From the sequence record OR924452: a DNA stretch of 64,000 nt; one strand, 5' to 3'. Source of the stretch: Escherichia phage 241. The position numbers and the translations under genes are program-made. Positions 1 to 64,000 of this stretch are shown one piece after another. The notes below the pieces were generated by a model, which was not told where the DNA came from, did not search any database, and worked only from the letters and a program-made list of their open reading frames with translations. How positions within the stretch are numbered: position 1 is the stretch's first letter; each line of letters begins with the position of its first letter.

Positions 1-1
1 A

Positions 2-385
2 TCCAGTACTCAACTTTCTTTCAAAGGCACATATTTTGAAACGGGTGACACGTCATTCAATGGTACAGTATTCAGCCTTGTTGGTTGGTGTACTCTTAAC
101 TTTGAAGAATGTCTTGTTTATTTGAACAACACCACAAACTTCGTGTCTTCTGGTGGTTCTGGGCAATCTGCTGGCGTCTTGGGTCTAACGATTAAATCTC
201 AAGGTAACGTGTGGCGTAAAACTGACGCGGGGACAACCACAGTGTTTGCAGTTGACCCAGTCACTAATAAACAAGCCTTAGTTGGATCCGAAATATTGAA
301 TGCTGCGAGTGGGGCAACTATCGCATATTGGGCTGGTGCCGTCCCACCTGGCACATACACGGCTCCAATCAGTGTTGCATTTTAA
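2..385 (+). CDS. tail fibre / tailspike protein, C-terminal fragment (5' end lies outside window)
   Basis: Reading frame open from window start to TAA at 383-385; Gly/Ser/Thr-rich C-terminus; followed by hairpin terminator. Confidence 0.5.
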   Translation, partial: SSTQLSFKGTYFETGDTSFNGTVFSLVGWCTLNFEECLVYLNNTTNFVSSGGSGQSAGVLGLTIKSQGNVWRKTDAGTTTVFAVDPVTNKQALVGSEILNAASGATIAYWAGAVPPGTYTAPISVAF

Positions 386-388
386 TTT

Positions 389-412
389 CCCCCTCCTTCG
401 GGAGGGTTTATT
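389..412 (+). terminator. rho-independent terminator
   Basis: CCCTCC-TTCG-GGAGGG hairpin followed by TTTATT. Confidence 0.6.
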
Positions 413-432
413 AGAAAAACAGGAGATTCATC

Positions 433-2913
433 ATGAATCCGCAATTTGCTCAACCGAAAGGTTCTACTTCAAAAGAAACGAACAAAGATAGCATCGCCCG
501 TAAATTTGGGTGCAAAAAGTCGGAAGTCGTTTATGCCAAAGCGGGACAGTCTTTGTCTGGTTATAAAGTGATCTACGATAAGGTGTCTCAACGTGCCTAC
601 GCTCTCCCTTCTAACATTGGTGCTGTAACGGTCACCAGTTTAGTTGACGGCATCCTCACGCACTCTGGAGGCACTGTAGATTTGGGTGCGCTGGCGGTGT
701 TGCGTGAGGAATACGTCATTCTGATAGAAAATTTCACTTCCGGATTTACGATTCGTGTCAAGAACGAAGTCGTGAGCGATGGAGTGAATTTATACCGCTG
801 GGGTGGTGGTTTACCAAAGACTGTCAATGCTGGTGAAGATCTAGACTCCACTGGAGGGATTAGCGTGGGGGCGTGGATTAGCGCGGGCGTTGCTTCATTG
901 AGGAACGATCTTGCTGCTAATGATGGGTTTAAATTTATTGGGCAATGTCCAGATATAGCAACATTAAGGACAATTGAACCTGGCGTCAATGGTCAAAGAA
1001 TTATATTACGGCAACATACGGCTGGAACTGGTCTTGGCGGCGGTTCATTTAGGGCTGTAGTTGATGGCACCGGATATGAAGACGATAACGGAGTGGTTAT
1101 TAAAACAACTGGCGGTGCCGCCTGGCTACGCCTCAACGCAGATAGAGTTAATCCGTTTATGTTTGGGGCAACAGGTGGTGTGGACGACACTGTGGCTGTT
1201 CAGGCCAGCGTAGATAGTGGTCGAGCCACCGAACTAACTGCGCCATTCAACGTCACTTCCATTAAGCTGAAGAAAAAATCTGCAAGTATCTACGGGTCAG
1301 GTATGCACATCTCAAGGCTAGTGCAAAAACCAGGGGTGGCTGGTGACTGTGTGGTTATTGAAGATACCTGCTCGCTTATTAAATTGGATAATTTCGGTAT
1401 TTACGGAACTGGTGCACAGCAAGATACTGCATTCACTGCGGGAACGCGTGGATTAGTTGTTCCAACCCCCACCGGACTTTCTACAAACTACCCATTTAAC
1501 ACATCAGCAGACCCACGAAGGGATTTGTGTATCAACAACGTGCATATTGCTGGGTTTGATGAGTATGGACTTAAAATCGAAAATGGAAACTTTTCAGTAT
1601 CAACGACAAACCTTCTTATTAACCACATTAATCAAGTTGGTGCGTATTGCGCAACAACAGACTGGACTTGGACAAATATCCAGATAAATACCTGTGGTAA
1701 GGAGTGTCTTGTCTTAGATGGCGCTGGCAACGCCCGTATTATTGGTGCTAAACTTATTTGGGCTAACTGGCAACCATATGCTGCTTCAGGTAGTTACCCT
1801 GGATTGAAGATAAACAATTGTCAAAACATTACTATGAGTGCTACAGAGGTTCAGGACTGCGGTTCTGATGGCATAATCTTTAAAGACAGTTATTCTATTT
1901 CAATTTCAGGACTAAACACGAACAGAAACAGCATAAACAGCAACTACTCATATAACAACTGCGTATTTGATAGTTGCGACGTTACAATTGATGGGTTCGT
2001 TGGTCTTAACTATTCTTCAAACTCAGGTTCGGGGATACCTTCCAGTGCCGCTAATTTTAGATTCCTGTCTTCAGATTGTACCGTAGTCGTAAACGGAAAT
2101 GTAGAGTCAGAGTATCTCGGTATCTTGTTCCGTGGTGATAACAATATTATTCAGCCAACGAATTCAGACCTTAAAATAAATGGATTGATTAATTACGATA
2201 AAACAAGCATTACATTTCAAAATGTAATGCCTTCATTCGATGGTGTTAGTACCACTCCTGTATTCGTTCCCGCCCCATCAATTATAGGCCAGGCAAACGG
2301 ACTTCGTTTGTCACAAGGAAATAAAGACAAAATCAGGTATACAACATCCAGAGTTCCAGCTGGTGGCGTGTCACTATCTGCAATTCTAATACCAACAATA
2401 ACTGGCGCTGAAACGTTTAATATTATTGTTCTGGGTACTGGATTTGGCTCTACCAACAATAGCCTCTACTTTCAGTTAAATGTCGACTCATCAGGAAATC
2501 AAAGCGTTGCATTACTTATCAGTGGCGATGGTCAAACACAAGTTCTTTCTGGGGTGATTCCGGATGAATTTAAGATACAAAGTGGAGTTCCGTACCATTT
2601 TGCATTGGGTGCTGCTCCTGGGAGATTCTGGTGGAGTATATTAAATATTCAAACAGGTTCACGTATAAGAAGGGCATTTAGACGTGATTACTTAAGCGCT
2701 CCATTTAACAGCTTATTTGGTAATGATGTTTCTATAAATTTCTTCTCAGGTGAAGGTTCATCAGATGAAGCATGCTCTGGGATTGGGGCAAAAGTTTATG
2801 CTGGAGCATTCAGTTCTGAATCTGATTATTGCGCAAGCAGATACTACAGTTTGTACAATCCTATAGACCCATCTAAAATGTTTAGCTATAGAACACTTGA
2901 TGGCTCCATATAA
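433..2913 (+). CDS. tailspike protein with pectate-lyase-like right-handed beta-helix (probable polysaccharide depolymerase)
   Basis: 826 aa; motif VNPFMFGATGGVDDTVAVQASVD typical of pectate-lyase-fold tailspikes; repetitive N/S/T/G-rich beta-helix-like segments; AGGAGA RBS before ATG. Confidence 0.7.
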   Translation: MNPQFAQPKGSTSKETNKDSIARKFGCKKSEVVYAKAGQSLSGYKVIYDKVSQRAYALPSNIGAVTVTSLVDGILTHSGGTVDLGALAVLREEYVILIENFTSGFTIRVKNEVVSDGVNLYRWGGGLPKTVNAGEDLDSTGGISVGAWISAGVASLRNDLAANDGFKFIGQCPDIATLRTIEPGVNGQRIILRQHTAGTGLGGGSFRAVVDGTGYEDDNGVVIKTTGGAAWLRLNADRVNPFMFGATGGVDDTVAVQASVDSGRATELTAPFNVTSIKLKKKSASIYGSGMHISRLVQKPGVAGDCVVIEDTCSLIKLDNFGIYGTGAQQDTAFTAGTRGLVVPTPTGLSTNYPFNTSADPRRDLCINNVHIAGFDEYGLKIENGNFSVSTTNLLINHINQVGAYCATTDWTWTNIQINTCGKECLVLDGAGNARIIGAKLIWANWQPYAASGSYPGLKINNCQNITMSATEVQDCGSDGIIFKDSYSISISGLNTNRNSINSNYSYNNCVFDSCDVTIDGFVGLNYSSNSGSGIPSSAANFRFLSSDCTVVVNGNVESEYLGILFRGDNNIIQPTNSDLKINGLINYDKTSITFQNVMPSFDGVSTTPVFVPAPSIIGQANGLRLSQGNKDKIRYTTSRVPAGGVSLSAILIPTITGAETFNIIVLGTGFGSTNNSLYFQLNVDSSGNQSVALLISGDGQTQVLSGVIPDEFKIQSGVPYHFALGAAPGRFWWSILNIQTGSRIRRAFRRDYLSAPFNSLFGNDVSINFFSGEGSSDEACSGIGAKVYAGAFSSESDYCASRYYSLYNPIDPSKMFSYRTLDGSI

Positions 2914-2917
2914 CAAA

Positions 2918-2944
2918 AACCCCGCTTCAGCGGGGTTTTTATTT
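2918..2944 (+). terminator. rho-independent terminator
   Basis: CCCCGC-TTCA-GCGGGG hairpin followed by TTTTTATTT directly after the tailspike stop. Confidence 0.7.
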
Positions 2945-2966
2945 CTATCTGTCTGTTGGCTGTATA

Positions 2967-2974
2967 CTAAATAT
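2967..2974 (+). promoter_or_regulatory. late-promoter-like motif CTAAATAT
   Basis: CTAAATAT about 30 nt upstream of ATG 3006; TATAAAT also present at 2978-2984. Confidence 0.4.
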
Positions 2975-3005
2975 CTCTATAAATGGCACTCGATGGAGCA
3001 TCAAA

Positions 3006-6000
3006 ATGCAATCTACAAATCTAAACCGTCGCCCGTATTGGGACGACTGGAATCCTGGAAAACGGTTTTCACGGATTCTTTTTCGCCCGATGCCTATTAA
3101 AGTTCAGACTCGTGAACTAAACCAGATGCAGACTATTCTGCAAGATCAGATTGAAAAGCTGGGAAACCATTTGTTCAAAGATGGATCTATGGTTATCCCT
3201 GGTGGTCTGACGATTACCAACGCCGCTGTATCTATGAAATTCACTCTGGCTGGCGGTACTGAGTTTACTGATCTGGAAGGGATTACTGAACTTTATGTTC
3301 TGGGAAAAGACAATAATGCCAAAGCGCGTGTGCTATCTCTTGAACGTGATCTGTCTGCTCCGGATACGATGTTGGCCATCCTTGAAATGACAGAAGTGGG
3401 TAATGCAGATGGCTTCCACGTCAACGACAATCTGTATTTCCAAACCTATGACGTCAATGACAACTTCATTCGTATTGGTTATGGTATCGCAGCTGCGGTG
3501 ACTGGTTCTATCGTCGCTCGTATGACGAAGGGCGTTTACTTCATTCGTGGGATGTTCCTTGATGTTGATGACGCGACTCTCATCGTCGATAAAACTTCAA
3601 ACACTTCTTCCCATCGCGTCGGGTTTAAAGTCACTGAAACCATCGTGACTGAATCTGAAGACGAATCCCTTTATTCAAACGCTCAGGGAACGATTAACTC
3701 CAAAGCCCCAGGCGCTCATCGTCTTCGAATAGATCTGGTCTTATCTCGATTTGATTATGATGCTGTGGTTGAAGACTTTGTTGAACTGGCCAAAGTTCGT
3801 GATGGTAAAATCCAGTCTATGGTGACTCAGTCCACCTATAATATTCTGGAAGACACGTTGGCTCAACGGACGTATGAAACCAACGGCGATTACAACGTTT
3901 CAACGCATCAGATCGACATCCGCGAACACCTGAAAGTCAATAACAATGGTGGTGTATTCAATGCTGCTGATGGCGGCGACGAAAGTAAATTCGTGTCTGT
4001 AATGAAACCAGGTATTTCCTATGTTCGCGGTCGTCGTATCGAAAACGTCGGGGAAGAGTTGGTGATCGTTGACAAGGCACGGGATACCGATGTCCTGAAT
4101 AACACGCCTGTCGCAGTTGCTACAGGGAATTATCTGGTCACCAAGAACTCCAAAGGTGTTCCAGTAATATCTCGCACTGTGCGATACAAGTTATTGAACG
4201 CATCTGGCGCTGCTCAAGCCACGGCGTTGTGTATATCCGCTGAACGCAATTCAACTGAATTCCGTCTGTACATGCGTGATTTGGTTGTGACTGGGGACGC
4301 GTCCACTATCACCAAAGTGTCTTATGAAGAAAGTGGTATCACCATGTTCTCTGCTGAACTGGAATCCAACCAGTTTAACCAGAGTTCTATGGTAGACTTG
4401 ATCTTCTCTCTTCCGGTCTTCGGTGTTAAAACATTAGCGCCAACAGGTTCCGTGGATATCAACTACACAGTCCTCAGAACTTATAAGGTGACGCTAGACA
4501 GCAGCGGTTCTGGTTCTATTTCAGCTCCGCTGGGATATAGTTTCTCTCCTGAATTTTCGTTGTATTCTTCTGCGAAATCCGATGGTTCAGAAGCGCAATT
4601 TGATATCTCTGGCTCTTTGTCACTGACTGGTTCTCCGGTGGGTTCGGCTTTGCAGATTTCCCTGGGTAGCGGTAATGCTAACCAGTCAATCAATTTGCTG
4701 GCACTGATGATCCGCACTACGGCCACGATCAAAACGAAGACGATAACTGAAACCACAGAGTCTGTGACTTTTACTTCCCAAACCAGTAGACCTCTGGCAA
4801 ATCACGACGGCTGGAAATTGGTATCTGTCAAAAATGATACTGGCGCGGACGTGACTTCGAGCTTCACCCTCGACGGTGGCCAACGCGATGCGGGATATTA
4901 CAAGGCTAATCTGTTATCCACCGCTGGAGCCATTTCAGGGACGTATACGGTGGTGTATCAATACTTCGCGCATAGTTCGGGGGATTTCTTCTCAGCGGAT
5001 TCGTATACTTCAATGGATTACAAAGATATCCCGAATTATACATCCTCCACATCAGGGGCGGTGTATGGTTTGGCCGATAGCCTTGATTTCCGTCCGAAAA
5101 TTACCAACGGGACATCCGACACTGATATGGTTCGCCCGAATACGGCTGTCATCCTGGACACAGAGTATTATTTGCCTCGTATCGACGCGATTTATCTGGC
5201 AGATAATGGCGTGTTTGGTGTAGCCCGTGGCATCAGTTCCAACAACCTGGCGTCCCCAGCAATACCTGCAAACTCCATGCGTTTGTATGAACTGTTGATT
5301 CCCCCATACACGCCGAATATCGATGATATACAAATTCGCACCATCGATAACCGTCGTTATACGATGCGTGATATCGGTAAACTGGAAACGCGTATTTCCA
5401 ACGTTGAATACTACACCTCTCTGTCGCAGCTGGAATCTTCGGCGATGACACAACAGGTATTTGATCCAATCACGGGTAATCCGCGATTCAAAAACGGTAT
5501 CGCCGCCGATCCATTCAAAGACTTCCGTCTTATTGATGATCTGTCTGAAGATTGGATGGGATCTATCGATACGGAAAATGGACGTTTGCGTCCGTTTGTT
5601 CAACAGAACGCCGTTGACATGACTCCAGTAGGCTGGAACAAAGTGATGGATGGTATGGTGGTTTGTAACTACACGCCTGAAATCTCCGTGAACCAAGAAT
5701 ACGCGACGACGACGATCAACGTTAACCCGTATGCTGTATTCAACTGGGAAGGTTTCTTGAAGATTAACCCGACCACGGATTACTGGTTTGAAAACTACTA
5801 TGTCGCCCCGCGTGTTATCAATGAAACGATCAACACTCGTGGTACTGTACAAGAAGGTTCGGTGTACGGGACGTGGCGTACTGTTTCTGTTTCTGATCGT
5901 GTTTGGGAGCCGCATGGCGCTGGTGGTGTGTGGTGGGGATACCGCTATCGCACGACTGTTTCTGCCCGTGATGTCACCACATACACATACACGGACAAAA

Positions 6001-7844
6001 CAACCACGACCATGACTGGCGAACAGATTGTGGAAACGCAGGTTATCCCATACATGCGCGAAATTGATATTTCTTTCGACGCTTCTGGGTTGCGACCTTT
6101 CACTCGCATGTATGCATTCTTCTCAGGTCGTGATGTGAATCTGTATTGCAAGCCGAATGGTGGTAATTTTGGTGACCCAATCACCACTGATGCCAATGGC
6201 GCAGTCAAAGGCGTGTTCCGCGTTCCTCAGAACGATACGATCAAGTTCAACACAGGTGACAACGTGTTCCGCTTGACGGATAGCCCCGTTGACAGTAAAT
6301 CTGCGGATGATACGCTGACTAATGCTGAAATTGTTCACAAATCTTTCGGTAAGAAACAAGGGATTCAAAAGACCTTTGTCAATACTCGAGTTCTGGGTTA
6401 TACCGCAAGCACCAGCACCGAAACCAGCACTTCTGAAGTTGTGGTCGACCAATGGCGTGATCCAATTGCCCAATCGTTTATGGTGGCAACTAAGATCGGT
6501 GGTGAATATATCGAAGGCGTGGAAGTATTCTTCTCCACCAAGTCACGTGATGTTCCGATCACCCTGGAAATTCGCGAGATGGAGAATGGCTTACCATCCC
6601 ATACCGTCATAACTCGTAAAACTTTGAACCCATCTGAGGTGACGATCTCTACAGACTCGTCTGGCGGTACGAAGTTCACCTTCGATTATCCGGTATACTT
6701 GCAAGCATCGACTGAGTTTGCTATTGTTCTGTTGGCGAATACTCAGGATTACAACGCGTATATCGCGGAAATGGGCAAGAAAAACCTTCTGTCCAACGAA
6801 TATATCGCCAAACAACCGTATACAGGGGTGTTCTTCACTTCTTCAAACGGTTCTACATGGTCTCCCAACCAGATGGCAGATATGAAGTTCCGTGTTTATC
6901 GTTGTAACTTTGCTGCTGGTCAGAACGTTGTAACATTTGATCCGAAACTTGGACCGAAACAACGTCCGCTGGGGTTGAACACTCTCAACTGTGTGAGCGG
7001 GTCTTCTGTCGTGACCGTGTTTGCACCTGGTCATGGTTTGGTTGCTGGGAACAATGTCACTCTGTCTGAATTGACAGGCGGTTGTGGCTTTACTCCTGAA
7101 CAACTTAACAAAACGTTTACTGTGACAGATGCGAGCTATACTTCATTCAAGATTGACGTCGGTTCAGCAGCAGACAGCAACGGGCAAATCGGCGGGGATA
7201 ATGCTTCGTTCTTGGGCAATTATCTGGTTGATATGTTCTATGCGAGTGTTACAAATTCAGCTCTGGAAGGTTCGATTCTGAAATTGGAATACCGTTATCG
7301 CGATGCCACTTCAAATTCTATGTCTGATTGGGCTGAGTTTGAAACTGACACTGACGTGGCGTTGCCGACTGAAGGGATCTATCGTCAGGTTGGGGATTTC
7401 CAGATCCGAGCCACCATGACGCGCAGTGAAAACAACGTGTACACCGCTCCAATGATTGATGGCGATGACCTGAGCGTAATCTTCAACTCATACGGCGTGG
7501 ATCCATTTGAAGATGTCTTCAAATATGTGACAAAAGACATCGGATTTGATAACCCATGTTCGACTGTGAAGTTGTTCTTTGGTGCAATGCTCCCATCTCA
7601 GTCTTCTATGAAGGTGCAGGTGAAACTTCTTAGAGCAGGTCAGGAGATGGATAGTGTGGCTTGGGAAGATGTTACTCCAACGTCGCCTCTGGTCAACGAC
7701 GGTTCTACATTCTTTGAATATGAATACGACAAGACTGTGGCGAGCAATAACCCGTTTGTTGGCCTGAAAGTCCGAGCGCTTGTACGGGGGAACCGCGTTG
7801 CTCCTCCATCATTCAAAGACTTCCGTCTTATTGCTCTGGCATAA
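3006..7844 (+). CDS. large virion structural protein (1612 aa), probable tail fibre / baseplate-associated adhesin
   Basis: Long uninterrupted ORF with late-promoter-like motif upstream; position between tailspike gene and neck gene 13; no specific family recognised. Confidence 0.55.
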   Translation: MQSTNLNRRPYWDDWNPGKRFSRILFRPMPIKVQTRELNQMQTILQDQIEKLGNHLFKDGSMVIPGGLTITNAAVSMKFTLAGGTEFTDLEGITELYVLGKDNNAKARVLSLERDLSAPDTMLAILEMTEVGNADGFHVNDNLYFQTYDVNDNFIRIGYGIAAAVTGSIVARMTKGVYFIRGMFLDVDDATLIVDKTSNTSSHRVGFKVTETIVTESEDESLYSNAQGTINSKAPGAHRLRIDLVLSRFDYDAVVEDFVELAKVRDGKIQSMVTQSTYNILEDTLAQRTYETNGDYNVSTHQIDIREHLKVNNNGGVFNAADGGDESKFVSVMKPGISYVRGRRIENVGEELVIVDKARDTDVLNNTPVAVATGNYLVTKNSKGVPVISRTVRYKLLNASGAAQATALCISAERNSTEFRLYMRDLVVTGDASTITKVSYEESGITMFSAELESNQFNQSSMVDLIFSLPVFGVKTLAPTGSVDINYTVLRTYKVTLDSSGSGSISAPLGYSFSPEFSLYSSAKSDGSEAQFDISGSLSLTGSPVGSALQISLGSGNANQSINLLALMIRTTATIKTKTITETTESVTFTSQTSRPLANHDGWKLVSVKNDTGADVTSSFTLDGGQRDAGYYKANLLSTAGAISGTYTVVYQYFAHSSGDFFSADSYTSMDYKDIPNYTSSTSGAVYGLADSLDFRPKITNGTSDTDMVRPNTAVILDTEYYLPRIDAIYLADNGVFGVARGISSNNLASPAIPANSMRLYELLIPPYTPNIDDIQIRTIDNRRYTMRDIGKLETRISNVEYYTSLSQLESSAMTQQVFDPITGNPRFKNGIAADPFKDFRLIDDLSEDWMGSIDTENGRLRPFVQQNAVDMTPVGWNKVMDGMVVCNYTPEISVNQEYATTTINVNPYAVFNWEGFLKINPTTDYWFENYYVAPRVINETINTRGTVQEGSVYGTWRTVSVSDRVWEPHGAGGVWWGYRYRTTVSARDVTTYTYTDKTTTTMTGEQIVETQVIPYMREIDISFDASGLRPFTRMYAFFSGRDVNLYCKPNGGNFGDPITTDANGAVKGVFRVPQNDTIKFNTGDNVFRLTDSPVDSKSADDTLTNAEIVHKSFGKKQGIQKTFVNTRVLGYTASTSTETSTSEVVVDQWRDPIAQSFMVATKIGGEYIEGVEVFFSTKSRDVPITLEIREMENGLPSHTVITRKTLNPSEVTISTDSSGGTKFTFDYPVYLQASTEFAIVLLANTQDYNAYIAEMGKKNLLSNEYIAKQPYTGVFFTSSNGSTWSPNQMADMKFRVYRCNFAAGQNVVTFDPKLGPKQRPLGLNTLNCVSGSSVVTVFAPGHGLVAGNNVTLSELTGGCGFTPEQLNKTFTVTDASYTSFKIDVGSAADSNGQIGGDNASFLGNYLVDMFYASVTNSALEGSILKLEYRYRDATSNSMSDWAEFETDTDVALPTEGIYRQVGDFQIRATMTRSENNVYTAPMIDGDDLSVIFNSYGVDPFEDVFKYVTKDIGFDNPCSTVKLFFGAMLPSQSSMKVQVKLLRAGQEMDSVAWEDVTPTSPLVNDGSTFFEYEYDKTVASNNPFVGLKVRALVRGNRVAPPSFKDFRLIALA

Positions 7845-7896
7845 ATAATGTTGAAAGGTGGGCGTAAAGCCCACCAAACCAATAGAGGATAAAGAT

Positions 7897-8145
7897 ATGC
7901 GTGGAATGAAAGTACAGGGGCACGCATCCATGTTGAGAAGCAGTTCTTGTCCAGGCGCGATCATTTGTACTGATCATGCTGCAGGTATGGCTGCATTGCA
8001 AGCCCGTCAACGCAACGAAACCCGTGAAGCCACCATTGTTGAACAATCAAACCAGATATCGAATCTGGAGGCGACGATCAAAATGATGGCTGAAAAGTTG
8101 GGGATAGAAATCCCCGAAGGAGGTCAGAATGGCGACGCAAGCTGA
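7897..8145 (+). CDS. hypothetical protein (predicted coiled-coil)
   Basis: ATG at 7897 preceded by GAGGA; ORF track start at 7858 is GTG inside a hairpin. Confidence 0.4.
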   Translation: MRGMKVQGHASMLRSSSCPGAIICTDHAAGMAALQARQRNETREATIVEQSNQISNLEATIKMMAEKLGIEIPEGGQNGDAS

Positions 8146-8470
8146 AAGATCTGGGCTTGATATCCGTGGTATCTTGACTGCTGTCGTGGCTTCTGCATTG
8201 GTCTCGGCGGCGTCGTTCCTTTGGTTTATGGGTGGGATGGAAACACGCGTGAATGTATTGGAGCGAGATTCTAATAAAATGGATCAGGTCCTTCAAAAGG
8301 TGAATGACATGAGTGAGCGCATGGCGATCATGAATACAGACCTCGCATATGTCAAACAAAATATGGCTGAGTTAAAACTCAATAGCAGCAGCCTATCAGA
8401 CGATGTCCGCACATTGCGGATTACTGTATCTGATTTGCAGCAACGAGGGAATAACAATGGCCGTCAATAA
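8129..8470 (+). CDS. hypothetical membrane protein (single N-terminal TM helix plus coiled-coil)
   Basis: Hydrophobic stretch ILTAVVASALVSAASFLWF near N-terminus; overlaps neighbours by short ATGA-type junctions. Confidence 0.45.
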   Translation: MATQAERSGLDIRGILTAVVASALVSAASFLWFMGGMETRVNVLERDSNKMDQVLQKVNDMSERMAIMNTDLAYVKQNMAELKLNSSSLSDDVRTLRITVSDLQQRGNNNGRQ

Positions 8471-9209
8471 AATTCGCGACAAGAAATCTTTTATGAACTA
8501 TGTCTTGCGTAAATTGGGCGCTCCGGTCATCCAAATTAACCTTGACAGTTCACAAGTAGAAGATGCTGTTGATGATGCTCTACAGAAGTTTTGGGAATAT
8601 CATCGCGACGGTAGCCAAGATGCGTTCTTCCTGTACCAAGTTAAGCAAGAAGATATCGACAAGGGTTATATTGAATTCCCAGAAGATATTGACGATGTGA
8701 TTGAAGTTATCCCTGGACCTCCTATTGAGTCAATTGGAAACTGGGCAACTCCTCAATGGCAAATGGCCCAAGCCATGCTTGTACCAAAAGCGGCGCTTGT
8801 GTCTATTCGTCTCATTGATTACGTTTCCATGCAACAGCGCCTGTCTGATATCACAAGCGTCTTGAATGTTCGTCGTAATTTTGTGTACAAGAAGTTCCAG
8901 CGACGCCTTTACCCGCAATTTGCTGCCACCATTGATGAAACTCTGGCTTTCCGTTGTTATCAGAATATCGACCCCGAATCGGAAGAAAACGCTGAAGCAT
9001 GGAATGACATGTGGTTGAAAGCGTATGCGACTGCATTGGTTAAGCGCCGTTGGGCTGAGGTGCTTAAGAAGGCAAGAGGCATCCGTCTCCCAGGTGGTAT
9101 CGAACTGGATGGTGATAGTATGTTCAGTGAGGCCGAGACCGAGATAGAGCGGTTGGAGGAAGAATTGCGTACTGGTCAGCAATACCCTATCGATTTTATG
9201 ATGGGATAA
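8457..9209 (+). CDS. neck protein, T4 gp13-like
   Basis: N-terminal LRKLGAPVIQINLDSSQVEDAVDDAL resembles T4 gp13 LRRLGAPIINVELTPDQI; first gene of conserved 13-23 block. Confidence 0.75.
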   Translation: MAVNKIRDKKSFMNYVLRKLGAPVIQINLDSSQVEDAVDDALQKFWEYHRDGSQDAFFLYQVKQEDIDKGYIEFPEDIDDVIEVIPGPPIESIGNWATPQWQMAQAMLVPKAALVSIRLIDYVSMQQRLSDITSVLNVRRNFVYKKFQRRLYPQFAATIDETLAFRCYQNIDPESEENAEAWNDMWLKAYATALVKRRWAEVLKKARGIRLPGGIELDGDSMFSEAETEIERLEEELRTGQQYPIDFMMG

Positions 9210-9210
9210 G

Positions 9211-9240
9211 AGAAGGCGGGTTATCCCGCCTTTCTTTTTA
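9211..9240. terminator. bidirectional rho-independent terminator
   Basis: AAGGCGGG-TTAT-CCCGCCTT hairpin flanked by A-run and T-run, between convergent genes. Confidence 0.65.
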
Positions 9241-9450
9241 TAACTTGATGTCGCGGTCGGAAGGATTTGAATTTGCTAGAATATAACCATCAACCAAGTT
9301 CTTTTCATCCCACCATTCAATAAAATCATTTCCCTTTTCGTCTTTGATAAGACCCACAATGTTATATGAACCATCGGCGATTTTAGCGTCTACACAGATA
9401 ATTCTCACACGCCTTCCGTCACGAGTTTCTTTAATATCTTCAACCTTCAT
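9238..9450 (-). CDS. hypothetical protein (70 aa)
   Basis: Minus-strand ORF between genes 13 and 14, ends at the bidirectional terminator. Confidence 0.45.
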   Translation of the reverse strand: MKVEDIKETRDGRRVRIICVDAKIADGSYNIVGLIKDEKGNDFIEWWDEKNLVDGYILANSNPSDRDIKL

Positions 9451-9481
9451 TTATCAATTCCTCAAAAGAATTAATGATTGA

Positions 9482-9489
9482 CTAAATAC
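9482..9489 (+). promoter_or_regulatory. late-promoter-like motif CTAAATAC
   Basis: About 22 nt upstream of ATG 9512; followed by CTTCAAAATTGAG, also seen before the sheath gene. Confidence 0.5.
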
Positions 9490-9511
9490 CTTCAAAATTG
9501 AGGGTAAAGTC

Positions 9512-10153
9512 ATGGCTACTTCGAAATATTTCAATTATACAGCACACCAAGGTACTCAGAAATTAATTGACGACTTGGTGGTCGAGATGATACAACTACG
9601 TGGGATTGACGTCAAGTATATTCCACGTTCCATCGTTGAAAAATACCCAATTTTAAACGAGGCTGAACATAAATTCGACCAGGCGTTCGATATCGAAGTA
9701 TACATGCAAGATTACCAAGGCTTTAACACCCAAATGTGGGAGAAGTTTGGCGGTATTCAATTACAAGATGAAGTGACGTTCACCATTGCTCGTCGCCGTT
9801 TTTCAGAAGTGATTGGTAATGGGCCAGGACTTGAGCAGATGCCTCAAGAAGGTGATTTGATATACCTCCCAATGGCGAACAAGATATTCAAAGTGAATAA
9901 CCCGAATAACGACGAAGAATTTATGCAATTCGGTAAATGGTACACATATTCCTTACCGTGCACGTTGTTCCAATATGGTAATGAAGATTTTGATACTGGT
10001 GTATCTGAAATTGACGACATCGATAAACGTTTACAAGATCTAGACGGCGATGGTGTCTACAAAGATGCCAGTCTACAGACAGATAACCAATTTGCGGACG
10101 AAATAGAGAAAGATCTTTCGCCCAATAAAATGAAGATAGACTTCGGGGAATAA
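9512..10153 (+). CDS. neck protein, T4 gp14-like
   Basis: Position and size in conserved 13-14-15 order. Confidence 0.55.
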   Translation: MATSKYFNYTAHQGTQKLIDDLVVEMIQLRGIDVKYIPRSIVEKYPILNEAEHKFDQAFDIEVYMQDYQGFNTQMWEKFGGIQLQDEVTFTIARRRFSEVIGNGPGLEQMPQEGDLIYLPMANKIFKVNNPNNDEEFMQFGKWYTYSLPCTLFQYGNEDFDTGVSEIDDIDKRLQDLDGDGVYKDASLQTDNQFADEIEKDLSPNKMKIDFGE

Positions 10154-10155
10154 TC

Positions 10156-10854
10156 ATGGCCAGACCATTTGAAAAATATTTCTACCATGAATCGTTGTTG
10201 AAATACATTCATGTCTTCAACGCTATCATGTCAGATTTAAAAGTCAAAACCGAACGTGGCTTGATGGAAATCCCGCTGCATATGGCTATTGGCCGTCGCA
10301 ATGACCTCAACAGGAACGTGCCAGCCAATATGCTGCCATTTGCGACTATGTCCTTCGGTCAATTTGAAATTAATAAACAAGTGACCAAGTCGTATCATAA
10401 TCAGATATCGACTGCAACTGCGCGGTCCAAACAACGAATTCCGATCATTATAGATTTTGAATATAACATCAGAACGAAGAAACTGGTCGAAATGCTACAG
10501 GTGTTGGAACAAATTTATTCTGTGTTCACTCCTTCTATTGATTGTCAGATAAAAGACAACGATACGTTATCTCAAGATCAAAACGTGAAGATTATGTTGA
10601 CGTCCCATACCATTTCCGATAACTGGGAAGGGGATGCCGCTGAATCACCCCATATAGATTGCACCTTTAATTTTCAATTACATGGGCACATTTATGGCGA
10701 AGATTATTGGGTCGATGACGGCTCTGGCGGTGGTGATCCGAACGTTATCAAAGAGATAATTATTGAAATGTCTAATGATTTGAACACGCCATGGTCGGAA
10801 CTGCCTGAGTGGTTCCGAGTTGACAAAGATGGCATACATCATCCGGAGGATTGA
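10156..10854 (+). CDS. tail sheath stabiliser / tail completion protein, T4 gp15-like
   Basis: Synteny between gp14-like gene and terminase genes. Confidence 0.55.
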   Translation: MARPFEKYFYHESLLKYIHVFNAIMSDLKVKTERGLMEIPLHMAIGRRNDLNRNVPANMLPFATMSFGQFEINKQVTKSYHNQISTATARSKQRIPIIIDFEYNIRTKKLVEMLQVLEQIYSVFTPSIDCQIKDNDTLSQDQNVKIMLTSHTISDNWEGDAAESPHIDCTFNFQLHGHIYGEDYWVDDGSGGGDPNVIKEIIIEMSNDLNTPWSELPEWFRVDKDGIHHPED

Positions 10855-10856
10855 TC

Positions 10857-11537
10857 ATGAGCAATATGTCAGAAAGGTTACTTGCGACGCTAGACGCGGT
10901 GACTGCCAGAGATGAAGTTGGTAAGGAGGCGATGGAAGCCGTCTCTCCACGTCCAGGTATTGACTTCGATGAAAAAACGGGCGAGTGGTTTGGTGAACGC
11001 CCAGAAGGTTATCAGCCGATTCCAGAACCTCCATCATTGGAAGATATCGCGTCCAAAGAATCCAAGGTTCCGGAGTTTGCGGATACTGATGCCACAACAG
11101 ATTACAAGCGAATACGCGATACGACATACGCCATGCAGGAAGCCACGATGTTCATGATGGGGCAAGCTGCTAAATTAGCTGCATCTACCGAAGCCCCAAG
11201 AGCGTTTTCTGTGTTTCGTGAATTGGGCGAACTCATGCGCGGCCTGAACAAAGACCTGATGGAAAACCAAAAAACCATCAAAGCTGTGACAGGGGATAAA
11301 GAACCGCCGACTGATGACACAACCGTGGATGTTACCACTTCACCCGACGGGACCACAACAGTATCTGTTGGGAAGAAAGCGAGATCTTCGCGCGATTTAT
11401 TGAAAACGATCGAAGATGCACGCCGCCGCGCTGAAGAACGCGCTCAGGCAAAAGCCACCCAACAAACCGAAGATGAAATTATCGACGGTGAAACGGTTGA
11501 CGTGAAGGAAAAAGACGATGGCGTATCAGAAGCGTGA
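10857..11537 (+). CDS. terminase small subunit, T4 gp16-like
   Basis: Immediately upstream of and overlapping the large terminase gene; GGAGGA RBS before ATG 10857; acidic/charged C-terminal region. Confidence 0.55.
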   Translation: MSNMSERLLATLDAVTARDEVGKEAMEAVSPRPGIDFDEKTGEWFGERPEGYQPIPEPPSLEDIASKESKVPEFADTDATTDYKRIRDTTYAMQEATMFMMGQAAKLAASTEAPRAFSVFRELGELMRGLNKDLMENQKTIKAVTGDKEPPTDDTTVDVTTSPDGTTTVSVGKKARSSRDLLKTIEDARRRAEERAQAKATQQTEDEIIDGETVDVKEKDDGVSEA

Positions 11538-13728
11538 TATAGAATATGCTCCGATAAAAACGGGGTTTAAAATCGACGACGTGAAATTGCGTATGGACCA
11601 GACGTTCATGCGCAAGCCTTCTGTGCGCGCTCCACGAGTCGAGTTGATGCTAACAGATGAACAAGAAGACGAATTTGTTGAATGTTCAATGGACGCACAT
11701 TACTTCGCTGCCAATTACTACAAGATAACGACAATCGATAAAGGCTTTATCCTTTTCGATATGCATGATTATCAGAAACAATTATTTCACGATTTTCAAG
11801 ATTATCGTTTCAATGCCGTTGTCCAGGCGCGTCAGTCCGGTAAATGCGTCCGTGGTGATACTCTTGTTTATGTCTATGATACAGTCAGTCAACAAGAGTT
11901 GCATCTCACCATAGAAGAGCTTCACAAGCGCTTCGAAGGACCGAACCATGCTGTGCCACTGAATACCATTGGCAACCACAATAAGTTTGTAGACAGCCGT
12001 TTCGGGAAACGATATTTTGTTGAGTCCGACACTGGCTGGGTTCCGGTTATTGCCGCTCATAAAACGAAAGAATACGCTGAATACGTGGTCAGGACTGAAA
12101 CCGGACGCACAATTCATGTCGCAGATGAGCACATGTTCTTCAATGAATATGGGCGCGAAGTATTTGCTAAAGACATGGAGGCCGGAGATGCCATAATGAC
12201 CCAGGAGGGAATAGAATTCATCTCTGAGATCTGGGAGACTGGTGAGTACCACCACATGTATGACTTGCAAGTCAAGTCCAGCGATCAACGTTATTACACG
12301 AATGGGTTCCTCAGCCATAATACCACGGTCGTGGCTGCGTTTCTTCTTTGGTATGCGATGTTCCACTCAGACAAAGAAATCGCGGTACTGGCAAACAAAG
12401 AGAAACAAGCGATTGAAATTCTTGACCGTATCAGGAAGGCGTATCAGGACCTCCCATTCTTCCTTCAGCAGGGTTGTGAGAAGTTTGGTTCTACACTGAT
12501 AGAGTTTGAGAACGGCTCTAAGATATATGCTTATGCAACGTCTTCGGACTCTATTCGTGGTCGTTCTGTATCTCTCTTGTACGTGGACGAAGTCGCGTTC
12601 ATCGAAAATGACTTTGAATTTTGGGAATCAACATTCCCAGCGATCGCATCTGCTGATACTTCACGTTGTATTCTTACCAGTACTCCGAAAGGCCAGCGAG
12701 GGTTGTTCTATGATATCGTCACCAAAGCAGACCCGCGCCATCCACAATACAACGATTTCCATCTTACCGAAGTCCCTTGGTACAAGGTTCCGGCGTACAC
12801 CAAAGACCCTGATTGGGAAACCAAACAACGCGCTCGTCTGGGGGATGCCCGTTTTGACCAGGAATTTGGAATCAAGTTCCGTGGTTCTGTAGGTTCATTG
12901 ATACCAGCCAAATGCTTGGATAAAATGACATCCAAGTTATATCGAGAGCCTAATGAGTTCACCAAAATTTACAAGGAATATGACCCGCAACGCATCTACT
13001 TCGGGATTGCAGATACGGGGAAAGGTGTTGAAGGAGATTATTCGGTTCTGACAATTCTGGATATAACGGAATACCCGCATGTCATAGCGGCCAAGTACAG
13101 GAACAATACAATACCTCCGATGATGTATGCATACACGATAGCTGATATGTGTACTGAATACGGGGAGTGTCCAGTCCTTGTAGAAACCAACAACGACGTT
13201 GGTGGACAGGTTATTACAATCTTGTATCAAGAAATTGAGTATCCAGAGATTATATTCACGTCGACGGATAACAAAGGGACAGGGAAACGGATTGGTGGTC
13301 GTAAACCAGAGCCAGGCATTAACACCAACAGGAAAGTGCGATCTATTGGTTGTGCTAACCTGAAAGCGCTTATTGAGAAAGAAATGTTGGTGATCGAAGA
13401 CCAAGACACGATAGATGAACTCAGCACATTCGTGTTCCGTGGTGCGCGTTATGAAGCAGATGATGGATGTCACGACGACTGCGTTATGCCGTTGGTATTA
13501 TATTCTTGGGCAGTTAAACAAGAATGGTTCAGTGATCTGACTTCTACCAGTATTTCTCAAGACATGAGAAATAGAATGTCTTCGACTGAGTCACAACAAG
13601 TATTCCCATTTGGTGGTTTAGTCGTGGGAGACACTCCATCTGGAACTGAGCATCTCCCTGGGTTCGGTGGTGTTCAAGTCTTCGACGAACGTTCAGGGAT
13701 GACAATGGACGAGTGGTTTAAGAATTGA
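11518..13728 (+). CDS. terminase large subunit, T4 gp17-like, interrupted by a mini-intein
   Basis: RFNAVVQARQSGK...TTVVAAFLLWYAMF matches T4 gp17 [24 protein letters not shown] once residues 110-268 are removed. Confidence 0.9.
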   Translation: MAYQKRDIEYAPIKTGFKIDDVKLRMDQTFMRKPSVRAPRVELMLTDEQEDEFVECSMDAHYFAANYYKITTIDKGFILFDMHDYQKQLFHDFQDYRFNAVVQARQSGKCVRGDTLVYVYDTVSQQELHLTIEELHKRFEGPNHAVPLNTIGNHNKFVDSRFGKRYFVESDTGWVPVIAAHKTKEYAEYVVRTETGRTIHVADEHMFFNEYGREVFAKDMEAGDAIMTQEGIEFISEIWETGEYHHMYDLQVKSSDQRYYTNGFLSHNTTVVAAFLLWYAMFHSDKEIAVLANKEKQAIEILDRIRKAYQDLPFFLQQGCEKFGSTLIEFENGSKIYAYATSSDSIRGRSVSLLYVDEVAFIENDFEFWESTFPAIASADTSRCILTSTPKGQRGLFYDIVTKADPRHPQYNDFHLTEVPWYKVPAYTKDPDWETKQRARLGDARFDQEFGIKFRGSVGSLIPAKCLDKMTSKLYREPNEFTKIYKEYDPQRIYFGIADTGKGVEGDYSVLTILDITEYPHVIAAKYRNNTIPPMMYAYTIADMCTEYGECPVLVETNNDVGGQVITILYQEIEYPEIIFTSTDNKGTGKRIGGRKPEPGINTNRKVRSIGCANLKALIEKEMLVIEDQDTIDELSTFVFRGARYEADDGCHDDCVMPLVLYSWAVKQEWFSDLTSTSISQDMRNRMSSTESQQVFPFGGLVVGDTPSGTEHLPGFGGVQVFDERSGMTMDEWFKN
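11845..12321 (+). mobile_element. mini-intein (159 aa) inserted in terminase Walker A motif between Lys and Thr of GKT
   Basis: Insert begins with Cys (CVRGDTLV), ends with His-Asn (FLSHN) and is followed by Thr; flanking exteins rejoin to a canonical P-loop; too short for an endonuclease domain. Confidence 0.8.
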
Positions 13729-13731
13729 TCA

Positions 13732-13739
13732 CTAAATAT
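13732..13739 (+). promoter_or_regulatory. late-promoter-like motif CTAAATAT
   Basis: About 40 nt upstream of sheath ATG 13781; followed by CTTTCAAATTGAG. Confidence 0.5.
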
Positions 13740-13780
13740 CTTTCAAATTGAGCGAAACTCTACCGAGAAGGAATAACATT

Positions 13781-15676
13781 ATGGCAACTCAAAGCTTCAG
13801 CGTTGCGCCGTCCGTACAGTGGACTGAGCGTGATGCCACGCTTCAGACTTCTCCGTCCGTGGTTGTTCAGGGCGCGACAGTCGGCAAATTTCAATGGGGT
13901 GAAGTCGAACTCCCAGTGCTGGTGACTGGTGGTGAGACGGGTTTGGTGAAGAAATTCTTCAAACCTAATGACAGCACTGCGACAGATTTCCTTGTGATTG
14001 CAGACTTTTTGTCTTACAGCTCTATGGCATGGGTGACTCGTGTTGTTGGTCCTCTGGCCAAGAACTCTGTCACCAAAGGCCAGACAGCCATCACGATCAA
14101 AAACAAGCTGGATTTTGAAACAGCAAGTCCGTCAGCGTCTATCACTTGGGCTGGTCGTTATCCAGGATCTCTGGGAAATGACATCGCCATCAATGTTTGT
14201 GACTCCGCTGGATTTCCGACCTGGGAATTCCGTAACAACTTTGCGTACGCACCTCAATCTGGTGAATTCCATGTTGTGGTTGTAGACAAAGTTGGGCGCA
14301 TTACTGACTCTGCAGGCGCAGTCGGTCAGGTTGATCGTATATCTGTTTCTGGCACGGCAACTGCAGCTGGCACCATCAGTGTGGCAGGTGAAGATATTGC
14401 ATATCTGGATACTGATACTCCGGCCACTTTGGCGACCAAAATCGGCGCGGCGCTGACGGCGCTGACAGATGTTTATTCTTCTGTCGTTGTTAAGTCTAAC
14501 ACTGTCATCGTGACCCATAAAGCTATTGGTCCCCAGACAGTTACTGCTATTGTTCCAGATGATAAGGGGCTGACTGCAACCGCCGTGATTACCACTGTTG
14601 GCGCATCTGGTTCTATTATCGAAAAATACGAACTCATGCAGAACACACAGGGTTCCAAAAAGTCCGATGGCGCGAATGCGTACTTCAAAGATGTCATCAA
14701 TGATACATCAAATTGGGTGTACACCTTCGCTACCGCTCTGGCCGCAGGTGTTGTTGAATTAGAAGGCGGCGTAGACGACTACAATATCAACCGTGTCGCG
14801 GCTATCCAAGTTCTGAACAACGCCGAAGCATATGATGCGAAGCCAGTATTTGCATACTGTGAAGAGTTGATTGAACAACAGGCATTAATCGACTTGTCTA
14901 CCGAGCGAAAAGACACCGTTTCCTTCGTGTCGCCTTTGCGTGATACTGTGGTCGGCAACCGTGGCCGTGAGATGGACGATGTGGTCGCTTGGCGTGAAAG
15001 TCTGGTGCGCGACTCCTCCTATTTCTTCATGGACGACAACTGGGCATACGTGTACGATAAATACAACGATAAGATGCGCTGGATCCCTGCTTGCGGCGGT
15101 ACAGCGGGTGTTTGGGCACGTAGTATTGAAATCGCGGGTATCTACAAATCTCCTGCGTTCCACAACCGTGGCAAATACAACAACTACAATCGAATGGCGT
15201 GGTCTGCGTCTTCCGATGAACGTGCCGTGTTGTACCGCAACCAGATTAACAGCATCGTGACCTTCTCCAATGAAGGTATCGTGTTGTATGGTGACAAAAC
15301 TGGTCTGACTCGTCCGTCTGCTTTCGATCGTATCAATGTTCGCGGTCTGTTTATTATGGCAGAACAGAACATCGCTGCAATCGCCAAATATTACCTTGGT
15401 GAGAACAATGATGCGTTCACTCGCAGTCTGTTCAGCAACGCTGTTCGTCCTTATATTCGCCAGCTGGCAAATATGGGTGCGATCTACGATGGTAAAGTCA
15501 AGTGTGACGAAGATAACAACACTGCTGACGTCATCGCGGCAAATCAGATGGTCGCTGGTATCTGGCTGAAACCGGAATACAGCATCAATTGGGTGTATCT
15601 TGACTTTGCTGCAGTTCGTCCGGATATGGAGTTCTCTGAAATTGAATCCGGCGGCGGCATCGTTGCTGCTTCTTAA
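13781..15676 (+). CDS. tail sheath protein, T4 gp18-like
   Basis: GKFQWGEVELPV...FLSYSSMAWVTRVVGP resembles T4 gp18 GKFQWGPAFQI...FLQYGNDLRVVRAV; ORF track start 13748 is TTG, ATG at 13781 has GAGAAGGAA RBS. Confidence 0.85.
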   Translation: MATQSFSVAPSVQWTERDATLQTSPSVVVQGATVGKFQWGEVELPVLVTGGETGLVKKFFKPNDSTATDFLVIADFLSYSSMAWVTRVVGPLAKNSVTKGQTAITIKNKLDFETASPSASITWAGRYPGSLGNDIAINVCDSAGFPTWEFRNNFAYAPQSGEFHVVVVDKVGRITDSAGAVGQVDRISVSGTATAAGTISVAGEDIAYLDTDTPATLATKIGAALTALTDVYSSVVVKSNTVIVTHKAIGPQTVTAIVPDDKGLTATAVITTVGASGSIIEKYELMQNTQGSKKSDGANAYFKDVINDTSNWVYTFATALAAGVVELEGGVDDYNINRVAAIQVLNNAEAYDAKPVFAYCEELIEQQALIDLSTERKDTVSFVSPLRDTVVGNRGREMDDVVAWRESLVRDSSYFFMDDNWAYVYDKYNDKMRWIPACGGTAGVWARSIEIAGIYKSPAFHNRGKYNNYNRMAWSASSDERAVLYRNQINSIVTFSNEGIVLYGDKTGLTRPSAFDRINVRGLFIMAEQNIAAIAKYYLGENNDAFTRSLFSNAVRPYIRQLANMGAIYDGKVKCDEDNNTADVIAANQMVAGIWLKPEYSINWVYLDFAAVRPDMEFSEIESGGGIVAAS

Positions 15677-15682
15677 AAGATC

Positions 15683-15708
15683 AACCCCGCTTCGGCGGGG
15701 TTTTCCTT
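15683..15708 (+). terminator. rho-independent terminator
   Basis: CCCCGC-TTCG-GCGGGG hairpin followed by TTTT, after sheath stop. Confidence 0.7.
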
Positions 15709-15732
15709 TATCCCACATATTTGAGTTATTGA

Positions 15733-16191
15733 ATGATATACGCATACAAAATTGAAATGGTTTGTAATGGAAAGGTCTACATCGGTGTGACCAATGACCC
15801 ACAACGAAGATATGATCAGCATTTTGCGAATGCCTTTCATCATGGAGTCCAAAGTGAATTGTATGACGCCATGCGTAAGTATGGAACATCTGGATTTACT
15901 TTCGTTGTAATTGCTCAGACCGATGAAGTCCATAAATGGGAATTAGAGAAGCAACTCATCGCTCAATATAATTCTTATGAGATGGGTTACAACATGAATA
16001 AAGGCGGTAATGATGGAAGTCATATGCTGGGTAAAACTGCAGCAAAATTGACATCCACAGGTGAACACATTGGTCTTGTTTCTCTCATAGATCCCCGTTG
16101 GGAATTGTGTGAAATCGAACCTGTTTCAAGTAATGTTCACCATGGTTTCGATCTTTCTTCTATGAAGATTAAAAGATTGACGACTAATTAG
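15733..16191 (+). CDS. GIY-YIG homing endonuclease (free-standing)
   Basis: N-terminal IYAYKIEMVCNGKVYIGVTNDPQRRYDQH matches GIY-x10-YIG with conserved Arg/His; inserted between sheath and tube genes. Confidence 0.7.
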   Translation: MIYAYKIEMVCNGKVYIGVTNDPQRRYDQHFANAFHHGVQSELYDAMRKYGTSGFTFVVIAQTDEVHKWELEKQLIAQYNSYEMGYNMNKGGNDGSHMLGKTAAKLTSTGEHIGLVSLIDPRWELCEIEPVSSNVHHGFDLSSMKIKRLTTN

Positions 16192-16221
16192 AATTGTGTA
16201 CTCTTATTTGGAGATATAAAA

Positions 16222-16755
16222 ATGGCGACAGTCAATGAGTTTCGCGCAGCCATGTCACGAGGGGGCGGCGTACAACGCCAACACCGCTGGCGTGTGACTG
16301 TAAACTTTCCTTCTTTTGTTGCTGGTTCCGACACAATTCGCGACGTGTCCTTGCTGGCTGTAACTACCAACACCCCGACAGGTCAGCTGGGTGAAATTCT
16401 GGTGCCCTGGGGTGGTCGTGAACTTCCATTCCCAGGCGACCGTCGTTTCGAAGCACTGCCTGTAACATTCATTAACGTTGTGAACAACGCGCCGTACAAC
16501 GCATTTGAAGTGTGGCAGCAATTCATCAATGGTAGTGAAAACAACCGCGCCAGCGCGAATCCAGATGATTATTTCCGTGATATCATCATGGAGCTTCTGG
16601 ATGCGAATGACAATGTCACCAAGACATGGACTTTGCAGGGTGGCTGGCCTCAAAACCTCGGCCAATTGGAACTCGATATGTCTGCGATGGACTCTTATAC
16701 ACAGTTCACCGTCGATCTGCGTTATTTCCAAGCCGTGTCAGACAAATCTTTATAA
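16222..16755 (+). CDS. tail tube protein, T4 gp19-like
   Basis: C-terminal GGWPQNLGQLELDMSAMDSYTQFTVDL resembles T4 gp19 GLWPTNVGELQLDWDSNNEIQTFEVTL. Confidence 0.8.
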   Translation: MATVNEFRAAMSRGGGVQRQHRWRVTVNFPSFVAGSDTIRDVSLLAVTTNTPTGQLGEILVPWGGRELPFPGDRRFEALPVTFINVVNNAPYNAFEVWQQFINGSENNRASANPDDYFRDIIMELLDANDNVTKTWTLQGGWPQNLGQLELDMSAMDSYTQFTVDLRYFQAVSDKSL

Positions 16756-16822
16756 TGTCCTCGGTGCTGGGGGAATCATATTCCCCCTCACTAATTACAA
16801 GAAAATGTTGAGGACTTAGATC

Positions 16823-18505
16823 ATGGCTGGATACGGCAGAGGGTTCTTCGGTTTGTTTGGCGGCGGCGGTTTGGTGAACGCTAAAGTCGACACCGATAAG
16901 TTAGCCCAAAAACAAGATGAACGGTTGCTAACCAAAGCGACAGTTGTTGCTCTGGACGACGCTCAAGACGGTTCTATAATCCTTCAGGGTGGTGCGAACA
17001 CCTACAACTATGTTGGCGTTGAAAGTGAACTTCTCAGCGTTAAAACAGTTGTGGAAGAATATCAGTCCATGGCTCAACAGCCTGAAATTCGCAAAGCGGT
17101 GGACATTATTGTCAATGATGTTGTCACCTGTGAGGAAGATGAAACTCCAGTGACAGTAAACCTTGACAAAGTTGAAGGGATATCTGATACTGTTAAAGAA
17201 TCTATCACTGAATGCTTCAAAGAAGTTATGCACTTGATGGACTTTGACAATACGGCATATCAGAAGATCCGGAAATGGTATGTTGACGGTCGACAAGCAT
17301 ATCATGTCATCGTTGATCCCACGAATAAAAAAGGCGGGATCAAGAAATTGGTTATGCTTGATTCTCGTTGCATTCGTCCTGTCTATATCGTTGAGAAGGC
17401 GATGCGTGAAGGTGGTATCGAAGCAATAGAATCTGTAACGCTGAAATATTATTACAACCCGAATTACAACCGGAACCAATTCACTGGTCAGTCAGGGACT
17501 TCTCAAAACTTCCAGCCTTCACAACAAGAACTCGTATTCGATGACGAAAGCATTGTTTACATCGATAGTGGTGAAGAGCCATTGGCCAATGGTATTGTCC
17601 CAGGCCTTTTAAATCCTGCTATCCGTCCGTTGAACAACCTGGTTACGACTGAAGATGCGACTGTAATTTATGCCATCACTCGCGCCCCTGAGAAACGCGC
17701 ATTCTATCTTGACGTCGGTACTCTCGGTAAGAAATCTGCTGAAGAATACATGACCATGATGATGGGTAAATTCAAAAACCGCAACGCATATGACCGCACC
17801 ACTGGTAAGATAACAGGTAATGCCCATCTTATGGGTATTGCAGAGGATTATTGGTTGCCGCGCCGCGAAGGTCAGAATGCTACAGAGATCGCGACTGTTG
17901 GTGGTGGGAATCAATTGGGCGAAATGGATCACGTGAACTATTTCCGTGAAAAACTCTATGATGCTCTAATGATCCCTAAGAGCCGCCTCCAAGAGGAAGG
18001 ATCTATTAACATTGGGGGTTCTAACCTTGCGGAGATTACACAGGAAGAGCTGCGTTTCAGCAAGTTCTGTGCTGGGTTACGTCGTCGTTACTCCCATTTC
18101 TTTATGGAGTTTTTACGTCGCCAATTAATTTTGAAAGGCGTGACTGACGAAAAAGATTGGAATGAAAAAATCAAGCCGTTTATTAAGTTTGAATTCACTT
18201 CTGATAGCTATATTCGTGAGCAACAAGAAAACGCCATATTAAATGATCGCCTGGCTTCTCTGAACACTGTTGAGCCTTTTGTTGGTTCTATATTCTCCAT
18301 CGATTATGTCATGCGGAATGTTCTGCGTATGTCAGACGAAGAAGTTAAAGAACAACAGGCTAAGATCGCGGAAGAGAAGAAGAAAGGTCTCTATCCGAAG
18401 GTTCAAGCAGATGAAACTGGCAATTATAGTGGTTCAGATGTTAGTCCGTTGAAGTTTAAACCTGAGACTATCCCATTCTCCGGTTCAACAGACGATAGTA
18501 TTTAA
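16823..18505 (+). CDS. portal vertex protein, T4 gp20-like
   Basis: WYVDGRQAYHVIVDP and VIYAITRAPEKRAFYLDVG...EDYWLPRREGQNATE match T4 gp20 blocks. Confidence 0.9.
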   Translation: MAGYGRGFFGLFGGGGLVNAKVDTDKLAQKQDERLLTKATVVALDDAQDGSIILQGGANTYNYVGVESELLSVKTVVEEYQSMAQQPEIRKAVDIIVNDVVTCEEDETPVTVNLDKVEGISDTVKESITECFKEVMHLMDFDNTAYQKIRKWYVDGRQAYHVIVDPTNKKGGIKKLVMLDSRCIRPVYIVEKAMREGGIEAIESVTLKYYYNPNYNRNQFTGQSGTSQNFQPSQQELVFDDESIVYIDSGEEPLANGIVPGLLNPAIRPLNNLVTTEDATVIYAITRAPEKRAFYLDVGTLGKKSAEEYMTMMMGKFKNRNAYDRTTGKITGNAHLMGIAEDYWLPRREGQNATEIATVGGGNQLGEMDHVNYFREKLYDALMIPKSRLQEEGSINIGGSNLAEITQEELRFSKFCAGLRRRYSHFFMEFLRRQLILKGVTDEKDWNEKIKPFIKFEFTSDSYIREQQENAILNDRLASLNTVEPFVGSIFSIDYVMRNVLRMSDEEVKEQQAKIAEEKKKGLYPKVQADETGNYSGSDVSPLKFKPETIPFSGSTDDSI

Positions 18506-18512
18506 AGTTCAA

Positions 18513-18520
18513 CTAAATAT
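18513..18520 (+). promoter_or_regulatory. late-promoter-like motif CTAAATAT
   Basis: About 25 nt upstream of ATG 18547. Confidence 0.45.
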
Positions 18521-18546
18521 AGAAAATTAATTCGGAGATCAAAATC

Positions 18547-18717
18547 ATGAGCGCAATTGATATCGTTCGTGCAGTAATTGACGGTGACACTGAAACTGCT
18601 GTTGCAGAATGCAACATGGAACTTGATGCACGTAGTCAAGAACTATTGAACCAAGGCACAGCATATGTTCTGGATTCTATCGCAGCCGATATGAATTCAA
18701 ACAACAACGGCCAGTAA
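18547..18717 (+). CDS. small head/prohead protein (56 aa), position of T4 gene 67/68
   Basis: Short ORF with GGAGA RBS between portal and prohead protease genes; below the ORF-track size cut-off. Confidence 0.35.
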   Translation: MSAIDIVRAVIDGDTETAVAECNMELDARSQELLNQGTAYVLDSIAADMNSNNNGQ

Positions 18718-18725
18718 GGAGATGC

Positions 18726-19043
18726 ATGATGGAAATCACAGAGATCGCCACGTTCGCTGATTTCCTGGCCTCTCGTATGGACGAGCAGCGAGTCATCGAT
18801 AAAGTGAACGCTCGTGGTAAACGCCGCCGCCGCTTGAAATGTGCCCCTGGGTTCAAATTGTCGGCTGATGGTTCACGTTGTGAAGTTATGGACGCCAGCG
18901 AACGTCGTGTTCGCAAGATCGGCAACCGCAAAGCCCTCCGCTCTAAAAAGCGTATGGGAATGGGCTATCAACGTAAAATCGAGCGCCGCAAGAAAAAGGC
19001 TATGAAGTTCCGCAAAATGATGGGACTGAGTAAGAACAAGTAA
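18726..19043 (+). CDS. prohead core / internal basic protein (105 aa)
   Basis: Highly basic Arg/Lys-rich protein between portal and prohead protease, where T4 encodes prohead core proteins. Confidence 0.45.
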   Translation: MMEITEIATFADFLASRMDEQRVIDKVNARGKRRRRLKCAPGFKLSADGSRCEVMDASERRVRKIGNRKALRSKKRMGMGYQRKIERRKKKAMKFRKMMGLSKNK

Positions 19044-19050
19044 GGAGTTT

Positions 19051-19719
19051 ATGATGAAACTGTTGCGTGAGATCACAGCGATAGGGAAGGATCTTCAAAT
19101 CGGTGAGGCCACAACCTCAACTGGTGGGAAGGCCATGTTCATCGAAGGTCCGTTTGTGATGTGTAACCAAGTCAACCGTAACGGGCGTAACTATGATCTA
19201 CAGAAAGTGGGTATTCCTGCTGTCGAAGCATACGACAAAGAGTATATCCAAGATCGTCGCGCAATCGGTGAAGTCACACATCCTGACTATCCTTTCCCTA
19301 ATTTAGTGGAAGCTGCGCTCAAAACCGAATCCCTTCGCTGGGAAGGCACTAATGCCATCGGTCGGGCGAGAATTTTAAACACACCAAAAGGCCAAATCAT
19401 TCGTGCATTGGCCGAAGCAGACTTCAATCTGGCCGTATCTACTCGTGGCCTGGGTGAGACTAAGTCGGTAAGCGGTTATGATGATGTTCAGCCTGGCTTT
19501 ATGCTTACCGCCGTTGACGCAGTTGACCGTCCTTCTGGACAAGTTTGTTATGTTAAGGCTGTGAGTGAATCTGTTGAATGGCAGCTGGACGAGGCTTCGG
19601 GTATTTGGATGCCTCGTGATGTTAAAGGGAAAGTTGTAGACCAGTTGGTGAAAGCCAATATCCAGGTTGAAGACGATTTCCTGCGCCGCCTTGATGCAGC
19701 ATTGAATCATCTGGGCTGA
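19051..19719 (+). CDS. prohead core protease, T4 gp21-like
   Basis: IGEVTHP, IGRARILN and VSTRGLGE match T4 gp21 GELNHP, YGRARVIEG, VSSRGLGS. Confidence 0.85.
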   Translation: MMKLLREITAIGKDLQIGEATTSTGGKAMFIEGPFVMCNQVNRNGRNYDLQKVGIPAVEAYDKEYIQDRRAIGEVTHPDYPFPNLVEAALKTESLRWEGTNAIGRARILNTPKGQIIRALAEADFNLAVSTRGLGETKSVSGYDDVQPGFMLTAVDAVDRPSGQVCYVKAVSESVEWQLDEASGIWMPRDVKGKVVDQLVKANIQVEDDFLRRLDAALNHLG

Positions 19720-19730
19720 ATTTCAGCTCA

Positions 19731-19738
19731 CTAAATAC
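19731..19738 (+). promoter_or_regulatory. late-promoter-like motif CTAAATAC
   Basis: About 27 nt upstream of ATG 19766. Confidence 0.45.
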
Positions 19739-19765
19739 TGAAAAATCGTTCAGAAGGAAACTATC

Positions 19766-20605
19766 ATGAAACCTGAATTGCAAAATCTGTTTGAAGGCGT
19801 TAACGGCATCAGCCCAGATTTCCTGGATAAAGTATCCAATTTGCTGGAATCGAAAGTTGAAGCGGCTCGTCTGAAAGCTATCCAAGAAACCGAAGCAGCT
19901 GGCAACGTCGAGCGCCTGAATCTGGTAGAATCTCACCAGAAAGAAATCGCCGACCTGAAAGAAAATTTCATTCTGCAATTGGCTGGGAAAGTTGACTCAT
20001 TCCTCAACGCGGTGGTTGAAGAATGGGCTAACAAAAATGCCCCAGCTATTGACGCTCAGATCAAAACTGAAGCTGCTGAACGCTTCCTCACTGGTTTCTC
20101 CAACGTGCTGAAAGAAGCAGGTGTGAGTTTCGCTACTGACCCAGACGGTCAGATTGCCGCCCTCACCAGTCGCCTTGCTGAAGCAGAACAACGCGCCAAC
20201 ATGGCTAATACAGAGTTGAGCCAACTCAAAGAAAGCGAGACTAAACGCCAGCGCACCGACGTAATTGATCGCATTTGTGAAGGTATGGTTGACACCAAGA
20301 AAGACACTGTTGTCAACCTGCTGGAAGGTATTGAATTCCAGACCGAGTCTGAATTCGAATCGCGTGTTCGCACCTTCCGTAATCTGGTAGAAGGTAAAGA
20401 TGACTTCTCTGACAAAGTCGGTAAAGACAATGAAAAGGGTAAGCCAGATGGCGACAAGGCTGAAAAAGACATCAAAGAAGGTAAGAAACAGAAAAAAGAA
20501 GGTGATGTTGTTGACGACGATAAAGACGACGACGACAGAGACGAAGTTGGCAAAGAAGTCAACGAAGCCGTCCGTCGCCAGATCAGCGCCATTCTGAACG
20601 GCTAA
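19766..20605 (+). CDS. prohead scaffolding protein, T4 gp22-like
   Basis: Acidic, alanine/glutamate-rich, coiled-coil-like protein with poly-Asp tail; between protease and major capsid genes. Confidence 0.7.
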   Translation: MKPELQNLFEGVNGISPDFLDKVSNLLESKVEAARLKAIQETEAAGNVERLNLVESHQKEIADLKENFILQLAGKVDSFLNAVVEEWANKNAPAIDAQIKTEAAERFLTGFSNVLKEAGVSFATDPDGQIAALTSRLAEAEQRANMANTELSQLKESETKRQRTDVIDRICEGMVDTKKDTVVNLLEGIEFQTESEFESRVRTFRNLVEGKDDFSDKVGKDNEKGKPDGDKAEKDIKEGKKQKKEGDVVDDDKDDDDRDEVGKEVNEAVRRQISAILNG

Positions 20606-20696
20606 TTTTAGCAGCCACAGCCCTCGAAAGGGGGCTTGATTTTGAACTACTAAGTAATTTCAACTTAACTGAATATCAATGTAAGGAACGAGCATC

Positions 20697-22019
20697 ATGA
20701 CTAAGAAACTTGTAACCGAAGAAATGCGCAAACAGTGGCTGCCAGTTCTCCAAAAAGAATCTGAAGCCATCCAACCTCTGTCTGCCGAAAACGTAACCAT
20801 CCGTCTGATGCAAAACCAGGCCGAGTGGAACGCTAAAAACCTGGGCGAATCCGACGCTCCTGGTTCTGTAAACAGCACTGTCGGTAAATGGCAGCCAGTC
20901 CTGATCGACATGGCAAAACGTCTGGCGCCGATCAACATCGCAATGGACTTCTTCGGCGTTCAGCCGCTGTCTGGTCCTGATGGTCAGATCTTCGCACTGC
21001 GTGCTCGCCAAGGCGTTGGTGACGGTTCTACTACCGCTCAGGCGCGTAAAGAACTGTTCATGAACGAAGCCGATTCCGGCTACTCTGGTGATGGCACTGT
21101 ACAGGCTGGTGACCCGTCAGGCTTCAGTCAGGCTGAGATCGAAGGTTCCGGCTCTGTCGTGACCACTATCGGTAAAGGTATGCCGTCAACCGACGCGGAA
21201 CTGCTGGGTACTACCACCAATCCGTGGGCGCGTGTTGGTATCACCGTTCAGAAAGCGACCGTTACTGCCAAGTCTCGCGGCCTGTATGCTGATTACAGCC
21301 ATGAACTGCGTCAGGATATGATGGCAATTCACGGCGAAGACGTGGACAATATCCTGTCTGACGTGATGGTAACTGAAATTCAGGCGGAAATGAACCGTGA
21401 ATTCATCCGCACCATGAACTTCAGTGCTGTTCGTTTCAAAAAATTCGGCACCAACGGTGTTGTTGATATCGCGCAGGACATCTCCGGTCGTTGGGCGCTG
21501 GAAAAATGGAAATTCCTGACTTTCATGCTGGAAGTCGAAGCGAATGGTATCGGCGTTGACACCCGTCGTGGTAAAGGCAACCGTGTTCTGTGTTCTCCGA
21601 ACGTGGCGTCTGCTCTGGCGATGTCCGGCATGCTGGACTATGCTCCGGTTCTGCAGGAAAACACCAAACTGGCTGTTGACCCGACTGGTCAGACCTTCGC
21701 GGGTGTTCTGTCCAACGGTATGCGCGTCTATGTTGACCCGTATGCTGTAGCAGAATATATCACCCTGGCGTACAAAGGCGCGACTGCGCTGGATGCTGGT
21801 ATCTTCTTCGCACCGTATGTGCCGCTGGAAATGTACCGCACCCAGGGTGAAACCACCTTCGCTCCGCGTATGGCGTTCAAAACCCGTTACGGCATCTGTG
21901 CTAACCCGTTCGTTCAGATTCCGGCTAACCAAGACCCGCAGGTTTACGTGACTGCTGACGGTATTGCTCAAGACAGCAACCCATACTTCCGTAAAGGTCT
22001 CATCAAATCTCTGTTCTAA
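20697..22019 (+). CDS. major capsid protein, T4 gp23-like
   Basis: INIAMDFFGVQPLSGPDGQIFALRARQG matches T4 gp23 NLIAFDICGVQPMNSPTGQVFALRAVYG; C-terminal AFKTRYGICANPF matches GFKTRYGIGINPF. Confidence 0.9.
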   Translation: MTKKLVTEEMRKQWLPVLQKESEAIQPLSAENVTIRLMQNQAEWNAKNLGESDAPGSVNSTVGKWQPVLIDMAKRLAPINIAMDFFGVQPLSGPDGQIFALRARQGVGDGSTTAQARKELFMNEADSGYSGDGTVQAGDPSGFSQAEIEGSGSVVTTIGKGMPSTDAELLGTTTNPWARVGITVQKATVTAKSRGLYADYSHELRQDMMAIHGEDVDNILSDVMVTEIQAEMNREFIRTMNFSAVRFKKFGTNGVVDIAQDISGRWALEKWKFLTFMLEVEANGIGVDTRRGKGNRVLCSPNVASALAMSGMLDYAPVLQENTKLAVDPTGQTFAGVLSNGMRVYVDPYAVAEYITLAYKGATALDAGIFFAPYVPLEMYRTQGETTFAPRMAFKTRYGICANPFVQIPANQDPQVYVTADGIAQDSNPYFRKGLIKSLF

Positions 22020-22039
22020 TCAACAGGTTTTGATAAACA

Positions 22040-22064
22040 AACCCCGCCATGTGCGGGGTTTTTC
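22040..22064 (+). terminator. rho-independent terminator
   Basis: CCCCGC-CATGT-GCGGGG hairpin followed by TTTTT after capsid gene. Confidence 0.7.
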
Positions 22065-22115
22065 TTTATAGGGATATGTAAGATAATAAAGCCTCATTTA
22101 TCAAAGGAGGTTAAA

Positions 22116-22352
22116 ATGTCTCATCAATTATCCGGCGGTGCCATCGATACTCTATTCGTTCTTTTCTGGTTTGGACCTCGTGAAGCTGGGGAAATACCTG
22201 CTAAATCTGGAGAAGCCGAATTGGCATCCCTGGGGTTTTGTAAACGAGTTGATGTTAAAAACGTACCAAAAGGTCGAGATACACATCTGTGTGTACTCAC
22301 CGAGGAAGGTTACAAATACGCATATCTGAAATATGTTTCTCAAAATACGTGA
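22116..22352 (+). CDS. hypothetical protein (78 aa), possible small winged-helix protein
   Basis: Strong AAAGGAGG RBS; function guess is weak. Confidence 0.5.
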   Translation: MSHQLSGGAIDTLFVLFWFGPREAGEIPAKSGEAELASLGFCKRVDVKNVPKGRDTHLCVLTEEGYKYAYLKYVSQNT

Positions 22353-22439
22353 TTGTTTATCGTAACGATTTAATACGCGAATAGTTCAATAACAATTCCT
22401 GTTGTACGATATAACTTTCTTACAACAGGAGTATCAGTC

Positions 22440-22754
22440 ATGACAACCCGAAATATTACCTCTGAACAATCCGTGTCACAAATCCTCATTAATTCCCGCA
22501 CCCAAAAAGAACGTCTTTTTGACATCCTCACTAATGTGATCAATATTCGTCGACAATTAGATGGTGAATTTCCCGAATCTGATTCTGAAGAAAAATCAAC
22601 ATACAATCCAGGTCTTGTTGGTGCTATCCTTAACATACAAGGAGAGCAGGACGATATCATCGATAGAATCAATGCCCACATGGACGTCATCCATACTAAA
22701 CTGGGAACGTTTTATCACCCAAATTGTGAAGACGAGTCTAAAGATAATTGTTAA
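22440..22754 (+). CDS. hypothetical protein (104 aa)
   Basis: ORF with AGGAG RBS. Confidence 0.5.
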   Translation: MTTRNITSEQSVSQILINSRTQKERLFDILTNVINIRRQLDGEFPESDSEEKSTYNPGLVGAILNIQGEQDDIIDRINAHMDVIHTKLGTFYHPNCEDESKDNC

Positions 22755-22815
22755 TGTTTTCAATAAATGGGTAATGAACCATCATTACCCAACTTTCACA
22801 ATAGGAATACAACTC

Positions 22816-23010
22816 ATGGCAAAAGAAACTCTTAACAATGAAAACTCCAACTTTGCAGAATGGCATACCGAATTAGAGCGCGTTGCCCGTTCTCAACATG
22901 GTTCTGCCGCTGATGCAGATGCTTGGCGTGAAGATTATGAATCTGGCAAAACTCCACGTCAGGCTTGGGAAGACGAATGGGGGTGGGATGATGCCGACTC
23001 TAATCCGTAA
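22816..23010 (+). CDS. hypothetical protein (64 aa)
   Basis: ATG at 22816 chosen over upstream non-ATG start that overlaps previous gene. Confidence 0.35.
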   Translation: MAKETLNNENSNFAEWHTELERVARSQHGSAADADAWREDYESGKTPRQAWEDEWGWDDADSNP

Positions 23011-23221
23011 GATATATCTGGATAAGAACTATTTGGAATCTAAAATCGAAATTTTCACGGCTCAAAAAATATTTGAAGACGGTGAAACGAGATATTATCT
23101 GAAGCCAGATCTTTATCTACCAGGAAGTAATTTGAATTGCGACATAACCCAAATGGACGGCACGATCATTCGTTGGGAGTTGGCAAGTCAAGAAGACTCA
23201 TGCAACCATTTATCACTTTGA
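22988..23221 (+). CDS. hypothetical protein (77 aa)
   Basis: ATG at 22988 overlapping end of previous ORF; alternative frame. Confidence 0.3.
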   Translation: MMPTLIRKIYLDKNYLESKIEIFTAQKIFEDGETRYYLKPDLYLPGSNLNCDITQMDGTIIRWELASQEDSCNHLSL

Positions 23222-23236
23222 AGAGAGAACTACATC

Positions 23237-23677
23237 ATGTCAAAAGGAAAATACATATTCATCAGCCCCGCCACGAAAGAGTTCTTCATCTCCGACGTGA
23301 AAGATCGTGTTGAGAAGTTCCGCTACATGCGCAGCTATGGTTTGCCATCTGGTGATATTGATTATCAGTCACTGGACAATGATCGCCAGGATCTGATTGA
23401 TGACGGCTGGCGTTTAGTCCCCTCCCCTCAGTACATCCACATCAAGCTGTACTACATGAAGGACAGCGGGAAGTATTATTCTGAAGGCGAACTTGTCCTC
23501 AATCGCGGCGAGGCCGAGGCCGAACCTGCTAAGAACTGGATGATGGCAATGGATCAAATCCGTGGACTGCTAGATTCCGGCAATCTGCCTGGCCTGATCA
23601 AGGGTTCTAAATTCGACGTGTTCGTTACTGGCCAGGGTCATCCTGGTGGTTATCCGCATTTGTTCCGTATTAACTGA
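23237..23677 (+). CDS. hypothetical protein (146 aa)
   Basis: ORF preceded by AGAGAACTACATC-ATG initiation context. Confidence 0.5.
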   Translation: MSKGKYIFISPATKEFFISDVKDRVEKFRYMRSYGLPSGDIDYQSLDNDRQDLIDDGWRLVPSPQYIHIKLYYMKDSGKYYSEGELVLNRGEAEAEPAKNWMMAMDQIRGLLDSGNLPGLIKGSKFDVFVTGQGHPGGYPHLFRIN

Positions 23678-23685
23678 GGTCCGAT

Positions 23686-23922
23686 ATGAGAATCAAAAAG
23701 ATTGGAGCAAGCCCGTTGACGGGCACTATCTTCCAAGGTACATTGAATACCAAAACCAGTATGTGGGTAGGTGAGAAGACCGACGTGACTAACGACTGTG
23801 TAGCGGCTACGGCTGAACACATGCGCCACATCAAGAAAGACTACTGCTTCCCTACTAAAGACGGCAAGTTCCTGGTGCTGAGCGCTGAGGTTCACGACAC
23901 TCTTCCTGATCGCTTCAAATAA
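23686..23922 (+). CDS. hypothetical protein (78 aa)
   Basis: ORF with GAGG RBS. Confidence 0.45.
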   Translation: MRIKKIGASPLTGTIFQGTLNTKTSMWVGEKTDVTNDCVAATAEHMRHIKKDYCFPTKDGKFLVLSAEVHDTLPDRFK

Positions 23923-23947
23923 ATTTAAAATTTATTCAATAAACGGG

Positions 23948-23976
23948 GTTTACTTCTTCAATAAACCCCGTATACT
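23948..23976 (+). promoter_or_regulatory. sigma70-like early promoter (-35 GTTTAC, -10 TATACT, 17-nt spacer)
   Basis: GTTTACTTCTTCAATAAACCCCGTATACT; same architecture repeated at 58621 and 42577/42929. Confidence 0.5.
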
Positions 23977-24025
23977 TCATTCCATAAGCAGCACAACACT
24001 GACTCTGAAATGAAGGAACTACATC

Positions 24026-24490
24026 ATGACAACCGTAAAAATCTCCGTCTGGGCATTCAACAATTTCACCAAATTTGACGCGTTTGTTAAAAACGCTCTG
24101 GGCATCACCAACATAGAATCTTTCACTTCTTATGACCGCGAAGATCAGGTCAAAATGCTTCGTCCTGAAATCGACCTTGACGCAATGCTGAACGCCATCA
24201 AGAATCACGATGACAATCTGGCTGAATTCGAAAACCTCCGCACCTCTATCTTCAAAAAGAATGGCGGCATCCGTAAGCTGAGCAACAAAACCATCAAATA
24301 TGTCACCGAAGGGTTCTTTGTGGTGTTCGACTTCATAGAAACCAAGCCGAACGAACTTCGTAAAGATTTAGACGGCAACGTTATCACCCTGAAAATGTTT
24401 GGCGAAGCCAAGGCCGATATGATGCGTGATGGCCTGTGTGATGAGACATTCACATACGACGAATATTGCGATCAGTGCCAAGATCTGTAA
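24026..24490 (+). CDS. hypothetical protein (154 aa)
   Basis: ORF downstream of early promoter; GGAACTACATC-ATG context. Confidence 0.5.
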   Translation: MTTVKISVWAFNNFTKFDAFVKNALGITNIESFTSYDREDQVKMLRPEIDLDAMLNAIKNHDDNLAEFENLRTSIFKKNGGIRKLSNKTIKYVTEGFFVVFDFIETKPNELRKDLDGNVITLKMFGEAKADMMRDGLCDETFTYDEYCDQCQDL

Positions 24491-24558
24491 TTTGTTCTAA
24501 ACCATTTGAACGGGTATGTTAAAATCATACCCAACCCCTACAAATAGAGGACTATAAC

Positions 24559-24876
24559 ATGGCTTGTAAAACACCAGAAATGAAATTAGTTGTTTCTTCA
24601 AAGGGGCGTCGCAGCCGCAGTCGAAATCTCATCACCCGTTTAGATATTCTACGTCAAAAATATCAAGCCCACAGCGTATTCACACGCATCCGTAACGCAT
24701 TAAAGGAAGGGCGAACCGAGTTGGAGCTATATCGTCCAAACGGTTCGACTCGTGCGTATCAGACCACCGACGGCTTGCTGGAACTGATCCGCCTGAGTGG
24801 GATGACAATCGAACCCCGCTCGTCAGGGACTCCCCTGTGCTCCCTTTATGTCATCGGCAATCTTGGGGCGCTGTGA
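24559..24876 (+). CDS. hypothetical basic protein (105 aa)
   Basis: ORF with AGAGGA RBS. Confidence 0.45.
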   Translation: MACKTPEMKLVVSSKGRRSRSRNLITRLDILRQKYQAHSVFTRIRNALKEGRTELELYRPNGSTRAYQTTDGLLELIRLSGMTIEPRSSGTPLCSLYVIGNLGAL

Positions 24877-24881
24877 GTTCT

Positions 24882-25304
24882 ATGAAGAAATATGTCGTGC
24901 TCATTACAGGTTCCCGCTCAATAACCGAGCGGGATAAAATCTTCGCCAAACTGGATGAACTGTTAGATCCCCACGAGATCGAAACTTTTATAGAAGGTGA
25001 AGCGGTTGGTGTGGACTTGATATCTCGTGATTGGTGTGAAATCAATTATGTCCATGTTACGCCAATGGGGATCCCTAAGGATTATCACACGATATATGGG
25101 AAAGGCGCAGGAAACCAACGTAACAAAGATATGTTAGACAAAGCTACAACCCTGGCCAAACAAAAAGGTCTTGAGGTCTTTGGAATTGCGTTATGGGATG
25201 GTTCGTCTACTGGGACGCAAGACATGATTACCCGCATGAAAAAAGCAGGAGTCAATGTCAATATCACTCTCATGGGCAAACCCAAAACCAAACGATTGTT
25301 ATAA
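24882..25304 (+). CDS. possible SLOG-family (LOG/DprA-like) nucleotide-binding protein
   Basis: N-terminal VVLITGSRS and GxxxGxD pattern suggest a Rossmann-like SLOG fold; weak. Confidence 0.35.
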   Translation: MKKYVVLITGSRSITERDKIFAKLDELLDPHEIETFIEGEAVGVDLISRDWCEINYVHVTPMGIPKDYHTIYGKGAGNQRNKDMLDKATTLAKQKGLEVFGIALWDGSSTGTQDMITRMKKAGVNVNITLMGKPKTKRLL

Positions 25305-25326
25305 ATATGTTTGCCTTCACACCCAT

Positions 25327-25509
25327 ATGGAGTTAGCTATGCTGCAATTAATTTTGATTCTTTGCGTCGCTTTTACCATGTACTTTCTGGCGCGAATCAG
25401 TTATATCACACTAAATGATCTGAAAAATACACCACGCGAACCTAAATTTATATTTCTAAAGAAATACACCAAAAAGTTCTGCGAGAATTTTATCTATCAT
25501 CTTCCATGA
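25327..25509 (+). CDS. small hydrophobic protein (about 60 aa)
   Basis: Hydrophobic segment LILILCVAFTMYFLA; start ambiguous (25327 or 25339). Confidence 0.3.
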   Translation: MELAMLQLILILCVAFTMYFLARISYITLNDLKNTPREPKFIFLKKYTKKFCENFIYHLP

Positions 25510-25540
25510 TTATAAATACCCCCAAAATTGGGGGTATTTT

Positions 25541-26269
25541 ATGAACGCACAAATCTACGATGTCCTTTCCTCTGGTAACGCATTTAGCAACCCGCTTCCG
25601 TCCCTCTCCGGTCCCTCACAGGATTTAATCACCAGTGGTAGTACCAATATACCATTGATAACTGCCAACGCGACTCCGGAAATGCAGTTGGCTATGTCAG
25701 CAGGTGGATTAACACCAGATAAACTTACAGCAGCCACAAACATGTATAGCTCTGCCAACACGGGGATAACGACACTGAACACATATGGCGACCAGAGCAT
25801 AAATGAAGCGTATTCAAGAATTGGGACTTCCGTTTCATATAAATCAGGTTTGAAAAGTATATCACGGGAACCAAACAATTGTGACCTGATCAACAAAGCA
25901 TTCGGTGTTGTTCAGGATCTAGGCCGCCAATGGTTAAACGCTATGGAAGGCGCTCTCCAGACTGTGACTAACAAGATATCGGAATTGTATGACATGATTA
26001 TGGAAGGTGCCTCAGAAGGTATGGCAAAACTACAGCAATTGGCTGCTGAAGTAACAGGACATATCAATGAGGCAATAACCGCCGTCAATGGAGTTATAAA
26101 CGATATCACCGATGGGATAGCTGCAGAACTTGCTCATATTGAAAGTATGATCAAAGAATGTCTAAACTTCTCTTTTGCGAATGTTCTTGGAGAATGGGCC
26201 AAAGATCTCTGTGCTGGAGGCGTTATTGATAAAATAGGGACTCCAGAATTAAAAGAGTCCCTGAAATAA
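25541..26269 (+). CDS. hypothetical protein (242 aa), possibly late/structural
   Basis: Preceded by TATAAATA (25511-25518) adjacent to a CCCCC-AAAATT-GGGGG hairpin. Confidence 0.5.
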   Translation: MNAQIYDVLSSGNAFSNPLPSLSGPSQDLITSGSTNIPLITANATPEMQLAMSAGGLTPDKLTAATNMYSSANTGITTLNTYGDQSINEAYSRIGTSVSYKSGLKSISREPNNCDLINKAFGVVQDLGRQWLNAMEGALQTVTNKISELYDMIMEGASEGMAKLQQLAAEVTGHINEAITAVNGVINDITDGIAAELAHIESMIKECLNFSFANVLGEWAKDLCAGGVIDKIGTPELKESLK

Positions 26270-26890
26270 TCAATGTCTAGCGGGGAGAACTCCCACTGGT
26301 TCGATACCTTCCATCACCAGGGAGTTCACCCCAACATCACTCATTCGAATCCATACTTTACCGCCTGGTCTTATTTCATAGATGTTCATTTCATTACCCA
26401 CAGCAGATCCATTAACGAAAACACCCTGAGTGGCAATTCGGATCGGAGATTTGGTGTTATTAACTATCTGAAATGATATTGCAACGTCTCTGGTGATTTC
26501 TACGTCCCTTGCTTGAGTATTCCTTCTAAGTTTGTCAAAGAAAGAAGGATTGAAAGTCGCTATGATGCTATTATTCTGAGAGTAATAAATACTTGCGGAT
26601 AGATATGGGATCTTTCCTTCGTCACCTTTCCTCAATAGGGGAATCGTGGTTTTCCAGTATGGTCTCAGTGACTGGTTGTTATCATCAAAACAACCAACAG
26701 CTTGAAGAGTCTGGAAGTTCTGAAAATCAGATACTACTTGATTCAGAATATTTTTATTGCATTTATCAATGTCGGCTGAGATGTTAACAGGTATGGTTCT
26801 GATTTCAGGATCCCAGAGGTCGGTTACAGAAATGACGGACGTGACAAAGATACGGCAACTTGTGAGTGCAAGCACCATTATCATCGTCAT
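26270..26890 (-). CDS. predicted lipoprotein (minus strand)
   Basis: Within ORF 26270-26968, internal Met gives MTMIMVLALTSC signal with lipobox LTSC. Confidence 0.5.
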   Translation of the reverse strand: MTMIMVLALTSCRIFVTSVISVTDLWDPEIRTIPVNISADIDKCNKNILNQVVSDFQNFQTLQAVGCFDDNNQSLRPYWKTTIPLLRKGDEGKIPYLSASIYYSQNNSIIATFNPSFFDKLRRNTQARDVEITRDVAISFQIVNNTKSPIRIATQGVFVNGSAVGNEMNIYEIRPGGKVWIRMSDVGVNSLVMEGIEPVGVLPARH

Positions 26891-26953
26891 GATCCATTTT
26901 CTGAATCCGCGTATCAGGAACACTAAAACGTTCTCCACAGCAAAGGTGCTAAC

Positions 26954-27451
26954 ATGACAGGTGTACAATTCAAAAACGAAAATCCTAATTTCGCGGCTTC
27001 CGATAAATGGCGCTTAACTATCGGAGACCTGATATTGCTTACTCGTTCAATACATGACTTCAGTATTCCTGGAGTGTATTCTGAAGGTATCGAGGGACCA
27101 TCCCCTGGCGATGTGCTCAACTCCATACCTTCAGAACGTCTCACGTATGACCCCATCGTATTTACGTTCGTTATCGATGAGAGTTGGTACAACTGGGAAC
27201 AGATTTACAATTGGATTGCGTCTAATGCTGGATCTGATTTAGCTGTCAGCCGCGACATCACCATCGACCTTCTTGATAACATGAATCGACCTGTTGGTCT
27301 ACAATTGTTGTTGGAAGAAGCCCGTCCCACAGCTTTGGATAACGTATTGGTGGATGTGGATGCTGCGGTTCCCCAACTGGTCACGACTGTCACGTTCAAA
27401 TATTTGAAACTGACTCCGACTCGCGTCACCCGCGAAATTGATAAACAATAA
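26954..27451 (+). CDS. hypothetical protein (165 aa), possible tail-tube-fold baseplate protein
   Basis: Weak similarity in residue pattern to tail-tube family proteins; upstream of uvsY. Confidence 0.3.
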   Translation: MTGVQFKNENPNFAASDKWRLTIGDLILLTRSIHDFSIPGVYSEGIEGPSPGDVLNSIPSERLTYDPIVFTFVIDESWYNWEQIYNWIASNAGSDLAVSRDITIDLLDNMNRPVGLQLLLEEARPTALDNVLVDVDAAVPQLVTTVTFKYLKLTPTRVTREIDKQ

Positions 27452-27489
27452 GTTATAATACAGAGAGTTGAAACAGCAGGGAATAAATC

Positions 27490-27945
27490 ATGAGCGAAAC
27501 AAAACTTGAAACGATGAAAACCGAAGATATAATGGCAGAATTGGAACCTCTTATTTCGGTAAATCCTGAAGACATGAACTTAGACCAAATGTCATTGAAA
27601 ATTGGTCGTTCGTGGATGACTGTGCAACGCCATTATATTCGTGAAGGAAGATATCTGGAGTATCTAACTGGCAAATTCCGCCAAATAGATCTCTATTTAC
27701 GCCGATTTTATGCAGGGGAATTGCCGCCCAACGTTTATGTTGAACGCCCATTAAAAGTTCGACCCCTGAAATCTGATATAGACGTATGGGTAAAAGCAGA
27801 TGATGATTATATCGAATTGTCTAGCATGCTTCAAGAGCAGAAAGCCAAAGTCAAGTTCATCGAAAGTTGCTTAGATCGTTTGAACAAACTCGGATATGAA
27901 GTGAAGAATGCTATTGATTGGCGAAAATATTTGGATGGGATGTAA
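27490..27945 (+). CDS. uvsY: recombination mediator UvsY-like
   Basis: C-terminal CLDRLNKLGYEVKNAIDWRKYLDG resembles T4 UvsY ALDAIKSRGFAIKHIQDMRAFEAG; adjacent to uvsW as in T4. Confidence 0.6.
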   Translation: MSETKLETMKTEDIMAELEPLISVNPEDMNLDQMSLKIGRSWMTVQRHYIREGRYLEYLTGKFRQIDLYLRRFYAGELPPNVYVERPLKVRPLKSDIDVWVKADDDYIELSSMLQEQKAKVKFIESCLDRLNKLGYEVKNAIDWRKYLDGM

Positions 27946-28691
27946 TGGTTTCTCTACAGGCTTTGCGCAAACTTAATGACTTTGAAAATCGTCATCATAC
28001 ATTTCAGCAATATTCCTTGCCGTTTAAGGAACTGACTTGCGTAACTACCGAAAATGGTCGTCACTATGTTTCTCCCACTGGAGTCAAACTAACTTCAGTG
28101 ACGACCATGTTAGGGCGTACTGGTGACCACACATGGTTAGAAGCCTGGCGGGACAAGTTGGGGCATGAAGCTGCTGATATAGAAACACATCGTTGCGCAG
28201 ACCGTGGGGAAAAACTTCATTTGGCTTGTGAGTTGTATCTCAAAAACAGACCAATGAAGGAAGTTCTGGAAGCTGCAGGGGAATACGTGTTTATGTTCAA
28301 ACAGGTTTTCCCCTACCTTAACAAAATGAGCAAGATATATGCACAAGAGATTCCATTATATAGCGAAGTCCTGGGTCTTGCTGGTCGTGTTGACCTTATC
28401 GGGGTTTACGAAGGAATTCCAAGCATAATCGATTTCAAAACATCCAACACCCTGAAAACTCGGAGCATGATAGAAGATTACAGCATTCAACTATGCCTGT
28501 ACTCAGTCATGTTTCAACAGATGTTTAATGTTAAGATCGAACGTTTGGTCAATATTATATCTAATGAAAATTCTCTTGTCCCGACTATAATCGAATTTAA
28601 TCGAAAAGACGTTATTTCTAAAATGTTTGATCGTGTTCGCCTGTATCATAAAATGGATAAAGAACAGAACGGGATCTGGGCGGATCGCTAA
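27945..28691 (+). CDS. PD-(D/E)xK family nuclease (Cas4/RecB-like fold)
   Basis: GRVDLIG...IIDFKTS matches the D...(D/E)xK core; ATG 27945 overlaps uvsY stop (TAATG). Confidence 0.5.
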   Translation: MVSLQALRKLNDFENRHHTFQQYSLPFKELTCVTTENGRHYVSPTGVKLTSVTTMLGRTGDHTWLEAWRDKLGHEAADIETHRCADRGEKLHLACELYLKNRPMKEVLEAAGEYVFMFKQVFPYLNKMSKIYAQEIPLYSEVLGLAGRVDLIGVYEGIPSIIDFKTSNTLKTRSMIEDYSIQLCLYSVMFQQMFNVKIERLVNIISNENSLVPTIIEFNRKDVISKMFDRVRLYHKMDKEQNGIWADR

Positions 28692-28695
28692 ATAC
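28688..28695 (+). promoter_or_regulatory. late-promoter-like motif CTAAATAC
   Basis: About 25 nt upstream of uvsW ATG 28720 (uvsW is a late gene in T4). Confidence 0.45.
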
Positions 28696-28719
28696 TCCAT
28701 AATATTGGGGGAATTAGTG

Positions 28720-30225
28720 ATGTCAGAAATTCAAATAATCAAAGTTAACGAAGTGCGCATGCGAATCTTGGCGGAGGACTATATCCGCGAAGAACTCAAT
28801 GATTACTTCAAATTTGAAGATCCTAATTTCCAACCGAATCCCTTCAGTAAATGGGATGGCGTGGTACGCTTGTTCACAAAGAGTTCTGGTCTTATAGACA
28901 TCGGTCTGTTGTTTGAGGTGTTTAAGTTCTGTAAGATGAATGGTTACACCATCAAATTAGATCCCGCCTTAAAATATATCCAAGATATACCAGACGAAGA
29001 GATACATACATTTATCAATTCCCTGAACGCTGTTTACCGTGATGAAAACAAGCAATACCAAATCGCAACAGTGCGGGACTATCAATTCGACTCAGTGGCC
29101 ACAGCAATACGCCAATCCAGATGCGTGCTAGAAGCGGCTACGAGCGCGGGTAAATCGTTTATTTTGTACATCATGGCGCGTTACTACAGGCAACGCAGAG
29201 AGGCACTGGAAAGCAATCTCAAGACGTTGATCGTTGTACCTTCCATTCACTTGGTGACTCAGTTGTATGACAACTTTGAGGAATACAGCCATGGCACAAA
29301 TTGGAATACCATGATGAATGTCCAGATGATATGTGAAGGCGCAACAAAGGACATATTCAAGCCCATAGTCATTTCTACATGGCAGGGTATTCAGAATCAG
29401 CCCAAAGAATGGTTCCATCAATTTGGGGATATTGTTGTCGACGAAGTACACACATCTAAATCTGAAAAGCTATCTTATATCCTGAACAACTGCATTAATG
29501 CTGACCAAAGATTGGGAGTAACCGGAACCCTCGCGAATACAAAGGTTGCAGGGTTGCAGGTCGTTGCCCATTTTGGAGCATACCATAAAATTATTACAGC
29601 ACGTGATTTAATAAATCTTGGTTATGCCACAGATATCCATGTCAACATGATTGAAGTCATACATCCCATGGCGGATTGTATAGAAATGCATGGTGCTGAG
29701 TATCAAAAGGAAATAGAATTCCTCATAGCGAATGAACGTCGAAACGAGTTAATAGCCAGAATGGCATTGTCTTTGAAAGGTAACGTGGCCGTTATGTTCG
29801 AACGCATTGACGCCCATATGATGATTGTTTATGAAATGCTTTCAGCCGTTAAGAAAAACGTATTTGTCATTAACGGCGAAGTTAAGACAGAAGTTCGTAA
29901 ACAAATTCAGGCAGCGATGGAAGAGGGTGAAGATATAACACTGCTGGCATCTTATGGGACCATGCAACAGGGAGTGTCGATCAAAAAACTTCATCATTTG
30001 ATATTGGCACACCCGAGTAAATCCTATATCCGTGTCATACAGACTTTAGGGCGTCTCATGCGCCAGCACTCTTCAAAGGATGTCGCCAAGATCTGGGATT
30101 TAGTAGACAACTTGCGTTACAATGGATTCTCGTACAACCATGCTCTCAGACATTCGCATGAGAGATATAAATTTTATCTTATGGAGCGACACCCTGTACA
30201 AATGAAGAAAGTGTCGCTCCAGTAA
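28720..30225 (+). CDS. uvsW: ATP-dependent DNA helicase UvsW
   Basis: EAATSAGKSF Walker A, IVVDEVH Walker B; VISTWQGIQNQPKEWFHQFG matches T4 UvsW VVGTWQTVVKQPKEWFSQFG; 501 aa from ATG 28720. Confidence 0.9.
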   Translation: MSEIQIIKVNEVRMRILAEDYIREELNDYFKFEDPNFQPNPFSKWDGVVRLFTKSSGLIDIGLLFEVFKFCKMNGYTIKLDPALKYIQDIPDEEIHTFINSLNAVYRDENKQYQIATVRDYQFDSVATAIRQSRCVLEAATSAGKSFILYIMARYYRQRREALESNLKTLIVVPSIHLVTQLYDNFEEYSHGTNWNTMMNVQMICEGATKDIFKPIVISTWQGIQNQPKEWFHQFGDIVVDEVHTSKSEKLSYILNNCINADQRLGVTGTLANTKVAGLQVVAHFGAYHKIITARDLINLGYATDIHVNMIEVIHPMADCIEMHGAEYQKEIEFLIANERRNELIARMALSLKGNVAVMFERIDAHMMIVYEMLSAVKKNVFVINGEVKTEVRKQIQAAMEEGEDITLLASYGTMQQGVSIKKLHHLILAHPSKSYIRVIQTLGRLMRQHSSKDVAKIWDLVDNLRYNGFSYNHALRHSHERYKFYLMERHPVQMKKVSLQ

Positions 30226-30226
30226 T

Positions 30227-30571
30227 TCATTTGTCTTGGTTCACATAGGCGGGGGTCGCCTCGCCTTCTTTGTCAGAACCGAATAAACAACCCATCGTGC
30301 TGATGCATTGTTGTAGAACTTCTGGATCCAGAATCTGACACAACAGTTGTTCATTACATTCCAGCAATGGGACAACTTTCACTTCCCGCGCCTGTCCTTG
30401 TTGAATAATGCCGACATATAGACCTTTGGTGTCTGGCAGTAACGGGATCACCATCATTGGTGTCACAACAAACTTAGAAGTGCAATAGAGGCTGTGTAGG
30501 TAAACACCTTTCAATGCCGGACATGCTTCTTGTTCTTCCCCCACTGCATATAAACCCACGAATTGTTTCAT
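30227..30571 (-). CDS. hypothetical protein (114 aa, Cys-containing)
   Basis: Minus-strand ORF divergent from gene 45. Confidence 0.45.
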   Translation of the reverse strand: MKQFVGLYAVGEEQEACPALKGVYLHSLYCTSKFVVTPMMVIPLLPDTKGLYVGIIQQGQAREVKVVPLLECNEQLLCQILDPEVLQQCISTMGCLFGSDKEGEATPAYVNQDK

Positions 30572-30906
30572 ATATTACTCTCTTGTTAGTAAACATGACT
30601 ACATAATAATTTCATGCTGTGTTTAGACCAAATAAATTATTTTGCTAGTTGAATAAAAATCGCTTTCTTGTTGAACAAACCGTGCGTAATATACGAGTTG
30701 TGAGCTTTGCGAGCAACGAGTATTATCACGAGCGAAGCGAGTAGACTAATAAAGAAAGGTTTATTAAAACAGAATACTATAAATGCCGTCAGGCATTTAT
30801 TTATCGCGCGTAGGGCATTTTAACACTTGTTCTATAACTGCAAACACGCGATACTAATTTGCGTCAAACATGACTTGAACCCCACTATATTTTGAGGATA
30901 TAAACA

Positions 30907-31575
30907 ATGCAAGAGATCACTCTCTCTGAACGTACTTTACAACTGCTGGCCAACTTTGAAACCATTTGCCCTTCTATCGTTCTGGCACCTGGTAAAAAGC
31001 TGCGCACTGTTAACGACTCCAGCACCGTCATCGCTATCGCTGACATCGACGAAGACTTCCCGTTTGAATTCCCTATTTTGGATCTGACCAAACTTCTGGC
31101 CATTCAGCGTCTGCCTAGTTTCAAAGGCGGTAAAATCGAAATGTCGGAAGATCATATTTTACTGAAAGGTGAAAACTCGCAGCTGCAATTCTGGCGCTCA
31201 GCAAAAGAATTGACTGTCGTTCCTGCCGACAGCATTGATCTCCCGTCCGTTGAATTCGAAGCGACGGTCACTCCTGAAAAAATGAAAGAGCTGACCCGCG
31301 CCTGTTCTACTCTGGGACACAAAACTGTTCGTCTGGTTGCCAGCGGCGGTAAAACCCGTCTGGTCGGTACGACTACGACTATCGATAATTCCAACGATTA
31401 CACCGTTGAATTGGGTGAAACTGCTCTGGCTGATTTCGCTATGCCTGTCGACGTTGTTAACCTGAAAATGATCGAAGGCAACTATGTGATCCGCGCCTGT
31501 GCTGAAATGCAGCTTGTTAACTTCCAGTCGGCTGACGGCACCATCAACTACTACGTTGGCATGCAGCTGGATTAA
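30907..31575 (+). CDS. sliding clamp, T4 gp45-like
   Basis: 222 aa; N-terminal LQLLANFETICPSIVL resembles T4 gp45 TALLKNFATINSGIML; followed by clamp-loader genes. Confidence 0.85.
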   Translation: MQEITLSERTLQLLANFETICPSIVLAPGKKLRTVNDSSTVIAIADIDEDFPFEFPILDLTKLLAIQRLPSFKGGKIEMSEDHILLKGENSQLQFWRSAKELTVVPADSIDLPSVEFEATVTPEKMKELTRACSTLGHKTVRLVASGGKTRLVGTTTTIDNSNDYTVELGETALADFAMPVDVVNLKMIEGNYVIRACAEMQLVNFQSADGTINYYVGMQLD

Positions 31576-31603
31576 TCAATATCGCTTCGGCGCTTTATTA
31601 TCG

Positions 31604-31630
31604 GTGGCGGGGTTATTATCCCGCCCTTTG
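31604..31630 (+). terminator. hairpin terminator / attenuator between genes 45 and 44
   Basis: GGCGGGG-TTATTAT-CCCGCC hairpin followed by TTTG. Confidence 0.5.
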
Positions 31631-31655
31631 AAATGTTTTATCTAAAGAGGCTGCA

Positions 31656-32645
31656 ATGTCCAACATTACTATCGTTACAGACCAATACGCGTGGGAAAAC
31701 AAATATCGTCCTGATAATTTAGATGAGATCGTTCTCCCCTCAGACGTCCGTGCCAAGATCCATGGTTATGTTACCTCTGGCAACGGAAACATCCCCTCTA
31801 TGCTGTTCTACTCCCCTCAGCCTGGTACGGGTAAAACTACTTCTGCTCTGGCCGTGTGCAATGAAATCGGTTGTGTGAAACCTCTGATGATCAACGCATC
31901 GCTTGACAACAGCATTGATGTGATTCGCGATCGTGTTATTCAATATGCTACTGGCGTCAGCGTTTTCGGTGGTCGGAAAGTCGTCATCCTCGACGAAGTT
32001 GAGCGTCTTTCTATGGCGGCTCAGGAATCATTGAAAGGTATCGTGGAAAAGGTTTCCAAGAACTGCTCGTTTATCCTGACCACCAACGCCAAACAGCGTG
32101 TCAATGAGCCTCTGCGTTCTCGTTGCCGTGAAATTGATTTCATCTGGTCCGAAAAAGAAGCCGACGAAGTTAAACTTCAATTTATGCGTCGTTGTGCCGC
32201 TATCCTGACAGAAGAAGGCATTCCATACGAAGCTGGTGTTATTGCGTCGATTGTCAAGTCGTATTTCCCCGACAACCGTAAGATTATGGGCACCCTTCAG
32301 GATAATGCCACCACGTTTGGTAAAATCGATGAACGTGCTTTAGCTCAGGTGAAAGCGGGTGAATTCCAGGCGCTGGTCGATTTCTTAAAGGCCAATGATT
32401 GGGCTGGTATGAAGCAATGGGTGACCGACAACCAAAACTACATTACAGAGGACTTCTACTCTCGGTTTTTCCATTTCTGTGTCCCACAGAACAAAGAGAA
32501 GACTCCTTTGATTCAGAACGAATCTATCCCAGATTTGGTCTGCGTTTGTGGTCAGTCACAGATTGAACATCGTTCAGTTGGAGACGTCTGGTTACACGGC
32601 GTTTACTTCCTGACCAACGTCATGCTCAACATCAAGTGGAAGTGA
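31656..32645 (+). CDS. clamp loader large subunit, T4 gp44-like (AAA+ ATPase)
   Basis: Walker A PQPGTGKTT, Walker B VVILDEVERL; synteny 45-44-62. Confidence 0.85.
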   Translation: MSNITIVTDQYAWENKYRPDNLDEIVLPSDVRAKIHGYVTSGNGNIPSMLFYSPQPGTGKTTSALAVCNEIGCVKPLMINASLDNSIDVIRDRVIQYATGVSVFGGRKVVILDEVERLSMAAQESLKGIVEKVSKNCSFILTTNAKQRVNEPLRSRCREIDFIWSEKEADEVKLQFMRRCAAILTEEGIPYEAGVIASIVKSYFPDNRKIMGTLQDNATTFGKIDERALAQVKAGEFQALVDFLKANDWAGMKQWVTDNQNYITEDFYSRFFHFCVPQNKEKTPLIQNESIPDLVCVCGQSQIEHRSVGDVWLHGVYFLTNVMLNIKWK

Positions 32646-32649
32646 TATT

Positions 32650-33072
32650 ATGGCCGCTCCGTCACTGTTCGATTACCTGGGTGCTCTGAACAGCACCAAA
32701 GAGAATCTGTTGTTGACCGAAGACCCCGAAATCAGAAAGGCATTTGATCCTTTCATGACTCGGCGCGGCCTTGCCCAGAGTAAAGACACGTTGGTGGTTG
32801 CAGAACGAATGAACCACTTTCATGCCATTACTCCTTGGATGCAATGGAACCTTGCGTTTCATAGCATTCCGGCGAAACGCCGTTATGGCAAATGGTCTAA
32901 GAAAGGAGCCATGGACCCTGATGTAAAATTGATTTCTGAGTATTACTACATCAGTCCTGAAAAGGCTTCTGAGTATGTTCGATTCCTGCCGAAAGAAGTC
33001 CTGGCTGAAATCAAGGCGAAGGTCGAACGTTCCAACAGCAACGAAAAAGCTAAACCGCGCAAGGCTAAGTAA
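32650..33072 (+). CDS. clamp loader small subunit, T4 gp62-like
   Basis: AKRRYGKWSK resembles T4 gp62 RGKRYGKWAK; synteny. Confidence 0.7.
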   Translation: MAAPSLFDYLGALNSTKENLLLTEDPEIRKAFDPFMTRRGLAQSKDTLVVAERMNHFHAITPWMQWNLAFHSIPAKRRYGKWSKKGAMDPDVKLISEYYYISPEKASEYVRFLPKEVLAEIKAKVERSNSNEKAKPRKAK

Positions 33073-33101
33073 TTCAAATTATTGTTAAAGGGGTACGAGT
33101 C

Positions 33102-33566
33102 ATGGCGCGTAATACGCTGGACATCTTGAAACTTTCAGCTGTTAACGATGAGGCCAGCATCGTTGATTGTATGGTTGAAGTTCAATTGAACCAAGATAAA
33201 CCAGGAATTTTCCTGGGTATCAAGGAAACGCTGAGCCGCATCGGGGTGAACACTCGTCAAGAGCCGAATACCCTGTACCAAACATGTCATATTCTGCATA
33301 AATTTGGCAGATATCACATCGTGCACTTCAAGCATCTTTTCATGCTGGATGGGCATTACAACGGCTTTACGCGTGAAGATGTCCTGCGTATGAATCGGAT
33401 TATTCGGCTTTTGGAGCAGTGGAATATGGTTAAAATACTGCATCCGGAACAGATTACCGAAGTTGCTGATATGTCTCGAATCAAAGTTGTAAAACATGAC
33501 CAAGTTTCTGATTGGAAACTGGTTCCAAAATATACCATCCGCCCGAGTCGGGCGAAAAGCGAATAA
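33102..33566 (+). CDS. regA: translational repressor RegA
   Basis: QTCHILHKFGRYHIVHFKHLFMLDG and DWKLVPKYTI match T4 RegA; start may be the internal Met at 33171, which aligns with the T4 N-terminus. Confidence 0.85.
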   Translation: MARNTLDILKLSAVNDEASIVDCMVEVQLNQDKPGIFLGIKETLSRIGVNTRQEPNTLYQTCHILHKFGRYHIVHFKHLFMLDGHYNGFTREDVLRMNRIIRLLEQWNMVKILHPEQITEVADMSRIKVVKHDQVSDWKLVPKYTIRPSRAKSE

Positions 33567-33582
33567 CTGGAGTCGCTATATT

Positions 33583-34446
33583 ATGACAACTACATTTAAT
33601 AAAAACGTGAGACTGAATCTGGCTTTTGGTAATGCTGCAGGGGACGTGACCGCCCCCGACTTTAGCAAAATACGCAATCAGGCGAAACTCGTGCTGGAAG
33701 AGACCCGCGAACTTCTGGAAGCGGCTTATTACGATCATCAAGTGGTTCTAACATTAGAATTGAATCCTCGAGAAAGCGAGACGCCGACCACTACCGAAGA
33801 TCTGATGAAAGCCATCATGGACGCGCAGGGTGATATCACTACTGTTAACGACGGTGTGGCCCATATCGCGGGTTTCAATGGCGATGAGTGCTTACAGCGC
33901 GTGTTTGCTTCCAACATGAGCAAGTTTATCCGCTCTGAAGATGAAGTCGGTCCGGCTCTGGACTATTACTATTCTCGCGGTTTCCCTGATGGGCAATTGC
34001 GTGTGGAAGGCGAATTCCCTCAGGCATGTATTAAAGTTAATGAAACTGTCGTTTGGAATGGTAAAGAATATCCTAAAGGGAAATTCCTTAAAAACATGGC
34101 CGTTTTCCAAGAGCCTGATTTTTCTGACATGCTGACCAAAACTCCTTCCCGTCAGATCAACGATATCGTTGCCAGCATGGCGATTGAAGAAGGTCAGGTG
34201 TTTATCGATGATCTCAATGGCGTGGCGTTGGTATCTCCGAACACATTGGGTGTAATCCTTTCCATGGCTGTTGAAAAAACTTCTCAACCTGTAGAGATCG
34301 ACGGGCAAATCGAAAGTTATGTGCCAGCGTTCATCGTGGATGACACCAATATGCCTAAGCTGTGTGGGGTGTGGGGTTCTAATGTTCGTGTTTATGCGAG
34401 CACTCCAGTGCAGAACACGGTAACACACCTCTCCCGTATCGATTAA
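33583..34446 (+). CDS. hypothetical protein (288 aa)
   Basis: ATG 33583 follows regA stop; no family recognised. Confidence 0.5.
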   Translation: MTTTFNKNVRLNLAFGNAAGDVTAPDFSKIRNQAKLVLEETRELLEAAYYDHQVVLTLELNPRESETPTTTEDLMKAIMDAQGDITTVNDGVAHIAGFNGDECLQRVFASNMSKFIRSEDEVGPALDYYYSRGFPDGQLRVEGEFPQACIKVNETVVWNGKEYPKGKFLKNMAVFQEPDFSDMLTKTPSRQINDIVASMAIEEGQVFIDDLNGVALVSPNTLGVILSMAVEKTSQPVEIDGQIESYVPAFIVDDTNMPKLCGVWGSNVRVYASTPVQNTVTHLSRID

Positions 34447-34468
34447 TATAAACCGTTATTCATTAAAC

Positions 34469-34497
34469 AACAGAGGCTATAATGGCCTCTGTTTTTG
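34469..34497 (+). terminator. rho-independent terminator
   Basis: CAGAGGC-TATAATG-GCCTCTG hairpin followed by TTTTTG. Confidence 0.6.
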
Positions 34498-34515
34498 TAT
34501 TCTAGAGAGGATACC

Positions 34516-35739
34516 ATGAAAGATAAACCGTGTGACATTCCTTATTGCGGTGTTCGGGAAACCAAAATTAAATCTGCACACCCCACGTTAAGTCCATTCC
34601 ATAAACAACTCGCATACGAATGGATGAGTGAGCGCTATAAGATCCACGTGAGAAAGGACGTCCAACGTCTTCCTGCTCCTTGGACGGATAATCCCATACT
34701 ACGGCAGGTCAAGTTCTGTAACGTCCGGAGAGAGCACGACAGGCAGTCTCTTAACCTGATCAACAATATCGTCAAGAACGATGCTCTGGGCATGGCCGAC
34801 AAGATGTTCAACTGTGTTCTGTTCCGCATGTTCAACCTCTGGGACCCGATCAAGGCTATCGGTGACGCTCGTACTATCAAAGAGTTCGCAAACATCGATC
34901 TTGATGCAACCCGCAAAAGTCTTCAGGAATTTGAGGCCAACGGTGGTAAGATCTTCACCAATGCCTTCAACACAGGCGGTCTAAAGCAGTGTCTGGCGTT
35001 CCCCGAACTCGTTGTCAACCACAAGGAGCAGCGCTTTGGTGGTATGATGGTTAAGGTACACCGTGTTGGCCAGGGTATCGTTGATGAATTGGATTACAAG
35101 GTCGCCAAGAAGCTGGTTGAAGAAAATCCTGGGGAGTACACGATCGAGGGCTGGGAGCCGTACATGCCGATGCGTGTTATCCGTTCCCTGAAGGCATTTG
35201 TCAACAAGTATCCTGATTATTTCAATGATCTTTTACGTCTTGACTCTCCGCTGAAAGTTTACCAGCGCATGTATGACGACATTGAAGGGCTTGGGCCATT
35301 CCTGGCATATCAGATATGGGTGGACTTCACATACATCCCTGAGTATCCATTCAGTGAGAATCACTTCACCATCGCTGGCCCAGGTTGCCGTGCGGGTATT
35401 GACCTGATGTTCCTGGATAAGGACGGTATGACTCATGAAGAGTGCATCTTCTGGGTTCGAGATCACCAGTATCAATTGTTTGCCCAGTATGGTTATGTCC
35501 AAGAGCAGTTCTGGTCAGCCGAAGCGCCGGAAGATCAGTGCATGAATGTCATGCAGCTGGAGAACATGTTCTGTGAATTGAGCAAGTACACCCGCTGTGT
35601 TGAGGCTATTGAGAGAGGGGAAAAGCCACGCGGCAAGGTCGGTTACGATGGAGGCGGAGAATACAAAAAGCGGTGCGATGAAGTTGTCCTTAAACGCGGT
35701 TCCGTCAATTTGTTAGATCGTTTGAAGAAACCTGAATAA
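34516..35739 (+). CDS. hypothetical protein (407 aa), Cys-rich
   Basis: ATG 34516 with GAGAGGATA RBS; no family assignable by inspection. Confidence 0.5.
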   Translation: MKDKPCDIPYCGVRETKIKSAHPTLSPFHKQLAYEWMSERYKIHVRKDVQRLPAPWTDNPILRQVKFCNVRREHDRQSLNLINNIVKNDALGMADKMFNCVLFRMFNLWDPIKAIGDARTIKEFANIDLDATRKSLQEFEANGGKIFTNAFNTGGLKQCLAFPELVVNHKEQRFGGMMVKVHRVGQGIVDELDYKVAKKLVEENPGEYTIEGWEPYMPMRVIRSLKAFVNKYPDYFNDLLRLDSPLKVYQRMYDDIEGLGPFLAYQIWVDFTYIPEYPFSENHFTIAGPGCRAGIDLMFLDKDGMTHEECIFWVRDHQYQLFAQYGYVQEQFWSAEAPEDQCMNVMQLENMFCELSKYTRCVEAIERGEKPRGKVGYDGGGEYKKRCDEVVLKRGSVNLLDRLKKPE

Positions 35740-35851
35740 AGAATCGCTTTACTTCATTCTTCAATAACCCCCTTTCAACGTATATTGACCTCACTTTAAC
35801 GACGCGCCCATTTAGGGCGCTCAATTTGAACTGAAACAGGAAGACTACACC

Positions 35852-37873
35852 ATGGCAGAATTTAAACCTTTCGCAACGGCTGTTAATGATAACGTGCTGG
35901 CGATGTCCGCAACTGGTCTGTTCATGACCAACGTTGATAAAGATGCTCTGTGGGATTTGTATTTGGCATCCTTCCCAGCTGGTACCAACCCGATGTACCG
36001 CGAACGCACTGAACACGACTGCACCTGCTGTAAACAATTCATCCGTAATATCGGCGGCGTCGTGACTATCGATGCTGACCTGAACGTTATCTCGATTTGG
36101 GACAACATTGAGCTGGGTAACGAATACGATGTGGTCGCGGCGGCGTTATCTGCATATGTCAAACAACACGCAATCGTTGATGTGTATTTCAACGATTCTG
36201 CTAAAGTCGGCCTGTCTCATAACCACGAATCTGGTGAAGACGGCAAAATCCGCACGTATAACCATTTCCACACAGAACTGCTCGGCAGCTATGTCCTGCG
36301 TTCTGATGCTATCGCATCTAAAAAAGGTGAAATCCGACAGGCTATCGAATTATTTGAACGCGGTCTGCGTGAAATTACTCTGGAATCAGCAGAAATCGTT
36401 CTGGAATTGATTGATCAGAATTCTTTGTATCGCGGTGCTGAACATAAAGCTGCGGTGATGGGCTTCGTAGTAGCCAAGACGGCATATGAAGAAATCCCAG
36501 AATCTAACCGTTCTCTGTGGGCATGGCGCACTGGTTATCGTTCAAACAATCATGTTCCACATGGCATTCGCAACACCGTTATCGGTACTCTGTTGACGGA
36601 TATCAGTGAAGGCGTGGAACTGGAAAAGGCCGTTAAGTCGTTTGAAACCAAAGTTGCCCCAGCGAACTACAAACGCCCGACGGCTCTGGTCTCCAAGTCC
36701 ATGATCGAAAACGCTCAGAAAGAAGTGATTGCTCTCGGTCTGGAAGATTCGCTGGCGCGTCGTTATGCAGTTTATGACGACCTGACGATCAATAACGTTC
36801 TGTTTGCAGACCTGGCTGCTCAAAAAGCGATGGATCCATTCGCTCAACTGGCCGCCGAAGTGAAAACGCCGACCAAGTCTCTGGATAAAGTTGAAGAGAT
36901 TGGCATTGATGACTTCCTGAGCAATATTCTGCCGAAAGCGCATTCGATGGAAGTGCTGGTTGAAAACTCGCATACTGGCAACCTTATGTCTCTGGTCGCT
37001 CCGGCTATTGCAGGTGCTCCTAACCTTTTCAAATGGGGCAACGGTTTCTCATGGTCATACAACGGCGAAGTGGCCGACTCCATCAAAGAGCGTGTGAAAG
37101 CGGCTGGCGGTAAAGTCGACGGGTTCCTCCGTGTATCCCTGGCCTGGCACAACAACGATGACCTCGATCTGCATATGTTCTTTAACAATATGGAACATGT
37201 GTACTTCCGCGATCGTCGTTCAATGACTGGTGCTCATCTCGATATCGACATGAACGGTATGGACGGCATCGACCCGAACCGCTCTCCGGTAGAAAACATC
37301 ATCTTCACTGATGAAAGAAAGTTGCGTGACGGTGAATATCGTTTTGAGATTCACAACTACAACCAACGTGAAAAGATCGACGAAGGGTTTGAAATTGAAG
37401 TTGAATACAAAGGCGCTACGCAACGTTTCAGCCACAATGGGTTAAAAGACCAGGGGCGCATCACTGCCGTCGTTCTGACTGTTAAAGACAAACAAGTCGT
37501 TAGCATCAAGTCTGAGCTGGCGAATGTTGATAAATCCAAAGAAATTTGGGGCATTAAGACAGCGACCTTCCAGAAGGTACAGCTGGTCCTGAACTCACCA
37601 AACCATTGGGATGGTGAACAAACTGGCAACAAGCACGTCTTCTTCATCTTGGAAGGTTGTGCGAATCCTGAAGGTACTCGTGGTTTCTACAATGAATATC
37701 TGAAGCCGGAACTGGATAAACATCGTAAGGTTTTTGAAATGCTGGGTAGTAAAATGAAAGTACAACCCAACGAAAACCAACTGTCTGGTCTGGGGTTCTC
37801 GACAACGCAACGCAACCATGTGTTCGTCAAAGTGTCCGGCGCGTTTAACCGTACTGTAAAAGTCATTTTCTAA
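35852..37873 (+). CDS. hypothetical large protein (673 aa)
   Basis: Long ORF with GGAAGA RBS; conserved-looking HDCTCC motif near N-terminus; no family recognised. Confidence 0.6.
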   Translation: MAEFKPFATAVNDNVLAMSATGLFMTNVDKDALWDLYLASFPAGTNPMYRERTEHDCTCCKQFIRNIGGVVTIDADLNVISIWDNIELGNEYDVVAAALSAYVKQHAIVDVYFNDSAKVGLSHNHESGEDGKIRTYNHFHTELLGSYVLRSDAIASKKGEIRQAIELFERGLREITLESAEIVLELIDQNSLYRGAEHKAAVMGFVVAKTAYEEIPESNRSLWAWRTGYRSNNHVPHGIRNTVIGTLLTDISEGVELEKAVKSFETKVAPANYKRPTALVSKSMIENAQKEVIALGLEDSLARRYAVYDDLTINNVLFADLAAQKAMDPFAQLAAEVKTPTKSLDKVEEIGIDDFLSNILPKAHSMEVLVENSHTGNLMSLVAPAIAGAPNLFKWGNGFSWSYNGEVADSIKERVKAAGGKVDGFLRVSLAWHNNDDLDLHMFFNNMEHVYFRDRRSMTGAHLDIDMNGMDGIDPNRSPVENIIFTDERKLRDGEYRFEIHNYNQREKIDEGFEIEVEYKGATQRFSHNGLKDQGRITAVVLTVKDKQVVSIKSELANVDKSKEIWGIKTATFQKVQLVLNSPNHWDGEQTGNKHVFFILEGCANPEGTRGFYNEYLKPELDKHRKVFEMLGSKMKVQPNENQLSGLGFSTTQRNHVFVKVSGAFNRTVKVIF

Positions 37874-37910
37874 TTGATTTGACAACAACTTCGTAATAAG
37901 GAACAAAGAA

Positions 37911-38282
37911 ATGTTTGATCAAGCAACCCGTTTAAAACTGCGTTTTAACTCCAACAAAGGTCTGCTGTCTGTTGAGCAGGTTTGGGATCTGAATCTGAAC
38001 GCACTGAACGAGCTGGCGAAAGATCTGAGCCGTCAGGTGAAAGAAGCAGCCAGTGATGAAGAAGACTTCATCGGTGTGAAAAGCGCGGTCGATTCTCAGT
38101 TACAACTGCGGTTCGATATCGTGAAAGCGATCATCGGTGTTAAACTGAAAGAACGCGATGAAAGCGCGACCGCAGCAGAGCGTAAAGCGAACAACCAGGC
38201 GATCATGGAACTGATCCAGCGTAAGAAACAACAGGAACTGGAAGGTCTGTCTGTTGAAGAACTGGAAAAACTCCTGAAATAA
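37911..38282 (+). CDS. hypothetical protein (123 aa, predicted helical)
   Basis: ORF with AAGGAA RBS, followed by strong terminator. Confidence 0.5.
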   Translation: MFDQATRLKLRFNSNKGLLSVEQVWDLNLNALNELAKDLSRQVKEAASDEEDFIGVKSAVDSQLQLRFDIVKAIIGVKLKERDESATAAERKANNQAIMELIQRKKQQELEGLSVEELEKLLK

Positions 38283-38301
38283 TCTGTCGGCTCCGGCCTG
38301 A

Positions 38302-38330
38302 GAAACCCCGCACACGGCGGGGTTTCTTTT
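38302..38330 (+). terminator. rho-independent terminator
   Basis: GAAACCCCGC-ACACG-GCGGGGTTTC hairpin followed by TTTT. Confidence 0.7.
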
Positions 38331-38341
38331 GGACAAAAATC

Positions 38342-38752
38342 ATGAAATCTATTACGTGTGATTACTGCGGTCAACCTGCCCAATACGTCGGGGGTGATGT
38401 TGTATACCCCCACCGCCCCGATCTCCGCAATCTGAAGTTCTGGGTATGCTCGCCATGCGACGCTCGTGTGGGTTGCCATACCCATGGGGATGGTAGACAA
38501 CCTCTGGGAAGGATGGCGAATGCCGCTCTCCGTGCTGCTAAGCAGGAAGCTCATAGATCGTTTGACCCTATCTGGAAAAGTGGGCAGAGGAGCAGGAGTG
38601 ATGCTTACAGCTGGCTGGCTCATAATTTGGGGATCAAGAAGCGCGATTGCCATATCGGCTTGTTCGATATCGATATGTGCCGTAAAGTAGTCGCTGTGTG
38701 TAATCAACTAAAGGCACAAGATAATGTCAAAGGAAATACAAGAAGCATTTGA
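38342..38752 (+). CDS. zinc-ribbon protein (two CxxC pairs)
   Basis: CDYCG...CSPCDARVGCH cysteine pattern. Confidence 0.5.
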   Translation: MKSITCDYCGQPAQYVGGDVVYPHRPDLRNLKFWVCSPCDARVGCHTHGDGRQPLGRMANAALRAAKQEAHRSFDPIWKSGQRSRSDAYSWLAHNLGIKKRDCHIGLFDIDMCRKVVAVCNQLKAQDNVKGNTRSI

Positions 38753-38975
38753 AAATTTATCTCAGGTAATGACCGACTGCAACCGCCGGAATTATTGTGA
38801 TGAAGCGTATACCAAATTGAAAACTGCTGTTGAAACCGAGCTGGCAGGTCTTTCCGTTTTCAAAGATATTCAGACCGAAGCGCTATATCTGTCGGATGAA
38901 GATTTAAGGCGTTGCCCCCGCAAGATTTACCAATTACTGGATCGTTTGGTGAAAGTGGGGGTGAATAATGGGTAA
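38724..38975 (+). CDS. hypothetical protein (83 aa)
   Basis: ORF overlapping neighbours by short junctions. Confidence 0.4.
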   Translation: MSKEIQEAFENLSQVMTDCNRRNYCDEAYTKLKTAVETELAGLSVFKDIQTEALYLSDEDLRRCPRKIYQLLDRLVKVGVNNG

Positions 38976-39693
38976 TCGTGAAGGGATTAAACTCACACCA
39001 GAACTTCTGAAGTCACATATTGCTGAAGTGATTTATGAAGACCGTGAAGTTGGTGGTCACCGCGTCATTACATGCCATTTCAAGATGGACAATGGGTTCG
39101 TTGTGTGGGGTAAGAATAGTTCCACATCGGTAGACCCTGCCAACTTCGATGAAGAAATAGGCAAGCAGCTGGCCTATGAAAAGACCTTTTCTCAACTGTG
39201 GGAACTGGAAGCATATCGCGCGATGGTAGAAAAGCAGATCATCGATGTGTCTGCCGAAGATGCTAAGATCAACATTGATGAATATGTGTCAGAAAGGGAA
39301 GCGATACATGAGATGGGTGGTTCTGAATTTCTTAAGGGTAAAGGACAATCCATCGTGTTTCGTCATCCCAAAGATCCAAGTCGGGGATTTCGCGTTGAAT
39401 TTGTTCGCACCGATAATGAACGTTATAACGAACGACGCAATGGTGAGGCACGATCTTTGGTGGAAGCGTATCTTCGCTCGTTCATGACTTCTGAAGATCT
39501 AAATTCTGAACTTGTCCTGCGTTTGGCGAAAACGTGTAATGCTGCTTCAGGGGATTATCCGTGGTGTGACCTGTCAGAAGACAAACGCCAAGCAGCCTGT
39601 GATCGTGTTAAGAAATTCTTGTTAGATCCAAAAGCCCAACCTGGCGATTCCGTAGGGGCACTGTATAGAGCCATTGTGGTGTCCTACTTGTAA
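38968..39693 (+). CDS. protein with N-terminal N4-gp49 / Sf6-gp66-like domain
   Basis: VITCHFKMDNGFVVWGKNSSTSVDPANFDEEIGKQLAYEKTFSQLWELEAY resembles the phage gp49/gp66 family signature. Confidence 0.5.
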   Translation: MGNREGIKLTPELLKSHIAEVIYEDREVGGHRVITCHFKMDNGFVVWGKNSSTSVDPANFDEEIGKQLAYEKTFSQLWELEAYRAMVEKQIIDVSAEDAKINIDEYVSEREAIHEMGGSEFLKGKGQSIVFRHPKDPSRGFRVEFVRTDNERYNERRNGEARSLVEAYLRSFMTSEDLNSELVLRLAKTCNAASGDYPWCDLSEDKRQAACDRVKKFLLDPKAQPGDSVGALYRAIVVSYL

Positions 39694-39960
39694 TTCTTCA
39701 AAAGTCTTTCAAAATCAATAACGTCCGGCAAAATGCTGGGCGTTTCAATTAATAAGCCAAGGTATAATGGCCCAACTGAAAACGCGGGGGAATTTCTTTG
39801 TCCAAGCCATTCATTCGTTCCGGAGTTGATTCTCTAGACTCCCAGTTTAAGCCGAGCGAAGTTTTAATCCAACAAATTGAAACCAATCGTGAATTCATAG
39901 AACACATGTTGGCAAAGCCGGAAGGTGAAGCCGCTCAAACCACCAAAGAAGGTAATAACG

Positions 39961-42177
39961 ATGATTGAATCATTAACATTTAAAAATGCGGTAGCAACCG
40001 TCGCGCCGTCTAACCATGTAATCGTTGTGGATATCTCCGGTTCCATGTACCGTTCACTTCCTGAAGTTCGCAAGCATCTGAAGGAAAATCTCCCGTCTCT
40101 GGTTAAACCAGAAGATACCGTCAGCATTCTTTACTTTTCATCCCGTGGTGATTTCGGTACGGTATTCGCTGGCCGTCAGATCAATAGCGCGACCGATCTC
40201 AGTGAAATCAATAAACTGATTGACCGCTTCCTGCAACCGTCCGGTTGTACGGGATTTGTAGAACCTCTGAAGTTGGCTGCTGAAACCGCGTTGAGCCTGA
40301 ACAAACCTGGTTATGTCAATAACCTGGCGTTCATGACCGACGGCTATGACAACTGCTGGCGCTCGAATGAAATTCTGGCAGCAGCTGAAGTACTGCCCAA
40401 GGCGTTCGATAATATTACATTCATCGAATATGGCTGGTACTGTAACCGCGAACTTCTGGCCCTGATGTCCGAGCGTTCTGGCGCGACTCACGTGTTTGCC
40501 GAAGGTCAGACTGAATATCAGACCGAACTGGAAAACGTACTGAAATCATCTACGCCGAAAGTGGTTGTTGATGTTCCCCTGGTTTACACTCATGCCATTT
40601 ACGTTGAAAACGGCGTGGCAACTGTGCTAGCCGTACAACCCGATGAAGAACACCCGATTGGCCACGTCAGCATCCCTGAAAGCGTTTCTCAGCTGTGGGT
40701 TGTAAACCCTGACATGATCGACCAGCTGGATAATCTGGCAGACACCCAGGCGGCATACGTGCTGGCATTCTATGGCGTGTACACCATGGACGCCGATCTG
40801 GTCTGGGCCGCGCTGAAGAAGACGGGTGACGTCCGCTTCATCAAACAATACAGCAACTGTTTCACCAAGCAGGACTATTCCAACATCAAAGTCGATCTGA
40901 CCCAGGCTATCGTGGATGAAACTCTGCGCGGCGTAGATGGCATCGATTACAATATGGTTCCAGCTGAAGATGCAACGACCATTGTTGATGTCTTGACCTA
41001 CCTGGCCGAAGCCGATGTCTCTGTTGTCACTAAGCATCCGCTGTTCTCTTACAACAGCATCGGTCGCGGTACTGTGCAGAAAGTTGATGACACTGAAGAC
41101 AAGCTGGCTGAACAAATCGCCGAAGCCAAAACCAAAGCAGAGCGTAAAGCGCTGGCTCTCAAACTGGCTGAGCACGAAGATTGGACGCCGGAATTTACTC
41201 CGGTTGATGACAAAGGGATTGTCCCAATTAGCAATCTGGTCTACAATTCAGAGCGCCCTAACATCAGCATTCAGACCGTTCAGCATGGGACGGTTGTTGT
41301 GCCGGAGTTCGTACAGAAGAAATATGAACTCCCTGAAGAACTGGGAACCTGGCGTTATCGTAATTACACCATCGTCAAAGATGGAATCATCAACCTGAAG
41401 ACGATGCCGATTACTGCCGAATCTCCGATTGTCCGAGCTAAGGTTGTCCAAGATTTGATCGCCATGGGCGTTAATGTATTTGGTGGACCGGAAATCTTCA
41501 TCGTTAATTTAGAAAGTGTTCCGATGGTCAACCGCGCCATGACCAAGAACATCAGTGCTGCCGAATTCTTCGCTGACAACGTTCGTCGCGAAGCGCTGAA
41601 GGCAAAACAGAAAGTTCTGAAATTCTATCGTGATGAACTGGTTGGCAAAGGCAATGCAACTGGTCTGGCTTCTAAATATGGTAAAGAAGCCGCCGATTTC
41701 TTGTCGGCAAATGGCATTCGCGACTACGGGTTCTCGCCGAAAACTACTTCTGTGGAATCAACCGATGTCTACATGAGCCGTGAGCTGAATGTGAAAATCA
41801 AAGGTGCTTCGTCGCTGCCGAGCATTGCGTCAGTTATCAAAAAGCAAGCAGATGGTAAAAAACTGAATGTCGCTGATCAGTTGATTGCCAATGCTCTGGC
41901 CGAATACGACGCTTTTGTTAAATCTCCAATGATCACCAGCGTACCTGAAGAGACTCAGAAAAAGCTGATTGAAAGCTGGATCGGAGACGCAGCAAAAGCG
42001 GCCATTAACGAAGTCCGCGCCCTGAACAAAACGCTGTCTAAAGTCGTTTACGGCATCGTCGCTGGTCATGGTTGGTTCACTGATTTGGATCTGGAAGAGT
42101 CTACGATGGATGTAGAAGTTGATGGGGTGAAATACACCGTCACTGCCGAACTGGCCGAAAAAGAAATCAAAATCTAA
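39961..42177 (+). CDS. von Willebrand factor type A (vWA) domain protein with long C-terminal extension
   Basis: MIDAS motif VVDISGSM (DxSxS) and downstream MTDGYDN; ATG 39961 preferred over upstream GTG 39925. Confidence 0.65.
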   Translation: MIESLTFKNAVATVAPSNHVIVVDISGSMYRSLPEVRKHLKENLPSLVKPEDTVSILYFSSRGDFGTVFAGRQINSATDLSEINKLIDRFLQPSGCTGFVEPLKLAAETALSLNKPGYVNNLAFMTDGYDNCWRSNEILAAAEVLPKAFDNITFIEYGWYCNRELLALMSERSGATHVFAEGQTEYQTELENVLKSSTPKVVVDVPLVYTHAIYVENGVATVLAVQPDEEHPIGHVSIPESVSQLWVVNPDMIDQLDNLADTQAAYVLAFYGVYTMDADLVWAALKKTGDVRFIKQYSNCFTKQDYSNIKVDLTQAIVDETLRGVDGIDYNMVPAEDATTIVDVLTYLAEADVSVVTKHPLFSYNSIGRGTVQKVDDTEDKLAEQIAEAKTKAERKALALKLAEHEDWTPEFTPVDDKGIVPISNLVYNSERPNISIQTVQHGTVVVPEFVQKKYELPEELGTWRYRNYTIVKDGIINLKTMPITAESPIVRAKVVQDLIAMGVNVFGGPEIFIVNLESVPMVNRAMTKNISAAEFFADNVRREALKAKQKVLKFYRDELVGKGNATGLASKYGKEAADFLSANGIRDYGFSPKTTSVESTDVYMSRELNVKIKGASSLPSIASVIKKQADGKKLNVADQLIANALAEYDAFVKSPMITSVPEETQKKLIESWIGDAAKAAINEVRALNKTLSKVVYGIVAGHGWFTDLDLEESTMDVEVDGVKYTVTAELAEKEIKI

Positions 42178-42183
42178 ATCTAA

Positions 42184-42210
42184 TTGGCGGGGAAACCCGC
42201 CTTTACTTTC
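42184..42210 (+). terminator. hairpin terminator
   Basis: GGCGGG-GAAA-CCCGCC hairpin followed by TTTACTTTC. Confidence 0.5.
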
Positions 42211-42215
42211 AGGAA

Positions 42216-42533
42216 ATGAATATGAGCAACAAACCGACTTATGTTGATGTCATGCGCGATTTGGCCCAATACGCATGTGACAACCTGAACATGGAAACTT
42301 GGCGCAACGGCGATCATAAAGAAAAGTTCGATAATATCGACGACAACATCGATGCGTTGGCTCCTCTTCGGGCCAAGAGCGATCTCGGCGGTGATGATCT
42401 TGACATGATTGAACTCATCATGGAAGTTGAAGAACAATATGATGTTGAAATCAGTGATGACTGGGTAGGCAAACATGGTGATGATCCCACGCTCGGCGAA
42501 TTAGCTGAATTGGTAGTTGCCCTCCGCAAATAG
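42216..42533 (+). CDS. acyl-carrier-protein-like protein with Asp in place of the phosphopantetheine-attachment Ser
   Basis: LGGDDLDMIELIMEVEEQYDVEISDD resembles ACP LGADSLDTVELVMALEEEF...IPDE but has DDL instead of DSL; start may be 42222. Confidence 0.5.
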   Translation: MNMSNKPTYVDVMRDLAQYACDNLNMETWRNGDHKEKFDNIDDNIDALAPLRAKSDLGGDDLDMIELIMEVEEQYDVEISDDWVGKHGDDPTLGELAELVVALRK

Positions 42534-42537
42534 CAGA

Positions 42538-42566
42538 AGTCCCCAACAAACCGTTGGGGATTTTTA
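42538..42566 (+). terminator. rho-independent terminator
   Basis: CCCCAAC-AAACC-GTTGGGG hairpin followed by ATTTTTACTTTT. Confidence 0.65.
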
Positions 42567-42655
42567 CTTTTAGGGGGTTTACTCTAGAGAAAGGATACCC
42601 TATTATCCAATAACACCAAACGTCGGGTTTGGTATTTGAAATGAAGGAATATAAT
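42556..42655 (+). repeat. direct repeat copy A (promoter plus 5' leader), about 100 bp
   Basis: GGGGATTTTTACTTTTAGGGG..TTTAC...CCTATTAT..CAATAAC shared with copy B. Confidence 0.6.
42577..42606 (+). promoter_or_regulatory. sigma70-like early promoter (-35 GTTTAC, -10 TATTAT)
   Basis: GTTTAC, 17-18 nt spacer, TATTAT; within repeat copy A. Confidence 0.45.
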
Positions 42656-42874
42656 ATGGCTATCTCACAAACCGTTGACCTCAAACCGTTTCATCTTAAC
42701 AACTTACCAAACGTGAAACTGGTACTATACAAAGATCCCTCAAATTTTTGTTGGGTGGCCAGTTGTGACACACATAACAACCGCCGTGCTGTTTGGGACT
42801 TCCCTCCAACAGACGAAGGGCGTGTTGAGGCCATCCGAAAACTAGAATTTGAAAATCTAAAACGGACAGCCTGA
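42656..42874 (+). CDS. hypothetical protein (73 aa)
   Basis: ATG 42656 with GAAATGAAGGAATATAAT-ATG context. Confidence 0.45.
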   Translation: MAISQTVDLKPFHLNNLPNVKLVLYKDPSNFCWVASCDTHNNRRAVWDFPPTDEGRVEAIRKLEFENLKRTA

Positions 42875-42892
42875 GATACCAAATAACAGAAA

Positions 42893-42925
42893 TCCCCAAT
42901 AATTTATTGGGGATTTTTACTTTTA
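42893..42925 (+). terminator. rho-independent terminator
   Basis: CCCCAAT-AATTT-ATTGGGG hairpin followed by ATTTTTACTTTT. Confidence 0.6.
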
Positions 42926-43003
42926 GGGGTTTACTTCTTCTAACGAATATCCTATTATTCAATAACTGGCTAACGTGGGGTTGGCTAGAAAAGGAGATAC
43001 AAA
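42909..43003 (+). repeat. direct repeat copy B (promoter plus 5' leader)
   Basis: Imperfect copy of 42556-42655. Confidence 0.6.
42929..42958 (+). promoter_or_regulatory. sigma70-like early promoter (-35 GTTTAC, -10 TATTAT)
   Basis: Within repeat copy B. Confidence 0.45.
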
Positions 43004-43243
43004 ATGAAACTACCAGGTCATATTGAAGTTTATATGCGGTTATACAAAGAAGGTAACGCCGCTGCTAAAGAACTACACGAACTGATTTTGTCATATGGCG
43101 TTAAGTCTGTTACAGAAGTAAAGAACAACAAAATAGACGGCGAATATGTGTCAATCAATGGGCGTGGTCTGAAAACCAACCCAACATATTTTGTGGGTGT
43201 CCATTTAGACACAGGGAAAGAAGTCGTGGAGATCGTGGCATAA
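43004..43243 (+). CDS. hypothetical protein (79 aa)
   Basis: ORF with AAAGGAGA RBS. Confidence 0.5.
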   Translation: MKLPGHIEVYMRLYKEGNAAAKELHELILSYGVKSVTEVKNNKIDGEYVSINGRGLKTNPTYFVGVHLDTGKEVVEIVA

Positions 43244-43482
43244 TGTCTAATAAGAAAGTTGAAACGACGGTAGAAATTGATCGTAATTGGGGATTACTCC
43301 GCGCTAAAGGTTTTCGTCGCGTTTATATGACCAAGGAAGTTTATGTTCAGCGTCGTGACGTTATTATCAGCAAGAAAGGTAAAGACTGGGTTGCCGAAGA
43401 AGTTGATGTTGAGACTGGCGTCGTCGGCAAGGTGAAGGCCAAGGCCGCGATCCTCTTCGCTCTTCTGAAGCATATCAATTAA
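43243..43482 (+). CDS. hypothetical protein (79 aa)
   Basis: ATG overlaps previous stop (TAATG). Confidence 0.45.
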   Translation: MSNKKVETTVEIDRNWGLLRAKGFRRVYMTKEVYVQRRDVIISKKGKDWVAEEVDVETGVVGKVKAKAAILFALLKHIN

Positions 43483-43493
43483 TTCTATAATTT

Positions 43494-43522
43494 ACGGCGG
43501 GGTATGATTATCCCGCCTATTT
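43494..43522 (+). terminator. rho-independent terminator
   Basis: GGCGGG-loop-CCCGCC hairpin followed by TATTTG. Confidence 0.5.
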
Positions 43523-43542
43523 GAAATTGCAGGAACTATATC

Positions 43543-43821
43543 ATGACAGATCAAAGAAGTATTGCTCGTTCGGAAATCAAAGATATTATACAGAGCAAGA
43601 CCAACGAAACTCATGTTCAATCCAGAATGCTATCTCGATTTGTTGAAATTAAGTTCGACATTGAAGAGAATAACAATCGGAGAGCGCTGGAGGGGATGTT
43701 GGCGATTATCTTGCGCCACGTCACCGATTCAACATATGATATGGATGATTTAACTCGTTTGTTGAACGCCCAGAATATCGTTGGGACTTCTGTTCGTGAA
43801 TTGCTGTTTAAGTCTGAATGA
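43543..43821 (+). CDS. hypothetical protein (92 aa)
   Basis: CAGGAACTATATC-ATG initiation context. Confidence 0.45.
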   Translation: MTDQRSIARSEIKDIIQSKTNETHVQSRMLSRFVEIKFDIEENNNRRALEGMLAIILRHVTDSTYDMDDLTRLLNAQNIVGTSVRELLFKSE

Positions 43822-43858
43822 ACTAACTAAGGGATAACCATATATCCCGAGGTGTGTC

Positions 43859-44308
43859 ATGTTTCTTACATCCTTTATTGACTGGATGAATATCATAAAT
43901 GGCCTGAGGATTCCTGTTGGGAATCTCGGGCTTTCTCGTTCTTCTATGCCGCAAATCGATGCAGACAAACAAGAAGATTTTCACAAATATCTTGAAGATA
44001 ATGGCGTGTCCATAGATGCCGCACAAGTGCCCATCAAAATGCTTCGTCTTACCCAGAATGAAATCAATAAAATGAAGGTCTGGAAGATCATGAAGCAAAT
44101 CAGAAATAAGAAACCCATGGGTCGAGTTTGGGTGTCTTCTGACAATTACGTTGTTGACGGTTCTCACCGATTTGTCGCTGCGTTGAACATGGATGGTAAA
44201 CAGCGAATGAAGGTCTACAAAGTTGATTTGCCTGCGATGGAATTCGTAAAACTCGCCAAACAATTTCAGGGTGTGCGGTACAGAACGGTCAGCGATACCC
44301 GTTTCTGA
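43859..44308 (+). CDS. ParB-like nuclease domain protein
   Basis: VVDGSHRFVAALNMDGKQRMKVYKV matches the ParB/Srx DGxHR signature. Confidence 0.5.
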   Translation: MFLTSFIDWMNIINGLRIPVGNLGLSRSSMPQIDADKQEDFHKYLEDNGVSIDAAQVPIKMLRLTQNEINKMKVWKIMKQIRNKKPMGRVWVSSDNYVVDGSHRFVAALNMDGKQRMKVYKVDLPAMEFVKLAKQFQGVRYRTVSDTRF

Positions 44309-44387
44309 ATACGATAGTTTATTGAAACCCTTTACTCAACATGGTGAGCCGACTATCATTTTATCCAATGAAATAAGGAGAATCACC

Positions 44388-45077
44388 ATGAAACGTTTAA
44401 TCATCGGGGTTGTGCTGGCTGGTCTGGCACTTCCTGCCACCGCCAAGCTGAACTCCACAGGTGAAAAACTGTGGTCTGATCTTTCCTACTGTGCTGGGTT
44501 CTCCCAGGCGGTCGCTATCGACAAGTCCGGTTCCATAGAGAATTTTGCTGAACTTTGGAACACGGGTAACGTCTCCACTGCTGTTGTTAATGCTGGGATT
44601 GAGTTCAACCGTTACAAACAGGGAGCCTACAACTTGAAAGGCTACCTGAATGACGATGAATTTAACCGAGGAGGCATGGAGGCTGGCGATCTCATCATGA
44701 CTGGCCGTATGGGTACACAAGGCCGTATGACTGTAAGGCAATGCCGTTCTCTCCCCTCTCCGGCATTACAGAAGGGTGTGCAAATCGGGCGTCGACATCT
44801 GGATCTGATTAATGATGGCAACCAATGCATCAAGGTGTTTGAATATAGTGCCGACCAAGAATCAGATCGACGTTTGAAAAAGGAATGGCGGACACGTGCC
44901 CTTGGATTGAGAGCATGGCTGGTGGAAAATGATCATTATTATGAAGACCGTGTTCAGAATGGTTTGAAAGATCTTTCCACTAATTTGTCTGTCAATCTTG
45001 ATGATCCCAGGCTTGCCCGTGAACTCAAGCAAACAAGAATTGACTGTGATAATATGATGAAGGAGAACGAAAGATGA
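44388..45077 (+). CDS. secreted/periplasmic protein (signal peptide)
   Basis: MKRLIIGVVLAGLALPATA signal peptide; AAGGAG RBS; ATG 44388 inside ORF 44271-45077. Confidence 0.5.
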   Translation: MKRLIIGVVLAGLALPATAKLNSTGEKLWSDLSYCAGFSQAVAIDKSGSIENFAELWNTGNVSTAVVNAGIEFNRYKQGAYNLKGYLNDDEFNRGGMEAGDLIMTGRMGTQGRMTVRQCRSLPSPALQKGVQIGRRHLDLINDGNQCIKVFEYSADQESDRRLKKEWRTRALGLRAWLVENDHYYEDRVQNGLKDLSTNLSVNLDDPRLARELKQTRIDCDNMMKENER

Positions 45078-45394
45078 GAAACATAATATTCTTGTTATTC
45101 TTTTCTATGTTGGCATCATTCCAAGTTGTGGCAACTCCGGCTAGCAAATTGAATATGTGTGCGGCGTGGTTGTCTACTTATCAACAATTTCACCCTGATG
45201 ATAAAGATACATCCATCCTTTTATCAGATTATGAAGGTGAGTTGAAACGCCTTGATCTCTACAGCGTGGATCAAATAGAGAATGCTTTGGATTTGCCAAT
45301 GATGGAGTCCGCTGCCGACAATAGCAAACAGACGATCAAAGATCTGACTATGTGTCGGGAAATAGCGACTAATTTCGTTGGAAATCAAAGATAA
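45074..45394 (+). CDS. small secreted protein (signal peptide)
   Basis: MRNIIFLLFFSMLASFQVVA signal peptide; overlaps previous gene by 4 nt. Confidence 0.5.
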   Translation: MRNIIFLLFFSMLASFQVVATPASKLNMCAAWLSTYQQFHPDDKDTSILLSDYEGELKRLDLYSVDQIENALDLPMMESAADNSKQTIKDLTMCREIATNFVGNQR

Positions 45395-45441
45395 TTTTCA
45401 GGTTAAAATTTAACTTCCATTGAACTGAAAGGAAATACTTC

Positions 45442-46251
45442 GTGATGATTATTACCAAAAAGATCGCCGAATCGATCATTGAAAAGAATAAGATGTTCGC
45501 GCCCAACAAAGCAAAGGTCATTCTGATTCACGAAGACGGGCGCGTCATCTTCGCTGAAAAGTTCGAGCAGGGTTGTGCTTTCTGGTTCGCAGACACTATG
45601 CGCGAAAGTAAGCTGCAGGGCATCATCTATAAACTGACTCTGGTTGCCAAGCGCAATGATCAGGGTGATTGGGTTACGGTCTGCGATTTTAGCTCTAAGG
45701 TTGAAACTAAACCCAAAACCCGCCAAGAAAGGATTTTAGAGGCTCAGGAAAAACTTCGAGTCGCTCGCACATCATCCGCGGAGAAGCCGGAAATCAAACC
45801 AGCCGTTATGCCTGTCACCAATAATCCGCTCCCACCTGTGGGTCAAAAGGCTTTCGAACAATATGTTGAAAAGAGAAGAGAAGAATCCATGAAGCCTCCG
45901 GTAGAAAATAATGATGAGTCCGAATTTATTTCAATACGACAGTTGTGTCCGCAAGAACAACGCTATTCTTCTCCAAATGATTTATTTGTGTCATTCCGAT
46001 GCAACGGAAAGATCATATTGTGTAAAACTCTGCGTGAACAACTACCATGGCCGAACATCAATATGATGGTAAGCCGGAATTTTAAACGATTTGCTATTAG
46101 TGAAGGGAACGATTATCCCGTAAACAAGAGCGGAACGTATGCCAACAAACATATGTCTAGTAAGTTGTCTTTCCCTAACGATTCTGGCACTATTCGTGTT
46201 CGTTTAGAATGGGATGAAACCCTGAACATGTATGTTGGTGATATAAAGTAA
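45442..46251 (+). CDS. hypothetical protein (269 aa)
   Basis: ORF with GAAAGGAAA RBS. Confidence 0.5.
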   Translation: MMIITKKIAESIIEKNKMFAPNKAKVILIHEDGRVIFAEKFEQGCAFWFADTMRESKLQGIIYKLTLVAKRNDQGDWVTVCDFSSKVETKPKTRQERILEAQEKLRVARTSSAEKPEIKPAVMPVTNNPLPPVGQKAFEQYVEKRREESMKPPVENNDESEFISIRQLCPQEQRYSSPNDLFVSFRCNGKIILCKTLREQLPWPNINMMVSRNFKRFAISEGNDYPVNKSGTYANKHMSSKLSFPNDSGTIRVRLEWDETLNMYVGDIK

Positions 46252-46308
46252 TTCAATAACAATCGGGCGGTTATTATTAAACCGCCTTTTATTTGAGAGA
46301 TCTATATT

Positions 46309-46980
46309 ATGGACAAATCTTATCCTATCATCCTTGGCGCAGACCAAGGAAACCTTCGATTCTCAGAACCTTGTTATATTGCTTATGCCCGTGTTGGTGG
46401 GGACAAATACGTGTATTGCCAACATGACTGTGGGCGTGGTACAGGCATCCTTCATTACACGATGAATGACACGACGATGGTCTCTTTGAAGCCAGAAGAC
46501 GTTGTGTTGGCGAGGCGGGTTTACATCGACTTCAACGCGATGCACAATAATGAAATTGACGCACGTTATCATGCCATGAAATGTATGGAAGGTCATGGGA
46601 TTATCTATCGTATTGATCACTTCGATGATTTCACTCAATCGATTGATTGGTTTGTTTCTGACAAAGTGATGGGCGAACGGATTGTTACGACTTCTTGGGC
46701 GCATGCAGAACAACTCAGGGTTTCCACTGATGCTTACGGAGAAGTAGACGCGTTGTGTCATAAATTCCGCATTTCGGTGGATTGTAACGAAGACCTGGGT
46801 GAAGAGATCCAATGGACTGCCGAATCACCACATTTTCGCGGACTTGAGATGCGTTCCGAAAGCCGTTCCCGCGCCGTCGTTCAATTAGTCCTGTGGGCGT
46901 TCTACCAGCGTACCCCGTTCTCTTACATGGGGCAGAAAGGAATTGATGAACTACTTAAATCCCACTCGGTGGAGGTGTAA
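46309..46980 (+). CDS. hypothetical protein (223 aa)
   Basis: ORF; no family recognised. Confidence 0.5.
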   Translation: MDKSYPIILGADQGNLRFSEPCYIAYARVGGDKYVYCQHDCGRGTGILHYTMNDTTMVSLKPEDVVLARRVYIDFNAMHNNEIDARYHAMKCMEGHGIIYRIDHFDDFTQSIDWFVSDKVMGERIVTTSWAHAEQLRVSTDAYGEVDALCHKFRISVDCNEDLGEEIQWTAESPHFRGLEMRSESRSRAVVQLVLWAFYQRTPFSYMGQKGIDELLKSHSVEV

Positions 46981-46981
46981 T

Positions 46982-47269
46982 ATGTCCGGTGTATGGTGTG
47001 ATGTATTATTAGTGAGATTTTCAAACGGGATGGATAATCAGATCATTTCATTCTTTTATCCTGTTCCCTTTTCTTCTATGGGTCTGACTGTCAAGCGCGT
47101 TCTTGACATAGAAGAAAAACTCAACGCCATGCCGTATATGGCGCGACCACACGTGCTGGGTTGTGAACTGTTAAACGAAATGATGATTGACGAGAATCTT
47201 GTTGAAACAATTATCACGCGTGAACAGATGAAAACCATACTGTCTCAGGGAGAACCCCATGTCGAATAA
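46982..47269 (+). CDS. hypothetical protein (95 aa)
   Basis: ATG 46982 directly after previous stop. Confidence 0.4.
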   Translation: MSGVWCDVLLVRFSNGMDNQIISFFYPVPFSSMGLTVKRVLDIEEKLNAMPYMARPHVLGCELLNEMMIDENLVETIITREQMKTILSQGEPHVE

Positions 47270-47579
47270 ACCGTTTGAACTTAAATTTCGCGTTTGGCAT
47301 ATTCCCCAGGTTCCTGGGATCGCTTTTCATGTTGAGGTTCCAACATTTGAAGAAGCGCAGCGCCTGAAGAATACTCTGGCTGATTACGACCTGTTTCAGT
47401 ATAACAATAACATCAAGCCGGATTATTGTAATGCTTCCGGCGTTCAAATATACCAACATGATCTGACTGAAGAAGATCTAAATGATATGGGTCTGGATGA
47501 TCGTTGGGTTGATATCGAAGATATTGACGAACTCAACGATTATTTTGATCATCTGCGTAGCACAGGGTGGGAAATATGA
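47259..47579 (+). CDS. hypothetical acidic protein (106 aa)
   Basis: ORF overlapping neighbours. Confidence 0.45.
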   Translation: MSNKPFELKFRVWHIPQVPGIAFHVEVPTFEEAQRLKNTLADYDLFQYNNNIKPDYCNASGVQIYQHDLTEEDLNDMGLDDRWVDIEDIDELNDYFDHLRSTGWEI

Positions 47580-47785
47580 TCGGGTTAATCCGTTATCTGT
47601 TCATATTCGTAATTTCAACATTCATTTTATTTTTCTTTTTCAAATACTTGAAAGAGACTAAAATCTACCGAAGTAAACGTTGGCGCAAACGGGTGAGGGT
47701 AACTTTCCTGCTGCTGATTTCTTCGGTTACAATAACCGCACTCACATTGGGTGCATATATCTACATTTTTGAAGGGATACATTGA
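47567..47785 (+). CDS. small membrane protein (two predicted TM helices)
   Basis: Hydrophobic segments IGLIRYLFIFVISTFILFFFF and VTFLLLISSVTITALTLGAYIYIF. Confidence 0.4.
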   Translation: MGNMIGLIRYLFIFVISTFILFFFFKYLKETKIYRSKRWRKRVRVTFLLLISSVTITALTLGAYIYIFEGIH

Positions 47786-48576
47786 TGTTCAAGAAATTGG
47801 TGTTCGGTGCAATTATGGTTCTGGCTGCAAGTCTACTTTCTGGTTGTGGTGGCGTTATCGATGAAGGTAATGTCGGCGTTCGCACCCAATGGGGTGAAGT
47901 AGACATGAACCCTGTAACAGCGGGGATCTACACCAGCTTTGTTTCAAGCGTGGATGTTTACACGACCAAAGAAGCCGTTGTGAGTCTGACTAAAATGACG
48001 CCAAAGGCCAAAGACAACCTGACTCTGGAAGACTTGGATGTGGATGTTTATTACACACCCAATGTCGCAAAGGTTCCGTGGTTCCATACCAAATTTGCTG
48101 GCCAGAGCGCTGAACTCGATGATGGCACGATAGCGGTGGGTTTCAATCTAGTTAAAACTGCTGCAGCATCTTCTTCGATGGACGCCGTTTCTTCTCTTGA
48201 TTCTATGACAATCCACACCCAACGTGCTGAATTAGAGAAGATGATTAAAGACCGCACTCAGCAACAATTAGAGACTGCAGCGCCTGGCATGTTCACAATC
48301 ACACGCGTGTTGGTCAAAAAGGCGCTGACGGATCCTTCTATTGAGCAGTCTATCCGTGATAATGTTATGGCGGACAAACGATTGGATACGGCAAGAAAGA
48401 ACGTTGAAATTCGCGAGCAAGAAGCCCAAGCGAACCAGAAACTGACCACTTCGCTGACGCCTGAATATCTTCAACATGAATATAACATGGTATTACAATC
48501 ATGTGCCAACAGTGGAAAATGTACTCTGATCGTTGACGGATCCGGCTCAGGTAAAATGCTGAACGTCGGCAAATAA
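47782..48576 (+). CDS. SPFH/band-7-like lipoprotein
   Basis: Signal with lipobox LLSGC; beta-rich N-region followed by helical Ala/Gln/Glu-rich region, reminiscent of SPFH domains. Confidence 0.45.
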   Translation: MMFKKLVFGAIMVLAASLLSGCGGVIDEGNVGVRTQWGEVDMNPVTAGIYTSFVSSVDVYTTKEAVVSLTKMTPKAKDNLTLEDLDVDVYYTPNVAKVPWFHTKFAGQSAELDDGTIAVGFNLVKTAAASSSMDAVSSLDSMTIHTQRAELEKMIKDRTQQQLETAAPGMFTITRVLVKKALTDPSIEQSIRDNVMADKRLDTARKNVEIREQEAQANQKLTTSLTPEYLQHEYNMVLQSCANSGKCTLIVDGSGSGKMLNVGK

Positions 48577-48659
48577 ACGCTTTATTCAATAATATTTGTT
48601 AGGTAAGCTGTAGTCCTCTTGTAGTGAAACATTGTAAACAACTAACTGGAGTAATCCGA

Positions 48660-48938
48660 ATGAACCGTACTGATTTTATCGCTCACATCGCCCAGACTCA
48701 GGGTATGACCAAAGGCGAAGCAGAGAAGATCGTGGCATCTTTTATCAACGGCGTAAAAACTGCAGTCGCAGCTGGCCAATCTGTCCAATTCGTCGGCTTC
48801 GGCGCGTTTGAAGTTAAACATCAGGAAGCGCGCACTGGCCGCAACCCGCTGAACGGGCAAGCGATTCAGATCGAAGCGAAAAATGTTGTTAAATTCAAAG
48901 TCGGTGAAGGTCTGAAAGCTGCTGCCAACGGCCAGTAA
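48660..48938 (+). CDS. HU-like histone-like DNA-binding protein
   Basis: QFVGFGAFEVKHQEARTGRNPLNGQAIQIEAKNVVKFKVG matches HU/IHF [39 protein letters not shown]. Confidence 0.85.
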   Translation: MNRTDFIAHIAQTQGMTKGEAEKIVASFINGVKTAVAAGQSVQFVGFGAFEVKHQEARTGRNPLNGQAIQIEAKNVVKFKVGEGLKAAANGQ

Positions 48939-48988
48939 TCACATCCAGAGCGGTCGTGCCTAGCACAGCGTGTTAGGCTAAAAGAGAA

Positions 48989-49016
48989 AGCCGAGGTTAA
49001 TGCCTCGGCTTTTTCG
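48989..49016 (+). terminator. rho-independent terminator
   Basis: AGCCGAGG-TTAATG-CCTCGGCT hairpin followed by TTTT. Confidence 0.7.
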
Positions 49017-49063
49017 TTGTTGGAATTCGGGTAAACTATAACAGAACCCAAAGGAGGAACAAC

Positions 49064-50785
49064 GTGACAGCATTTAATCAATACCGAAAGGCAATTGACG
49101 CCATAGGCCGTAAGGTTCCTATAGAAGAAATACAAAGCCTTGCCAAAAACGAATTTCCATATGACAAGGCGAACCAAGGCCAGATGGAATGTATCGTCGA
49201 AGCCGTTGATGCCTTGGTCAACAAAAAGGTCAAACACGTGATCATTGAAGCCCCAACTGGCGTGGGGAAATCTTTGATTGGGACAACAATTCATAAAGTG
49301 ATTCGCCATTTGGTTTTACAGGCCGATCCTTATGGGCAATTCCGCACGTCTATCAGTACGCCCACCAAAGGTCTACAAGATCAGTATGCTGCTGAAAAGG
49401 CGGTGGCGATAGACATCCTGAAAGGCAAGAAGAACTATCGTTGCCACGTACACCCAGATGTGTATTACAACGCCGTGCAATGCCGTATAGCATGCCGCGA
49501 CGGGCATTGTAGCAAACGCCGTTGTCCTTATGTACAGGCGCGCAATTTATGGACTGATATTTCGTCATTGCGTTGCACTAATGCAGCTATGATGATTGAG
49601 ATGTGCACCACCATCTGTATGAAGCCTGAAAACCGTTCCGATATGCTGATCTTAGACGAGTGTCATAAGATGCCCTCTACGCTCCTAGAGCACACGATAA
49701 TGGAATACAATACAAAGGCTGTGGATGGGCTGCGAACTATCCCCGAAGGGAAGGAGATAGTCTCTATCATTGCCGATATCGTAGAACGCACCAAGGACTA
49801 TGTCTTGGGCAAGTTGTATTCCTTGTCCGGTGAAATGCATTCGATGTTTGAAGACCTCCATCTTAAAGTGGAGTCTTTGTTGGAAGTTCTTGAAGAATTG
49901 GTTGAAGATGACCGCCTGAGTGAAAGCCAGGTGATGAAACTCGCCGACATTATCGATGTACTACACAATCTGAGTGATTATTGTGGTATTATGTCTCAGA
50001 CAAAGGCCAGCACCTTTATCGTACAGGAAAAGGGAGATGACTTTATTCGGTTTAAACCCGTCATGCCTTCTGATGTAAGTGAATTTGGATTGTTCAGGAA
50101 AGCCGATTACCATGTTCATATGTCGGCAACAATCTGCGGAATCGATTCATATGCCCGTTCCTTGGGTATCCGCCAGGGGGATTATCATTCAATACAGATT
50201 GGAAATCCAATCCCAATTGAAAATCGGAAAGTCAACTATATGCCCATCGTTAAGATGACCAACAACATGGGCGATTATGAAATGAAAAGGCTGACGGAAT
50301 ACATTGATGAAATAATCGCATTCCATCCAGGGCAATCTGGCATCATACATACAGTGAGCTATGATCGCGCATTAGCAATACAAAAATTCAGCAAATACCA
50401 GAACTTTATCCATGTGCCACGCACCCGAAAGGCGTTGATGGATATTATGGAAAATGCCTTCAGGACAAAAACACCTTGTGTTATTGCCAGTCCGGCCATG
50501 GAAGAAGGATATGACTTCAAAGGTGATTACAGCCGATTCCAAATACTGATCAAAGTTCCTTACGATTATTTGGGTGATCCATTGATCGCACATATTAATT
50601 CAGTGGATCCGTCTGCGTACTTCCGCAACGCAGTATTGCGCATTGTTCAGATGTGCGGACGTTCGGTCAGGGGTGTGGATGACTGGGCTGCAACATACAT
50701 AATCGATTCTTCCTTTGAATCTCTTATGATGCGCAACCCAGAGTTCTTCCCAACCTGGTTCACCGATGCAGTATTTGAAGTTTAA
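49064..50785 (+). CDS. DinG/XPD-like superfamily 2 helicase with Cys-rich (putative Fe-S) insertion
   Basis: Walker A IIEAPTGVGKS, DEAH-type box LILDECHKM, Cys cluster CHVHPDVYYNAVQCRIACRDGHCSKRRCPY between them; GTG start with AAAGGAGG RBS. Confidence 0.65.
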   Translation: MTAFNQYRKAIDAIGRKVPIEEIQSLAKNEFPYDKANQGQMECIVEAVDALVNKKVKHVIIEAPTGVGKSLIGTTIHKVIRHLVLQADPYGQFRTSISTPTKGLQDQYAAEKAVAIDILKGKKNYRCHVHPDVYYNAVQCRIACRDGHCSKRRCPYVQARNLWTDISSLRCTNAAMMIEMCTTICMKPENRSDMLILDECHKMPSTLLEHTIMEYNTKAVDGLRTIPEGKEIVSIIADIVERTKDYVLGKLYSLSGEMHSMFEDLHLKVESLLEVLEELVEDDRLSESQVMKLADIIDVLHNLSDYCGIMSQTKASTFIVQEKGDDFIRFKPVMPSDVSEFGLFRKADYHVHMSATICGIDSYARSLGIRQGDYHSIQIGNPIPIENRKVNYMPIVKMTNNMGDYEMKRLTEYIDEIIAFHPGQSGIIHTVSYDRALAIQKFSKYQNFIHVPRTRKALMDIMENAFRTKTPCVIASPAMEEGYDFKGDYSRFQILIKVPYDYLGDPLIAHINSVDPSAYFRNAVLRIVQMCGRSVRGVDDWAATYIIDSSFESLMMRNPEFFPTWFTDAVFEV

Positions 50786-51549
50786 TAACCTGCAATAAAC
50801 GATAAATGGCACTTGATATTTGGTTCAAGTGTCGTTATCGTGATGATCATATTATCCACATCTTGGCTGAAAGATATATTTGCTATTGGTTTAGTCTGAA
50901 CGTGGTTGTACAGGCTGTATATCAAATCTTCACCACGGTATCCGACTTTACCATCAGTATCCTGCCAATGGCCTAACGTGGATTCATGAGCATGTACTCG
51001 GAATTCTATCATATGGAACAATGCTTTTGGGATTGTTTTCAGTATGCTGGTTCCGACAACAGGGATATCAATAGCAGAGTCGTTGGAATTGCCCTCATAT
51101 ACTGACGCCCAACCAAATGTTGGATCTCCCCCCGCTACTGGAGTTCTCTTCCAGTATTGGAATTCCGGATTTCCAGCAGCATTCTTTTGTAGAAGGATAA
51201 CTTCACCGCCTTCAAAATTAGAAGTGTCTATATCATCACGTGCTAATAAATCAGCTGGAGAACCAATAAATTTCCAGGTTTCGCGATCTAAAATAGACTT
51301 ATAATAATCGGTGAATACGTTACTGTCGTCAGCTGCGTTGATTGCGTCTTTAAGACCTTCACCTGTGACCATCTCATTGAGTTTTAGCCACATGTTTTTG
51401 ACAGCTGACGCAGCTGCGACTTGACCTTCAGTCCCACCCGCCGTGTAGTCATAAACGATGTCCAGCTTTTGTATGGAATCATTTATAGACAAGAGCAAAC
51501 GCTCAATTTCTGGGGCGGTCAGACTGAAACGATATGCGCGTTCTGACAT
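50782..51549 (-). CDS. hypothetical protein (255 aa, minus strand)
   Basis: Opposite-strand ORF between helicase and RNase H genes. Confidence 0.45.
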   Translation of the reverse strand: MSERAYRFSLTAPEIERLLLSINDSIQKLDIVYDYTAGGTEGQVAAASAVKNMWLKLNEMVTGEGLKDAINAADDSNVFTDYYKSILDRETWKFIGSPADLLARDDIDTSNFEGGEVILLQKNAAGNPEFQYWKRTPVAGGDPTFGWASVYEGNSNDSAIDIPVVGTSILKTIPKALFHMIEFRVHAHESTLGHWQDTDGKVGYRGEDLIYSLYNHVQTKPIANISFSQDVDNMIITITTLEPNIKCHLSFIAGY

Positions 51550-51591
51550 GATTCGTTCCTCATCGATAAAACCAGTTTGGGATACTTATAC

Positions 51592-52119
51592 ATGATTGAA
51601 ATATACACTGACGGGGCATCTTCCCCGCAGAAGACACAAGCCGCAGGTTGGGCATTTGCTATCAGTCCAATCACTGGAGAGCAATGGAAAGTGTTTTATG
51701 GGTATTTACCCCCACCGTCAACGAATAATATCGCTGAGTTGCTTGGGGTTATAAATGCCTTGAAGATTCTATGGAAATTCTCTAATTGCGGGGAACGCTG
51801 TATTCCCTCAGCCCGTATTATATCCGACAGCCAATATGTTATCAATAGTGTTTTGGAGTGGCGTAGAAAATGGGAATATGAAGGGATGCCGCCTAAGAAC
51901 ACAGAACTCCTACTCGAATTGTTCAATTATTATGACAAAGTTTGTTCAATTTGTGAACTTGAATTAAAATGGGTGAAAGGTCATGCGGGGAATATCGGCA
52001 ACGAAATCGCAGATCAGTGGAGCGTCAGAGCCAAAGAAAATAGCTCGATGGTTCTTGAAAATAATCGTTTTCTGGTCAGAAAGGTTGTTGGTTCTTTCAA
52101 TGAATTCATTGGTATTTGA
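51592..52119 (+). CDS. ribonuclease H (RNase HI family)
   Basis: IYTDGAS...GWAF...NNIAEL...ISDSQYVIN...KGHAGNIGNEIADQWS match RNase HI catalytic blocks; ATG 51592. Confidence 0.8.
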   Translation: MIEIYTDGASSPQKTQAAGWAFAISPITGEQWKVFYGYLPPPSTNNIAELLGVINALKILWKFSNCGERCIPSARIISDSQYVINSVLEWRRKWEYEGMPPKNTELLLELFNYYDKVCSICELELKWVKGHAGNIGNEIADQWSVRAKENSSMVLENNRFLVRKVVGSFNEFIGI

Positions 52120-52130
52120 GGATTATCACG

Positions 52131-52901
52131 ATGGGTATGAATTTTGTAGACAGGGGTGATAACGTCACCAAATATTTCACTGACGAAGATAATGATCGAG
52201 TTGTGGGGATATTGCGTGATTGGATCCCTGCTCGTAAAAAGGCATTAGCCGAAGGAACACCCCTACCAAGAATCCCCAATTACGTGGCCATGAATGTTCA
52301 GATGATAATCAAGAATATGAGTATGCGCTACAACTACCGTGATTATCCATATCGTGAAGACATGGTGAGTGAAGCGGTTGTGAACATCCTTCGTTACCTT
52401 CACACCTTTGACGTTAGCCATATCGGCAAGAAAGGAAAGATCAACTTCTTCTCTTGGGTGACTATGTGTGCCGATCGATCATTCGCCAAGAAACTCACGA
52501 GTGAAGAAGAACACAACTACATTAAATTGCGTTCCTTTGAAGAAGCAGGTGGGTTCGCAGCTTTATCGGATGACCCAGACTTCCAACAACAAACCTTCGT
52601 TGATAGCACTGGGATAACGATGGACTTTCGTGAACGCATCGGTAATTTCGAAAATAAGAAAGAAGCCCAGCGTGAAAAGGAACGCCAAAAGCAAACGGCT
52701 ATCAAAGAAGAGGAAAAGAATAAGAAAATCCCTCGCGGTATACTTCAATGTCTTACGAAGAGTGAAAATACCATTACCGCTGACGCCGAAGATAATTCAG
52801 ATAATGACTTCGGCTCTACTCAATTTAGTCTTGAAGATATAATGGACAGCCCCACATTGTTAGCCGAATCAGTTGGAGAAAAGAATAATGGCGATTGCTA
52901 A
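52131..52901 (+). CDS. late-transcription sigma factor, T4 gp55-like
   Basis: ILRDW, NILRYLHTFD and NFFSWVTMCADRSFAKKL parallel T4 gp55 IIDWKTEL, IKGLHNFD, AYITQACFNAFVQRIKKE; upstream of genes 47/46 as in T4. Confidence 0.6.
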   Translation: MGMNFVDRGDNVTKYFTDEDNDRVVGILRDWIPARKKALAEGTPLPRIPNYVAMNVQMIIKNMSMRYNYRDYPYREDMVSEAVVNILRYLHTFDVSHIGKKGKINFFSWVTMCADRSFAKKLTSEEEHNYIKLRSFEEAGGFAALSDDPDFQQQTFVDSTGITMDFRERIGNFENKKEAQREKERQKQTAIKEEEKNKKIPRGILQCLTKSENTITADAEDNSDNDFGSTQFSLEDIMDSPTLLAESVGEKNNGDC

Positions 52902-54003
52902 AATTGGCGATTTACACATCGGGAGCCGCAATGGTTCCCGTTACGTTCGTGAATTCATAAAGAATTATCTCATCAACTATTTTATTCCCGAATTGGTAGA
53001 TGCAGACATTAAAGAAGTTTGGCAATTCGGCGACACATTTGATGTTCGTAAATTTATGTACGGGCGCGACAAAGATTGGTTGAAAGATGAACTGACTCCA
53101 GCCCTGAGAAAGGCGGGTATCAAATGGAATGGCATCGTTGGAAACCATGATATCACCTTAGAAGAATCTAACCGTATCAACTGGCCATCCTATCTGAATG
53201 AATTAGCGCCAGACGTCTATCATTATTACAGTGAACCCACTGAAGTTTCGATTGAAGGCGAAAAGGTATTGCTTCTCCCATGGATCAATAAAGAGAATTA
53301 TGATGCATCTGTTAAAGCGATACAAGATACAGACGCCAAGTACTGTTTTGCGCATCTGGAGTTGGCAGGGTTCAAAATGTACCAGTCCTCTGTATGTGAT
53401 AAAGGTCAGATCGACGTGGCGCTCCTTTCCAAGTTCGAACGCGTGGATACCGGACATTTCCATACCCGTTCGATGGAAGGTAACATTCAGTATATTGGGA
53501 CTCCTTATCACCTTACCTGGGAAGACCATAAAGACGGGACGAACCGAGGATTCTATGTAGACGACATGAAAGGCGGGGAATTGTTTATTCCCAACAACGA
53601 GCAACAAACGTTGTTCCGATTCATCGAATACGACTACACCCAAATGTCTTCCGACACCGAAGGAAACTGGATTGACCCAGATTGGCTAAACAATGGTTTG
53701 GGTATTGAAGGGCAAATCGTTAAAGTGATTGTACAGAACCGCGATAATGCCAAGCATTATGAAAAGTTCTGCGACGCGCTGAAGCGCTGTAAATGCATCG
53801 ATTACAACTTTATAGATCGGACTATCACAGTCTCGTCTGAGAAGGTAGAAGTCACTGAAGAGATGGTGGCGACTGATGCTGTGGAAGTCCTGAAGAAAGA
53901 TATCCGCGCCGCCAATAATATCCAGCGCCCTGAAAATGTTTGCAAATTAGCAGAACAATTCTATAATGCTGCCCAACAACGCCTGAACACATTGGATGCA
54001 TAA
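52888..54003 (+). CDS. recombination endonuclease subunit, T4 gp47-like (Mre11/SbcD family)
   Basis: N-terminal IAKIGDLHIG phosphoesterase motif, GNHD and GHFH motifs; synteny with gp46. Confidence 0.8.
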   Translation: MAIAKIGDLHIGSRNGSRYVREFIKNYLINYFIPELVDADIKEVWQFGDTFDVRKFMYGRDKDWLKDELTPALRKAGIKWNGIVGNHDITLEESNRINWPSYLNELAPDVYHYYSEPTEVSIEGEKVLLLPWINKENYDASVKAIQDTDAKYCFAHLELAGFKMYQSSVCDKGQIDVALLSKFERVDTGHFHTRSMEGNIQYIGTPYHLTWEDHKDGTNRGFYVDDMKGGELFIPNNEQQTLFRFIEYDYTQMSSDTEGNWIDPDWLNNGLGIEGQIVKVIVQNRDNAKHYEKFCDALKRCKCIDYNFIDRTITVSSEKVEVTEEMVATDAVEVLKKDIRAANNIQRPENVCKLAEQFYNAAQQRLNTLDA

Positions 54004-54005
54004 TA

Positions 54006-56339
54006 ATGAGCAACGTAGATCTATTATCAAAATTTGGTTCGCTGTTGAAAGAAGCGGACGCTCCTGTTATTGTTGAAGCACCATTTGAAATCCGTGGGGA
54101 TATTACTCACAAACTGACTTTCCATCGTGGTCGCGCTAAGAACTTTCGTTCTATCGGTAATGAATTCATGGAAATTGATTACCAACGCAATTCGGCAACC
54201 TTGGTTACATCCGATGACAATGGCGCTGGTAAATCCACCATGCTTGTCTGGCTGCTGTTCTTCGTTCTGTACAACGACACGTACAGCAAGAAAGAGAAGA
54301 AAGCCGGATTGGTTAACTCTCAAAACAAAAAGGAATGCGTGGGTGAAGTTGAGTTCTCAACTCGCGGTAGTGAATGGAAAGTCCGTCGGGGTATCAAACC
54401 AGATTTTGTAGAAGTTTATCAGATGGTGGAAGGAGAGTGGAAGCAAGTCGTGAACGATGCGGCCAAAGCTGATATGAACAAGTACATCGTGAATCTCATC
54501 GGCGTGGACCAGAAGATGTTCGAGAACTCTTTGGTTTTGGGCAAGGAGAAGTTTATTCCTTTCACAGAGATGTATACCGCTGACCGCCGCGCCATGGTTG
54601 AAACAATTTGGGACTTGGGTTTCTTCAGCCTGATGAATGAGGATGTTAAAGCATCTATCAAGGCGGTAACGAACGAACTCACGACGGTCACCAATGATTA
54701 CGCCTTTCATGATGTGAATCTAAAAGGCCAGCAAGCGCAGTTGGAACAGATCAATAATTCCAATGCGATGATTCAGCAACAATCTGCGGATATCCTTGTC
54801 CAAGAGAAGGAACGTCTGAATAGCCTGAATTCAGATATCGGCGCAGTGCAGGAACAACTGACAGAGTCCCGTGCTCAAGACTCTAAATTGGAATCAGAAT
54901 TATCAGAAGTCCGTAATCGCCTGAACGCTGAAATGAAGGTGGATATCGATGCCATCAATGACGAGTATTTTGCCAAAATTCAAGCGGTTCAGGATGAGGC
55001 TGATACCAAGGCTGAAGACTATGAACGTATCGAGGTGTCTGATGGCGAACGTTCATTACAAGAAATTCGGGAGAGAATGGCGGTAGTCGCGGAACGTAAA
55101 AATGATCTGGTCAGCCAACGGAATGCTAACCTGGATGAACTGAACAAAGCATTAGCGCGGCGTCAGCAGGGTGAGAACTTCCGTATCAAATTCGTAACAG
55201 AAATGGAAGGACATGAATCTGCCATCAAACGTTTCCACGATATGGGCACTTGCCCTACGTGTACGCAATTAGTGTCGGACGATACCAAATCACGCATTGA
55301 AAGTCAATATTATCCGCAAATCAGTGAACTGACTGACAAGATTCTTCAGGTTGACACAGCCCTAGAAGAAGTTAATTCCCTGATTGAGAATTACAACGTC
55401 AAAGATTCAGAATTATCTTCTCAGATTTCGGTTGTTGACAAAGAACTGGATGCTTTGCGCAATGAAATCCGAGAAGCGGAATCAGCGATTGCTGCATTAA
55501 AACGCGACATCCAAGGATTCTATGATGTGGCAGCTGTTGAGAAAACATCTTTACAGCGGGAACAACAGTCCAAAATTAACGATATCCTCAAGGCCGTAGA
55601 CACCCGTTACGAAGATATCACGACGTCAATCCGTCAAGCGCGTGAGCAGCTCTCTAAGAGCATCAACGACACGACTGATAAACTCACCAGCCTGAAATCA
55701 CGCCGTGCCCCTCTGGAGGCATCCATTGCCGATTTAGAGCGTAAATTGGCGGTTAAGCCGACACCAACTGACGCCCTGGAAGAAGAGATCGCTCGCATCA
55801 CGGCGTTAATGGAAGATCTGAATGCGCGGCGCGTAGAGTTGGATGAGAAATTGCAAGACCTGAACCATCTTCTGTTCTTCCTAAAAGATGATCAGACCAA
55901 GGCTCGAATTATCAGCCTGTATTTGCCTTTCCTCAATAGTAAAATAAACGAGTATCTTGAAGCACTCAATATGTTCTTGGATATTGCTGTTGATGACACA
56001 TTTGAAATCACCATGAGCGCTGCAGGCCGTAAAGGGCAAAGCATCTTCTCATTATCTACTGGTCAGCGTAGTCGCCTGAACCTGGCTGTGACATTAGCTT
56101 TACGCGATGTTGCAAACCTCAAGGCGTCAGTGCAATGTAACCTGTTTGTGTTAGATGAAATCCTTGAGAACATGAGTGAGCGCGGCGTACAAGAATCGGT
56201 TGAGATGCTGAAGCATAAATTTGGCGGGAACAATCTGTTCGTTATCAGTCAACGCGAGCAGGAATTCCAAGAGTATTTCCAACACAACATCCGTTATGGT
56301 CTGCGTAATGGTATGACTGAAGTGATTAAGAAGGATTGA
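54006..56339 (+). CDS. recombination ATPase, T4 gp46-like (Rad50/SbcC family)
   Basis: Walker A DDNGAGKST, long central coiled-coil, C-terminal FVLDE Walker B. Confidence 0.85.
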   Translation: MSNVDLLSKFGSLLKEADAPVIVEAPFEIRGDITHKLTFHRGRAKNFRSIGNEFMEIDYQRNSATLVTSDDNGAGKSTMLVWLLFFVLYNDTYSKKEKKAGLVNSQNKKECVGEVEFSTRGSEWKVRRGIKPDFVEVYQMVEGEWKQVVNDAAKADMNKYIVNLIGVDQKMFENSLVLGKEKFIPFTEMYTADRRAMVETIWDLGFFSLMNEDVKASIKAVTNELTTVTNDYAFHDVNLKGQQAQLEQINNSNAMIQQQSADILVQEKERLNSLNSDIGAVQEQLTESRAQDSKLESELSEVRNRLNAEMKVDIDAINDEYFAKIQAVQDEADTKAEDYERIEVSDGERSLQEIRERMAVVAERKNDLVSQRNANLDELNKALARRQQGENFRIKFVTEMEGHESAIKRFHDMGTCPTCTQLVSDDTKSRIESQYYPQISELTDKILQVDTALEEVNSLIENYNVKDSELSSQISVVDKELDALRNEIREAESAIAALKRDIQGFYDVAAVEKTSLQREQQSKINDILKAVDTRYEDITTSIRQAREQLSKSINDTTDKLTSLKSRRAPLEASIADLERKLAVKPTPTDALEEEIARITALMEDLNARRVELDEKLQDLNHLLFFLKDDQTKARIISLYLPFLNSKINEYLEALNMFLDIAVDDTFEITMSAAGRKGQSIFSLSTGQRSRLNLAVTLALRDVANLKASVQCNLFVLDEILENMSERGVQESVEMLKHKFGGNNLFVISQREQEFQEYFQHNIRYGLRNGMTEVIKKD

Positions 56340-56341
56340 TC

Positions 56342-56650
56342 ATGGGAAGTCTGATCCGTGTATCAAAGAAATCCAAGGGCGCTGAAAAGCGCCTGTACAA
56401 AGCCGTTCGCCTGATGATCCTCTACAAGTACACTGCTGAGAATCAATGCTGGCGCAAGAAGACGCGTGTCCGCTACCAAGTCGCCCAGTACCAGATGAAG
56501 CAACGCGTTATCCGTTTGGCGATGAAGATCGCAGGAAATTACAAGTATTGGACATGTGAGGCTGTGGGCAGTCGCAAGGCAATTGACCTTGTCGAAGACC
56601 GGAATCTGTCTTTCCTGATCAATCTATCGGATTATGAGGACATGTCGTGA
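56342..56650 (+). CDS. hypothetical basic protein (103 aa)
   Basis: ATG 56342 with AAGGA RBS. Confidence 0.45.
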   Translation: MGSLIRVSKKSKGAEKRLYKAVRLMILYKYTAENQCWRKKTRVRYQVAQYQMKQRVIRLAMKIAGNYKYWTCEAVGSRKAIDLVEDRNLSFLINLSDYEDMS

Positions 56651-56976
56651 AAGTCGTCCACTTCAAGAAGGAGCCATATGACGTCTACATTGGGCGGCCT
56701 GGCAAATGGGGTAATGACTTCGAAGTCAAAGACCATGGGCGCGGCGTTTGTATCGAGTTATTCGAAGACGATTTGTATGTGCGTCTGATTGAAGGGGAAA
56801 TCACTGAGGATGAACTCCTTGAACTGGACGGAAAGATTCTAGGGTGCTGGTGTAAACCACGCCCCTGCCACGGGGATGTTTACGTCAAAGTGATCGGTCG
56901 TATTAAACTATTCCGTAAGTTGGGTAAATCTTTTACTGAATATTTGAGACAAACATATGTCAGAAGAGAAAGATGA
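56647..56976 (+). CDS. DUF4326-like protein
   Basis: VYIGRPGKWGN and GCWCKPRPCHGDV match the DUF4326 signature; GTG start overlapping previous stop. Confidence 0.5.
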   Translation: MKVVHFKKEPYDVYIGRPGKWGNDFEVKDHGRGVCIELFEDDLYVRLIEGEITEDELLELDGKILGCWCKPRPCHGDVYVKVIGRIKLFRKLGKSFTEYLRQTYVRRER

Positions 56977-57241
56977 AATACAGATTGCTTGTGATATCGC
57001 TGTGGAATTATGGAATCAGCGAAATAAACATCATCAGGTAGCATTGACACCAAAACGTTACCTAGAGCAAGGTGGGTTGATCGTTGTTGACGCCGTCTTG
57101 GGTTTCAACAAGTACACAGATATGCAAATCCTCCAAGGGGATTTCATAGTGGCATCAAAATCAGCATGGGACGATCCTATGGAGTTTGTCTACGGCTGGT
57201 TAGAGTGTATTGAGGAATCATACCATCTGATCTACGAATAA
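56957..57241 (+). CDS. hypothetical protein (94 aa)
   Basis: ORF followed by hairpin. Confidence 0.45.
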   Translation: MSEEKDEIQIACDIAVELWNQRNKHHQVALTPKRYLEQGGLIVVDAVLGFNKYTDMQILQGDFIVASKSAWDDPMEFVYGWLECIEESYHLIYE

Positions 57242-57245
57242 GGTG

Positions 57246-57270
57246 AAGGGCACTAAATATCAAGTGCCCT
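57246..57270 (+). terminator. hairpin terminator enclosing a late-promoter-like motif
   Basis: AGGGCAC-TAAATATCAA-GTGCCCT followed by TTATCTTTT. Confidence 0.5.
57253..57260 (+). promoter_or_regulatory. late-promoter-like motif CTAAATAT
   Basis: Lies in the loop of the hairpin, about 75 nt upstream of ATG 57338. Confidence 0.4.
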
Positions 57271-57337
57271 TTATCTTTTAACCCTGTCAGGAGGCTCAAT
57301 CGAGCTGCAAGTCGACAAACACATAAGGAACGCCATC

Positions 57338-57955
57338 ATGACGATGACAACGTTGAAGGCCATGGCCTTGTCCGTGACCTTTACCATTGCCAGCGGGAGT
57401 GTGCACGCTTCCCAAAGTACCACCCAATGTGATTACGAATTTTCTGATCAGCAACTTTCAACTATGGCCACTGCCTATCACATAGGCAAACAGCAAGACC
57501 TTGGTTTCACCCTAGCCGCGATATCATGGAGGGAAAGCCGCGCCGGAGAAGATGTGGTATCCATGCGGAATAACCTGAAATCGGCTAATATGGGGGCATT
57601 CCAAAATCGAGTCCAAACCGTTGGGAAACGGGAGGGATGCAAAACACAGAAGTGTTACGCCAACGTGGCGATTAAATTGCTGGTCAATCAAGAGTACGCA
57701 GCCAATGCAGCCCTTGATGAAATGAATTTCTGGCTTGGGTATCATAACCAAAACATCCGCAAATCGCTCTCCTCTTACAATGCCGGTTTCAGTCGTAACC
57801 AAAAATCCAATTCATACGCTGCTGATGTCGTGAAGAAGGCTAAATATCTTCAACGATGTGTGTCTTTCAAAGGCATGGCAATAAACCCGAAGGTCGACCC
57901 AGGAGTGATCGCCATGAATAAGCGCACGATTGAGAAACTCAAGAGGACCCGATAA
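57338..57955 (+). CDS. lytic transglycosylase (SLT domain) with N-terminal signal sequence; endolysin candidate
   Basis: Signal-like MTMTTLKAMALSVTFTIASGSVHA; SLT motifs WRESRAG (catalytic Glu-Ser), SANMGAFQ, SSYNAGF. Confidence 0.65.
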   Translation: MTMTTLKAMALSVTFTIASGSVHASQSTTQCDYEFSDQQLSTMATAYHIGKQQDLGFTLAAISWRESRAGEDVVSMRNNLKSANMGAFQNRVQTVGKREGCKTQKCYANVAIKLLVNQEYAANAALDEMNFWLGYHNQNIRKSLSSYNAGFSRNQKSNSYAADVVKKAKYLQRCVSFKGMAINPKVDPGVIAMNKRTIEKLKRTR

Positions 57956-58593
57956 TGAATATCACTCCATCTCAGACCGGATACGAGCACTTAATGGTGT
58001 TTATTGCGATTCAGGGGGCAAAAGAAGGCATCATCAGTTCTGAATATTCTGGAACGATGCGCCTGGCTGATTATGTTGCTCCCGAAGCGTTTATCAAGAA
58101 ATGTGTCGACGCATGGTGCCTTTATGCTATCGGCACGTATCCTACTCCTCCGGCAGGTGAGCTACTGTTTACCGTTCCGACCCCAGCCGCTGGCGACACA
58201 GACGCGATCTTTGCTGATATGTTGGCCAAAGGTTATCTGGCATATGATAGTGCTCACAATGTCTATGACTTCTCGGCGTTGAATCGTATCTTCGGATACA
58301 CCATAACATCCGAAGCCAATATTCCCGACTATGGAATTCTGGCATGGGGTATTGACGGTCTCGGCGCAACATATGCGTCTTCTGATGTTGGTCCTGTATT
58401 GATTGACACAGGTGTGACAATGGAGCAATACATGTCACAATTCCCTCAGCATAATGTTACCGGAAGCGACATCATTATTGTCTATCCTGGTTCTAATGCG
58501 TTGTCCCGCCTGGTGGACGGCTGGAAGCCTCAGCTGAAGGACATCGTTGCTGGAATCAGATTTCACATCCCTGTCGTCAATCCCACACCTTAA
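57955..58593 (+). CDS. hypothetical protein (212 aa)
   Basis: ATG overlaps previous stop. Confidence 0.5.
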   Translation: MNITPSQTGYEHLMVFIAIQGAKEGIISSEYSGTMRLADYVAPEAFIKKCVDAWCLYAIGTYPTPPAGELLFTVPTPAAGDTDAIFADMLAKGYLAYDSAHNVYDFSALNRIFGYTITSEANIPDYGILAWGIDGLGATYASSDVGPVLIDTGVTMEQYMSQFPQHNVTGSDIIIVYPGSNALSRLVDGWKPQLKDIVAGIRFHIPVVNPTP

Positions 58594-58620
58594 ATTATTC
58601 AATAAAAGGGGCAAACGCCC

Positions 58621-58649
58621 CTTTACTTCTTCAATAACCCACGTATAAT
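58621..58649 (+). promoter_or_regulatory. sigma70-like early promoter (-35 CTTTAC, -10 TATAAT, 17-nt spacer)
   Basis: CTTTACTTCTTCAATAACCCACGTATAAT following a GGGGC-AAAC-GCCCC hairpin. Confidence 0.5.
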
Positions 58650-58697
58650 TCTAAACATAAGCAGTACGACACCAACTTGAAAAGCAGGAACTATATC

Positions 58698-59066
58698 ATG
58701 ACCAAAACTGAATTGAACAACATTCTGAACGTTGCTGGGTACAAGAATATTCTTCGTGGGAACAACAAAATCGCGCGTGACCGTAGCAACAAAATCATCA
58801 AGGGGTTTCCCCTGTGTAAAACTGGTCCGCTCGATATCAGCAACCCGTCCAAGCGCTTGTTTAAAGACTTATTGCGTGAACTCGGCACTAAAGGCCTGGT
58901 GCTAGATAAAAAGGATGACCTGGTTGACTTTGGCATCGCGGTTATGAAGATTGCCAAATTCAAAATAACTCTGTGCGTACAGACAATTCAGACATATGAC
59001 TACTCTGAAGGCCGTGACCCGAATTACGAAACAAAATATGTCAACGTAAGGATTGAAGGGTTATAA
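58698..59066 (+). CDS. hypothetical protein (122 aa)
   Basis: CAGGAACTATATC-ATG context; ORF track start 58677 is further upstream. Confidence 0.45.
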   Translation: MTKTELNNILNVAGYKNILRGNNKIARDRSNKIIKGFPLCKTGPLDISNPSKRLFKDLLRELGTKGLVLDKKDDLVDFGIAVMKIAKFKITLCVQTIQTYDYSEGRDPNYETKYVNVRIEGL

Positions 59067-59147
59067 TACGAATATGCGGGGGCTTGATGCCCCTTTCTTT
59101 TCGCTAATTAAGGAAAACCGCACCGATTTATTATCAGGAGAATTACA

Positions 59148-61532
59148 ATGGCCATCCAATCTTTCTTAAATTTCCTTGACGAGTCCAAACAATTGGACGA
59201 AGCGTTTAACTCCGCTCCATACGAATTGACTTTCGGCAAGAAAAATGCTGGTGACATTTTCTTCACGTTCGTAGACGAAGATGAAAAAGAATTCCGCATC
59301 CAATTTTATACCCCGCAGGGGCTGGGCAAGAACGTTCGTCAGGTCTTCATAGGCCAGAAACGTGGTTCAACCTATCCAGACGCAATCGGTCGTTTCAAAA
59401 ACCCAATGCGTGTCATCGCATCCATGATCGAAGCGACTAAACAATTCATGGCGACACCGCTGGGTAAAACCATTGATGGGTTTGCGATTAACTTCTCCAA
59501 GAAAGCTCTAGAACGCGGAACGACGTTACTCCCAAAAATTATTCGTCAATCTGGTCTGAAGCAGAAACTCAACGTCATGGATCTGACTTATACCCCAATC
59601 CCTGACCGTGCCTTCGTATGGGTTGTACGCAAAGGCAAGGATCCTGCTCAGGTATTCGATGGTCCGAAAATGAAAGGCGTGACTTGGGACGACCCAGACA
59701 AAGTCGGTGACGTTCCTGACCAGGCTGCTCGTGACGCCGCACTACAAGGTGACATGGATGATTTGAGCCAATCCATAAATGCCGATTCTCGCTGGATTCT
59801 GACCAAAGCTGATCATACTCAGCCTATGCTGGTCTGGTCTGGTAAAGAACGTGGGCGGACTATTACCGCCAATATCGCACCTCACGCGAATGAACCTGGT
59901 GTGTATGCTGGTAGTATCATGAACGAGAAACGGATCCGCGCTCAATCCCCAGACGCTATTGTACGCCAACTGGGATTACCGCAGATCCCTGTGAATATTC
60001 TGAATGATTTCACCAAGCAGTCGTCCATCTTCTGGAAAGAGATGACGGGGGATTCTGGAAAAATAGACATGCAGACTTTGCCAAAAACAGGATCTGTGGA
60101 TGACTTACGAAATCAGGGTTATATTGCTCGCCTTCTGGGGATTGTAGACACATATGCTCCACAACAGGTCGGTATGTATGCAGGTGAGAAACTAACACGA
60201 ATCGGCGCGGGCAAATATCGTACTTCGGGTGGTCTGGACATTCAGGTTTATTTCTGGGGAATTGTCAACGGAAAACTTTCTGTAGAAGTGGTTTCTGATT
60301 TATCTGGCAATGAACAGCTGATGCTGGAAGGCGACGTGAAAAACGCTGCTTTTGAAATCGTCAGTGCGATATCCCGTGCTGCTGATTCTCAGTTCAAAGG
60401 TGAAGTGGAATGTCGTGTTGTTCCAATCAACGGTGCCCCATACCCGATTCAAAAGGTTTCCCGTTCCCAGGGTTATTCTTATGTCGATTGTATTTCGTTT
60501 ACCTTGAAGATCGCCGATGCATTGTTAAATCGTTTTACTCTGGGTAAGGCAGTCAAACTCGATCTGATAAAAGAGTTCCCTCGAACGACGTTTATTGTTC
60601 GTTATGACTGGCGCAGCAAAGATACTCTGATGGTCCAGTCTTCTGATGGGAAGACTATCTTCGGCGAAATCAACACAAATTCCAGTGATAACGCTGTCAT
60701 CACTGCGAACCTGAAAGCCCCAAGCAATGCGAAGATATTTGGTGAAACCGTTCATGGGTTCTCTGTGGCTTGGGACTTCCAGTTCCCTGCGGGTAGCCAG
60801 CTGCAAGCCGCACGGTTCGTTACGAACGTGACTTACGACTTCGATCGTAATAAGGCCAACATCACGACCATGCTGACCGAAAATGGCCGAAATGTAGTCA
60901 ACAGCAGCGGATATGACATTCAGTTATCTGTCAAGTCTGTGCAAGATGCGTTGAATGAGACTTCACAACGCCTGAAAGACGCTGCGGCTCAATTGAGCCA
61001 TCTCAGTTCATCAAACTATAACCCGAACAAGCTGTTTCTGAATGATATCACCGTCAGTAAGTTTGGTGCAATTATGTTCCAAGACAAAGATCTGGCGCAG
61101 TCTAGAAACCGCACTGCAGTCATTGATGCCCTGGCTCGCGCCAAAGACCAAGCTGCTGGGGGCAAGAACAGCAGCGATCTGGCCACATATTCCGATTCCA
61201 TCCGCAACAGTGCTCCCAACGGACGAGATCTTGATTGGCAGGTATACGTGACCAATAGCGGCGCAGTTCTTAACGTCGATTGGAGTATCACCTTCCGTCG
61301 CAACACAACCGAAGGTGCATATCGTGAGTTCAAAGATCAGATCAACCGTGCTAACCAGTATTTACAAACGGTATACAACGATGCGAAATCGAAGGGATAT
61401 AACCCGACAGAGCCAAACCTGATGACTCTGGCTCGTGCCCAGCAGTCCGACGAATGGGCGGCAAGTAACGGGGAAAGCGCATACAGTGAGTATGAGCAGT
61501 CTCTGGGCGGCAATCTTCAGATTAAGATCTGA
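59148..61532 (+). CDS. large hypothetical protein (794 aa); candidate virion-packaged internal protein
   Basis: AGGAG RBS; amphipathic acidic N-terminus MAIQSFLNFLDESKQLDE; shares SPDAIVRQLGLPQIPVNILNDF module with downstream gene. Confidence 0.5.
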   Translation: MAIQSFLNFLDESKQLDEAFNSAPYELTFGKKNAGDIFFTFVDEDEKEFRIQFYTPQGLGKNVRQVFIGQKRGSTYPDAIGRFKNPMRVIASMIEATKQFMATPLGKTIDGFAINFSKKALERGTTLLPKIIRQSGLKQKLNVMDLTYTPIPDRAFVWVVRKGKDPAQVFDGPKMKGVTWDDPDKVGDVPDQAARDAALQGDMDDLSQSINADSRWILTKADHTQPMLVWSGKERGRTITANIAPHANEPGVYAGSIMNEKRIRAQSPDAIVRQLGLPQIPVNILNDFTKQSSIFWKEMTGDSGKIDMQTLPKTGSVDDLRNQGYIARLLGIVDTYAPQQVGMYAGEKLTRIGAGKYRTSGGLDIQVYFWGIVNGKLSVEVVSDLSGNEQLMLEGDVKNAAFEIVSAISRAADSQFKGEVECRVVPINGAPYPIQKVSRSQGYSYVDCISFTLKIADALLNRFTLGKAVKLDLIKEFPRTTFIVRYDWRSKDTLMVQSSDGKTIFGEINTNSSDNAVITANLKAPSNAKIFGETVHGFSVAWDFQFPAGSQLQAARFVTNVTYDFDRNKANITTMLTENGRNVVNSSGYDIQLSVKSVQDALNETSQRLKDAAAQLSHLSSSNYNPNKLFLNDITVSKFGAIMFQDKDLAQSRNRTAVIDALARAKDQAAGGKNSSDLATYSDSIRNSAPNGRDLDWQVYVTNSGAVLNVDWSITFRRNTTEGAYREFKDQINRANQYLQTVYNDAKSKGYNPTEPNLMTLARAQQSDEWAASNGESAYSEYEQSLGGNLQIKI

Positions 61533-61540
61533 TCATCAAG

Positions 61541-61552
61541 CCCCTTCGGGGG
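61541..61552 (+). terminator. short hairpin
   Basis: CCCC-TTCG-GGGG immediately before the late-promoter-like motif. Confidence 0.35.
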
Positions 61553-61560
61553 CTAAATAC
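61553..61560 (+). promoter_or_regulatory. late-promoter-like motif CTAAATAC
   Basis: About 20 nt upstream of ATG 61582. Confidence 0.45.
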
Positions 61561-61581
61561 ATCAAAATCCTTAGGAGATCC

Positions 61582-62130
61582 ATGATGAAACCGTTTATCG
61601 AATATTTTAAAGAACAAGCCCAGCAGCCGCAAACTCATGGCGGTATACAAGGCAAAAGTGTAACCATCACTAAACAAGCCGATGGAACACAATGGTGCTC
61701 CGGCGCTACCGTGACCCAGATCACTCCTGACAATCAGGCCGATGTCTATAATCTGGAATTGACTAATGGCAACACCATCAAAGTGAAGCTAACTCCAGAC
61801 CAGACCCACGGCATTACCCAAGGCCAAGAAGTTGTTGCCGTCCATGATGGTTTTGAATTTTTCTTCGGCAAGTCAGCTGACAAAGGTCAGGTTACTGAAG
61901 CGGAAGGCTGGCGTTTCGTCGGTGACCGTGGCGCTCATATTCTGATGTATGACGCAAAAGTTGGCGGTGCCTCCACTATCCTTCGCAGTCCAACAGATCG
62001 AACCAAATTTGTTGGTGGTCTCATCAACGGTAGAAAAATTTTGGGTAATTCCCCAGAAGAACTGGCGGCAAAATTAGGTCTTCCAAAAATTCCTGATAAT
62101 TTATTAAAATCGTTTTTTGGTAAAAAGTGA
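61582..62130 (+). CDS. hypothetical protein (182 aa) paralogous over a C-terminal module to the 794-aa protein
   Basis: ATG 61582 with AGGAGA RBS preferred over non-ATG start 61435; C-terminal SPEELAAKLGLPKIPDNLLKSFF. Confidence 0.5.
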   Translation: MMKPFIEYFKEQAQQPQTHGGIQGKSVTITKQADGTQWCSGATVTQITPDNQADVYNLELTNGNTIKVKLTPDQTHGITQGQEVVAVHDGFEFFFGKSADKGQVTEAEGWRFVGDRGAHILMYDAKVGGASTILRSPTDRTKFVGGLINGRKILGNSPEELAAKLGLPKIPDNLLKSFFGKK

Positions 62131-62148
62131 TTATAAAATACAATCCCC

Positions 62149-62156
62149 CTAAATAC
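62149..62156 (+). promoter_or_regulatory. late-promoter-like motif CTAAATAC inside hairpin
   Basis: CCCCCT-AAATACA-GGGGG hairpin with motif in the loop, 30 nt upstream of ATG 62187. Confidence 0.4.
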
Positions 62157-62186
62157 AGGGGGATTTTCTTTTTAGGGGTAAATATC

Positions 62187-62540
62187 ATGGTCAATGCGAG
62201 TATATTCATCAACCGTGGACTGCTTGCTATAGCCCACTCCCATGCCCTCCACTTCGTTACAACGTCCTATGCCAAGCACAAGGCACTCGGGGAGTTCTAC
62301 GGGGAACTGGAGGACTTGCTGGATACCTTCACAGAGGCATATATCGGCGCGGGTGGTGTATATGTCCCAGGGTTTGAGAATATTAAACTGTACAACCCAG
62401 ATCCTATATCGTATGTCAACAGTGTTGTTATCGACGTAAACGGAATTTATGGTCAATGCGACAGCCATCTTCAAAATACGCTTGATGAAATCAAAACTTT
62501 GTGCTATCAAACGATTTACAAACTGAAGCAATTGTCCTAA
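62187..62540 (+). CDS. hypothetical protein (118 aa)
   Basis: ATG 62187 downstream of motif. Confidence 0.45.
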   Translation: MVNASIFINRGLLAIAHSHALHFVTTSYAKHKALGEFYGELEDLLDTFTEAYIGAGGVYVPGFENIKLYNPDPISYVNSVVIDVNGIYGQCDSHLQNTLDEIKTLCYQTIYKLKQLS

Positions 62541-62603
62541 CTCAATAGGATCATCGTCAGGTTATAATTTTGCCCATTCGTCATCAATAGGATACAGATA
62601 ACA

Positions 62604-63221
62604 ATGGGCAAAATCTTTATACCTTCTCACTCAGAAGGTTGTCAAATCGCTGCAAAATTTCTACACAAACAAATGAATTGTGGTGCTGTGTTCGTAGAAC
62701 CAAATTCATTCGATAATCGTGAATCCCCTGACGCCATCGGGTTCAGACCTGGGGGTTGTTCTATATTAATGGAAGTTAAAGTCTCCCGCGCCGACTTCCT
62801 GACAGACAAAAAGAAACCTCATCGCATGAATCCTTCCATAGGCATGGGAGCATATCGTTTCTATGTTTGCCCAGCAGATGTTATTAAAATTGAAGACCTC
62901 CCTCCCAAATGGGGTTTGTTGTACTTCACCCCTAGAAAATCTTTGAAGCCCGTTCACGTTCCGAATATGCAATATTCCTCTTTGTCTTCACCGGAACATT
63001 ATGCATCATATTTGTCTAAATCTTTGGGCAAAAGAAGTCCTACAGATATCCCTCCTTATCTATTAGGGTACAAACAGATGCTGGAAGAATTTGCCCACTT
63101 TGATCGCAATCAGGTTGCGGAACAAAATATTCTGTATGGGGCTTGGCGACAGCTTTGCATAGCTCAAAGTCGCGGGGTGGATTATAATGTGACAGAAGTA
63201 TTCCAAAGGCCAAATATCTGA
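62604..63221 (+). CDS. hypothetical protein (205 aa), possible PD-(D/E)xK nuclease fold
   Basis: PDAIGF...ILMEVKVS resembles a D...ExK core; weak. Confidence 0.4.
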   Translation: MGKIFIPSHSEGCQIAAKFLHKQMNCGAVFVEPNSFDNRESPDAIGFRPGGCSILMEVKVSRADFLTDKKKPHRMNPSIGMGAYRFYVCPADVIKIEDLPPKWGLLYFTPRKSLKPVHVPNMQYSSLSSPEHYASYLSKSLGKRSPTDIPPYLLGYKQMLEEFAHFDRNQVAEQNILYGAWRQLCIAQSRGVDYNVTEVFQRPNI

Positions 63222-64000
63222 TGAAATTCTTAGACGAACAATACATCAATTTTCTCGCCCCCCGACTTGATAAATTCAGTTGGGAACGTGTTGGCGCTGT
63301 CGCCAAATTTCGTTGCCCATTATGTGGGGATTCTAAGAAGAGTGCCAACAAGCGTCGTGGTCACTTCTTTTATGATCGTGATGACGATGTGTTTCGTTTC
63401 AAGTGCCACAACTGTAATGAAATGAGCGGTTGGGCGTTTGAATTCTGGTTGAAGAAGTTTGACGAGCGTCTGTATAATGAATACAACCTTGAAAAATTCA
63501 GAATCATGGGGGATACCAGTTCCCGCCCGTTACAAAAACTCAAACCACTACAGCGCCTGACCCAGACAGCACGTATCGGTTCTCAGGTCGCCAAACGGGA
63601 TGAAGAGCACCTTGGGAATATGATACGCCTTGATCTTCTTGACCGTGATCATATCGCCCGTCGTTATGTTGAAGGCAGGGGAATGCCGGAGAGCACGTTA
63701 TCTTTGTTGTATTACAGCAGGAATTTTCGTCAAGATCTTCTGAGTTTCGAAACGGATGTTGAGAAGCAGAAGAAGATACCCGAAGATGAGCGGCTGGTAA
63801 TCCCATTCTGGACCCAAGACGGGCGCATGAAGATAGTTCAGGGGCGCGCATTCGGCGATAACCTTCCTGATGGGGTATTACGGTATGCCACTGTCAAGCC
63901 TAAGAACGAAGACACTAAAATCTACGGGGAAGAGCGCATCATTTGGAACAAAACAAAGTTGGTAGTAGAAGGTCCAATTGATAGCTTGTTTCTACCTAAT
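63221..64000 (+). CDS. DNA primase, T4 gp61-like (3' end beyond window)
   Basis: Zinc-binding FRCPLCGDSKKSANKRRGHFFY...CHNCN and KIYGEERI...VVEGPIDSLF match T4 gp61 FRCPVCGDSK and KIYGVERV...VLEGPIDSLF; frame open to window end. Confidence 0.85.
   Translation, partial: MKFLDEQYINFLAPRLDKFSWERVGAVAKFRCPLCGDSKKSANKRRGHFFYDRDDDVFRFKCHNCNEMSGWAFEFWLKKFDERLYNEYNLEKFRIMGDTSSRPLQKLKPLQRLTQTARIGSQVAKRDEEHLGNMIRLDLLDRDHIARRYVEGRGMPESTLSLLYYSRNFRQDLLSFETDVEKQKKIPEDERLVIPFWTQDGRMKIVQGRAFGDNLPDGVLRYATVKPKNEDTKIYGEERIIWNKTKLVVEGPIDSLFLPN

Follow-up and report, generated by a model that had tools for sequence, protein, structure and literature searches.

What is the role of the short motif CTAAATA(C/T) that recurs upstream of genes in Escherichia phage 241? 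The question concerns a window of 64,000 nucleotides from sequence record OR924452, that is, the whole stretch of DNA analysed here, which is 99.6% identical to the Salmonella phages PS5, Mooltan and Marshall and belongs to Kuttervirus (Vi01-like, Ackermannviridae). A preliminary description had pointed to nine copies of the motif near gene starts and to a gp55-like sigma factor gene, and had proposed a variant of the T4 late promoter. Motif placement and enrichment, conservation, orientation that tracks the gene strand, the virion genes downstream and the gp55 homologue make this interpretation well supported at the level of sequence, at which they also confirm a T4-style late transcription system in Vi01-like phages. 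The CTAAATA motif is thus very probably a gp55-type late promoter of virion and morphogenesis genes.

Exact matches to CTAAATAY number 11 on the + strand of the window, with 3.09 expected by chance over both strands, and none is found on the - strand. None of 100 shuffled sequences reached 11 copies. The nine sites listed in the preliminary description (2967, 9482, 13732, 18513, 19731, 28688, 57253, 61553 and 62149) are all present, about 21-78 nt upstream of start codons; eight lie wholly within intergenic DNA, which makes up 5.5% of the window, and the ninth overlaps a stop codon. The zone from 18 to 49 nt ahead of + strand starts covers 3.85% of positions and holds 8/11 CTAAATA copies (binomial p = 7e-10), placing this word first among 5,583 heptamers for concentration there, and the most enriched intergenic hexamer is TAAATA. 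Variants of the form CTAA[C/G/T]TA behave alike, with 6/6 + strand copies situated 25-40 nt upstream of starts. The T4-type TATAAATA occurs only at chance level, in two copies, yet both (25300 and 25511) are found about 30 and 21 nt upstream of starts. The earlier site list, sound in its nine entries, had missed about ten variant sites with an altered fifth base or with A or T at -12, including those of gp19, gp20 and gp23. Part of the intergenic enrichment of the weaker variants could stem from gene ends, since TAA forms part of the motif and a number of sites fall on stop codons (7841, 16184, 25301, 28688 and 33065; five of about 20).

The genes downstream of the motif are structural or morphogenetic (gp14, gp18, gp19, gp20, gp22, gp23, a VrlC-like gene and others), and their LIMEstone1 orthologues carry the label 'confirmed structural protein'. 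Sites were compared in up to six genomes drawn from Kuttervirus, Taipeivirus, Limestonevirus, Miltonvirus and Nezavisimistyvirus. The predicted late promoter at 2967-2973 (+), about 31 nt upstream of the VrlC-like gene (1612 aa, + strand, start 3006), is CTAAATA in 6/6 genomes from five genera. A terminator hairpin at 2917-2938 precedes this site by about 30 nt. At 7841-7847 (+), an ATAAATA variant assigned with moderate confidence overlaps the stop codon of VrlC, and a virion structural protein gene (start 7897, PHROG 4322 match) follows 49 nt downstream. The orthologues of this site read ATAAATA in both Kuttervirus and Taipeivirus, TTAAATA in Miltonvirus and ATAAGTA in two other genera. CTAAATA at 9482-9488 (+), 22 nt upstream of the gp14 neck gene (+, start 9512), and at 13732-13738 (+), 41 nt upstream of the gp18 tail sheath gene (+, start 13781), are predicted late promoters conserved in 5/6 genomes each. 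The extension said to be common to these two sites (CTTCAAAATTGAG, CTTTCAAATTGAG) is indeed there and belongs to a hairpin.

Variants and exact copies alternate through the head and tail genes that follow. Two CTAATTA variants precede the gp19 tail tube gene by 31 nt (16184-16190, +; gene start 16222, +) and the gp20 portal gene by 25 nt (16791-16797, +; gene start 16823, +); CTAAATA occupies the aligned position of the former in Miltonvirus and Nezavisimistyvirus and that of the latter in two other genera. The predicted late promoter at 18513-18519 (+) is located 26 nt upstream of a small open reading frame (start 18547) at the head of the gp68/gp21 prohead-core genes, its orthologues being CTAAATA in 5/6 genomes and CTAAGTA in one. 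At 19731-19737 (+), a further predicted late promoter with CTAAATA precedes the gp22 scaffold gene (+, start 19766) by 27 nt, and CTAAATAC at this site is invariant in 6/6 genomes. The gp23 major capsid gene (+, start 20697) has a CTAAGTA variant 40 nt upstream (20650-20656, +), aligned with CTAAATAT in Miltonvirus and Nezavisimistyvirus.

Farther along the window, one perfect T4-type TATAAATA (25300-25307, +) falls on a stop codon about 31 nt upstream of a 56-aa open reading frame (start 25339), and the other (25511-25518, +) is fused to a hairpin in an element spanning 25511-25539 upstream of the gene starting at 25541. CTAAATA at 28688-28694 (+) overlaps the exonuclease stop codon, precedes the UvsW helicase gene (+, start 28720) by about 25 nt and is conserved in 4/4 genomes compared. 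The position-based assignment of CTAAGTA at 33065-33071 (+), located where the gp62 gene ends and with regA 30 nt downstream, is uncertain, and this copy may be a chance match. A CTAACTA variant (43823-43829, +) lies 29 nt upstream of the gene starting at 43859; CTAACTAAGGGATA at this site is kept in LIMEstone1, where the gene that follows is ORF101, a 'confirmed structural protein'. On the - strand, ATAAGTA (TATAAGTA, 51583-51589) lies 33 nt upstream of the gene at 50782-51549, and its LIMEstone1 orthologue is TATAAATA, annotated as the putative late promoter of ORF093, also a 'confirmed structural protein'.

Near the end of the window, CTAAATA at 57253-57259 (+) occupies the loop and stem of a hairpin about 78 nt upstream of an SLT-like gene (start 57338), and a CTAATTA variant (59104-59110, +) follows a terminator-like hairpin (59078-59094), 37 nt upstream of a 794-aa gene (start 59148). 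LIMEstone1 ORF081 and ORF082 ('confirmed structural protein') correspond to the latter gene by position only. CTAAATA at 61553-61559 (+) comes directly after a hairpin (61540-61553) and about 22 nt upstream of the gene starting at 61582; in LIMEstone1 the site is TATAAATA, annotated as the putative late promoter of structural protein ORF080. CTAAATA at 62149-62155 lies in the loop of the hairpin 62142-62165 (+), about 31 nt upstream of a DUF5856 gene (start 62187), and LIMEstone1 has the identical hairpin, annotated there as the putative late promoter of structural protein ORF078. Two exact copies are intragenic. The one at 41672-41678 (+), 542 nt from the next start and not conserved in LIMEstone1, is probably a chance occurrence. 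The other (57840-57846, +), 108 nt upstream of a structural gene (start 57955), is conserved in LIMEstone1, but within coding sequence for Ala-Lys-Tyr-Leu; it may be an internal promoter, or coding constraint may account for its conservation.

Across five genera, CTAAATA is retained at the orthologous sites of VrlC, gp14, gp18, the prohead operon, gp22 and UvsW while the flanks diverge, and variant sites of the window align with CTAAATA in other genera. The same placement is found in the remaining 97 kb of Vi01, where a start on the same strand follows 8/12 CTAAATA copies at a distance of 23-39 nt (3 copies on the + strand, 5 on the - strand). Downstream of these eight copies lie gp48, gp6, three genes for tail fibres or spikes, two for virion proteins and one RuvC-like gene. 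Upstream of Vi01 gp26, gp5, gp2, a gp54-like gene and the endolysin gene the motif is A/T-TAAATA, in the form of TATAAATA for gp26 and the gp54-like gene. The motif strand follows the gene strand on both strands of Vi01, and also at the - strand gene 50782-51549 of the window. Counting against a late-promoter role, the regA site at 33065 and TTAAATA upstream of Vi01 nrdA precede genes that are not obviously late.

Homologues of gp55, gp45 and gp33 are all encoded in this phage group. The gene at 52131-52901 (+, 256 aa), which the preliminary description had taken for a gp55-like sigma factor, matches PHROG 234 'late sigma transcription factor' with E = 1.1e-53. Its N-terminal ~170 aa are gp55-like and its C-terminal ~80 aa are specific to the phage family. 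The protein has no match among Pfam and PDB sequences, and tblastn retrieves late sigma factors annotated in Ackermannviridae, in cyanophages and in other T4-like phages. T4-type coliphages are absent from the tblastn matches at E ≤ 1e-3 because the homologue is too diverged from T4 gp55. Its identity to gp55 of Aeromonas phage Aswh_1, which we take to be Aeh1-like, is about 26%. The gp45 clamp is a co-activator of T4-type late transcription, and a gp45-like sliding clamp gene is found at 30907-31575 (+), identified through the annotation of the near-identical (99%) phage Mooltan. The gene for gp33 lies outside the window and is annotated in the close relative Vi01 as Vi01_069c.

In the proposed mechanism, host core RNA polymerase carrying the phage gp55-like sigma factor would read a -10-type late promoter, assisted, by analogy with T4, by gp33 and the gp45 sliding clamp. 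Transcription would start about 6 nt past the last A of the motif, in an A-rich stretch, and the resulting leaders of 17-44 nt would precede virion genes, morphogenesis genes and a few late DNA-processing genes. We infer gp55-RNA polymerase binding, the position of +1, gp55 dependence, late timing and promoter activity from the features described above; the searchable literature yielded no experimental report of transcript 5′ ends or expression timing in Ackermannviridae.

The putative consensus in the window is a-[C>A>T]-TAA-[A>T,G,C]-TA, with the heptamer at -12 to -6. Its TAAATA core is invariant across the 11 CTAAATA sites. C occupies -12 in 15/18 window sites and is replaced by A and T at orthologous sites, and G was seen at none of the promoter-positioned sites; C at this predicted position is a preference and not a requirement, and the gp55 of the family appears to accept C, A or T, not G. 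At -13, A is favoured (10/18 sites), and the predicted +1 to +3 positions are A in 10, 13 and 11 of 18 sites. The preliminary description placed the difference from T4 in the first base. This holds for the heptamer ATAAATA and not for the octamer: T4 TATAAATA spans -13 to -6 and CTAAATA begins at -12, so C replaces the second octamer base. The T4 late promoter shares with the window the TAAATA core, the -10-only layout and a location 20-50 nt upstream of virion genes. Further parallels are the gp55 and gp45 homologues in the window, gp33 in Vi01 and the two perfect TATAAATA copies, also at promoter positions. Unlike T4, the window favours C over A at -12 and A over T at -13, tolerates T, G or C as the fifth heptamer base at several conserved sites, and encodes a gp55 homologue of 256 aa with a family-specific C-terminal extension.

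Both this phage family and Aeromonas phage Aeh1 are already known to have the CTAAATA late motif. Adriaenssens et al., writing in 2012 (Arch Virol, 'Viunalikevirus'), are said to have introduced it as a late-promoter consensus. In Ackermannviridae, CTAAATAcCcc is listed as a regulatory motif (PMC7283392). Its core is common to the window, with 11 CTAAATA copies, whereas the 11-mer CTAAATACCCC has no copy there and CTAAATACC has one; the cCcc extension is typical of the Vi01 tail-spike module and present at virion genes of Vi01, both outside the window, where it is the anti-Shine-Dalgarno arm of a hairpin. For LIMEstone1, 33 late promoters were reported (PMC3296691), similar to the ~35 late sites in the window and the rest of Vi01, and its 'putative late promoter' features (NC_019925) lie on TAAATA and are orthologous to sites 51583(-), 61553 and 62149 of the window. 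The late consensus of Aeh1 is the identical heptamer CTAAATA starting at -12, with C at -12 as the distinguishing base, and the Aeh1 gp55 was described as substantially diverged from other gp55 sequences (Nolan 2006, PMC1524935). Aeh1 belongs to a different lineage, that of the large T4-like Aeromonas phages. A further difference is that in Ackermannviridae C gives way freely to A and T at orthologous sites.

Could the motif instead act in RNA, as a terminator element, or be a site that another phage protein binds or cleaves, its likeness to TATAAATA being coincidental? The motif is inside hairpins at 25511, 57253 and 62149, annotated as terminators in relatives, and the published 'cCcc' extension is the 5′ arm of such hairpins. 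However, most sites lack a hairpin (e.g. 2967, 13732, 18513, 19731 and 20650), and it is the heptamer that is conserved rather than the stem; at two hairpin sites the LIMEstone1 orthologue retains TAAATA but has another base at -12. With a gp55 homologue of matching known specificity also encoded, this explanation is very improbable. A host sigma-70 -10 element, or part of an early or middle phage promoter, has about as slight a chance. TAAATA is AT-rich and loosely resembles TATAAT, and the phage does have sigma-70-like promoters, such as TTTACT-16-TATAAT at 58622-58649. Yet the site logo shows no conserved upstream element or -35 partner, no upstream position being conserved and no -35-like hexamer recurring 16-18 bp upstream, and a sigma-70 scan of the window calls none of the sites, its hexamer pairs nowhere coinciding with the motif. 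The genes downstream are virion genes and not early genes, and early-type promoters form a separate class, TTTACT...TTCAATAA...TATAAT, upstream of small hypothetical genes. Least credible, and effectively refuted by conservation and strand data, is the idea that the motif lacks any regulatory function and is a by-product of AT-rich intergenic composition and of TAA stops where genes end: five of about 20 sites do fall on stop codons, and TAA-containing words are depleted in coding DNA (CTAA[C/G/T]TA, or CTAABTA, is under-represented overall, 7 vs 12.8 expected), but the top rank of CTAAATA in the 18-49 nt zone, the wholly intergenic position of most sites apart from any stop codon, the retention of the exact heptamer across five genera while adjacent intergenic bases change, and its switch of strand with the gene in Vi01 all speak against it.

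Since the late-promoter motif was already described for the phage family and Aeh1, the finding is correct but ordinary and leaves current understanding unchanged; a promoter-in-hairpin layout is the only part that might add something. Vi01-like phages find wide use in the biocontrol of Salmonella and E. coli O157. The fuller site list, with capsid, portal and tail-tube genes, helps annotation and the engineering of late-expressed payloads.

Tentatively, folding predictions place about a quarter to a third of the sites within a hairpin, some of these terminator-like. A GC-rich hairpin with a U-tract is found at 62142-62165 (AATCCCCC-TAAATAC-AGGGGGATT), 25514-25539 and 57246-57271, and most sites have no such hairpin. 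The one at 57246-57271 is followed by a T-rich run, is kept together with the motif in LIMEstone1 and is an annotated terminator in Mooltan. Other hairpins involve the ribosome-binding site. The hairpin 9488-9505 (ACCTTCAAAATTGAGGGT) pairs with the gp14 Shine-Dalgarno and has the predicted +1 within its 5′ arm, and the leader hairpin of site 28688 pairs with the UvsW Shine-Dalgarno. The hairpin 25514-25539 (AAATACCCCC/GGGGGTATTT) includes the Shine-Dalgarno of gene 25541, and relatives annotate a terminator there. The stem of site 25511 (AAAUACCCC/GGGGUAUUU) is invariant in six genomes, the -12 base being C, A or T, and covariation is minimal, with one compensatory pair.

In this layout the 5′ arm would begin where the motif ends (..AATACCCC), and the Shine-Dalgarno would lie in the 3′ arm (GGGGTATT..ATG). 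Read-through RNA from upstream would fold, leading to termination or a hidden ribosome-binding site, and late RNA initiated inside the 5′ arm would not. It is conceivable, at somewhat less than an even chance, that the conserved subclass (C/A/T)TAAATACCCC...GGGGTATTTT-ATG is a three-in-one element combining a late promoter with a terminator and/or a ribosome-binding-site mask for early RNA. Its members are window sites 9482, 25511 and 28688 and, in Vi01, those of the endolysin gene, three tail fibre or spike genes and two virion genes. McPheeters et al. in 1986 reportedly found the late promoter of T4 gene e (lysozyme) inside a hairpin that masks the ribosome-binding site of early read-through RNA. 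Likewise, the predicted +1 lies in the 5′ arm and the Shine-Dalgarno in the 3′ arm at 9482, 25511, 28688 and the Vi01 endolysin and tail-spike genes. Unlike T4 gene e, the layout here comes from predicted folds at a subset of sites, and some hairpins with a U-tract may also terminate. If the three-in-one element is real, control of the T4 gene e type would extend to the whole family, the 'cCcc' tail of the published consensus would be an anti-Shine-Dalgarno arm and not a polymerase contact, and late proteins such as endolysin and tail spikes would be kept untranslated from early read-through RNA.

Predicted leader folds were compared with matched controls for ~35 late sites, taken from the window and the rest of Vi01. 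The overall shift in leader stability of late sites vs controls is not significant (Mann-Whitney p = 0.07). A minimum free energy of -10 kcal/mol or lower is predicted for 10/35 late sites vs 43/516 controls (Fisher p = 8e-4). Pairing of the Shine-Dalgarno has a probability of 0.64 at late sites, compared with 0.54 for controls (p = 0.002); for the late RNA as predicted, it drops to 0.46.

The heptamer CTAAATA recurs in front of late genes of Escherichia phage 241, and this observation is confirmed. CTAAATAY has 11 exact matches in the window, all on the + strand, compared with 3.09 expected by chance on both strands; none of 100 dinucleotide shuffles reached 11, placing the motif frequency above that of shuffled sequence. 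The nine CTAAATA(C/T) sites listed in the preliminary description are all real, lying 21-77 nt 5' of the start codons assigned to them. Eight are wholly intergenic, and the copy at 28688 (+ strand) overlaps the exonuclease stop codon directly before uvsW. Two further + strand copies, absent from that list, are intragenic. The copy at 41672 lacks conservation in LIMEstone1 and probably occurs by chance; the status of the other, at 57840, is ambiguous because it is conserved in LIMEstone1 yet lies inside coding sequence.

An unbiased word count of the window returns TAAATA as the most enriched intergenic hexamer. All 11 copies of the heptamer CTAAATA are on the + strand, with none on the - strand. 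Of the 5,583 heptamers present five or more times, it takes the top rank for clustering 18-49 nt before + strand starts. This zone comprises 3.85% of positions and holds 8 of the 11 copies (p = 7e-10). Gene positions were transferred from CBA120 and Mooltan, yielding 82 genes (78 on the + strand) and an intergenic share of 5.5%. Pieces of 12 kb and 25 kb from the window are 98.8-99.6% identical to the Salmonella phages PS5, Mooltan, and Marshall and 99.3% identical to Vi01, all members of Kuttervirus, family Ackermannviridae.

Orthologous upstream regions were compared across five genera represented by six genomes: two of Kuttervirus (the window and CBA120) and one each of Taipeivirus (Magnus), Limestonevirus (RC-2014), Miltonvirus (3M), and Nezavisimistyvirus (Bue1). 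CTAAATA is found at matching positions before gp14, gp18, gp22, uvsW, the VrlC-like gene, and the small ORF at the head of the prohead-core genes, while the flanks diverge. At three other + strand positions the window carries variants aligned with CTAAATA in 3M and Bue1, namely CTAATTA upstream of gp19 (16184) and gp20 (16791) and CTAAGTA upstream of gp23 (20650). CTAA[C/G/T]TA has six + strand matches, each of them 25-40 nt upstream of a start, although the pattern is overall rarer than chance in the window (7 observed, 12.8 expected). The base at -12 also varies: gene 25541 is preceded by ATAAATA, TTAAATA, or CTAAATA, depending on the genus, and G at -12 is seen at no promoter-positioned site. 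The perfect T4-type TATAAATA has only two copies in the window (25300 and 25511), both 21-31 nt before a start. On the - strand, TATAAGTA stands 33 nt upstream of gene 50782-51549, on that gene's own strand, and its LIMEstone1 counterpart is TATAAATA. The variant fifth base, the variable -12 base, and the perfect T4-type copies therefore lead to a working consensus, a-[C>A>T]-TAA-[A>T,G,C]-TA, with approximately 19 credible sites in the window.

As nearly all genes of the window are on one strand, the remaining 97 kb of Vi01 were fetched and examined for the motif. CTAAATA occurs 12 times in that part of the genome, and eight of these copies stand 23-39 nt before a start on the same strand (three + strand, five - strand). 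The genes that follow encode gp48, gp6, three tail fibre/spike proteins, two virion proteins, and a RuvC-like resolvase. Other Vi01 late genes, namely gp26, gp5, gp2, a gp54-like gene, and the endolysin gene, have A/T-TAAATA at the same distance. Replication genes are devoid of the motif, except for TTAAATA 81 nt before nrdA and CTAAGTA before regA, the latter being doubtful. In LIMEstone1, the genes after the sites orthologous to window 43823, 51583 (- strand), 61553, and 62149 are annotated as ‘confirmed structural protein’, as are those matching window 59104 by a correspondence judged by position only. An artefact of stop codons or AT-richness is rejected on the heptamer ranking, the conservation, and the switching of strands.

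In T4 the late promoter TATAAATA spans -13 to -6, and in the Aeromonas phage Aeh1 CTAAATA begins at -12 (Nolan et al. 2006, PMC1524935). Placed in this register, the window sites have a predicted +1 six nucleotides past the last A, and are A-rich at predicted +1, +2, and +3 (10/18, 13/18, and 11/18, respectively). Position -13 favours A, and no position upstream of it is conserved at these sites. A sigma-70 promoter is rejected, as the sites are without a -35 element; a sigma-70 scan calls none of them and finds no sigma-70-like hexamer pair coinciding with any. The gp55-like sigma factor gene recognized in the preliminary description at 52131-52901 holds up: the homologue was identified by tblastn and PHROGs (‘late sigma transcription factor’, E = 1.1e-53), with no match in Pfam or PDB sequence searches. 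It resembles gp55 of cyanophages and other T4-like phages over its first ~150-170 residues only, at 23-30% identity. A gp45 homologue is also encoded in the window, and gp33 is annotated in Vi01. Core RNA polymerase loaded with gp55 would thus start late transcripts at the motif sites, with predicted leaders of 17-44 nt. The gp55 homologue is 256 aa long, and its C-terminal ~80 residues (~175-256) are conserved within Ackermannviridae only.

The interpretation of the motif as a late promoter is therefore supported, with corrections, among them that the initial site list was incomplete, that the -12 base is variable, and that the element is already known. The form CTAAATAcCcc reportedly first appeared in the ‘Viunalikevirus’ paper of Adriaenssens et al. 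2012. It is quoted among two Ackermannviridae regulatory motifs (PMC7283392), and the variant with C at -12, CTAAATA, was published in 2006 for Aeh1 (PMC1524935). For phage AG3, late promoters were predicted by a search for TATAAATA with one mismatch, from which the consensus TNT(N3)A(N10)C(N2)ATNAATA was derived, and gp55, gp33, and gp45 homologues were noted (PMC3121705). In LIMEstone1, 33 late promoters were reported (PMC3296691); its RefSeq record labels TAAATA hexamers ‘putative late promoter’ at the orthologues of three window sites. The CBA120 record holds no promoter features, and no experimental transcript mapping in Kuttervirus or Ackermannviridae was found in the literature searched.

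At several sites a hairpin starts at the last bases of the motif, with the Shine-Dalgarno sequence in its 3' arm. The extension common to 9482 and 13732, which the preliminary description had pointed out, is present and belongs to a hairpin. Before gp14 (9488-9505), gene 25541 (25514-25539), and uvsW, all on the + strand, the 5' arm contains the predicted +1, and the late RNA is therefore predicted to be unstructured. In Vi01 the same design, AATACCCC...GGGGTATT, precedes the endolysin gene, two virion genes, and three tail fibre/spike genes. Across all six genomes the stem preceding gene 25541 is invariant, with one compensatory inner pair. Leaders with an MFE of -10 kcal/mol or lower follow 10 of 35 late sites versus 43 of 516 distance-matched controls (Fisher p = 8e-4). 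Between late sites and controls, leader stability as a whole shows no significant shift (Mann-Whitney p = 0.07), and because this general effect is weak the hairpin idea is retained for a subclass only. In read-through RNA, the Shine-Dalgarno pairing probability is 0.64 for late genes and 0.54 for others (p = 0.002). At 57253 and 62149 the motif sits in the loop of a terminator-like hairpin; a terminator-only element is rejected, as hairpins hold only three window sites. A promoter-in-hairpin design is plausible for a subclass of sites.

This subclass resembles the known arrangement of T4 gene e, the likeness being the promoter-in-hairpin layout. Such a design would account for the ‘cCcc’ tail of the published consensus CTAAATAcCcc. 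The gene at 57338-57955, called ‘RegB’ in relatives, has only a borderline Pfam match to the SLT lytic transglycosylase domain (E = 2.7e-4, just below the cut-off) and belongs to a PHROG of unknown function. A conserved late-promoter-in-hairpin precedes it, and for these reasons the name RegB is doubtful. Another conserved hairpin, GCCCTCGAAAGGGGGC (20606-20650), is found in all six compared genomes; it occupies the gap from gp22 to gp23, directly before the CTAAGTA site. It has no clear U-tract and might serve to stabilise or process the capsid mRNA.

Gene starts across the window share a strongly conserved context, ...GGA(A)nnnnATC-ATG-A. ATCATGA is the top intergenic heptamer, with 11 of its 15 + strand copies at gene starts. 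The ‘PHIRE regulatory elements’ of phage PhiSH19 were reported on the non-coding strand (e.g., TTGCCATGATGTATTTCCTT). Their reading as the CTAAATA motif or as a separate regulatory element is rejected, as they read as the reverse complement of the Shine-Dalgarno sequence plus the ATCATG start context.

According to the annotation of near-identical relatives, the large terminase gene contains an intein, and gp18 and gp19 are separated by a GIY-YIG homing endonuclease gene (11845-12321, 15733-16191). Other genera carry different homing endonuclease insertions at these junctions.

A second intergenic motif class, TTTACT-(TC)TTCAATAA-...-TATAAT/TATACT, occurs at 23935-23976, 35760-35790, 42958, 46252, 48585, and 58598-58649, usually right after a terminator hairpin and before small hypothetical genes. 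TTCAATAA has 11 + strand copies in the window, 10 of them intergenic. This class looks like an early promoter of the sigma-70 type in Ackermannviridae, with a probable relationship to the published ‘TTCAAT[N14]TATAAT’, although the observed spacing does not fit N14. The 470-bp ‘intergenic’ stretch at 42534-43003 is ~360 bp longer than that of Mooltan, whose denV, just downstream of the counterpart, is missing here. On either side of a small unannotated ORF the stretch has a terminator hairpin plus promoter-like sequence (CAGAAnTCCCCAA...TTGGGGATTTTTACTTTTAGGGG(G)TTTACT), the two copies being nearly identical. The arrangement resembles the insertion of a small gene cassette between duplicates of a terminator-promoter unit.

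Follow-up and report, generated by a model that had tools for sequence, protein, structure and literature searches.

The large terminase (TerL) gene of Escherichia phage 241 is interrupted within its Walker A motif by an in-frame insert that is almost certainly a canonical class-1 mini-intein, devoid of a homing endonuclease, which is predicted to splice itself out of the T4 gp17-type terminase of a Kuttervirus. The window analyzed here is a stretch of 64,000 nucleotides from that phage (OR924452); positions refer to it, and features lie on its plus strand unless stated otherwise. The terL gene is 99.7% identical at the nucleotide level to those of the Salmonella phages Marshall, Maynard, and Mooltan and 99.3% identical to that of Vi01, and the window is that of a Kuttervirus (Ackermannviridae, Vi01-like). 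The TerL intein is already known: the same element with the same boundaries has been annotated, and it was published in 2013 for Marshall and Maynard (PMC3853055, PMC3868846).

The precursor gene (11518 to 13728) is a single ORF encoding a T4 gp17-type large terminase with its intein, 736 residues and 84.7 kDa in all. The small terminase gene (10851 to 11537), which lies outside the intein and is mentioned for context only, overlaps the start of terL; its homolog Marshall_49 is annotated “terminase small subunit,” and Marshall_50, the 99.7% identical homolog of the interrupted gene, is annotated “intein-containing terminase large subunit.” The N-extein of 109 residues (11518 to 11844), alignable with T4 gp17 as far as its RQLGK, ends with the first part of the Walker A motif, ARQSGK (11827 to 11844). 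The C-extein of 468 residues (12322 to 13725) holds the remaining ATPase domain and the RNase H-like nuclease domain; its alignment to T4 gp17 continues through residue 563, and its match to PF17289 is borderline (20.9 bits for the spliced protein, slightly below the cut-off of 22.6).

Removal of residues 110 to 268 in silico gave a 577-residue protein that matched T4 gp17 over residues 28 to 516 (PDB ID 3ezk, E = 4.6e-76; 3cpe, E = 8.1e-75). This alignment is free of gaps across the splice junction, where the window side reads aRQSGKTTVVAaFL and RQSGKT lies opposite the RQLGKT of T4. The Terminase_6N model (PF03237) scored 60.2 bits against the precursor, with a match that begins only after the insert, and 77.5 bits against the spliced form, where the match begins at residue 103 and includes the P-loop. 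By these alignments the host protein is recognizably a T4 gp17-type large terminase (Terminase_6), with the ATPase and nuclease architecture of that type.

The insert itself is 477 nucleotides long (11845 to 12321) and encodes 159 residues (18.6 kDa), corresponding to Cys110 through Asn268 of the precursor, which reads ...VVQARQSGK / CVRGDTLV...NGFLSHN / TTVVAAFLLWYA..., with slashes marking the two junctions. Its G+C content is 46.5%, against 44.7% for the exteins and 45.2% for the window as a whole. The pattern formed by the in-frame insert and its flanks is far beyond chance. Block A is represented by Cys1 (TGC, 11845 to 11847), the predicted nucleophile of the first N-S acyl shift, which is the sole cysteine in the intein and is invariant in nine of nine homologs. 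Block B contains His96 (CAC, 12130 to 12132) in the motif ADEH, of which Ala93, Asp94, and His96 are invariant, and it aligns to the SEEH of the gp41-1 intein; the threonine position of the TxxH signature is thus occupied by an invariant alanine here and by serine in gp41-1. The block B histidine is the conserved catalytic residue of inteins, and the block B threonine varies. Block F supplies an invariant Asp140 (GAC, 12262 to 12264) within HMYDLQV. Block G comprises His158-Asn159 and Thr+1 (12316 to 12324), with SHN/TT invariant: CAT AAT at 12316 to 12321 encodes His267-Asn268 of the precursor, and ACC at 12322 to 12324 encodes Thr269, so that the +1 residue doubles as the Walker A threonine.

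Only 44 residues separate His96 of block B from Asp140 of block F, which leaves no room for a homing endonuclease, and a scan of the 159-residue insert with family models gave no endonuclease family match; for both reasons we class the element as a mini-intein. The preliminary description of this DNA had placed a 159-residue insert at these positions, RQSGK/CVRGD...FLSHN/TTVVAAF, and this proved exact and in frame within a single ORF. It had also stated that the insert parts the Walker A lysine from the threonine, that its removal restores a T4-like motif, and that it is too short for a homing endonuclease; the alignment of RQSGKT to the T4 motif agrees with the first two statements, and the third holds in that the splicing domain fills all 159 residues.

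Several models and structures point to the intein family. The model for the intein N-terminal splicing region (TIGR01445) scored 26.8 bits on the insert, above the curated cut-off of 24.5, and the model for the C-terminal region (TIGR01443) gave a weak match only. PF14890 (Intein_splicing) matched with an E value of 3.9e-8 and 33.7 bits, slightly below the gathering cut-off of 35.8; the same model is precomputed for the nr protein identical to the insert. A search of solved structures with the single sequence found inteins, gp41-1 among them (6qaz, E = 8e-4), and a profile built from an alignment of nine homologous inserts strengthened this to 1.6e-8 for gp41-1 (6qaz), 3.8e-8 for VidaL (6vgv), and 2e-6 for the Pyrococcus horikoshii CDC21-1 intein (6rpp). 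All PDB matches at E < 0.01, from the single sequence or from the profile, are inteins, and the profile alignments to them extend to the terminal His-Asn. When the intein was searched against a large protein database, only two proteins came back, the nr entry of identical sequence, named as an intein, and a partial fragment. An AlphaFold2 model of the intein from single-sequence input had a pLDDT of 36 and a pTM of 0.24, values too low to inform on the fold. Taken with the residues described above, the sequence matches support the identification of the insert as an intein, as proposed in the preliminary description; it is a HINT domain in which the residues canonical for class 1 are all present, namely Cys1, the block B His, the block F Asp, His-Asn, and the +1 Thr.

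An insert of the same family occupies the identical site (RQSGK/C...SHN/TTVVAAF) in six genera of the Ackermannviridae, exemplified by the phages CBA120 (Kuttervirus), Magnus (Taipeivirus), XF4 (Limestonevirus), SKML-39 and P46FS4 (both Agtrevirus), Serratia phage 3M (Miltonvirus), and Vibrio phage VP-1 (Vapseptimavirus), the last with an insert of 179 residues that is 33% identical. The domain has diverged across these genera, down to 33% identity, except at Cys1, Ala93-Asp94-x-His96, Asp140, His158, Asn159, and Thr+1, which do not vary; the ends that had been called canonical from a single sequence (Cys at the start, His-Asn at the finish, Thr thereafter) are among these invariant residues. 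At 60% identity or more, the intein was found in 278 records of the phage collection and the extein in 283, and so the intein is essentially fixed in the Ackermannviridae clade.

All seven Ackermannviridae in a listing spread across the matches aligned to the spliced query in two pieces, and Vibrio phage D495 was the first to match it in one. The D495 TerL, with an extein identity of 57%, reads CRQSGK/TTVVAAFLLWYALF and is a clean intein-less allele with the junction CRQSGK/TTVVAAF; it and T4 gp17 are both continuous over RQxGK/TTVVA. In the phage collection, extein matches below 60% identity come from about 2,300 T4-type terminases, and among those listed the matches are in one piece, bar a few that are split or partial. 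The comparison with intein-less homologs thus bears out the original proposal, and the insert is not an ordinary conserved domain of terminases.

The intein and its exteins have had partly separate histories. The exteins of the window and of CBA120 share 99.0% of their amino acids (dS 0.94), the inteins only 78.6%, with dS saturated. For CBA120 and the Aglimvirinae phage PC3, it is the inteins that are close (95.6% identical, dS 0.34) and the exteins that are farther apart (86.8%, dS 2.5). Relaxed constraint was considered as the sole cause of the divergence between the window and CBA120 inteins and was rejected, given the saturated synonymous divergence of the intein against an extein dS of 0.94 and the reversal of the pattern in the CBA120-PC3 pair. 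At the nucleotide level, PC3 is 95 to 97% identical to CBA120 over approximately terL nucleotides 300 to 720, a tract that runs from just before the start of the intein to about 85 nucleotides short of its end; to either side of the tract, the PC3 sequence is for the most part 83 to 98% identical to XF4 and P46FS4. Of the two ends of the tract, one lies in the conserved flank that codes for the P-loop and the other in the conserved segment coding for blocks F and G. The PC3 mosaic is, on this pattern of identities, evidently a recombination tract, and it indicates that Ackermannviridae lineages exchange intein alleles through homologous recombination, although these alleles have no endonuclease of their own. 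Between their terS and terL genes, XF4 and SKML-39 have a free-standing homing endonuclease gene (F-LimIX), which lies about 330 nucleotides upstream of the intein site; in the window there is no endonuclease gene between terS and terL.

The proposed course of events follows established class-1 chemistry. Translation would yield the 84.7-kDa precursor, in which the P-loop lysine and threonine lie 159 residues apart. An N-S acyl shift at Cys1 would create a thioester with Lys109, trans-esterification by Thr+1 would give a branched ester, and cyclization of Asn159 would free the 18.6-kDa intein, after which an O-N shift would restore an ordinary Lys-Thr peptide bond. The ligated junction would read ...RQSGKTTVVAAF..., and the product would be a 66.2-kDa TerL with an intact RQSGKT, competent in ATP binding and DNA packaging. 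We infer that the precursor is spliced, and that ATPase activity depends on this, from the position of the insert in Walker A, the conservation of the catalytic residues, and the viability of the phages, together with the established chemistry of inteins and the adjacency of the P-loop lysine and threonine in T4 gp17. We found no experimental demonstration of splicing for this particular TerL intein in the searchable literature; searches for such experiments, and for the element in reviews of the Ackermannviridae, turned up genome announcements only.

Some points weigh against this explanation: the published identifications rest on InterPro signatures, the block B threonine is replaced by alanine, and the PF14890 score is 33.7 bits where 35.8 is called for. 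A reader might take the insert for a degenerate HINT domain that no longer splices, an accessory domain within an active full-length protein of 736 residues; the subthreshold PF14890 score would suit such a domain. We consider this very unlikely, because the insert would then hold apart two Walker A residues that are neighbors in T4 gp17, because every splicing residue has stayed invariant despite divergence to 33% identity, and because the insert is precisely missing from close and distant orthologs alike. Cleavage side reactions occur with inteins generally, and one might also imagine an intein that cleaves at its N or C terminus without ligation and leaves a two-piece terminase. The conservation of Thr+1 and of the complete set of ligation residues argues against this, and a P-loop assembled from two chains would be unlikely to bind ATP, so that we find this outcome, too, scarcely credible.

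It is harder to dismiss the idea that splicing is conditional, with a cue such as redox state, temperature, or the binding of a partner or of DNA timing the activation of the terminase, and that the intein is kept because this benefits the phage. The element lacks an endonuclease and yet is fixed at one site in at least six Ackermannviridae genera, with dN/dS values of 0.03 to 0.16 (Nei-Gojobori, four pairwise comparisons with unsaturated dS), a range that is consistent with selection preserving the ability to splice; and it has been argued that inteins may cluster in P-loops for functional reasons (PMC4760082, PMC5050341). No sensor is indicated by the sequence, however, and with Cys1 as the only cysteine, a disulfide trap within the intein is impossible. 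Fixation and purifying selection are moreover equally expected of a selfish element in an essential motif: such a site tolerates no deletion other than a precise one, and the ability to splice is under selection in its own right. We regard a regulated switch as unlikely on balance. An extended version, in which the intein is kept in the Ackermannviridae as a conditional post-translational switch whose variable core (approximately terL nucleotides 300 to 720) is swapped as a cassette between co-infecting phages, strikes us as decidedly improbable when taken whole; its exchange component is documented by the PC3 mosaic, and its regulatory component is pure speculation. Self-splicing by a mini-intein is the reading we carry forward.

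Two further searches were made around the element. An antisense ORF over the intein (11782 to 12366, minus strand, 194 residues) was considered as a hidden gene, for instance for an endonuclease, and was rejected as a mechanical ORF: a Pfam scan of it gave no match, and its open length in relatives varies (194, 164, 126, 124, 88, and 81 residues). To look for further related inteins, an HMM built from the TerL intein was run on the six-frame translation of the window and gave nothing better than E = 0.15.

As a discovery the element carries little weight, since GenBank already has it annotated, its publication dates from 2013, and terminases with P-loop inteins are textbook material; the evidence for exchange of intein alleles is the only mildly new material here. 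The practical value lies in annotation. Most of the approximately 280 Ackermannviridae records with the gene say only “terminase large subunit,” and most other Kuttervirus records likewise leave the intein unannotated under that simple name; with such labels, alignments and phylogenies based on TerL as a marker overlook the mature 577-residue protein and the true Walker A motif within it. The deeply diverged intein alleles on nearly identical exteins, together with the PC3 mosaic, offer a modest lead on how mini-inteins persist and move without an endonuclease of their own.

The closest known systems are the TerL inteins of Marshall and Maynard (KF669653 and KF669654), which are 100% identical to ours over 159 residues with the same boundaries, Cys110 and Asn268, and show no substantive difference. 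In KF669653, Marshall_50 bears the note “intein from Cys110 to Asn268,” and intein and mature protein each have a mat_peptide feature. The identical 159-residue sequence stands in nr as YP_008772116.1, “intein [Salmonella phage Maynard/Marshall].” Mooltan and Klebsiella phage Magnus (MH688040 and MN045230) carry a like annotation with the same boundaries. The genome announcements describe a large terminase interrupted by an intein, identified from InterPro matches to the Hint domain and to the signature of intein splice sites (PMC3853055, PMC3868846, PMC6763660). More broadly, terminases are described as a common target of phage inteins, with Terminase_6 proteins as recurrent hosts (PMC4760082), and insertion between the invariant P-loop lysine and the nucleophilic threonine is the “classic” P-loop site (PMC5050341). 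The TerL1-a inteins of mycobacteriophages (Kelley et al. 2016, PMC5050341) occupy this same Lys/Thr site in the large terminase, but their host belongs to the Terminase_1 family rather than Terminase_6, and the intein lineage is unrelated; efficient splicing is reported for the TerL inteins of mycobacteriophages (PMC5050341), whereas for the Kuttervirus TerL intein we infer splicing from sequence.

Among solved structures, the closest by sequence are gp41-1 (6qaz, 6riz), VidaL (6vgv), and the P. horikoshii CDC21-1 mini-intein (6rpp), which align over blocks B, F, and G; their host proteins differ, and residues ~12 to 57 of the TerL intein, between blocks A and B, fall outside the alignments. 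Related to the TerL intein of the window are the inteins of Campylobacter phage CP21/IBB_35 TerL, Salicola phage SCTP-2 TerL, and the UvsX-like recombinase of Pseudomonas phage Cassandra/PA5oct, which are 30 to 40% identical over blocks B to G and which all lie, like the intein of the window, within a Walker A motif. The insertion site in SCTP-2 is the same as in the window (HN/TAVAALYLLWYAMF), while that in CP21 is three residues upstream (PRQ/C...HN/SSKST). In Cassandra the host is RecA-like, with the site GESG/C...HN/SGKS, and the intein halves are on two gene pieces with a separate ORF between them (Cassandra_0006, “hypothetical protein”); the terminase genes of SCTP-2 and CP21 are also in pieces, with a second intein.

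The intein of the terminase large subunit gene (terL) and the exteins that flank it have incongruent histories when the window, CBA120, PC3, Dickeya phage XF4 and P46FS4 are compared, the region concerned being window 11845-12240 (terL nucleotides ~300 to 720). Between the window and CBA120, amino acid identity is 99.0% in the exteins compared to 78.6% in the intein, and dS is 0.94 in the extein but saturated in the intein. For CBA120 and PC3, the exteins are 86.8% and the inteins 95.6% identical at the amino acid level. A tract of ~420 nt in PC3 is 95 to 97% identical to CBA120, and the PC3 sequences on either side of it resemble XF4 and P46FS4. Judged from these sequence comparisons, recombination evidently swaps intein alleles without an endonuclease carried by the intein itself.

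A free-standing homing endonuclease gene, F-LimIX, sits between the small terminase gene (terS) and terL in XF4 (locus L009:409-1287) and in Salmonella phage SKML-39 (locus L011:409-1287), with ~330 nt between it and the site, farther downstream, where the intein is inserted. This gene is a candidate that could drive co-conversion of the adjoining intein region; it is absent from the window, CBA120, Magnus, P46FS4, and PC3. The gene order in the window, which is the same in Marshall, runs from neck protein through tail sheath stabilizer, terS, and terL to tail sheath, with a 20-nt overlap of terS (10851-11537) and terL (11518-13728), and no tRNA genes were found within the 64-kb window. An antisense ORF of 194 residues (window 11782-12366, minus strand) overlies the intein almost exactly. 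A mechanical ORF, rather than a gene, is the most likely reading: no Pfam family matches it, and among relatives the open stretch ranges in length from 81 to 194 residues.

The same-site intein of Vibrio phage VP-1 (Ackermannviridae; L003:2312-2848) is 179 residues long, and it differs from those of the enterobacterial phages by a 19-residue insertion and one more residue downstream, both between splicing blocks A and B. Because VP-1 has extra residues there, the region between these blocks is a variable appendage. The intein match in Klebsiella phage TTM-TASP117 (PV588649.1, 52532-53211) falls in two pieces that span 680 nt, compared to 477 nt, and is annotated as two hypothetical proteins; an insertion or frameshift inside the intein may account for the split.

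Distant relatives of the window's intein occupy other Walker A loops. The TerL of Salicola phage SCTP-2 (L004:2492-3385) has its intein at the same site as the window's, in a gene that is in pieces, and contains a second intein starting at LLY|C. The junctions in the TerL of Campylobacter phage CP21 (L005:2494-4939) are PRQ|C...HN|SSKST, and ...FRGFSC|CLENT marks the beginning of a second intein. In Pseudomonas phage Cassandra (L006:164-3209) the host protein is a UvsX-like recombinase, with junctions GESG|C...HN|SGKS, and the intein halves lie on two gene pieces separated by an ORF annotated as a hypothetical protein.

Follow-up and report, generated by a model that had tools for sequence, protein, structure and literature searches.

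The repeated motif described here is a real family of compact units of ViI-like (Ackermannviridae) phages, each joining a putative terminator to a putative promoter. These composite intergenic regulatory cassettes, built of a candidate hairpin and a candidate promoter, probably serve as recombination sites for the genes that lie behind them. The window, a stretch of 64,000 nucleotides from Escherichia phage 241 (record OR924452), belongs to a Kuttervirus (Ackermannviridae). It is about 98% identical to Salmonella phage Mooltan but distinct from it, with five gene-level differences, and no record in the phage collection fully covers its segment at 42.2-43.6 kb. A published statement on ViI-like phages describes their early and middle transcription signals as unidentified, early and middle regulation of the Ackermannviridae is stated in the literature to be unknown, and promoters are absent from a 2024 review of the family. 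The literature searched for an Ackermannviridae transcriptome yielded none. ViI-like phages are widely used in biocontrol, diagnostics and engineering.

Anatomy of the cassettes

About 12 members of the family lie between 22.3 and 58.7 kb of the window (Table 1). None was found among the structural genes (0.4-22 kb), whose gaps have ACTAAATA. Each unit extends from a stop codon to an ATG over 65-135 bp, and is longer than the earlier note had it. Two classes can be distinguished. First-class units contain one or two copies of the box TTCAATAA, a stable GC hairpin, the promoter-like sequence TTTACT-N16/17-TAtaaT, a leader that is conserved and unstructured, and a Shine-Dalgarno site. In the second class, TTCAATAA is positioned exactly 12 nt before a -10 hexamer that sits in the loop of a hairpin.

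Table 1. Positions in the window of the cassettes and of the features associated with them
Feature	Position	Strand	Remarks
TTCAATAA 22385-22392, 12 nt, TACGAT in loop of hairpin 22395-22432, ATG 22440	22385-22442	+	-18 kcal/mol, z = -6.04
Degenerate member: TTCAATAA 22759-22766, hairpin 22769-22790, no -10 hexamer	22759-22818	+	-
Site 1 cassette	23920-24028	+	from stop of ORF 23686-23922 (TAA 23920-23922) to ATG (24026) of ORF 24026-24490
Site 1, upstream copy of palindromic box TTATTCAATAA	23932-23942	+	-
Site 1 hairpin, arms ACGGGGTTTA (23943-23952) and TAAACCCCGT (23962-23971)	23943-23971	+	-14.0 kcal/mol, z = -3.76
Site 1 promoter-like sequence: TTTACT 23949-23954, 16-nt spacer with TTCAATAA 23957-23964, TATACT 23971-23976	23949-23976	+	-
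Cassette: TTTACT 35748-35753, TTCAATAA 35760-35767, 13 nt, TATATT 35781-35786, leader hairpin 35804-35820, ATG 35852	35737-35854	+	-
Hairpin 39720-39744, TTCAATTA 39744-39751, 11 nt, TATAAT 39763-39768	39720-39768	+	indel junction at 39794-39804
Cassette copy 1: hairpin 42535-42565, TTTACT 42578-42583, TATTAT 42601-42606, ATG 42656	42531-42658	+	hairpin -18.4 kcal/mol, z = -3.99
ORFan, 72 aa	42656-42874	+	absent from Mooltan; present in only 31 phage records
Cassette copy 2, direct repeat of copy 1: hairpin 42888-42918, TTTACT 42930-42935, TATTAT 42953-42958, TTATTCAATAA 42955-42965, ATG 43004	42872-43006	+	hairpin -16.9 kcal/mol, z = -4.70
Second class: TTCTATAA 43483-43490, 12 nt, TATGAT 43503-43508 in loop of hairpin 43496-43517, ATG 43543	43480-43545	+	hairpin -16.9 kcal/mol
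Cassette: inverted box TTATTGAA 44319-44326, TTTACT 44331-44336, TATCAT 44354-44359, ATG 44388	44305-44390	+	boxes kept, spacer variable in 9 relatives
Second class: TTCAATAA 46252-46259, 12 nt, TATTAT 46272-46277 in loop of hairpin 46265-46287, ATG 46309	46249-46311	+	gene behind replaced in relatives
Fragment: lone TTATTCAATAA after stop codon, no hairpin, no -10	48582-48592	+	-
Site 2 cassette	58591-58700	+	from stop of ORF 57955-58593 (TAA 58591-58593) to ATG 58698
Site 2, upstream copy of palindromic box TTATTCAATAA	58595-58605	+	-
Site 2 terminator-like hairpin AAAGGGGC-AAAC-GCCCCTTT, U-rich tail coinciding with -35 TTTACTTC	58605-58624	+	-13.6 kcal/mol, z = -4.84
Site 2 promoter-like sequence: TTTACT 58622-58627, 16-nt spacer with TTCAATAA 58630-58637, TATAAT 58644-58649	58622-58649	+	10/12 matches
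Conserved unstructured leader CATAAGCAGTACGACACCAACTTGAAAAGCAGGAACTATATC and Shine-Dalgarno	58656-58697	+	near-invariant in relatives, z = +1.37; second copy at 23983
Exchangeable ORFan slot, 122 aa in the window	58698-59066	+	four other unrelated ORFans there in relatives
Putative terminator hairpin of the slot ORFan itself	59078-59094	+	right junction: homology with relatives restarts here

The earlier note had reported the same order of parts at 23931-23976 (site 1) and 58595-58649 (site 2). All the sequences it quoted are where it had placed them, but at site 1 TTTAC is not preceded by the hairpin: the -35 and the spacer lie between the hairpin arms, and no clean U tract follows. The related versions that it recognised at 42538-42606 and 42893-42958 each carry a hairpin and TTTACT-N17-TATTAT; the fragments of the motif that it noted are present, at 46252 and 48582; and 35748-35767 is, as it had described, a half-unit without a well-spaced -10, TTTACT lying 27 nt from the -10 there. 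Its list of copies was incomplete, the members at 44331, 43483, 39744, 22385 and 22759 having been missed. The reiteration itself is far above chance.

Indeed, TTCAATAA occurs 17 times in the window against 4.1 expected, a number reached in none of 100 shuffles, and 12 of these 17 copies are intergenic, whereas intergenic DNA makes up 5.3% of the window (P = 2e-12). The 16-mer TTTACTTCTTCAATAA has two exact copies, and five with up to 3 mismatches for 0.97 expected. The pattern TTTAC-N17/18-TAWNMT gives six matches against 0.99 expected, five of the six being intergenic and on the + strand. TTTACT-N16/17-TAT(A/T)(A/C)T starts at 23949, 42578, 42930, 44331 and 58622, with an ATG preceded by AGGA 39-49 nt further on. 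The whole genome of one relative contains about ten first-class promoter-like sequences and nine TTCAATAA-N12-TAnnnT (0.23 expected). All of these sites, about 19 in total, are intergenic and, where the downstream sequence reaches a start codon, face the gene. A generic sigma-70 promoter scan of the window barely exceeded the shuffled background (40 versus 34 and 47 versus 37), so matches to the consensus alone are weak evidence. An exact search for TTTACTTCTTCAATAA in IMG/VR returned, among the matches listed, nearly all on contigs of unrelated size, and we read these matches as mostly due to chance.

On folding, the cassette hairpins reach -12 to -18 kcal/mol, with z-scores of -3.2 to -6.0. 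Their terminator features vary: long stems are followed by UUUUUACUUUU at 42535 and 42888, a short stem is followed by UUUACUUCUUC at 58605, and the hairpin at 23943 lacks a U tract. The GC core of the site 2 hairpin (GGGGC/GCCCC, 58608-58621) is only 5 bp long. In the Mooltan annotation, a terminator is placed at the single counterpart of the 42535 and 42888 copies. A stable hairpin that adjoins or overlaps a well-spaced, sigma-70-type promoter-like sequence is in line with the modular terminator-promoter unit that the earlier note had proposed. The conserved leaders folded as unstructured, and the idea of a structured leader RNA was therefore dropped. A search of the 22-60 kb region against Rfam gave no match.

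Conservation of the cassettes in related phages

A motif search through the whole window and its relatives, suggested in the earlier note as a check, found the motif to be conserved and under strong constraint. Among 16 genomes of several genera, the mean pairwise identity of the site 2 cassette is 0.90, compared with 0.61 for third codon positions in the gene that precedes it. Changes at site 2 are limited to the hairpin loop and to the 6 nt before the -10. The stem is invariant while the loop varies, and in one relative the whole hairpin is flipped; TTCAATAA at 58598-58605 is invariant across the 15 related loci, and the T that opens the 11-mer varies. At 46252, 43483, 35760 and 44331, the boxes and -10 hexamers are likewise conserved and the spacers variable in the relatives compared.

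From TTTACT to the ATG, site 1 is 96-100% identical in four relatives. One relative is 70-74% identical to the window over 23837-23936, upstream of the box, and 100% identical from 23937. The similarity between sites 1 and 2 continues through the leader to the ATG (73% over 109-110 nt; 80% from the -35 to the ATG). Judged by this resemblance, the two sites are clearly paralogues.

Gene exchange at the cassettes

Behind site 2 is found one of five unrelated ORFans; the left junction coincides with the ATG, the right one with the hairpin that comes next. Between lineages with flanks of 74-76% identity, the same slot ORFan reaches 90%, and unrelated ORFans occupy the slot in genomes whose flanks are 93-96% identical. 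Some ORFans are stacked and linked via the ribosome-binding module of the cassette itself. The ORFan at 42656-42874 lies between two direct cassette copies; in Mooltan, this ORFan is missing and one hybrid copy is left. The two copies of phage Det7 are 91% alike, compared with 75% and 88% to their positional counterparts in the window. Cassettes themselves duplicate too, as at 42.5/42.9 kb. At the cassette at 43480-43545, alignment blocks overlap by 46 nt where the DenV indel has its junction, and at 35760, the first base of TTCAATAA, homology restarts in five of nine relatives after different inserted genes.

Cassette regions, which represent 4.5% of the sequence, contain 12 of the 25 breakpoint clusters, a count in which the events are not independent and the general tendency of indels to fall at gene boundaries is left out of account. 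The junctions fall recurrently inside the conserved cassette, at the ATG, the leader or the hairpin, and the alignment blocks overlap by 8-46 nt or by about 100 nt, corresponding to flanking direct repeats. Comparison of the relatives showed recombination at cassette homology as the mechanism of these exchanges over evolutionary time. The spread by recombination suggested in the earlier note holds insofar as the units lie at recombination junctions and cassettes duplicate; however, it is mostly the gene behind that moves, with the cassette as its conserved docking site.

From sequence and conservation only, we infer that the cassettes have promoter and terminator activity. The hairpin would stop or attenuate RNA polymerase coming from upstream, and its U-rich tail doubles as the -35 TTTAC at 58.6 kb and 42.5/42.9 kb. 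The host sigma-70 polymerase would then restart at the cassette promoter, whose -35 is T4-early-like. Each small ORFan would therefore be insulated and separately driven, and would find a translation start already in place. As the comparison of relatives shows, general recombination uses the conserved 60-110 nt as its homology, and the genes behind are thereby deleted, duplicated, stacked or replaced, within and between genera. The cassette acts as a fixed socket and the ORFans as plugs.

Likeness to the promoter cassettes of T4-like phages

Docking points for gene exchange have been described before, in T4-like phages, as PeSL (promoter-early stem-loop) cassettes (Arbiol et al. 2010, PMC2839356; Comeau et al. 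2014, PMC4122927). Like PeSLs, the units described here are intergenic, from stop codon to ATG, with sigma-70-like -35 and -10 boxes, a Shine-Dalgarno site followed by the ATG, and an AT-rich upstream part (for example TAAATTTAAAATTTATTCAATAAA at site 1 and TAAATTATTCAATAAAA at site 2). Many copies occur in variable regions beside ORFans, none was seen among the structural genes, and the junctions of indels and replacements between relatives fall inside the units. The PeSL stem-loop is GC-rich, stable and variable in position, with five subclasses; it may lie upstream of the -35, between the two promoter boxes, across the -10 or downstream. The stem-loops found here are located upstream of the -35 (58605, 42535, 42888), around the -35 and spacer (23943-23971), over the -10 (46265, 43496, 22395) and downstream (35804).

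The differences concern the host family (Ackermannviridae instead of the T4-like Straboviridae), which is a limit of the PeSL description and not a mechanistic requirement; the -35, which here is TTTACT and not the consensus of E. coli; the presence of TTCAATAA as an additional family box; and the conservation of one cassette across genera along with its leader. For PeSLs, promoter and terminator activity was shown with reporters and mini-circles by inverse PCR; for the present cassettes such activity is predicted. In the PeSL literature searched, no Ackermannviridae case was found. The PeSL idea, that regulatory cassettes serve as recombination joints, now reaches beyond T4-like phages into a second family, in which there is also direct evidence of exchange between genera.

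Similar predictions exist in the GenBank record of the Dickeya phage LIMEstone1 (HE600015; Adriaenssens et al. 2012, PMC3296691). It lists a 'putative middle promoter' overlapping a 'putative factor-independent terminator' where the 58.6 kb cassette has its counterpart. The class given is middle and differs from the early transcription proposed in the earlier note. A hairpin-TTCAATAA-TTTACT-N17-TATTAT unit is likewise labelled as middle promoter and terminator, while a TTCAATAA...TTTACA-N15-TATATT unit is a 'putative early promoter'. The accessible part of the LIMEstone1 paper (PMC3296691) contains nothing on reiteration, cross-genus conservation or recombination. The annotations are predictions by likeness to the T4 consensus, and their coordinates are about 20 nt off the sequence.

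The -35 of T4 early promoters is GTTTAC. These promoters, which drive small early genes and are described as UP/-35/TGn/-10, resemble the cassette promoters in being of sigma-70 type, with a (G)TTTAC-like -35, a spacing of 16-17 nt, TAtaaT and AT-rich upstream DNA. They have a TGn extended -10, which is absent at all five sites here: the -10 hexamers are preceded by the triplets ACG, CCG, CCC, TCC and GAC.

The TTCAATAA box and a possible activator

The role of TTCAATAA itself is not accounted for by the cassette model that we prefer. To our knowledge, the box is no good fit to an IHF, H-NS or DnaA-box site. A signature motif of ViI-like phages was reportedly put forward by Adriaenssens et al. 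in 2012 (Arch Virol 157:2035). In the available text of PMC7283392, it is quoted as TTCAAT[N14]TATAAT. Its first half is the TTCAATAA box, which is thus family-wide and not private to sites 1 and 2. The exact geometry (box, 12 nt, -10) is found at 46252, 22385 and 43483 and a near-exact one at 35760 and 39744, in intergenic positions facing the downstream gene. At sites 1 and 2, TTCAAT lies 8 nt from the hexamer (23957/23971 and 58630/58644), the box lies 6 nt from the -10 and TTTACT is at the -35 position, so that both sites fall outside the signature. The description, as far as quoted, consists of the motif and includes neither a hairpin-promoter cassette nor a role in gene exchange.

We consider it possible, if rather unlikely, that TTCAATAA, with its palindromic form TTATTCAATAA, is the binding site of a phage-encoded transcription factor. 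At 12 nt from the -10, the box would replace the -35 by a MotA-like appropriation of sigma; within or just upstream of TTTACT promoters, it would retune them or shut them off. In that case, the cassettes would primarily be timing switches, and their part in recombination would be incidental. The excess of TTCAATAA-N12-TAnnnT in the relative's genome points in this direction, as does the geometry that the second class shares with T4 middle promoters, where the MotA box is 12 +/- 1 bp from the -10. A 14-nt spacer, as between TTCAAT and the -10, lies outside the usual sigma-70 spacing of -35 and -10, and no TGn is present at these sites. Conservation extends to the box and the -10 but not to the spacer, 4 of the 11 boxes on the + strand are extended to the palindrome, inverted copies TTATTGAA stand just upstream of three -35 elements, and 'middle' is also the class chosen by the LIMEstone1 annotators.

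However, no homologue of T4 MotA or AsiA was detected by phmmer and tblastn in all ORFs of the window and of one whole related genome (best E 0.3-1.5), and the candidate box is without a known binding protein. Its sequence differs from the T4 MotA box, (a/t)(a/t)(a/t)TGCTTtA. The middle-promoter geometry is absent from sites 1 and 2; among the flagged sites, the distance from box to -10 floats between 6 and 10 nt while the spacing of TTTACT is fixed, which a passenger sequence would explain as well as an operator would. The AT-rich box could also be a simple UP-like element. Were this reading true, the flagged cassettes would represent the cis-acting half of a new switch from early to middle transcription, with a factor unrelated in sequence to MotA.

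Other explanations of the repeats

Gene turnover might also result from homing endonucleases and illegitimate recombination at gene ends, the cassettes then being common promoters located at gene boundaries by coincidence. Free-standing homing endonucleases are plentiful in the family: a GIY-YIG gene is present at 15733-16191 of the window, LIMEstone1 has 14 of them, and a 1.3 kb insertion at 35654-35732 in one relative resembles, by eye, a homing endonuclease gene. Several exchange junctions also fall at simple gene boundaries that have no cassette (43243, 46970, 47575). We nevertheless regard this explanation as improbable. The five slot ORFans and the ORFan at 42656 are small proteins, each matching only a PHROG family of unknown function; the junctions return repeatedly to the inside of the conserved cassette, with direct-repeat overlaps; and the stacked ORFans are joined by its ribosome-binding module.

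Selection could alternatively act at the RNA level, the hairpins being 3'-end stabilisers or processing sites and the leader TTGAAA.G.AGGAACTAtATCATG an operator on which a translational repressor would act, for instance the RegA homologue annotated at 33102-33566. The leader and ribosome-binding module are conserved as much as the promoter and recur before many genes, some of them without a promoter. This seems doubtful as a general explanation, since the -35, the -10 and the box are equally invariant, though outside any transcript begun at the cassette, the leaders are unstructured and Rfam gave no matching family. It accounts for neither the promoter spacing nor the gene swaps, and would complement the main explanation rather than replace it.

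That the repeats are functionless neutral leftovers of recent duplications is hardly credible: sites 1 and 2 and the pair at 42.5/42.9 kb are clearly paralogous, but in the sequences compared the pattern of conservation already contradicts this reading, the site 2 cassette being kept across genera far above synonymous sites and box, -35, -10 and stem being retained while loops and spacers vary.

Taken as regulatory units that double as recombination sites, the cassettes provide a concrete list of candidate promoters and terminators, and one leader and promoter are conserved enough that they may serve as a portable expression module. Sockets such as 58698-59094 would mark where the family naturally takes in foreign small genes, likely host-takeover or anti-defence genes, and would offer natural insertion sites for engineering.

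Genomic setting and motif counts

Between 23000 and 25000 the window matches Salmonella phage Mooltan (Kuttervirus, Ackermannviridae) at 100% identity; in all, 274 phage records have matches to this stretch. Mooltan 37258-101300 is about 98% identical to all 64 kb of the window, with five gene-level differences. Genes for DenV (endonuclease V) and for a LysM peptidoglycan-binding protein are found in Mooltan and are absent from the window (at about 43540 and about 47575, respectively), and unrelated sequence replaces the genes at 46311-46970 and 58701-59089. No record of the phage collection fully covers 42200-43600. Almost all genes of the window are carried by the + strand.

The earlier note had described reiterated putative terminator-promoter units at what are here called site 1 and site 2, and every sequence that it quoted was found where it had been placed. 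Both sites are intergenic cassettes running from a stop codon to an ATG. A motif search of the whole window and of relatives revealed that the motif is in excess and that its elements are conserved. TTCAATAA occurs in 17 copies where 4.1 are expected, and intergenic DNA, which makes up 5.3% of the window, holds 12 of them (P = 2e-12). The 16-mer TTTACTTCTTCAATAA has two exact copies, and TTTAC-N17/18-TAWNMT is present six times against 0.99 expected, five of the six being intergenic and on the + strand. At site 1 the quoted elements are present, but the GC arms enclose the -35 and the spacer instead of lying ahead of them. Sites 1 and 2 also resemble each other beyond the promoter, as far as the ATG: they share 73% identity across the entire gap and 80% between the -35 and the ATG, leader included.

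Features of the window and their positions
Feature	Position	Remark
Structural genes	0.4-22 kb	
Replication, recombination, many small genes of unknown function	22-64 kb	
Intein in large terminase	11845-12321	
GIY-YIG endonuclease gene	15733-16191	
Site 1 cassette	23920-24028 (+)	ATG 24026
Site 1 hairpin arms	23943-23952; 23962-23971	ACGGGGTTTA; TAAACCCCGT; enclose -35 and spacer
Site 2 cassette	58591-58700 (+)	ATG 58698
Class-one hairpin with TTTAC tail	42535-42583; 42888-42935; 58605-58627	
Class-two examples	22385-22432; 43483-43517; 46252-46287	
Members beyond the earlier list	22385; 22759; 39744; 43483; 44331	
TTGAAA.G.AGGAACTAtATCATG module, examples	24003-24028; 42633-42658; 43520-43545; 58673-58700	
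ACTAAATA	2966; 9481; 13731; 18512; 19730; 57252 (+)	

Two cassette architectures

The anatomy of the cassettes was drawn from all intergenic gaps of the window and from the whole genome of a relative with about 92% identity, phage Liang dang 541. Class one consists of TTTACT, 16-17 nt and TAT(A/T)(A/C)T, usually with a GC hairpin ahead whose U-rich tail is TTTAC. TTCAATAA often lies within the spacer, 0-3 nt past TTTAC, and a second TTCAATAA or an inverted TTATTGAA is often found just upstream. TTTACT keeps a constant distance to the -10, while TTCAATAA stands anywhere from 6 to 10 nt away from it. Class two consists of TTC(A/T)ATAA, exactly 12 nt and TAnnnT, with the -10 hexamer commonly within the loop of a GC hairpin; nine such sites were found in the Liang dang 541 genome against 0.23 expected. 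It is the published motif TTCAAT[N14]TATAAT, which reportedly goes back to Adriaenssens et al. 2012. All hairpins tested by folding are stable (-12 to -18 kcal/mol, z -3.2 to -6.0); folding revealed no structure in the leaders (z +0.7 and +1.4), and no Rfam family was matched. These two recurrent architectures and their conserved elements support the proposal that the units are modular.

In Liang dang 541 the 16-mer TTTACTTCAATAAAAC is duplicated in tandem directly 3' of a hairpin (13005-13036 of its locus), so that two candidate -35 elements overlap. Many small genes are preceded by the conserved module TTGAAA.G.AGGAACTAtATCATG for translation start, which also joins stacked ORFans in relatives; the RegA homologue (33102-33566) could use this module as an operator.

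Conservation of the cassettes

Counterparts of the site 2 cassette were collected from 15 IMG/VR loci, several of them from other genera. In one of these, from a contig of 152,427 bp, the counterpart is the same in sequence as that of LIMEstone1 (HE600015) over the stretch shown in both. Over the 110 nt of the cassette the mean pairwise identity is 0.90, compared with 0.61 at third codon positions of the adjacent upstream gene. The box, the stem, TTTACTTCTTCAATA and TATA do not vary, nor does most of the leader; the variable positions are in the hairpin loop, in the 6 nt ahead of the -10 and at a few bases that follow it. Nine relatives retain the box or -35 together with the -10 at 46252, 43483, 35760 and 44331, with changes in the spacer. 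Because this non-coding DNA evolves much more slowly than synonymous sites, the comparison argues for functional cassettes; which function they serve we infer from their sequence.

Gene exchange at the cassettes

A single-gene slot (58698-59094) follows the site 2 cassette. Five unrelated ORFans (122, 91, 123, 111 and 77 aa) occupy it in different genomes; they show no mutual similarity, and each matches only a PHROG family of unknown function. On the left, homology with the window stops at the ATG (58701-58712). On the right, of the 13 loci with a different ORFan, 11 regain homology at 59078-59101 and one at 59190. This right junction is a T tract that follows the hairpin belonging to each ORFan and precedes TTTCGCTAATTAAGG, which the loci share. 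Two genomes with flanks 93-96% identical carry unrelated ORFans here; conversely, genomes with flanks of only 74-76% identity can share an ORFan at 90% identity. Three loci have two stacked ORFans, joined by the cassette's own ribosome-binding module TTTGAACCGAAGGAACTATATCATG.

Elsewhere, the ORFan at 42656-42874, present in only 31 phage records, lies between two direct copies of a cassette of about 110 bp; the Mooltan counterpart has one hybrid copy and lacks the ORFan. Det7 has the ORFan and both copies, which are 91% alike each other and 75% and 88% identical to their positional counterparts in the window, a pattern that fits exchange between cassette copies. At 35760, homology with five relatives restarts exactly at TTCAATAA, past different inserted genes, and in one relative (L136) identity is 70-74% over 23837-23936 and rises to 100% at 23937, a position shortly after the upstream TTCAATAA of site 1 begins. 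Between 33 and 52 kb, 12 of 25 breakpoint clusters fall in cassette-bearing gaps, although these gaps represent only 4.5% of this sequence; the binomial P of about 2e-10 overstates the case, because events are non-independent and indels favour gene boundaries anyway. The coincidence of exchange junctions with cassettes supports the link with recombination that the earlier note had suggested. The core of site 1 is 88% identical to the LIMEstone1 site 2 cassette and 80% to site 2 of its own genome; judged by this comparison, sites 1 and 2 are paralogues with a mosaic history.

Whole-hairpin inversions distinguish the window from close relatives at 58608-58621 (GGGGCAAACGCCCC, GGGGCGTTTGCCCC in L144), at 35804-35820 (GCGCCCATTTAGGGCGC, GCGCCCTAAATGGGCGC in L131) and at about 38305-38321 (CCCCGCACACGGCGGGG, CCCCGCCGTGTGCGGGG in five of nine relatives, other loop variants in four). 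Each inverted form is the exact reverse complement, which suggests intrastrand template switching or cruciform recombination as the way in which the hairpins flip. Other mobile elements of the same regions are the GIY-YIG gene, the terminase intein and a 1.3 kb insert in relative L126 (about 2070-3280), between window 35654 and 35732, which by eye resembles a gene for a homing endonuclease that carries a TTACTT-type promoter of its own.

Relation to PeSLs

Promoter-early stem-loop cassettes (PeSLs) of T4-like phages are units from stop codon to ATG. They comprise an AT-rich stretch, boxes of sigma-70-like type, a Shine-Dalgarno site and a polyG/polyC stem-loop, for which five positions are described, and they cluster in hyperplastic regions beside ORFans, at indel junctions (Arbiol et al. 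2010, PMC2839356; Comeau et al. 2014, PMC4122927). The window cassettes share all these sequence-level properties; PeSLs are also defined experimentally, by reporter activity and mini-circles. The observation in the earlier note is confirmed and its interpretation partly supported, as to modularity and recombination; we classify the units, by their sequence, as a PeSL-like cassette family in Ackermannviridae. None of 39 papers that mention both PeSLs and phages concerns Ackermannviridae, a 2024 review of the family does not mention promoters, and according to the CBA120 paper informatics could not identify early promoters. The family motif is already published and, in one relative, LIMEstone1, the cassette is already annotated as promoter plus terminator: the record labels the counterpart 'putative middle promoter' and 'putative factor-independent terminator'. 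It lists another, related unit as 'putative early promoter'. These labels derive from similarity to T4 consensus sequences. The annotated features at LIMEstone1 61690-61730 (1191-1231 of the extracted locus) lie about 20 nt off the elements evidently meant.

Proposed mechanism and timing

Architecture, excess over chance, conservation and coincidence with exchange junctions are observed. Beyond these, we propose that hairpins would end transcripts arriving from upstream and that sigma-70 polymerase would restart at TTTACT-N16/17-TAtaaT. In class two, transcripts would begin within the hairpin's 3' arm and would therefore lack the terminator. The phage recombination genes UvsY, UvsW and gp46/47, encoded in the window, may use the conserved 60-110 nt as homology.

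The 14-nt spacer of TTCAAT/TATAAT is too short for ordinary -35/-10 recognition, TGn is absent at sites of this type, and MotA/AsiA homologues were not detectable in the window or in one whole related genome. In T4 the MotA box is located 12 +/- 1 bp from the -10 (PMC2988021), and TTCAATAA-N12 has this same geometry. Because of these points, an activator other than MotA/AsiA might bind the TTCAATAA box, which we consider unlikely; if so, the flagged sites would still be cassettes, now part of a timing switch.

ACTAAATA occurs six times in the window against 1.6 expected, always in gaps ahead of structural or late genes. It is presumed to be a late promoter served by the window's gp55 homologue (about 52116-52901). 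It matches CTAAATAcCcc, which PMC7283392 quotes, with TTCAAT[N14]TATAAT, as unique regulatory motifs of ViI-like phages.

RefSeq names a gene near the acyl-carrier-protein locus of Det7, bering and Mutine "RNA polymerase ADP-ribosylase", in conflict with the CBA120 paper, which is said to report no Alt/Mod homologues in ViI-like phages; the name bears on how these phages retune the host polymerase. Thymidines are hypermodified in the DNA of ViI-like phages, and this may affect the T-rich cassette elements.
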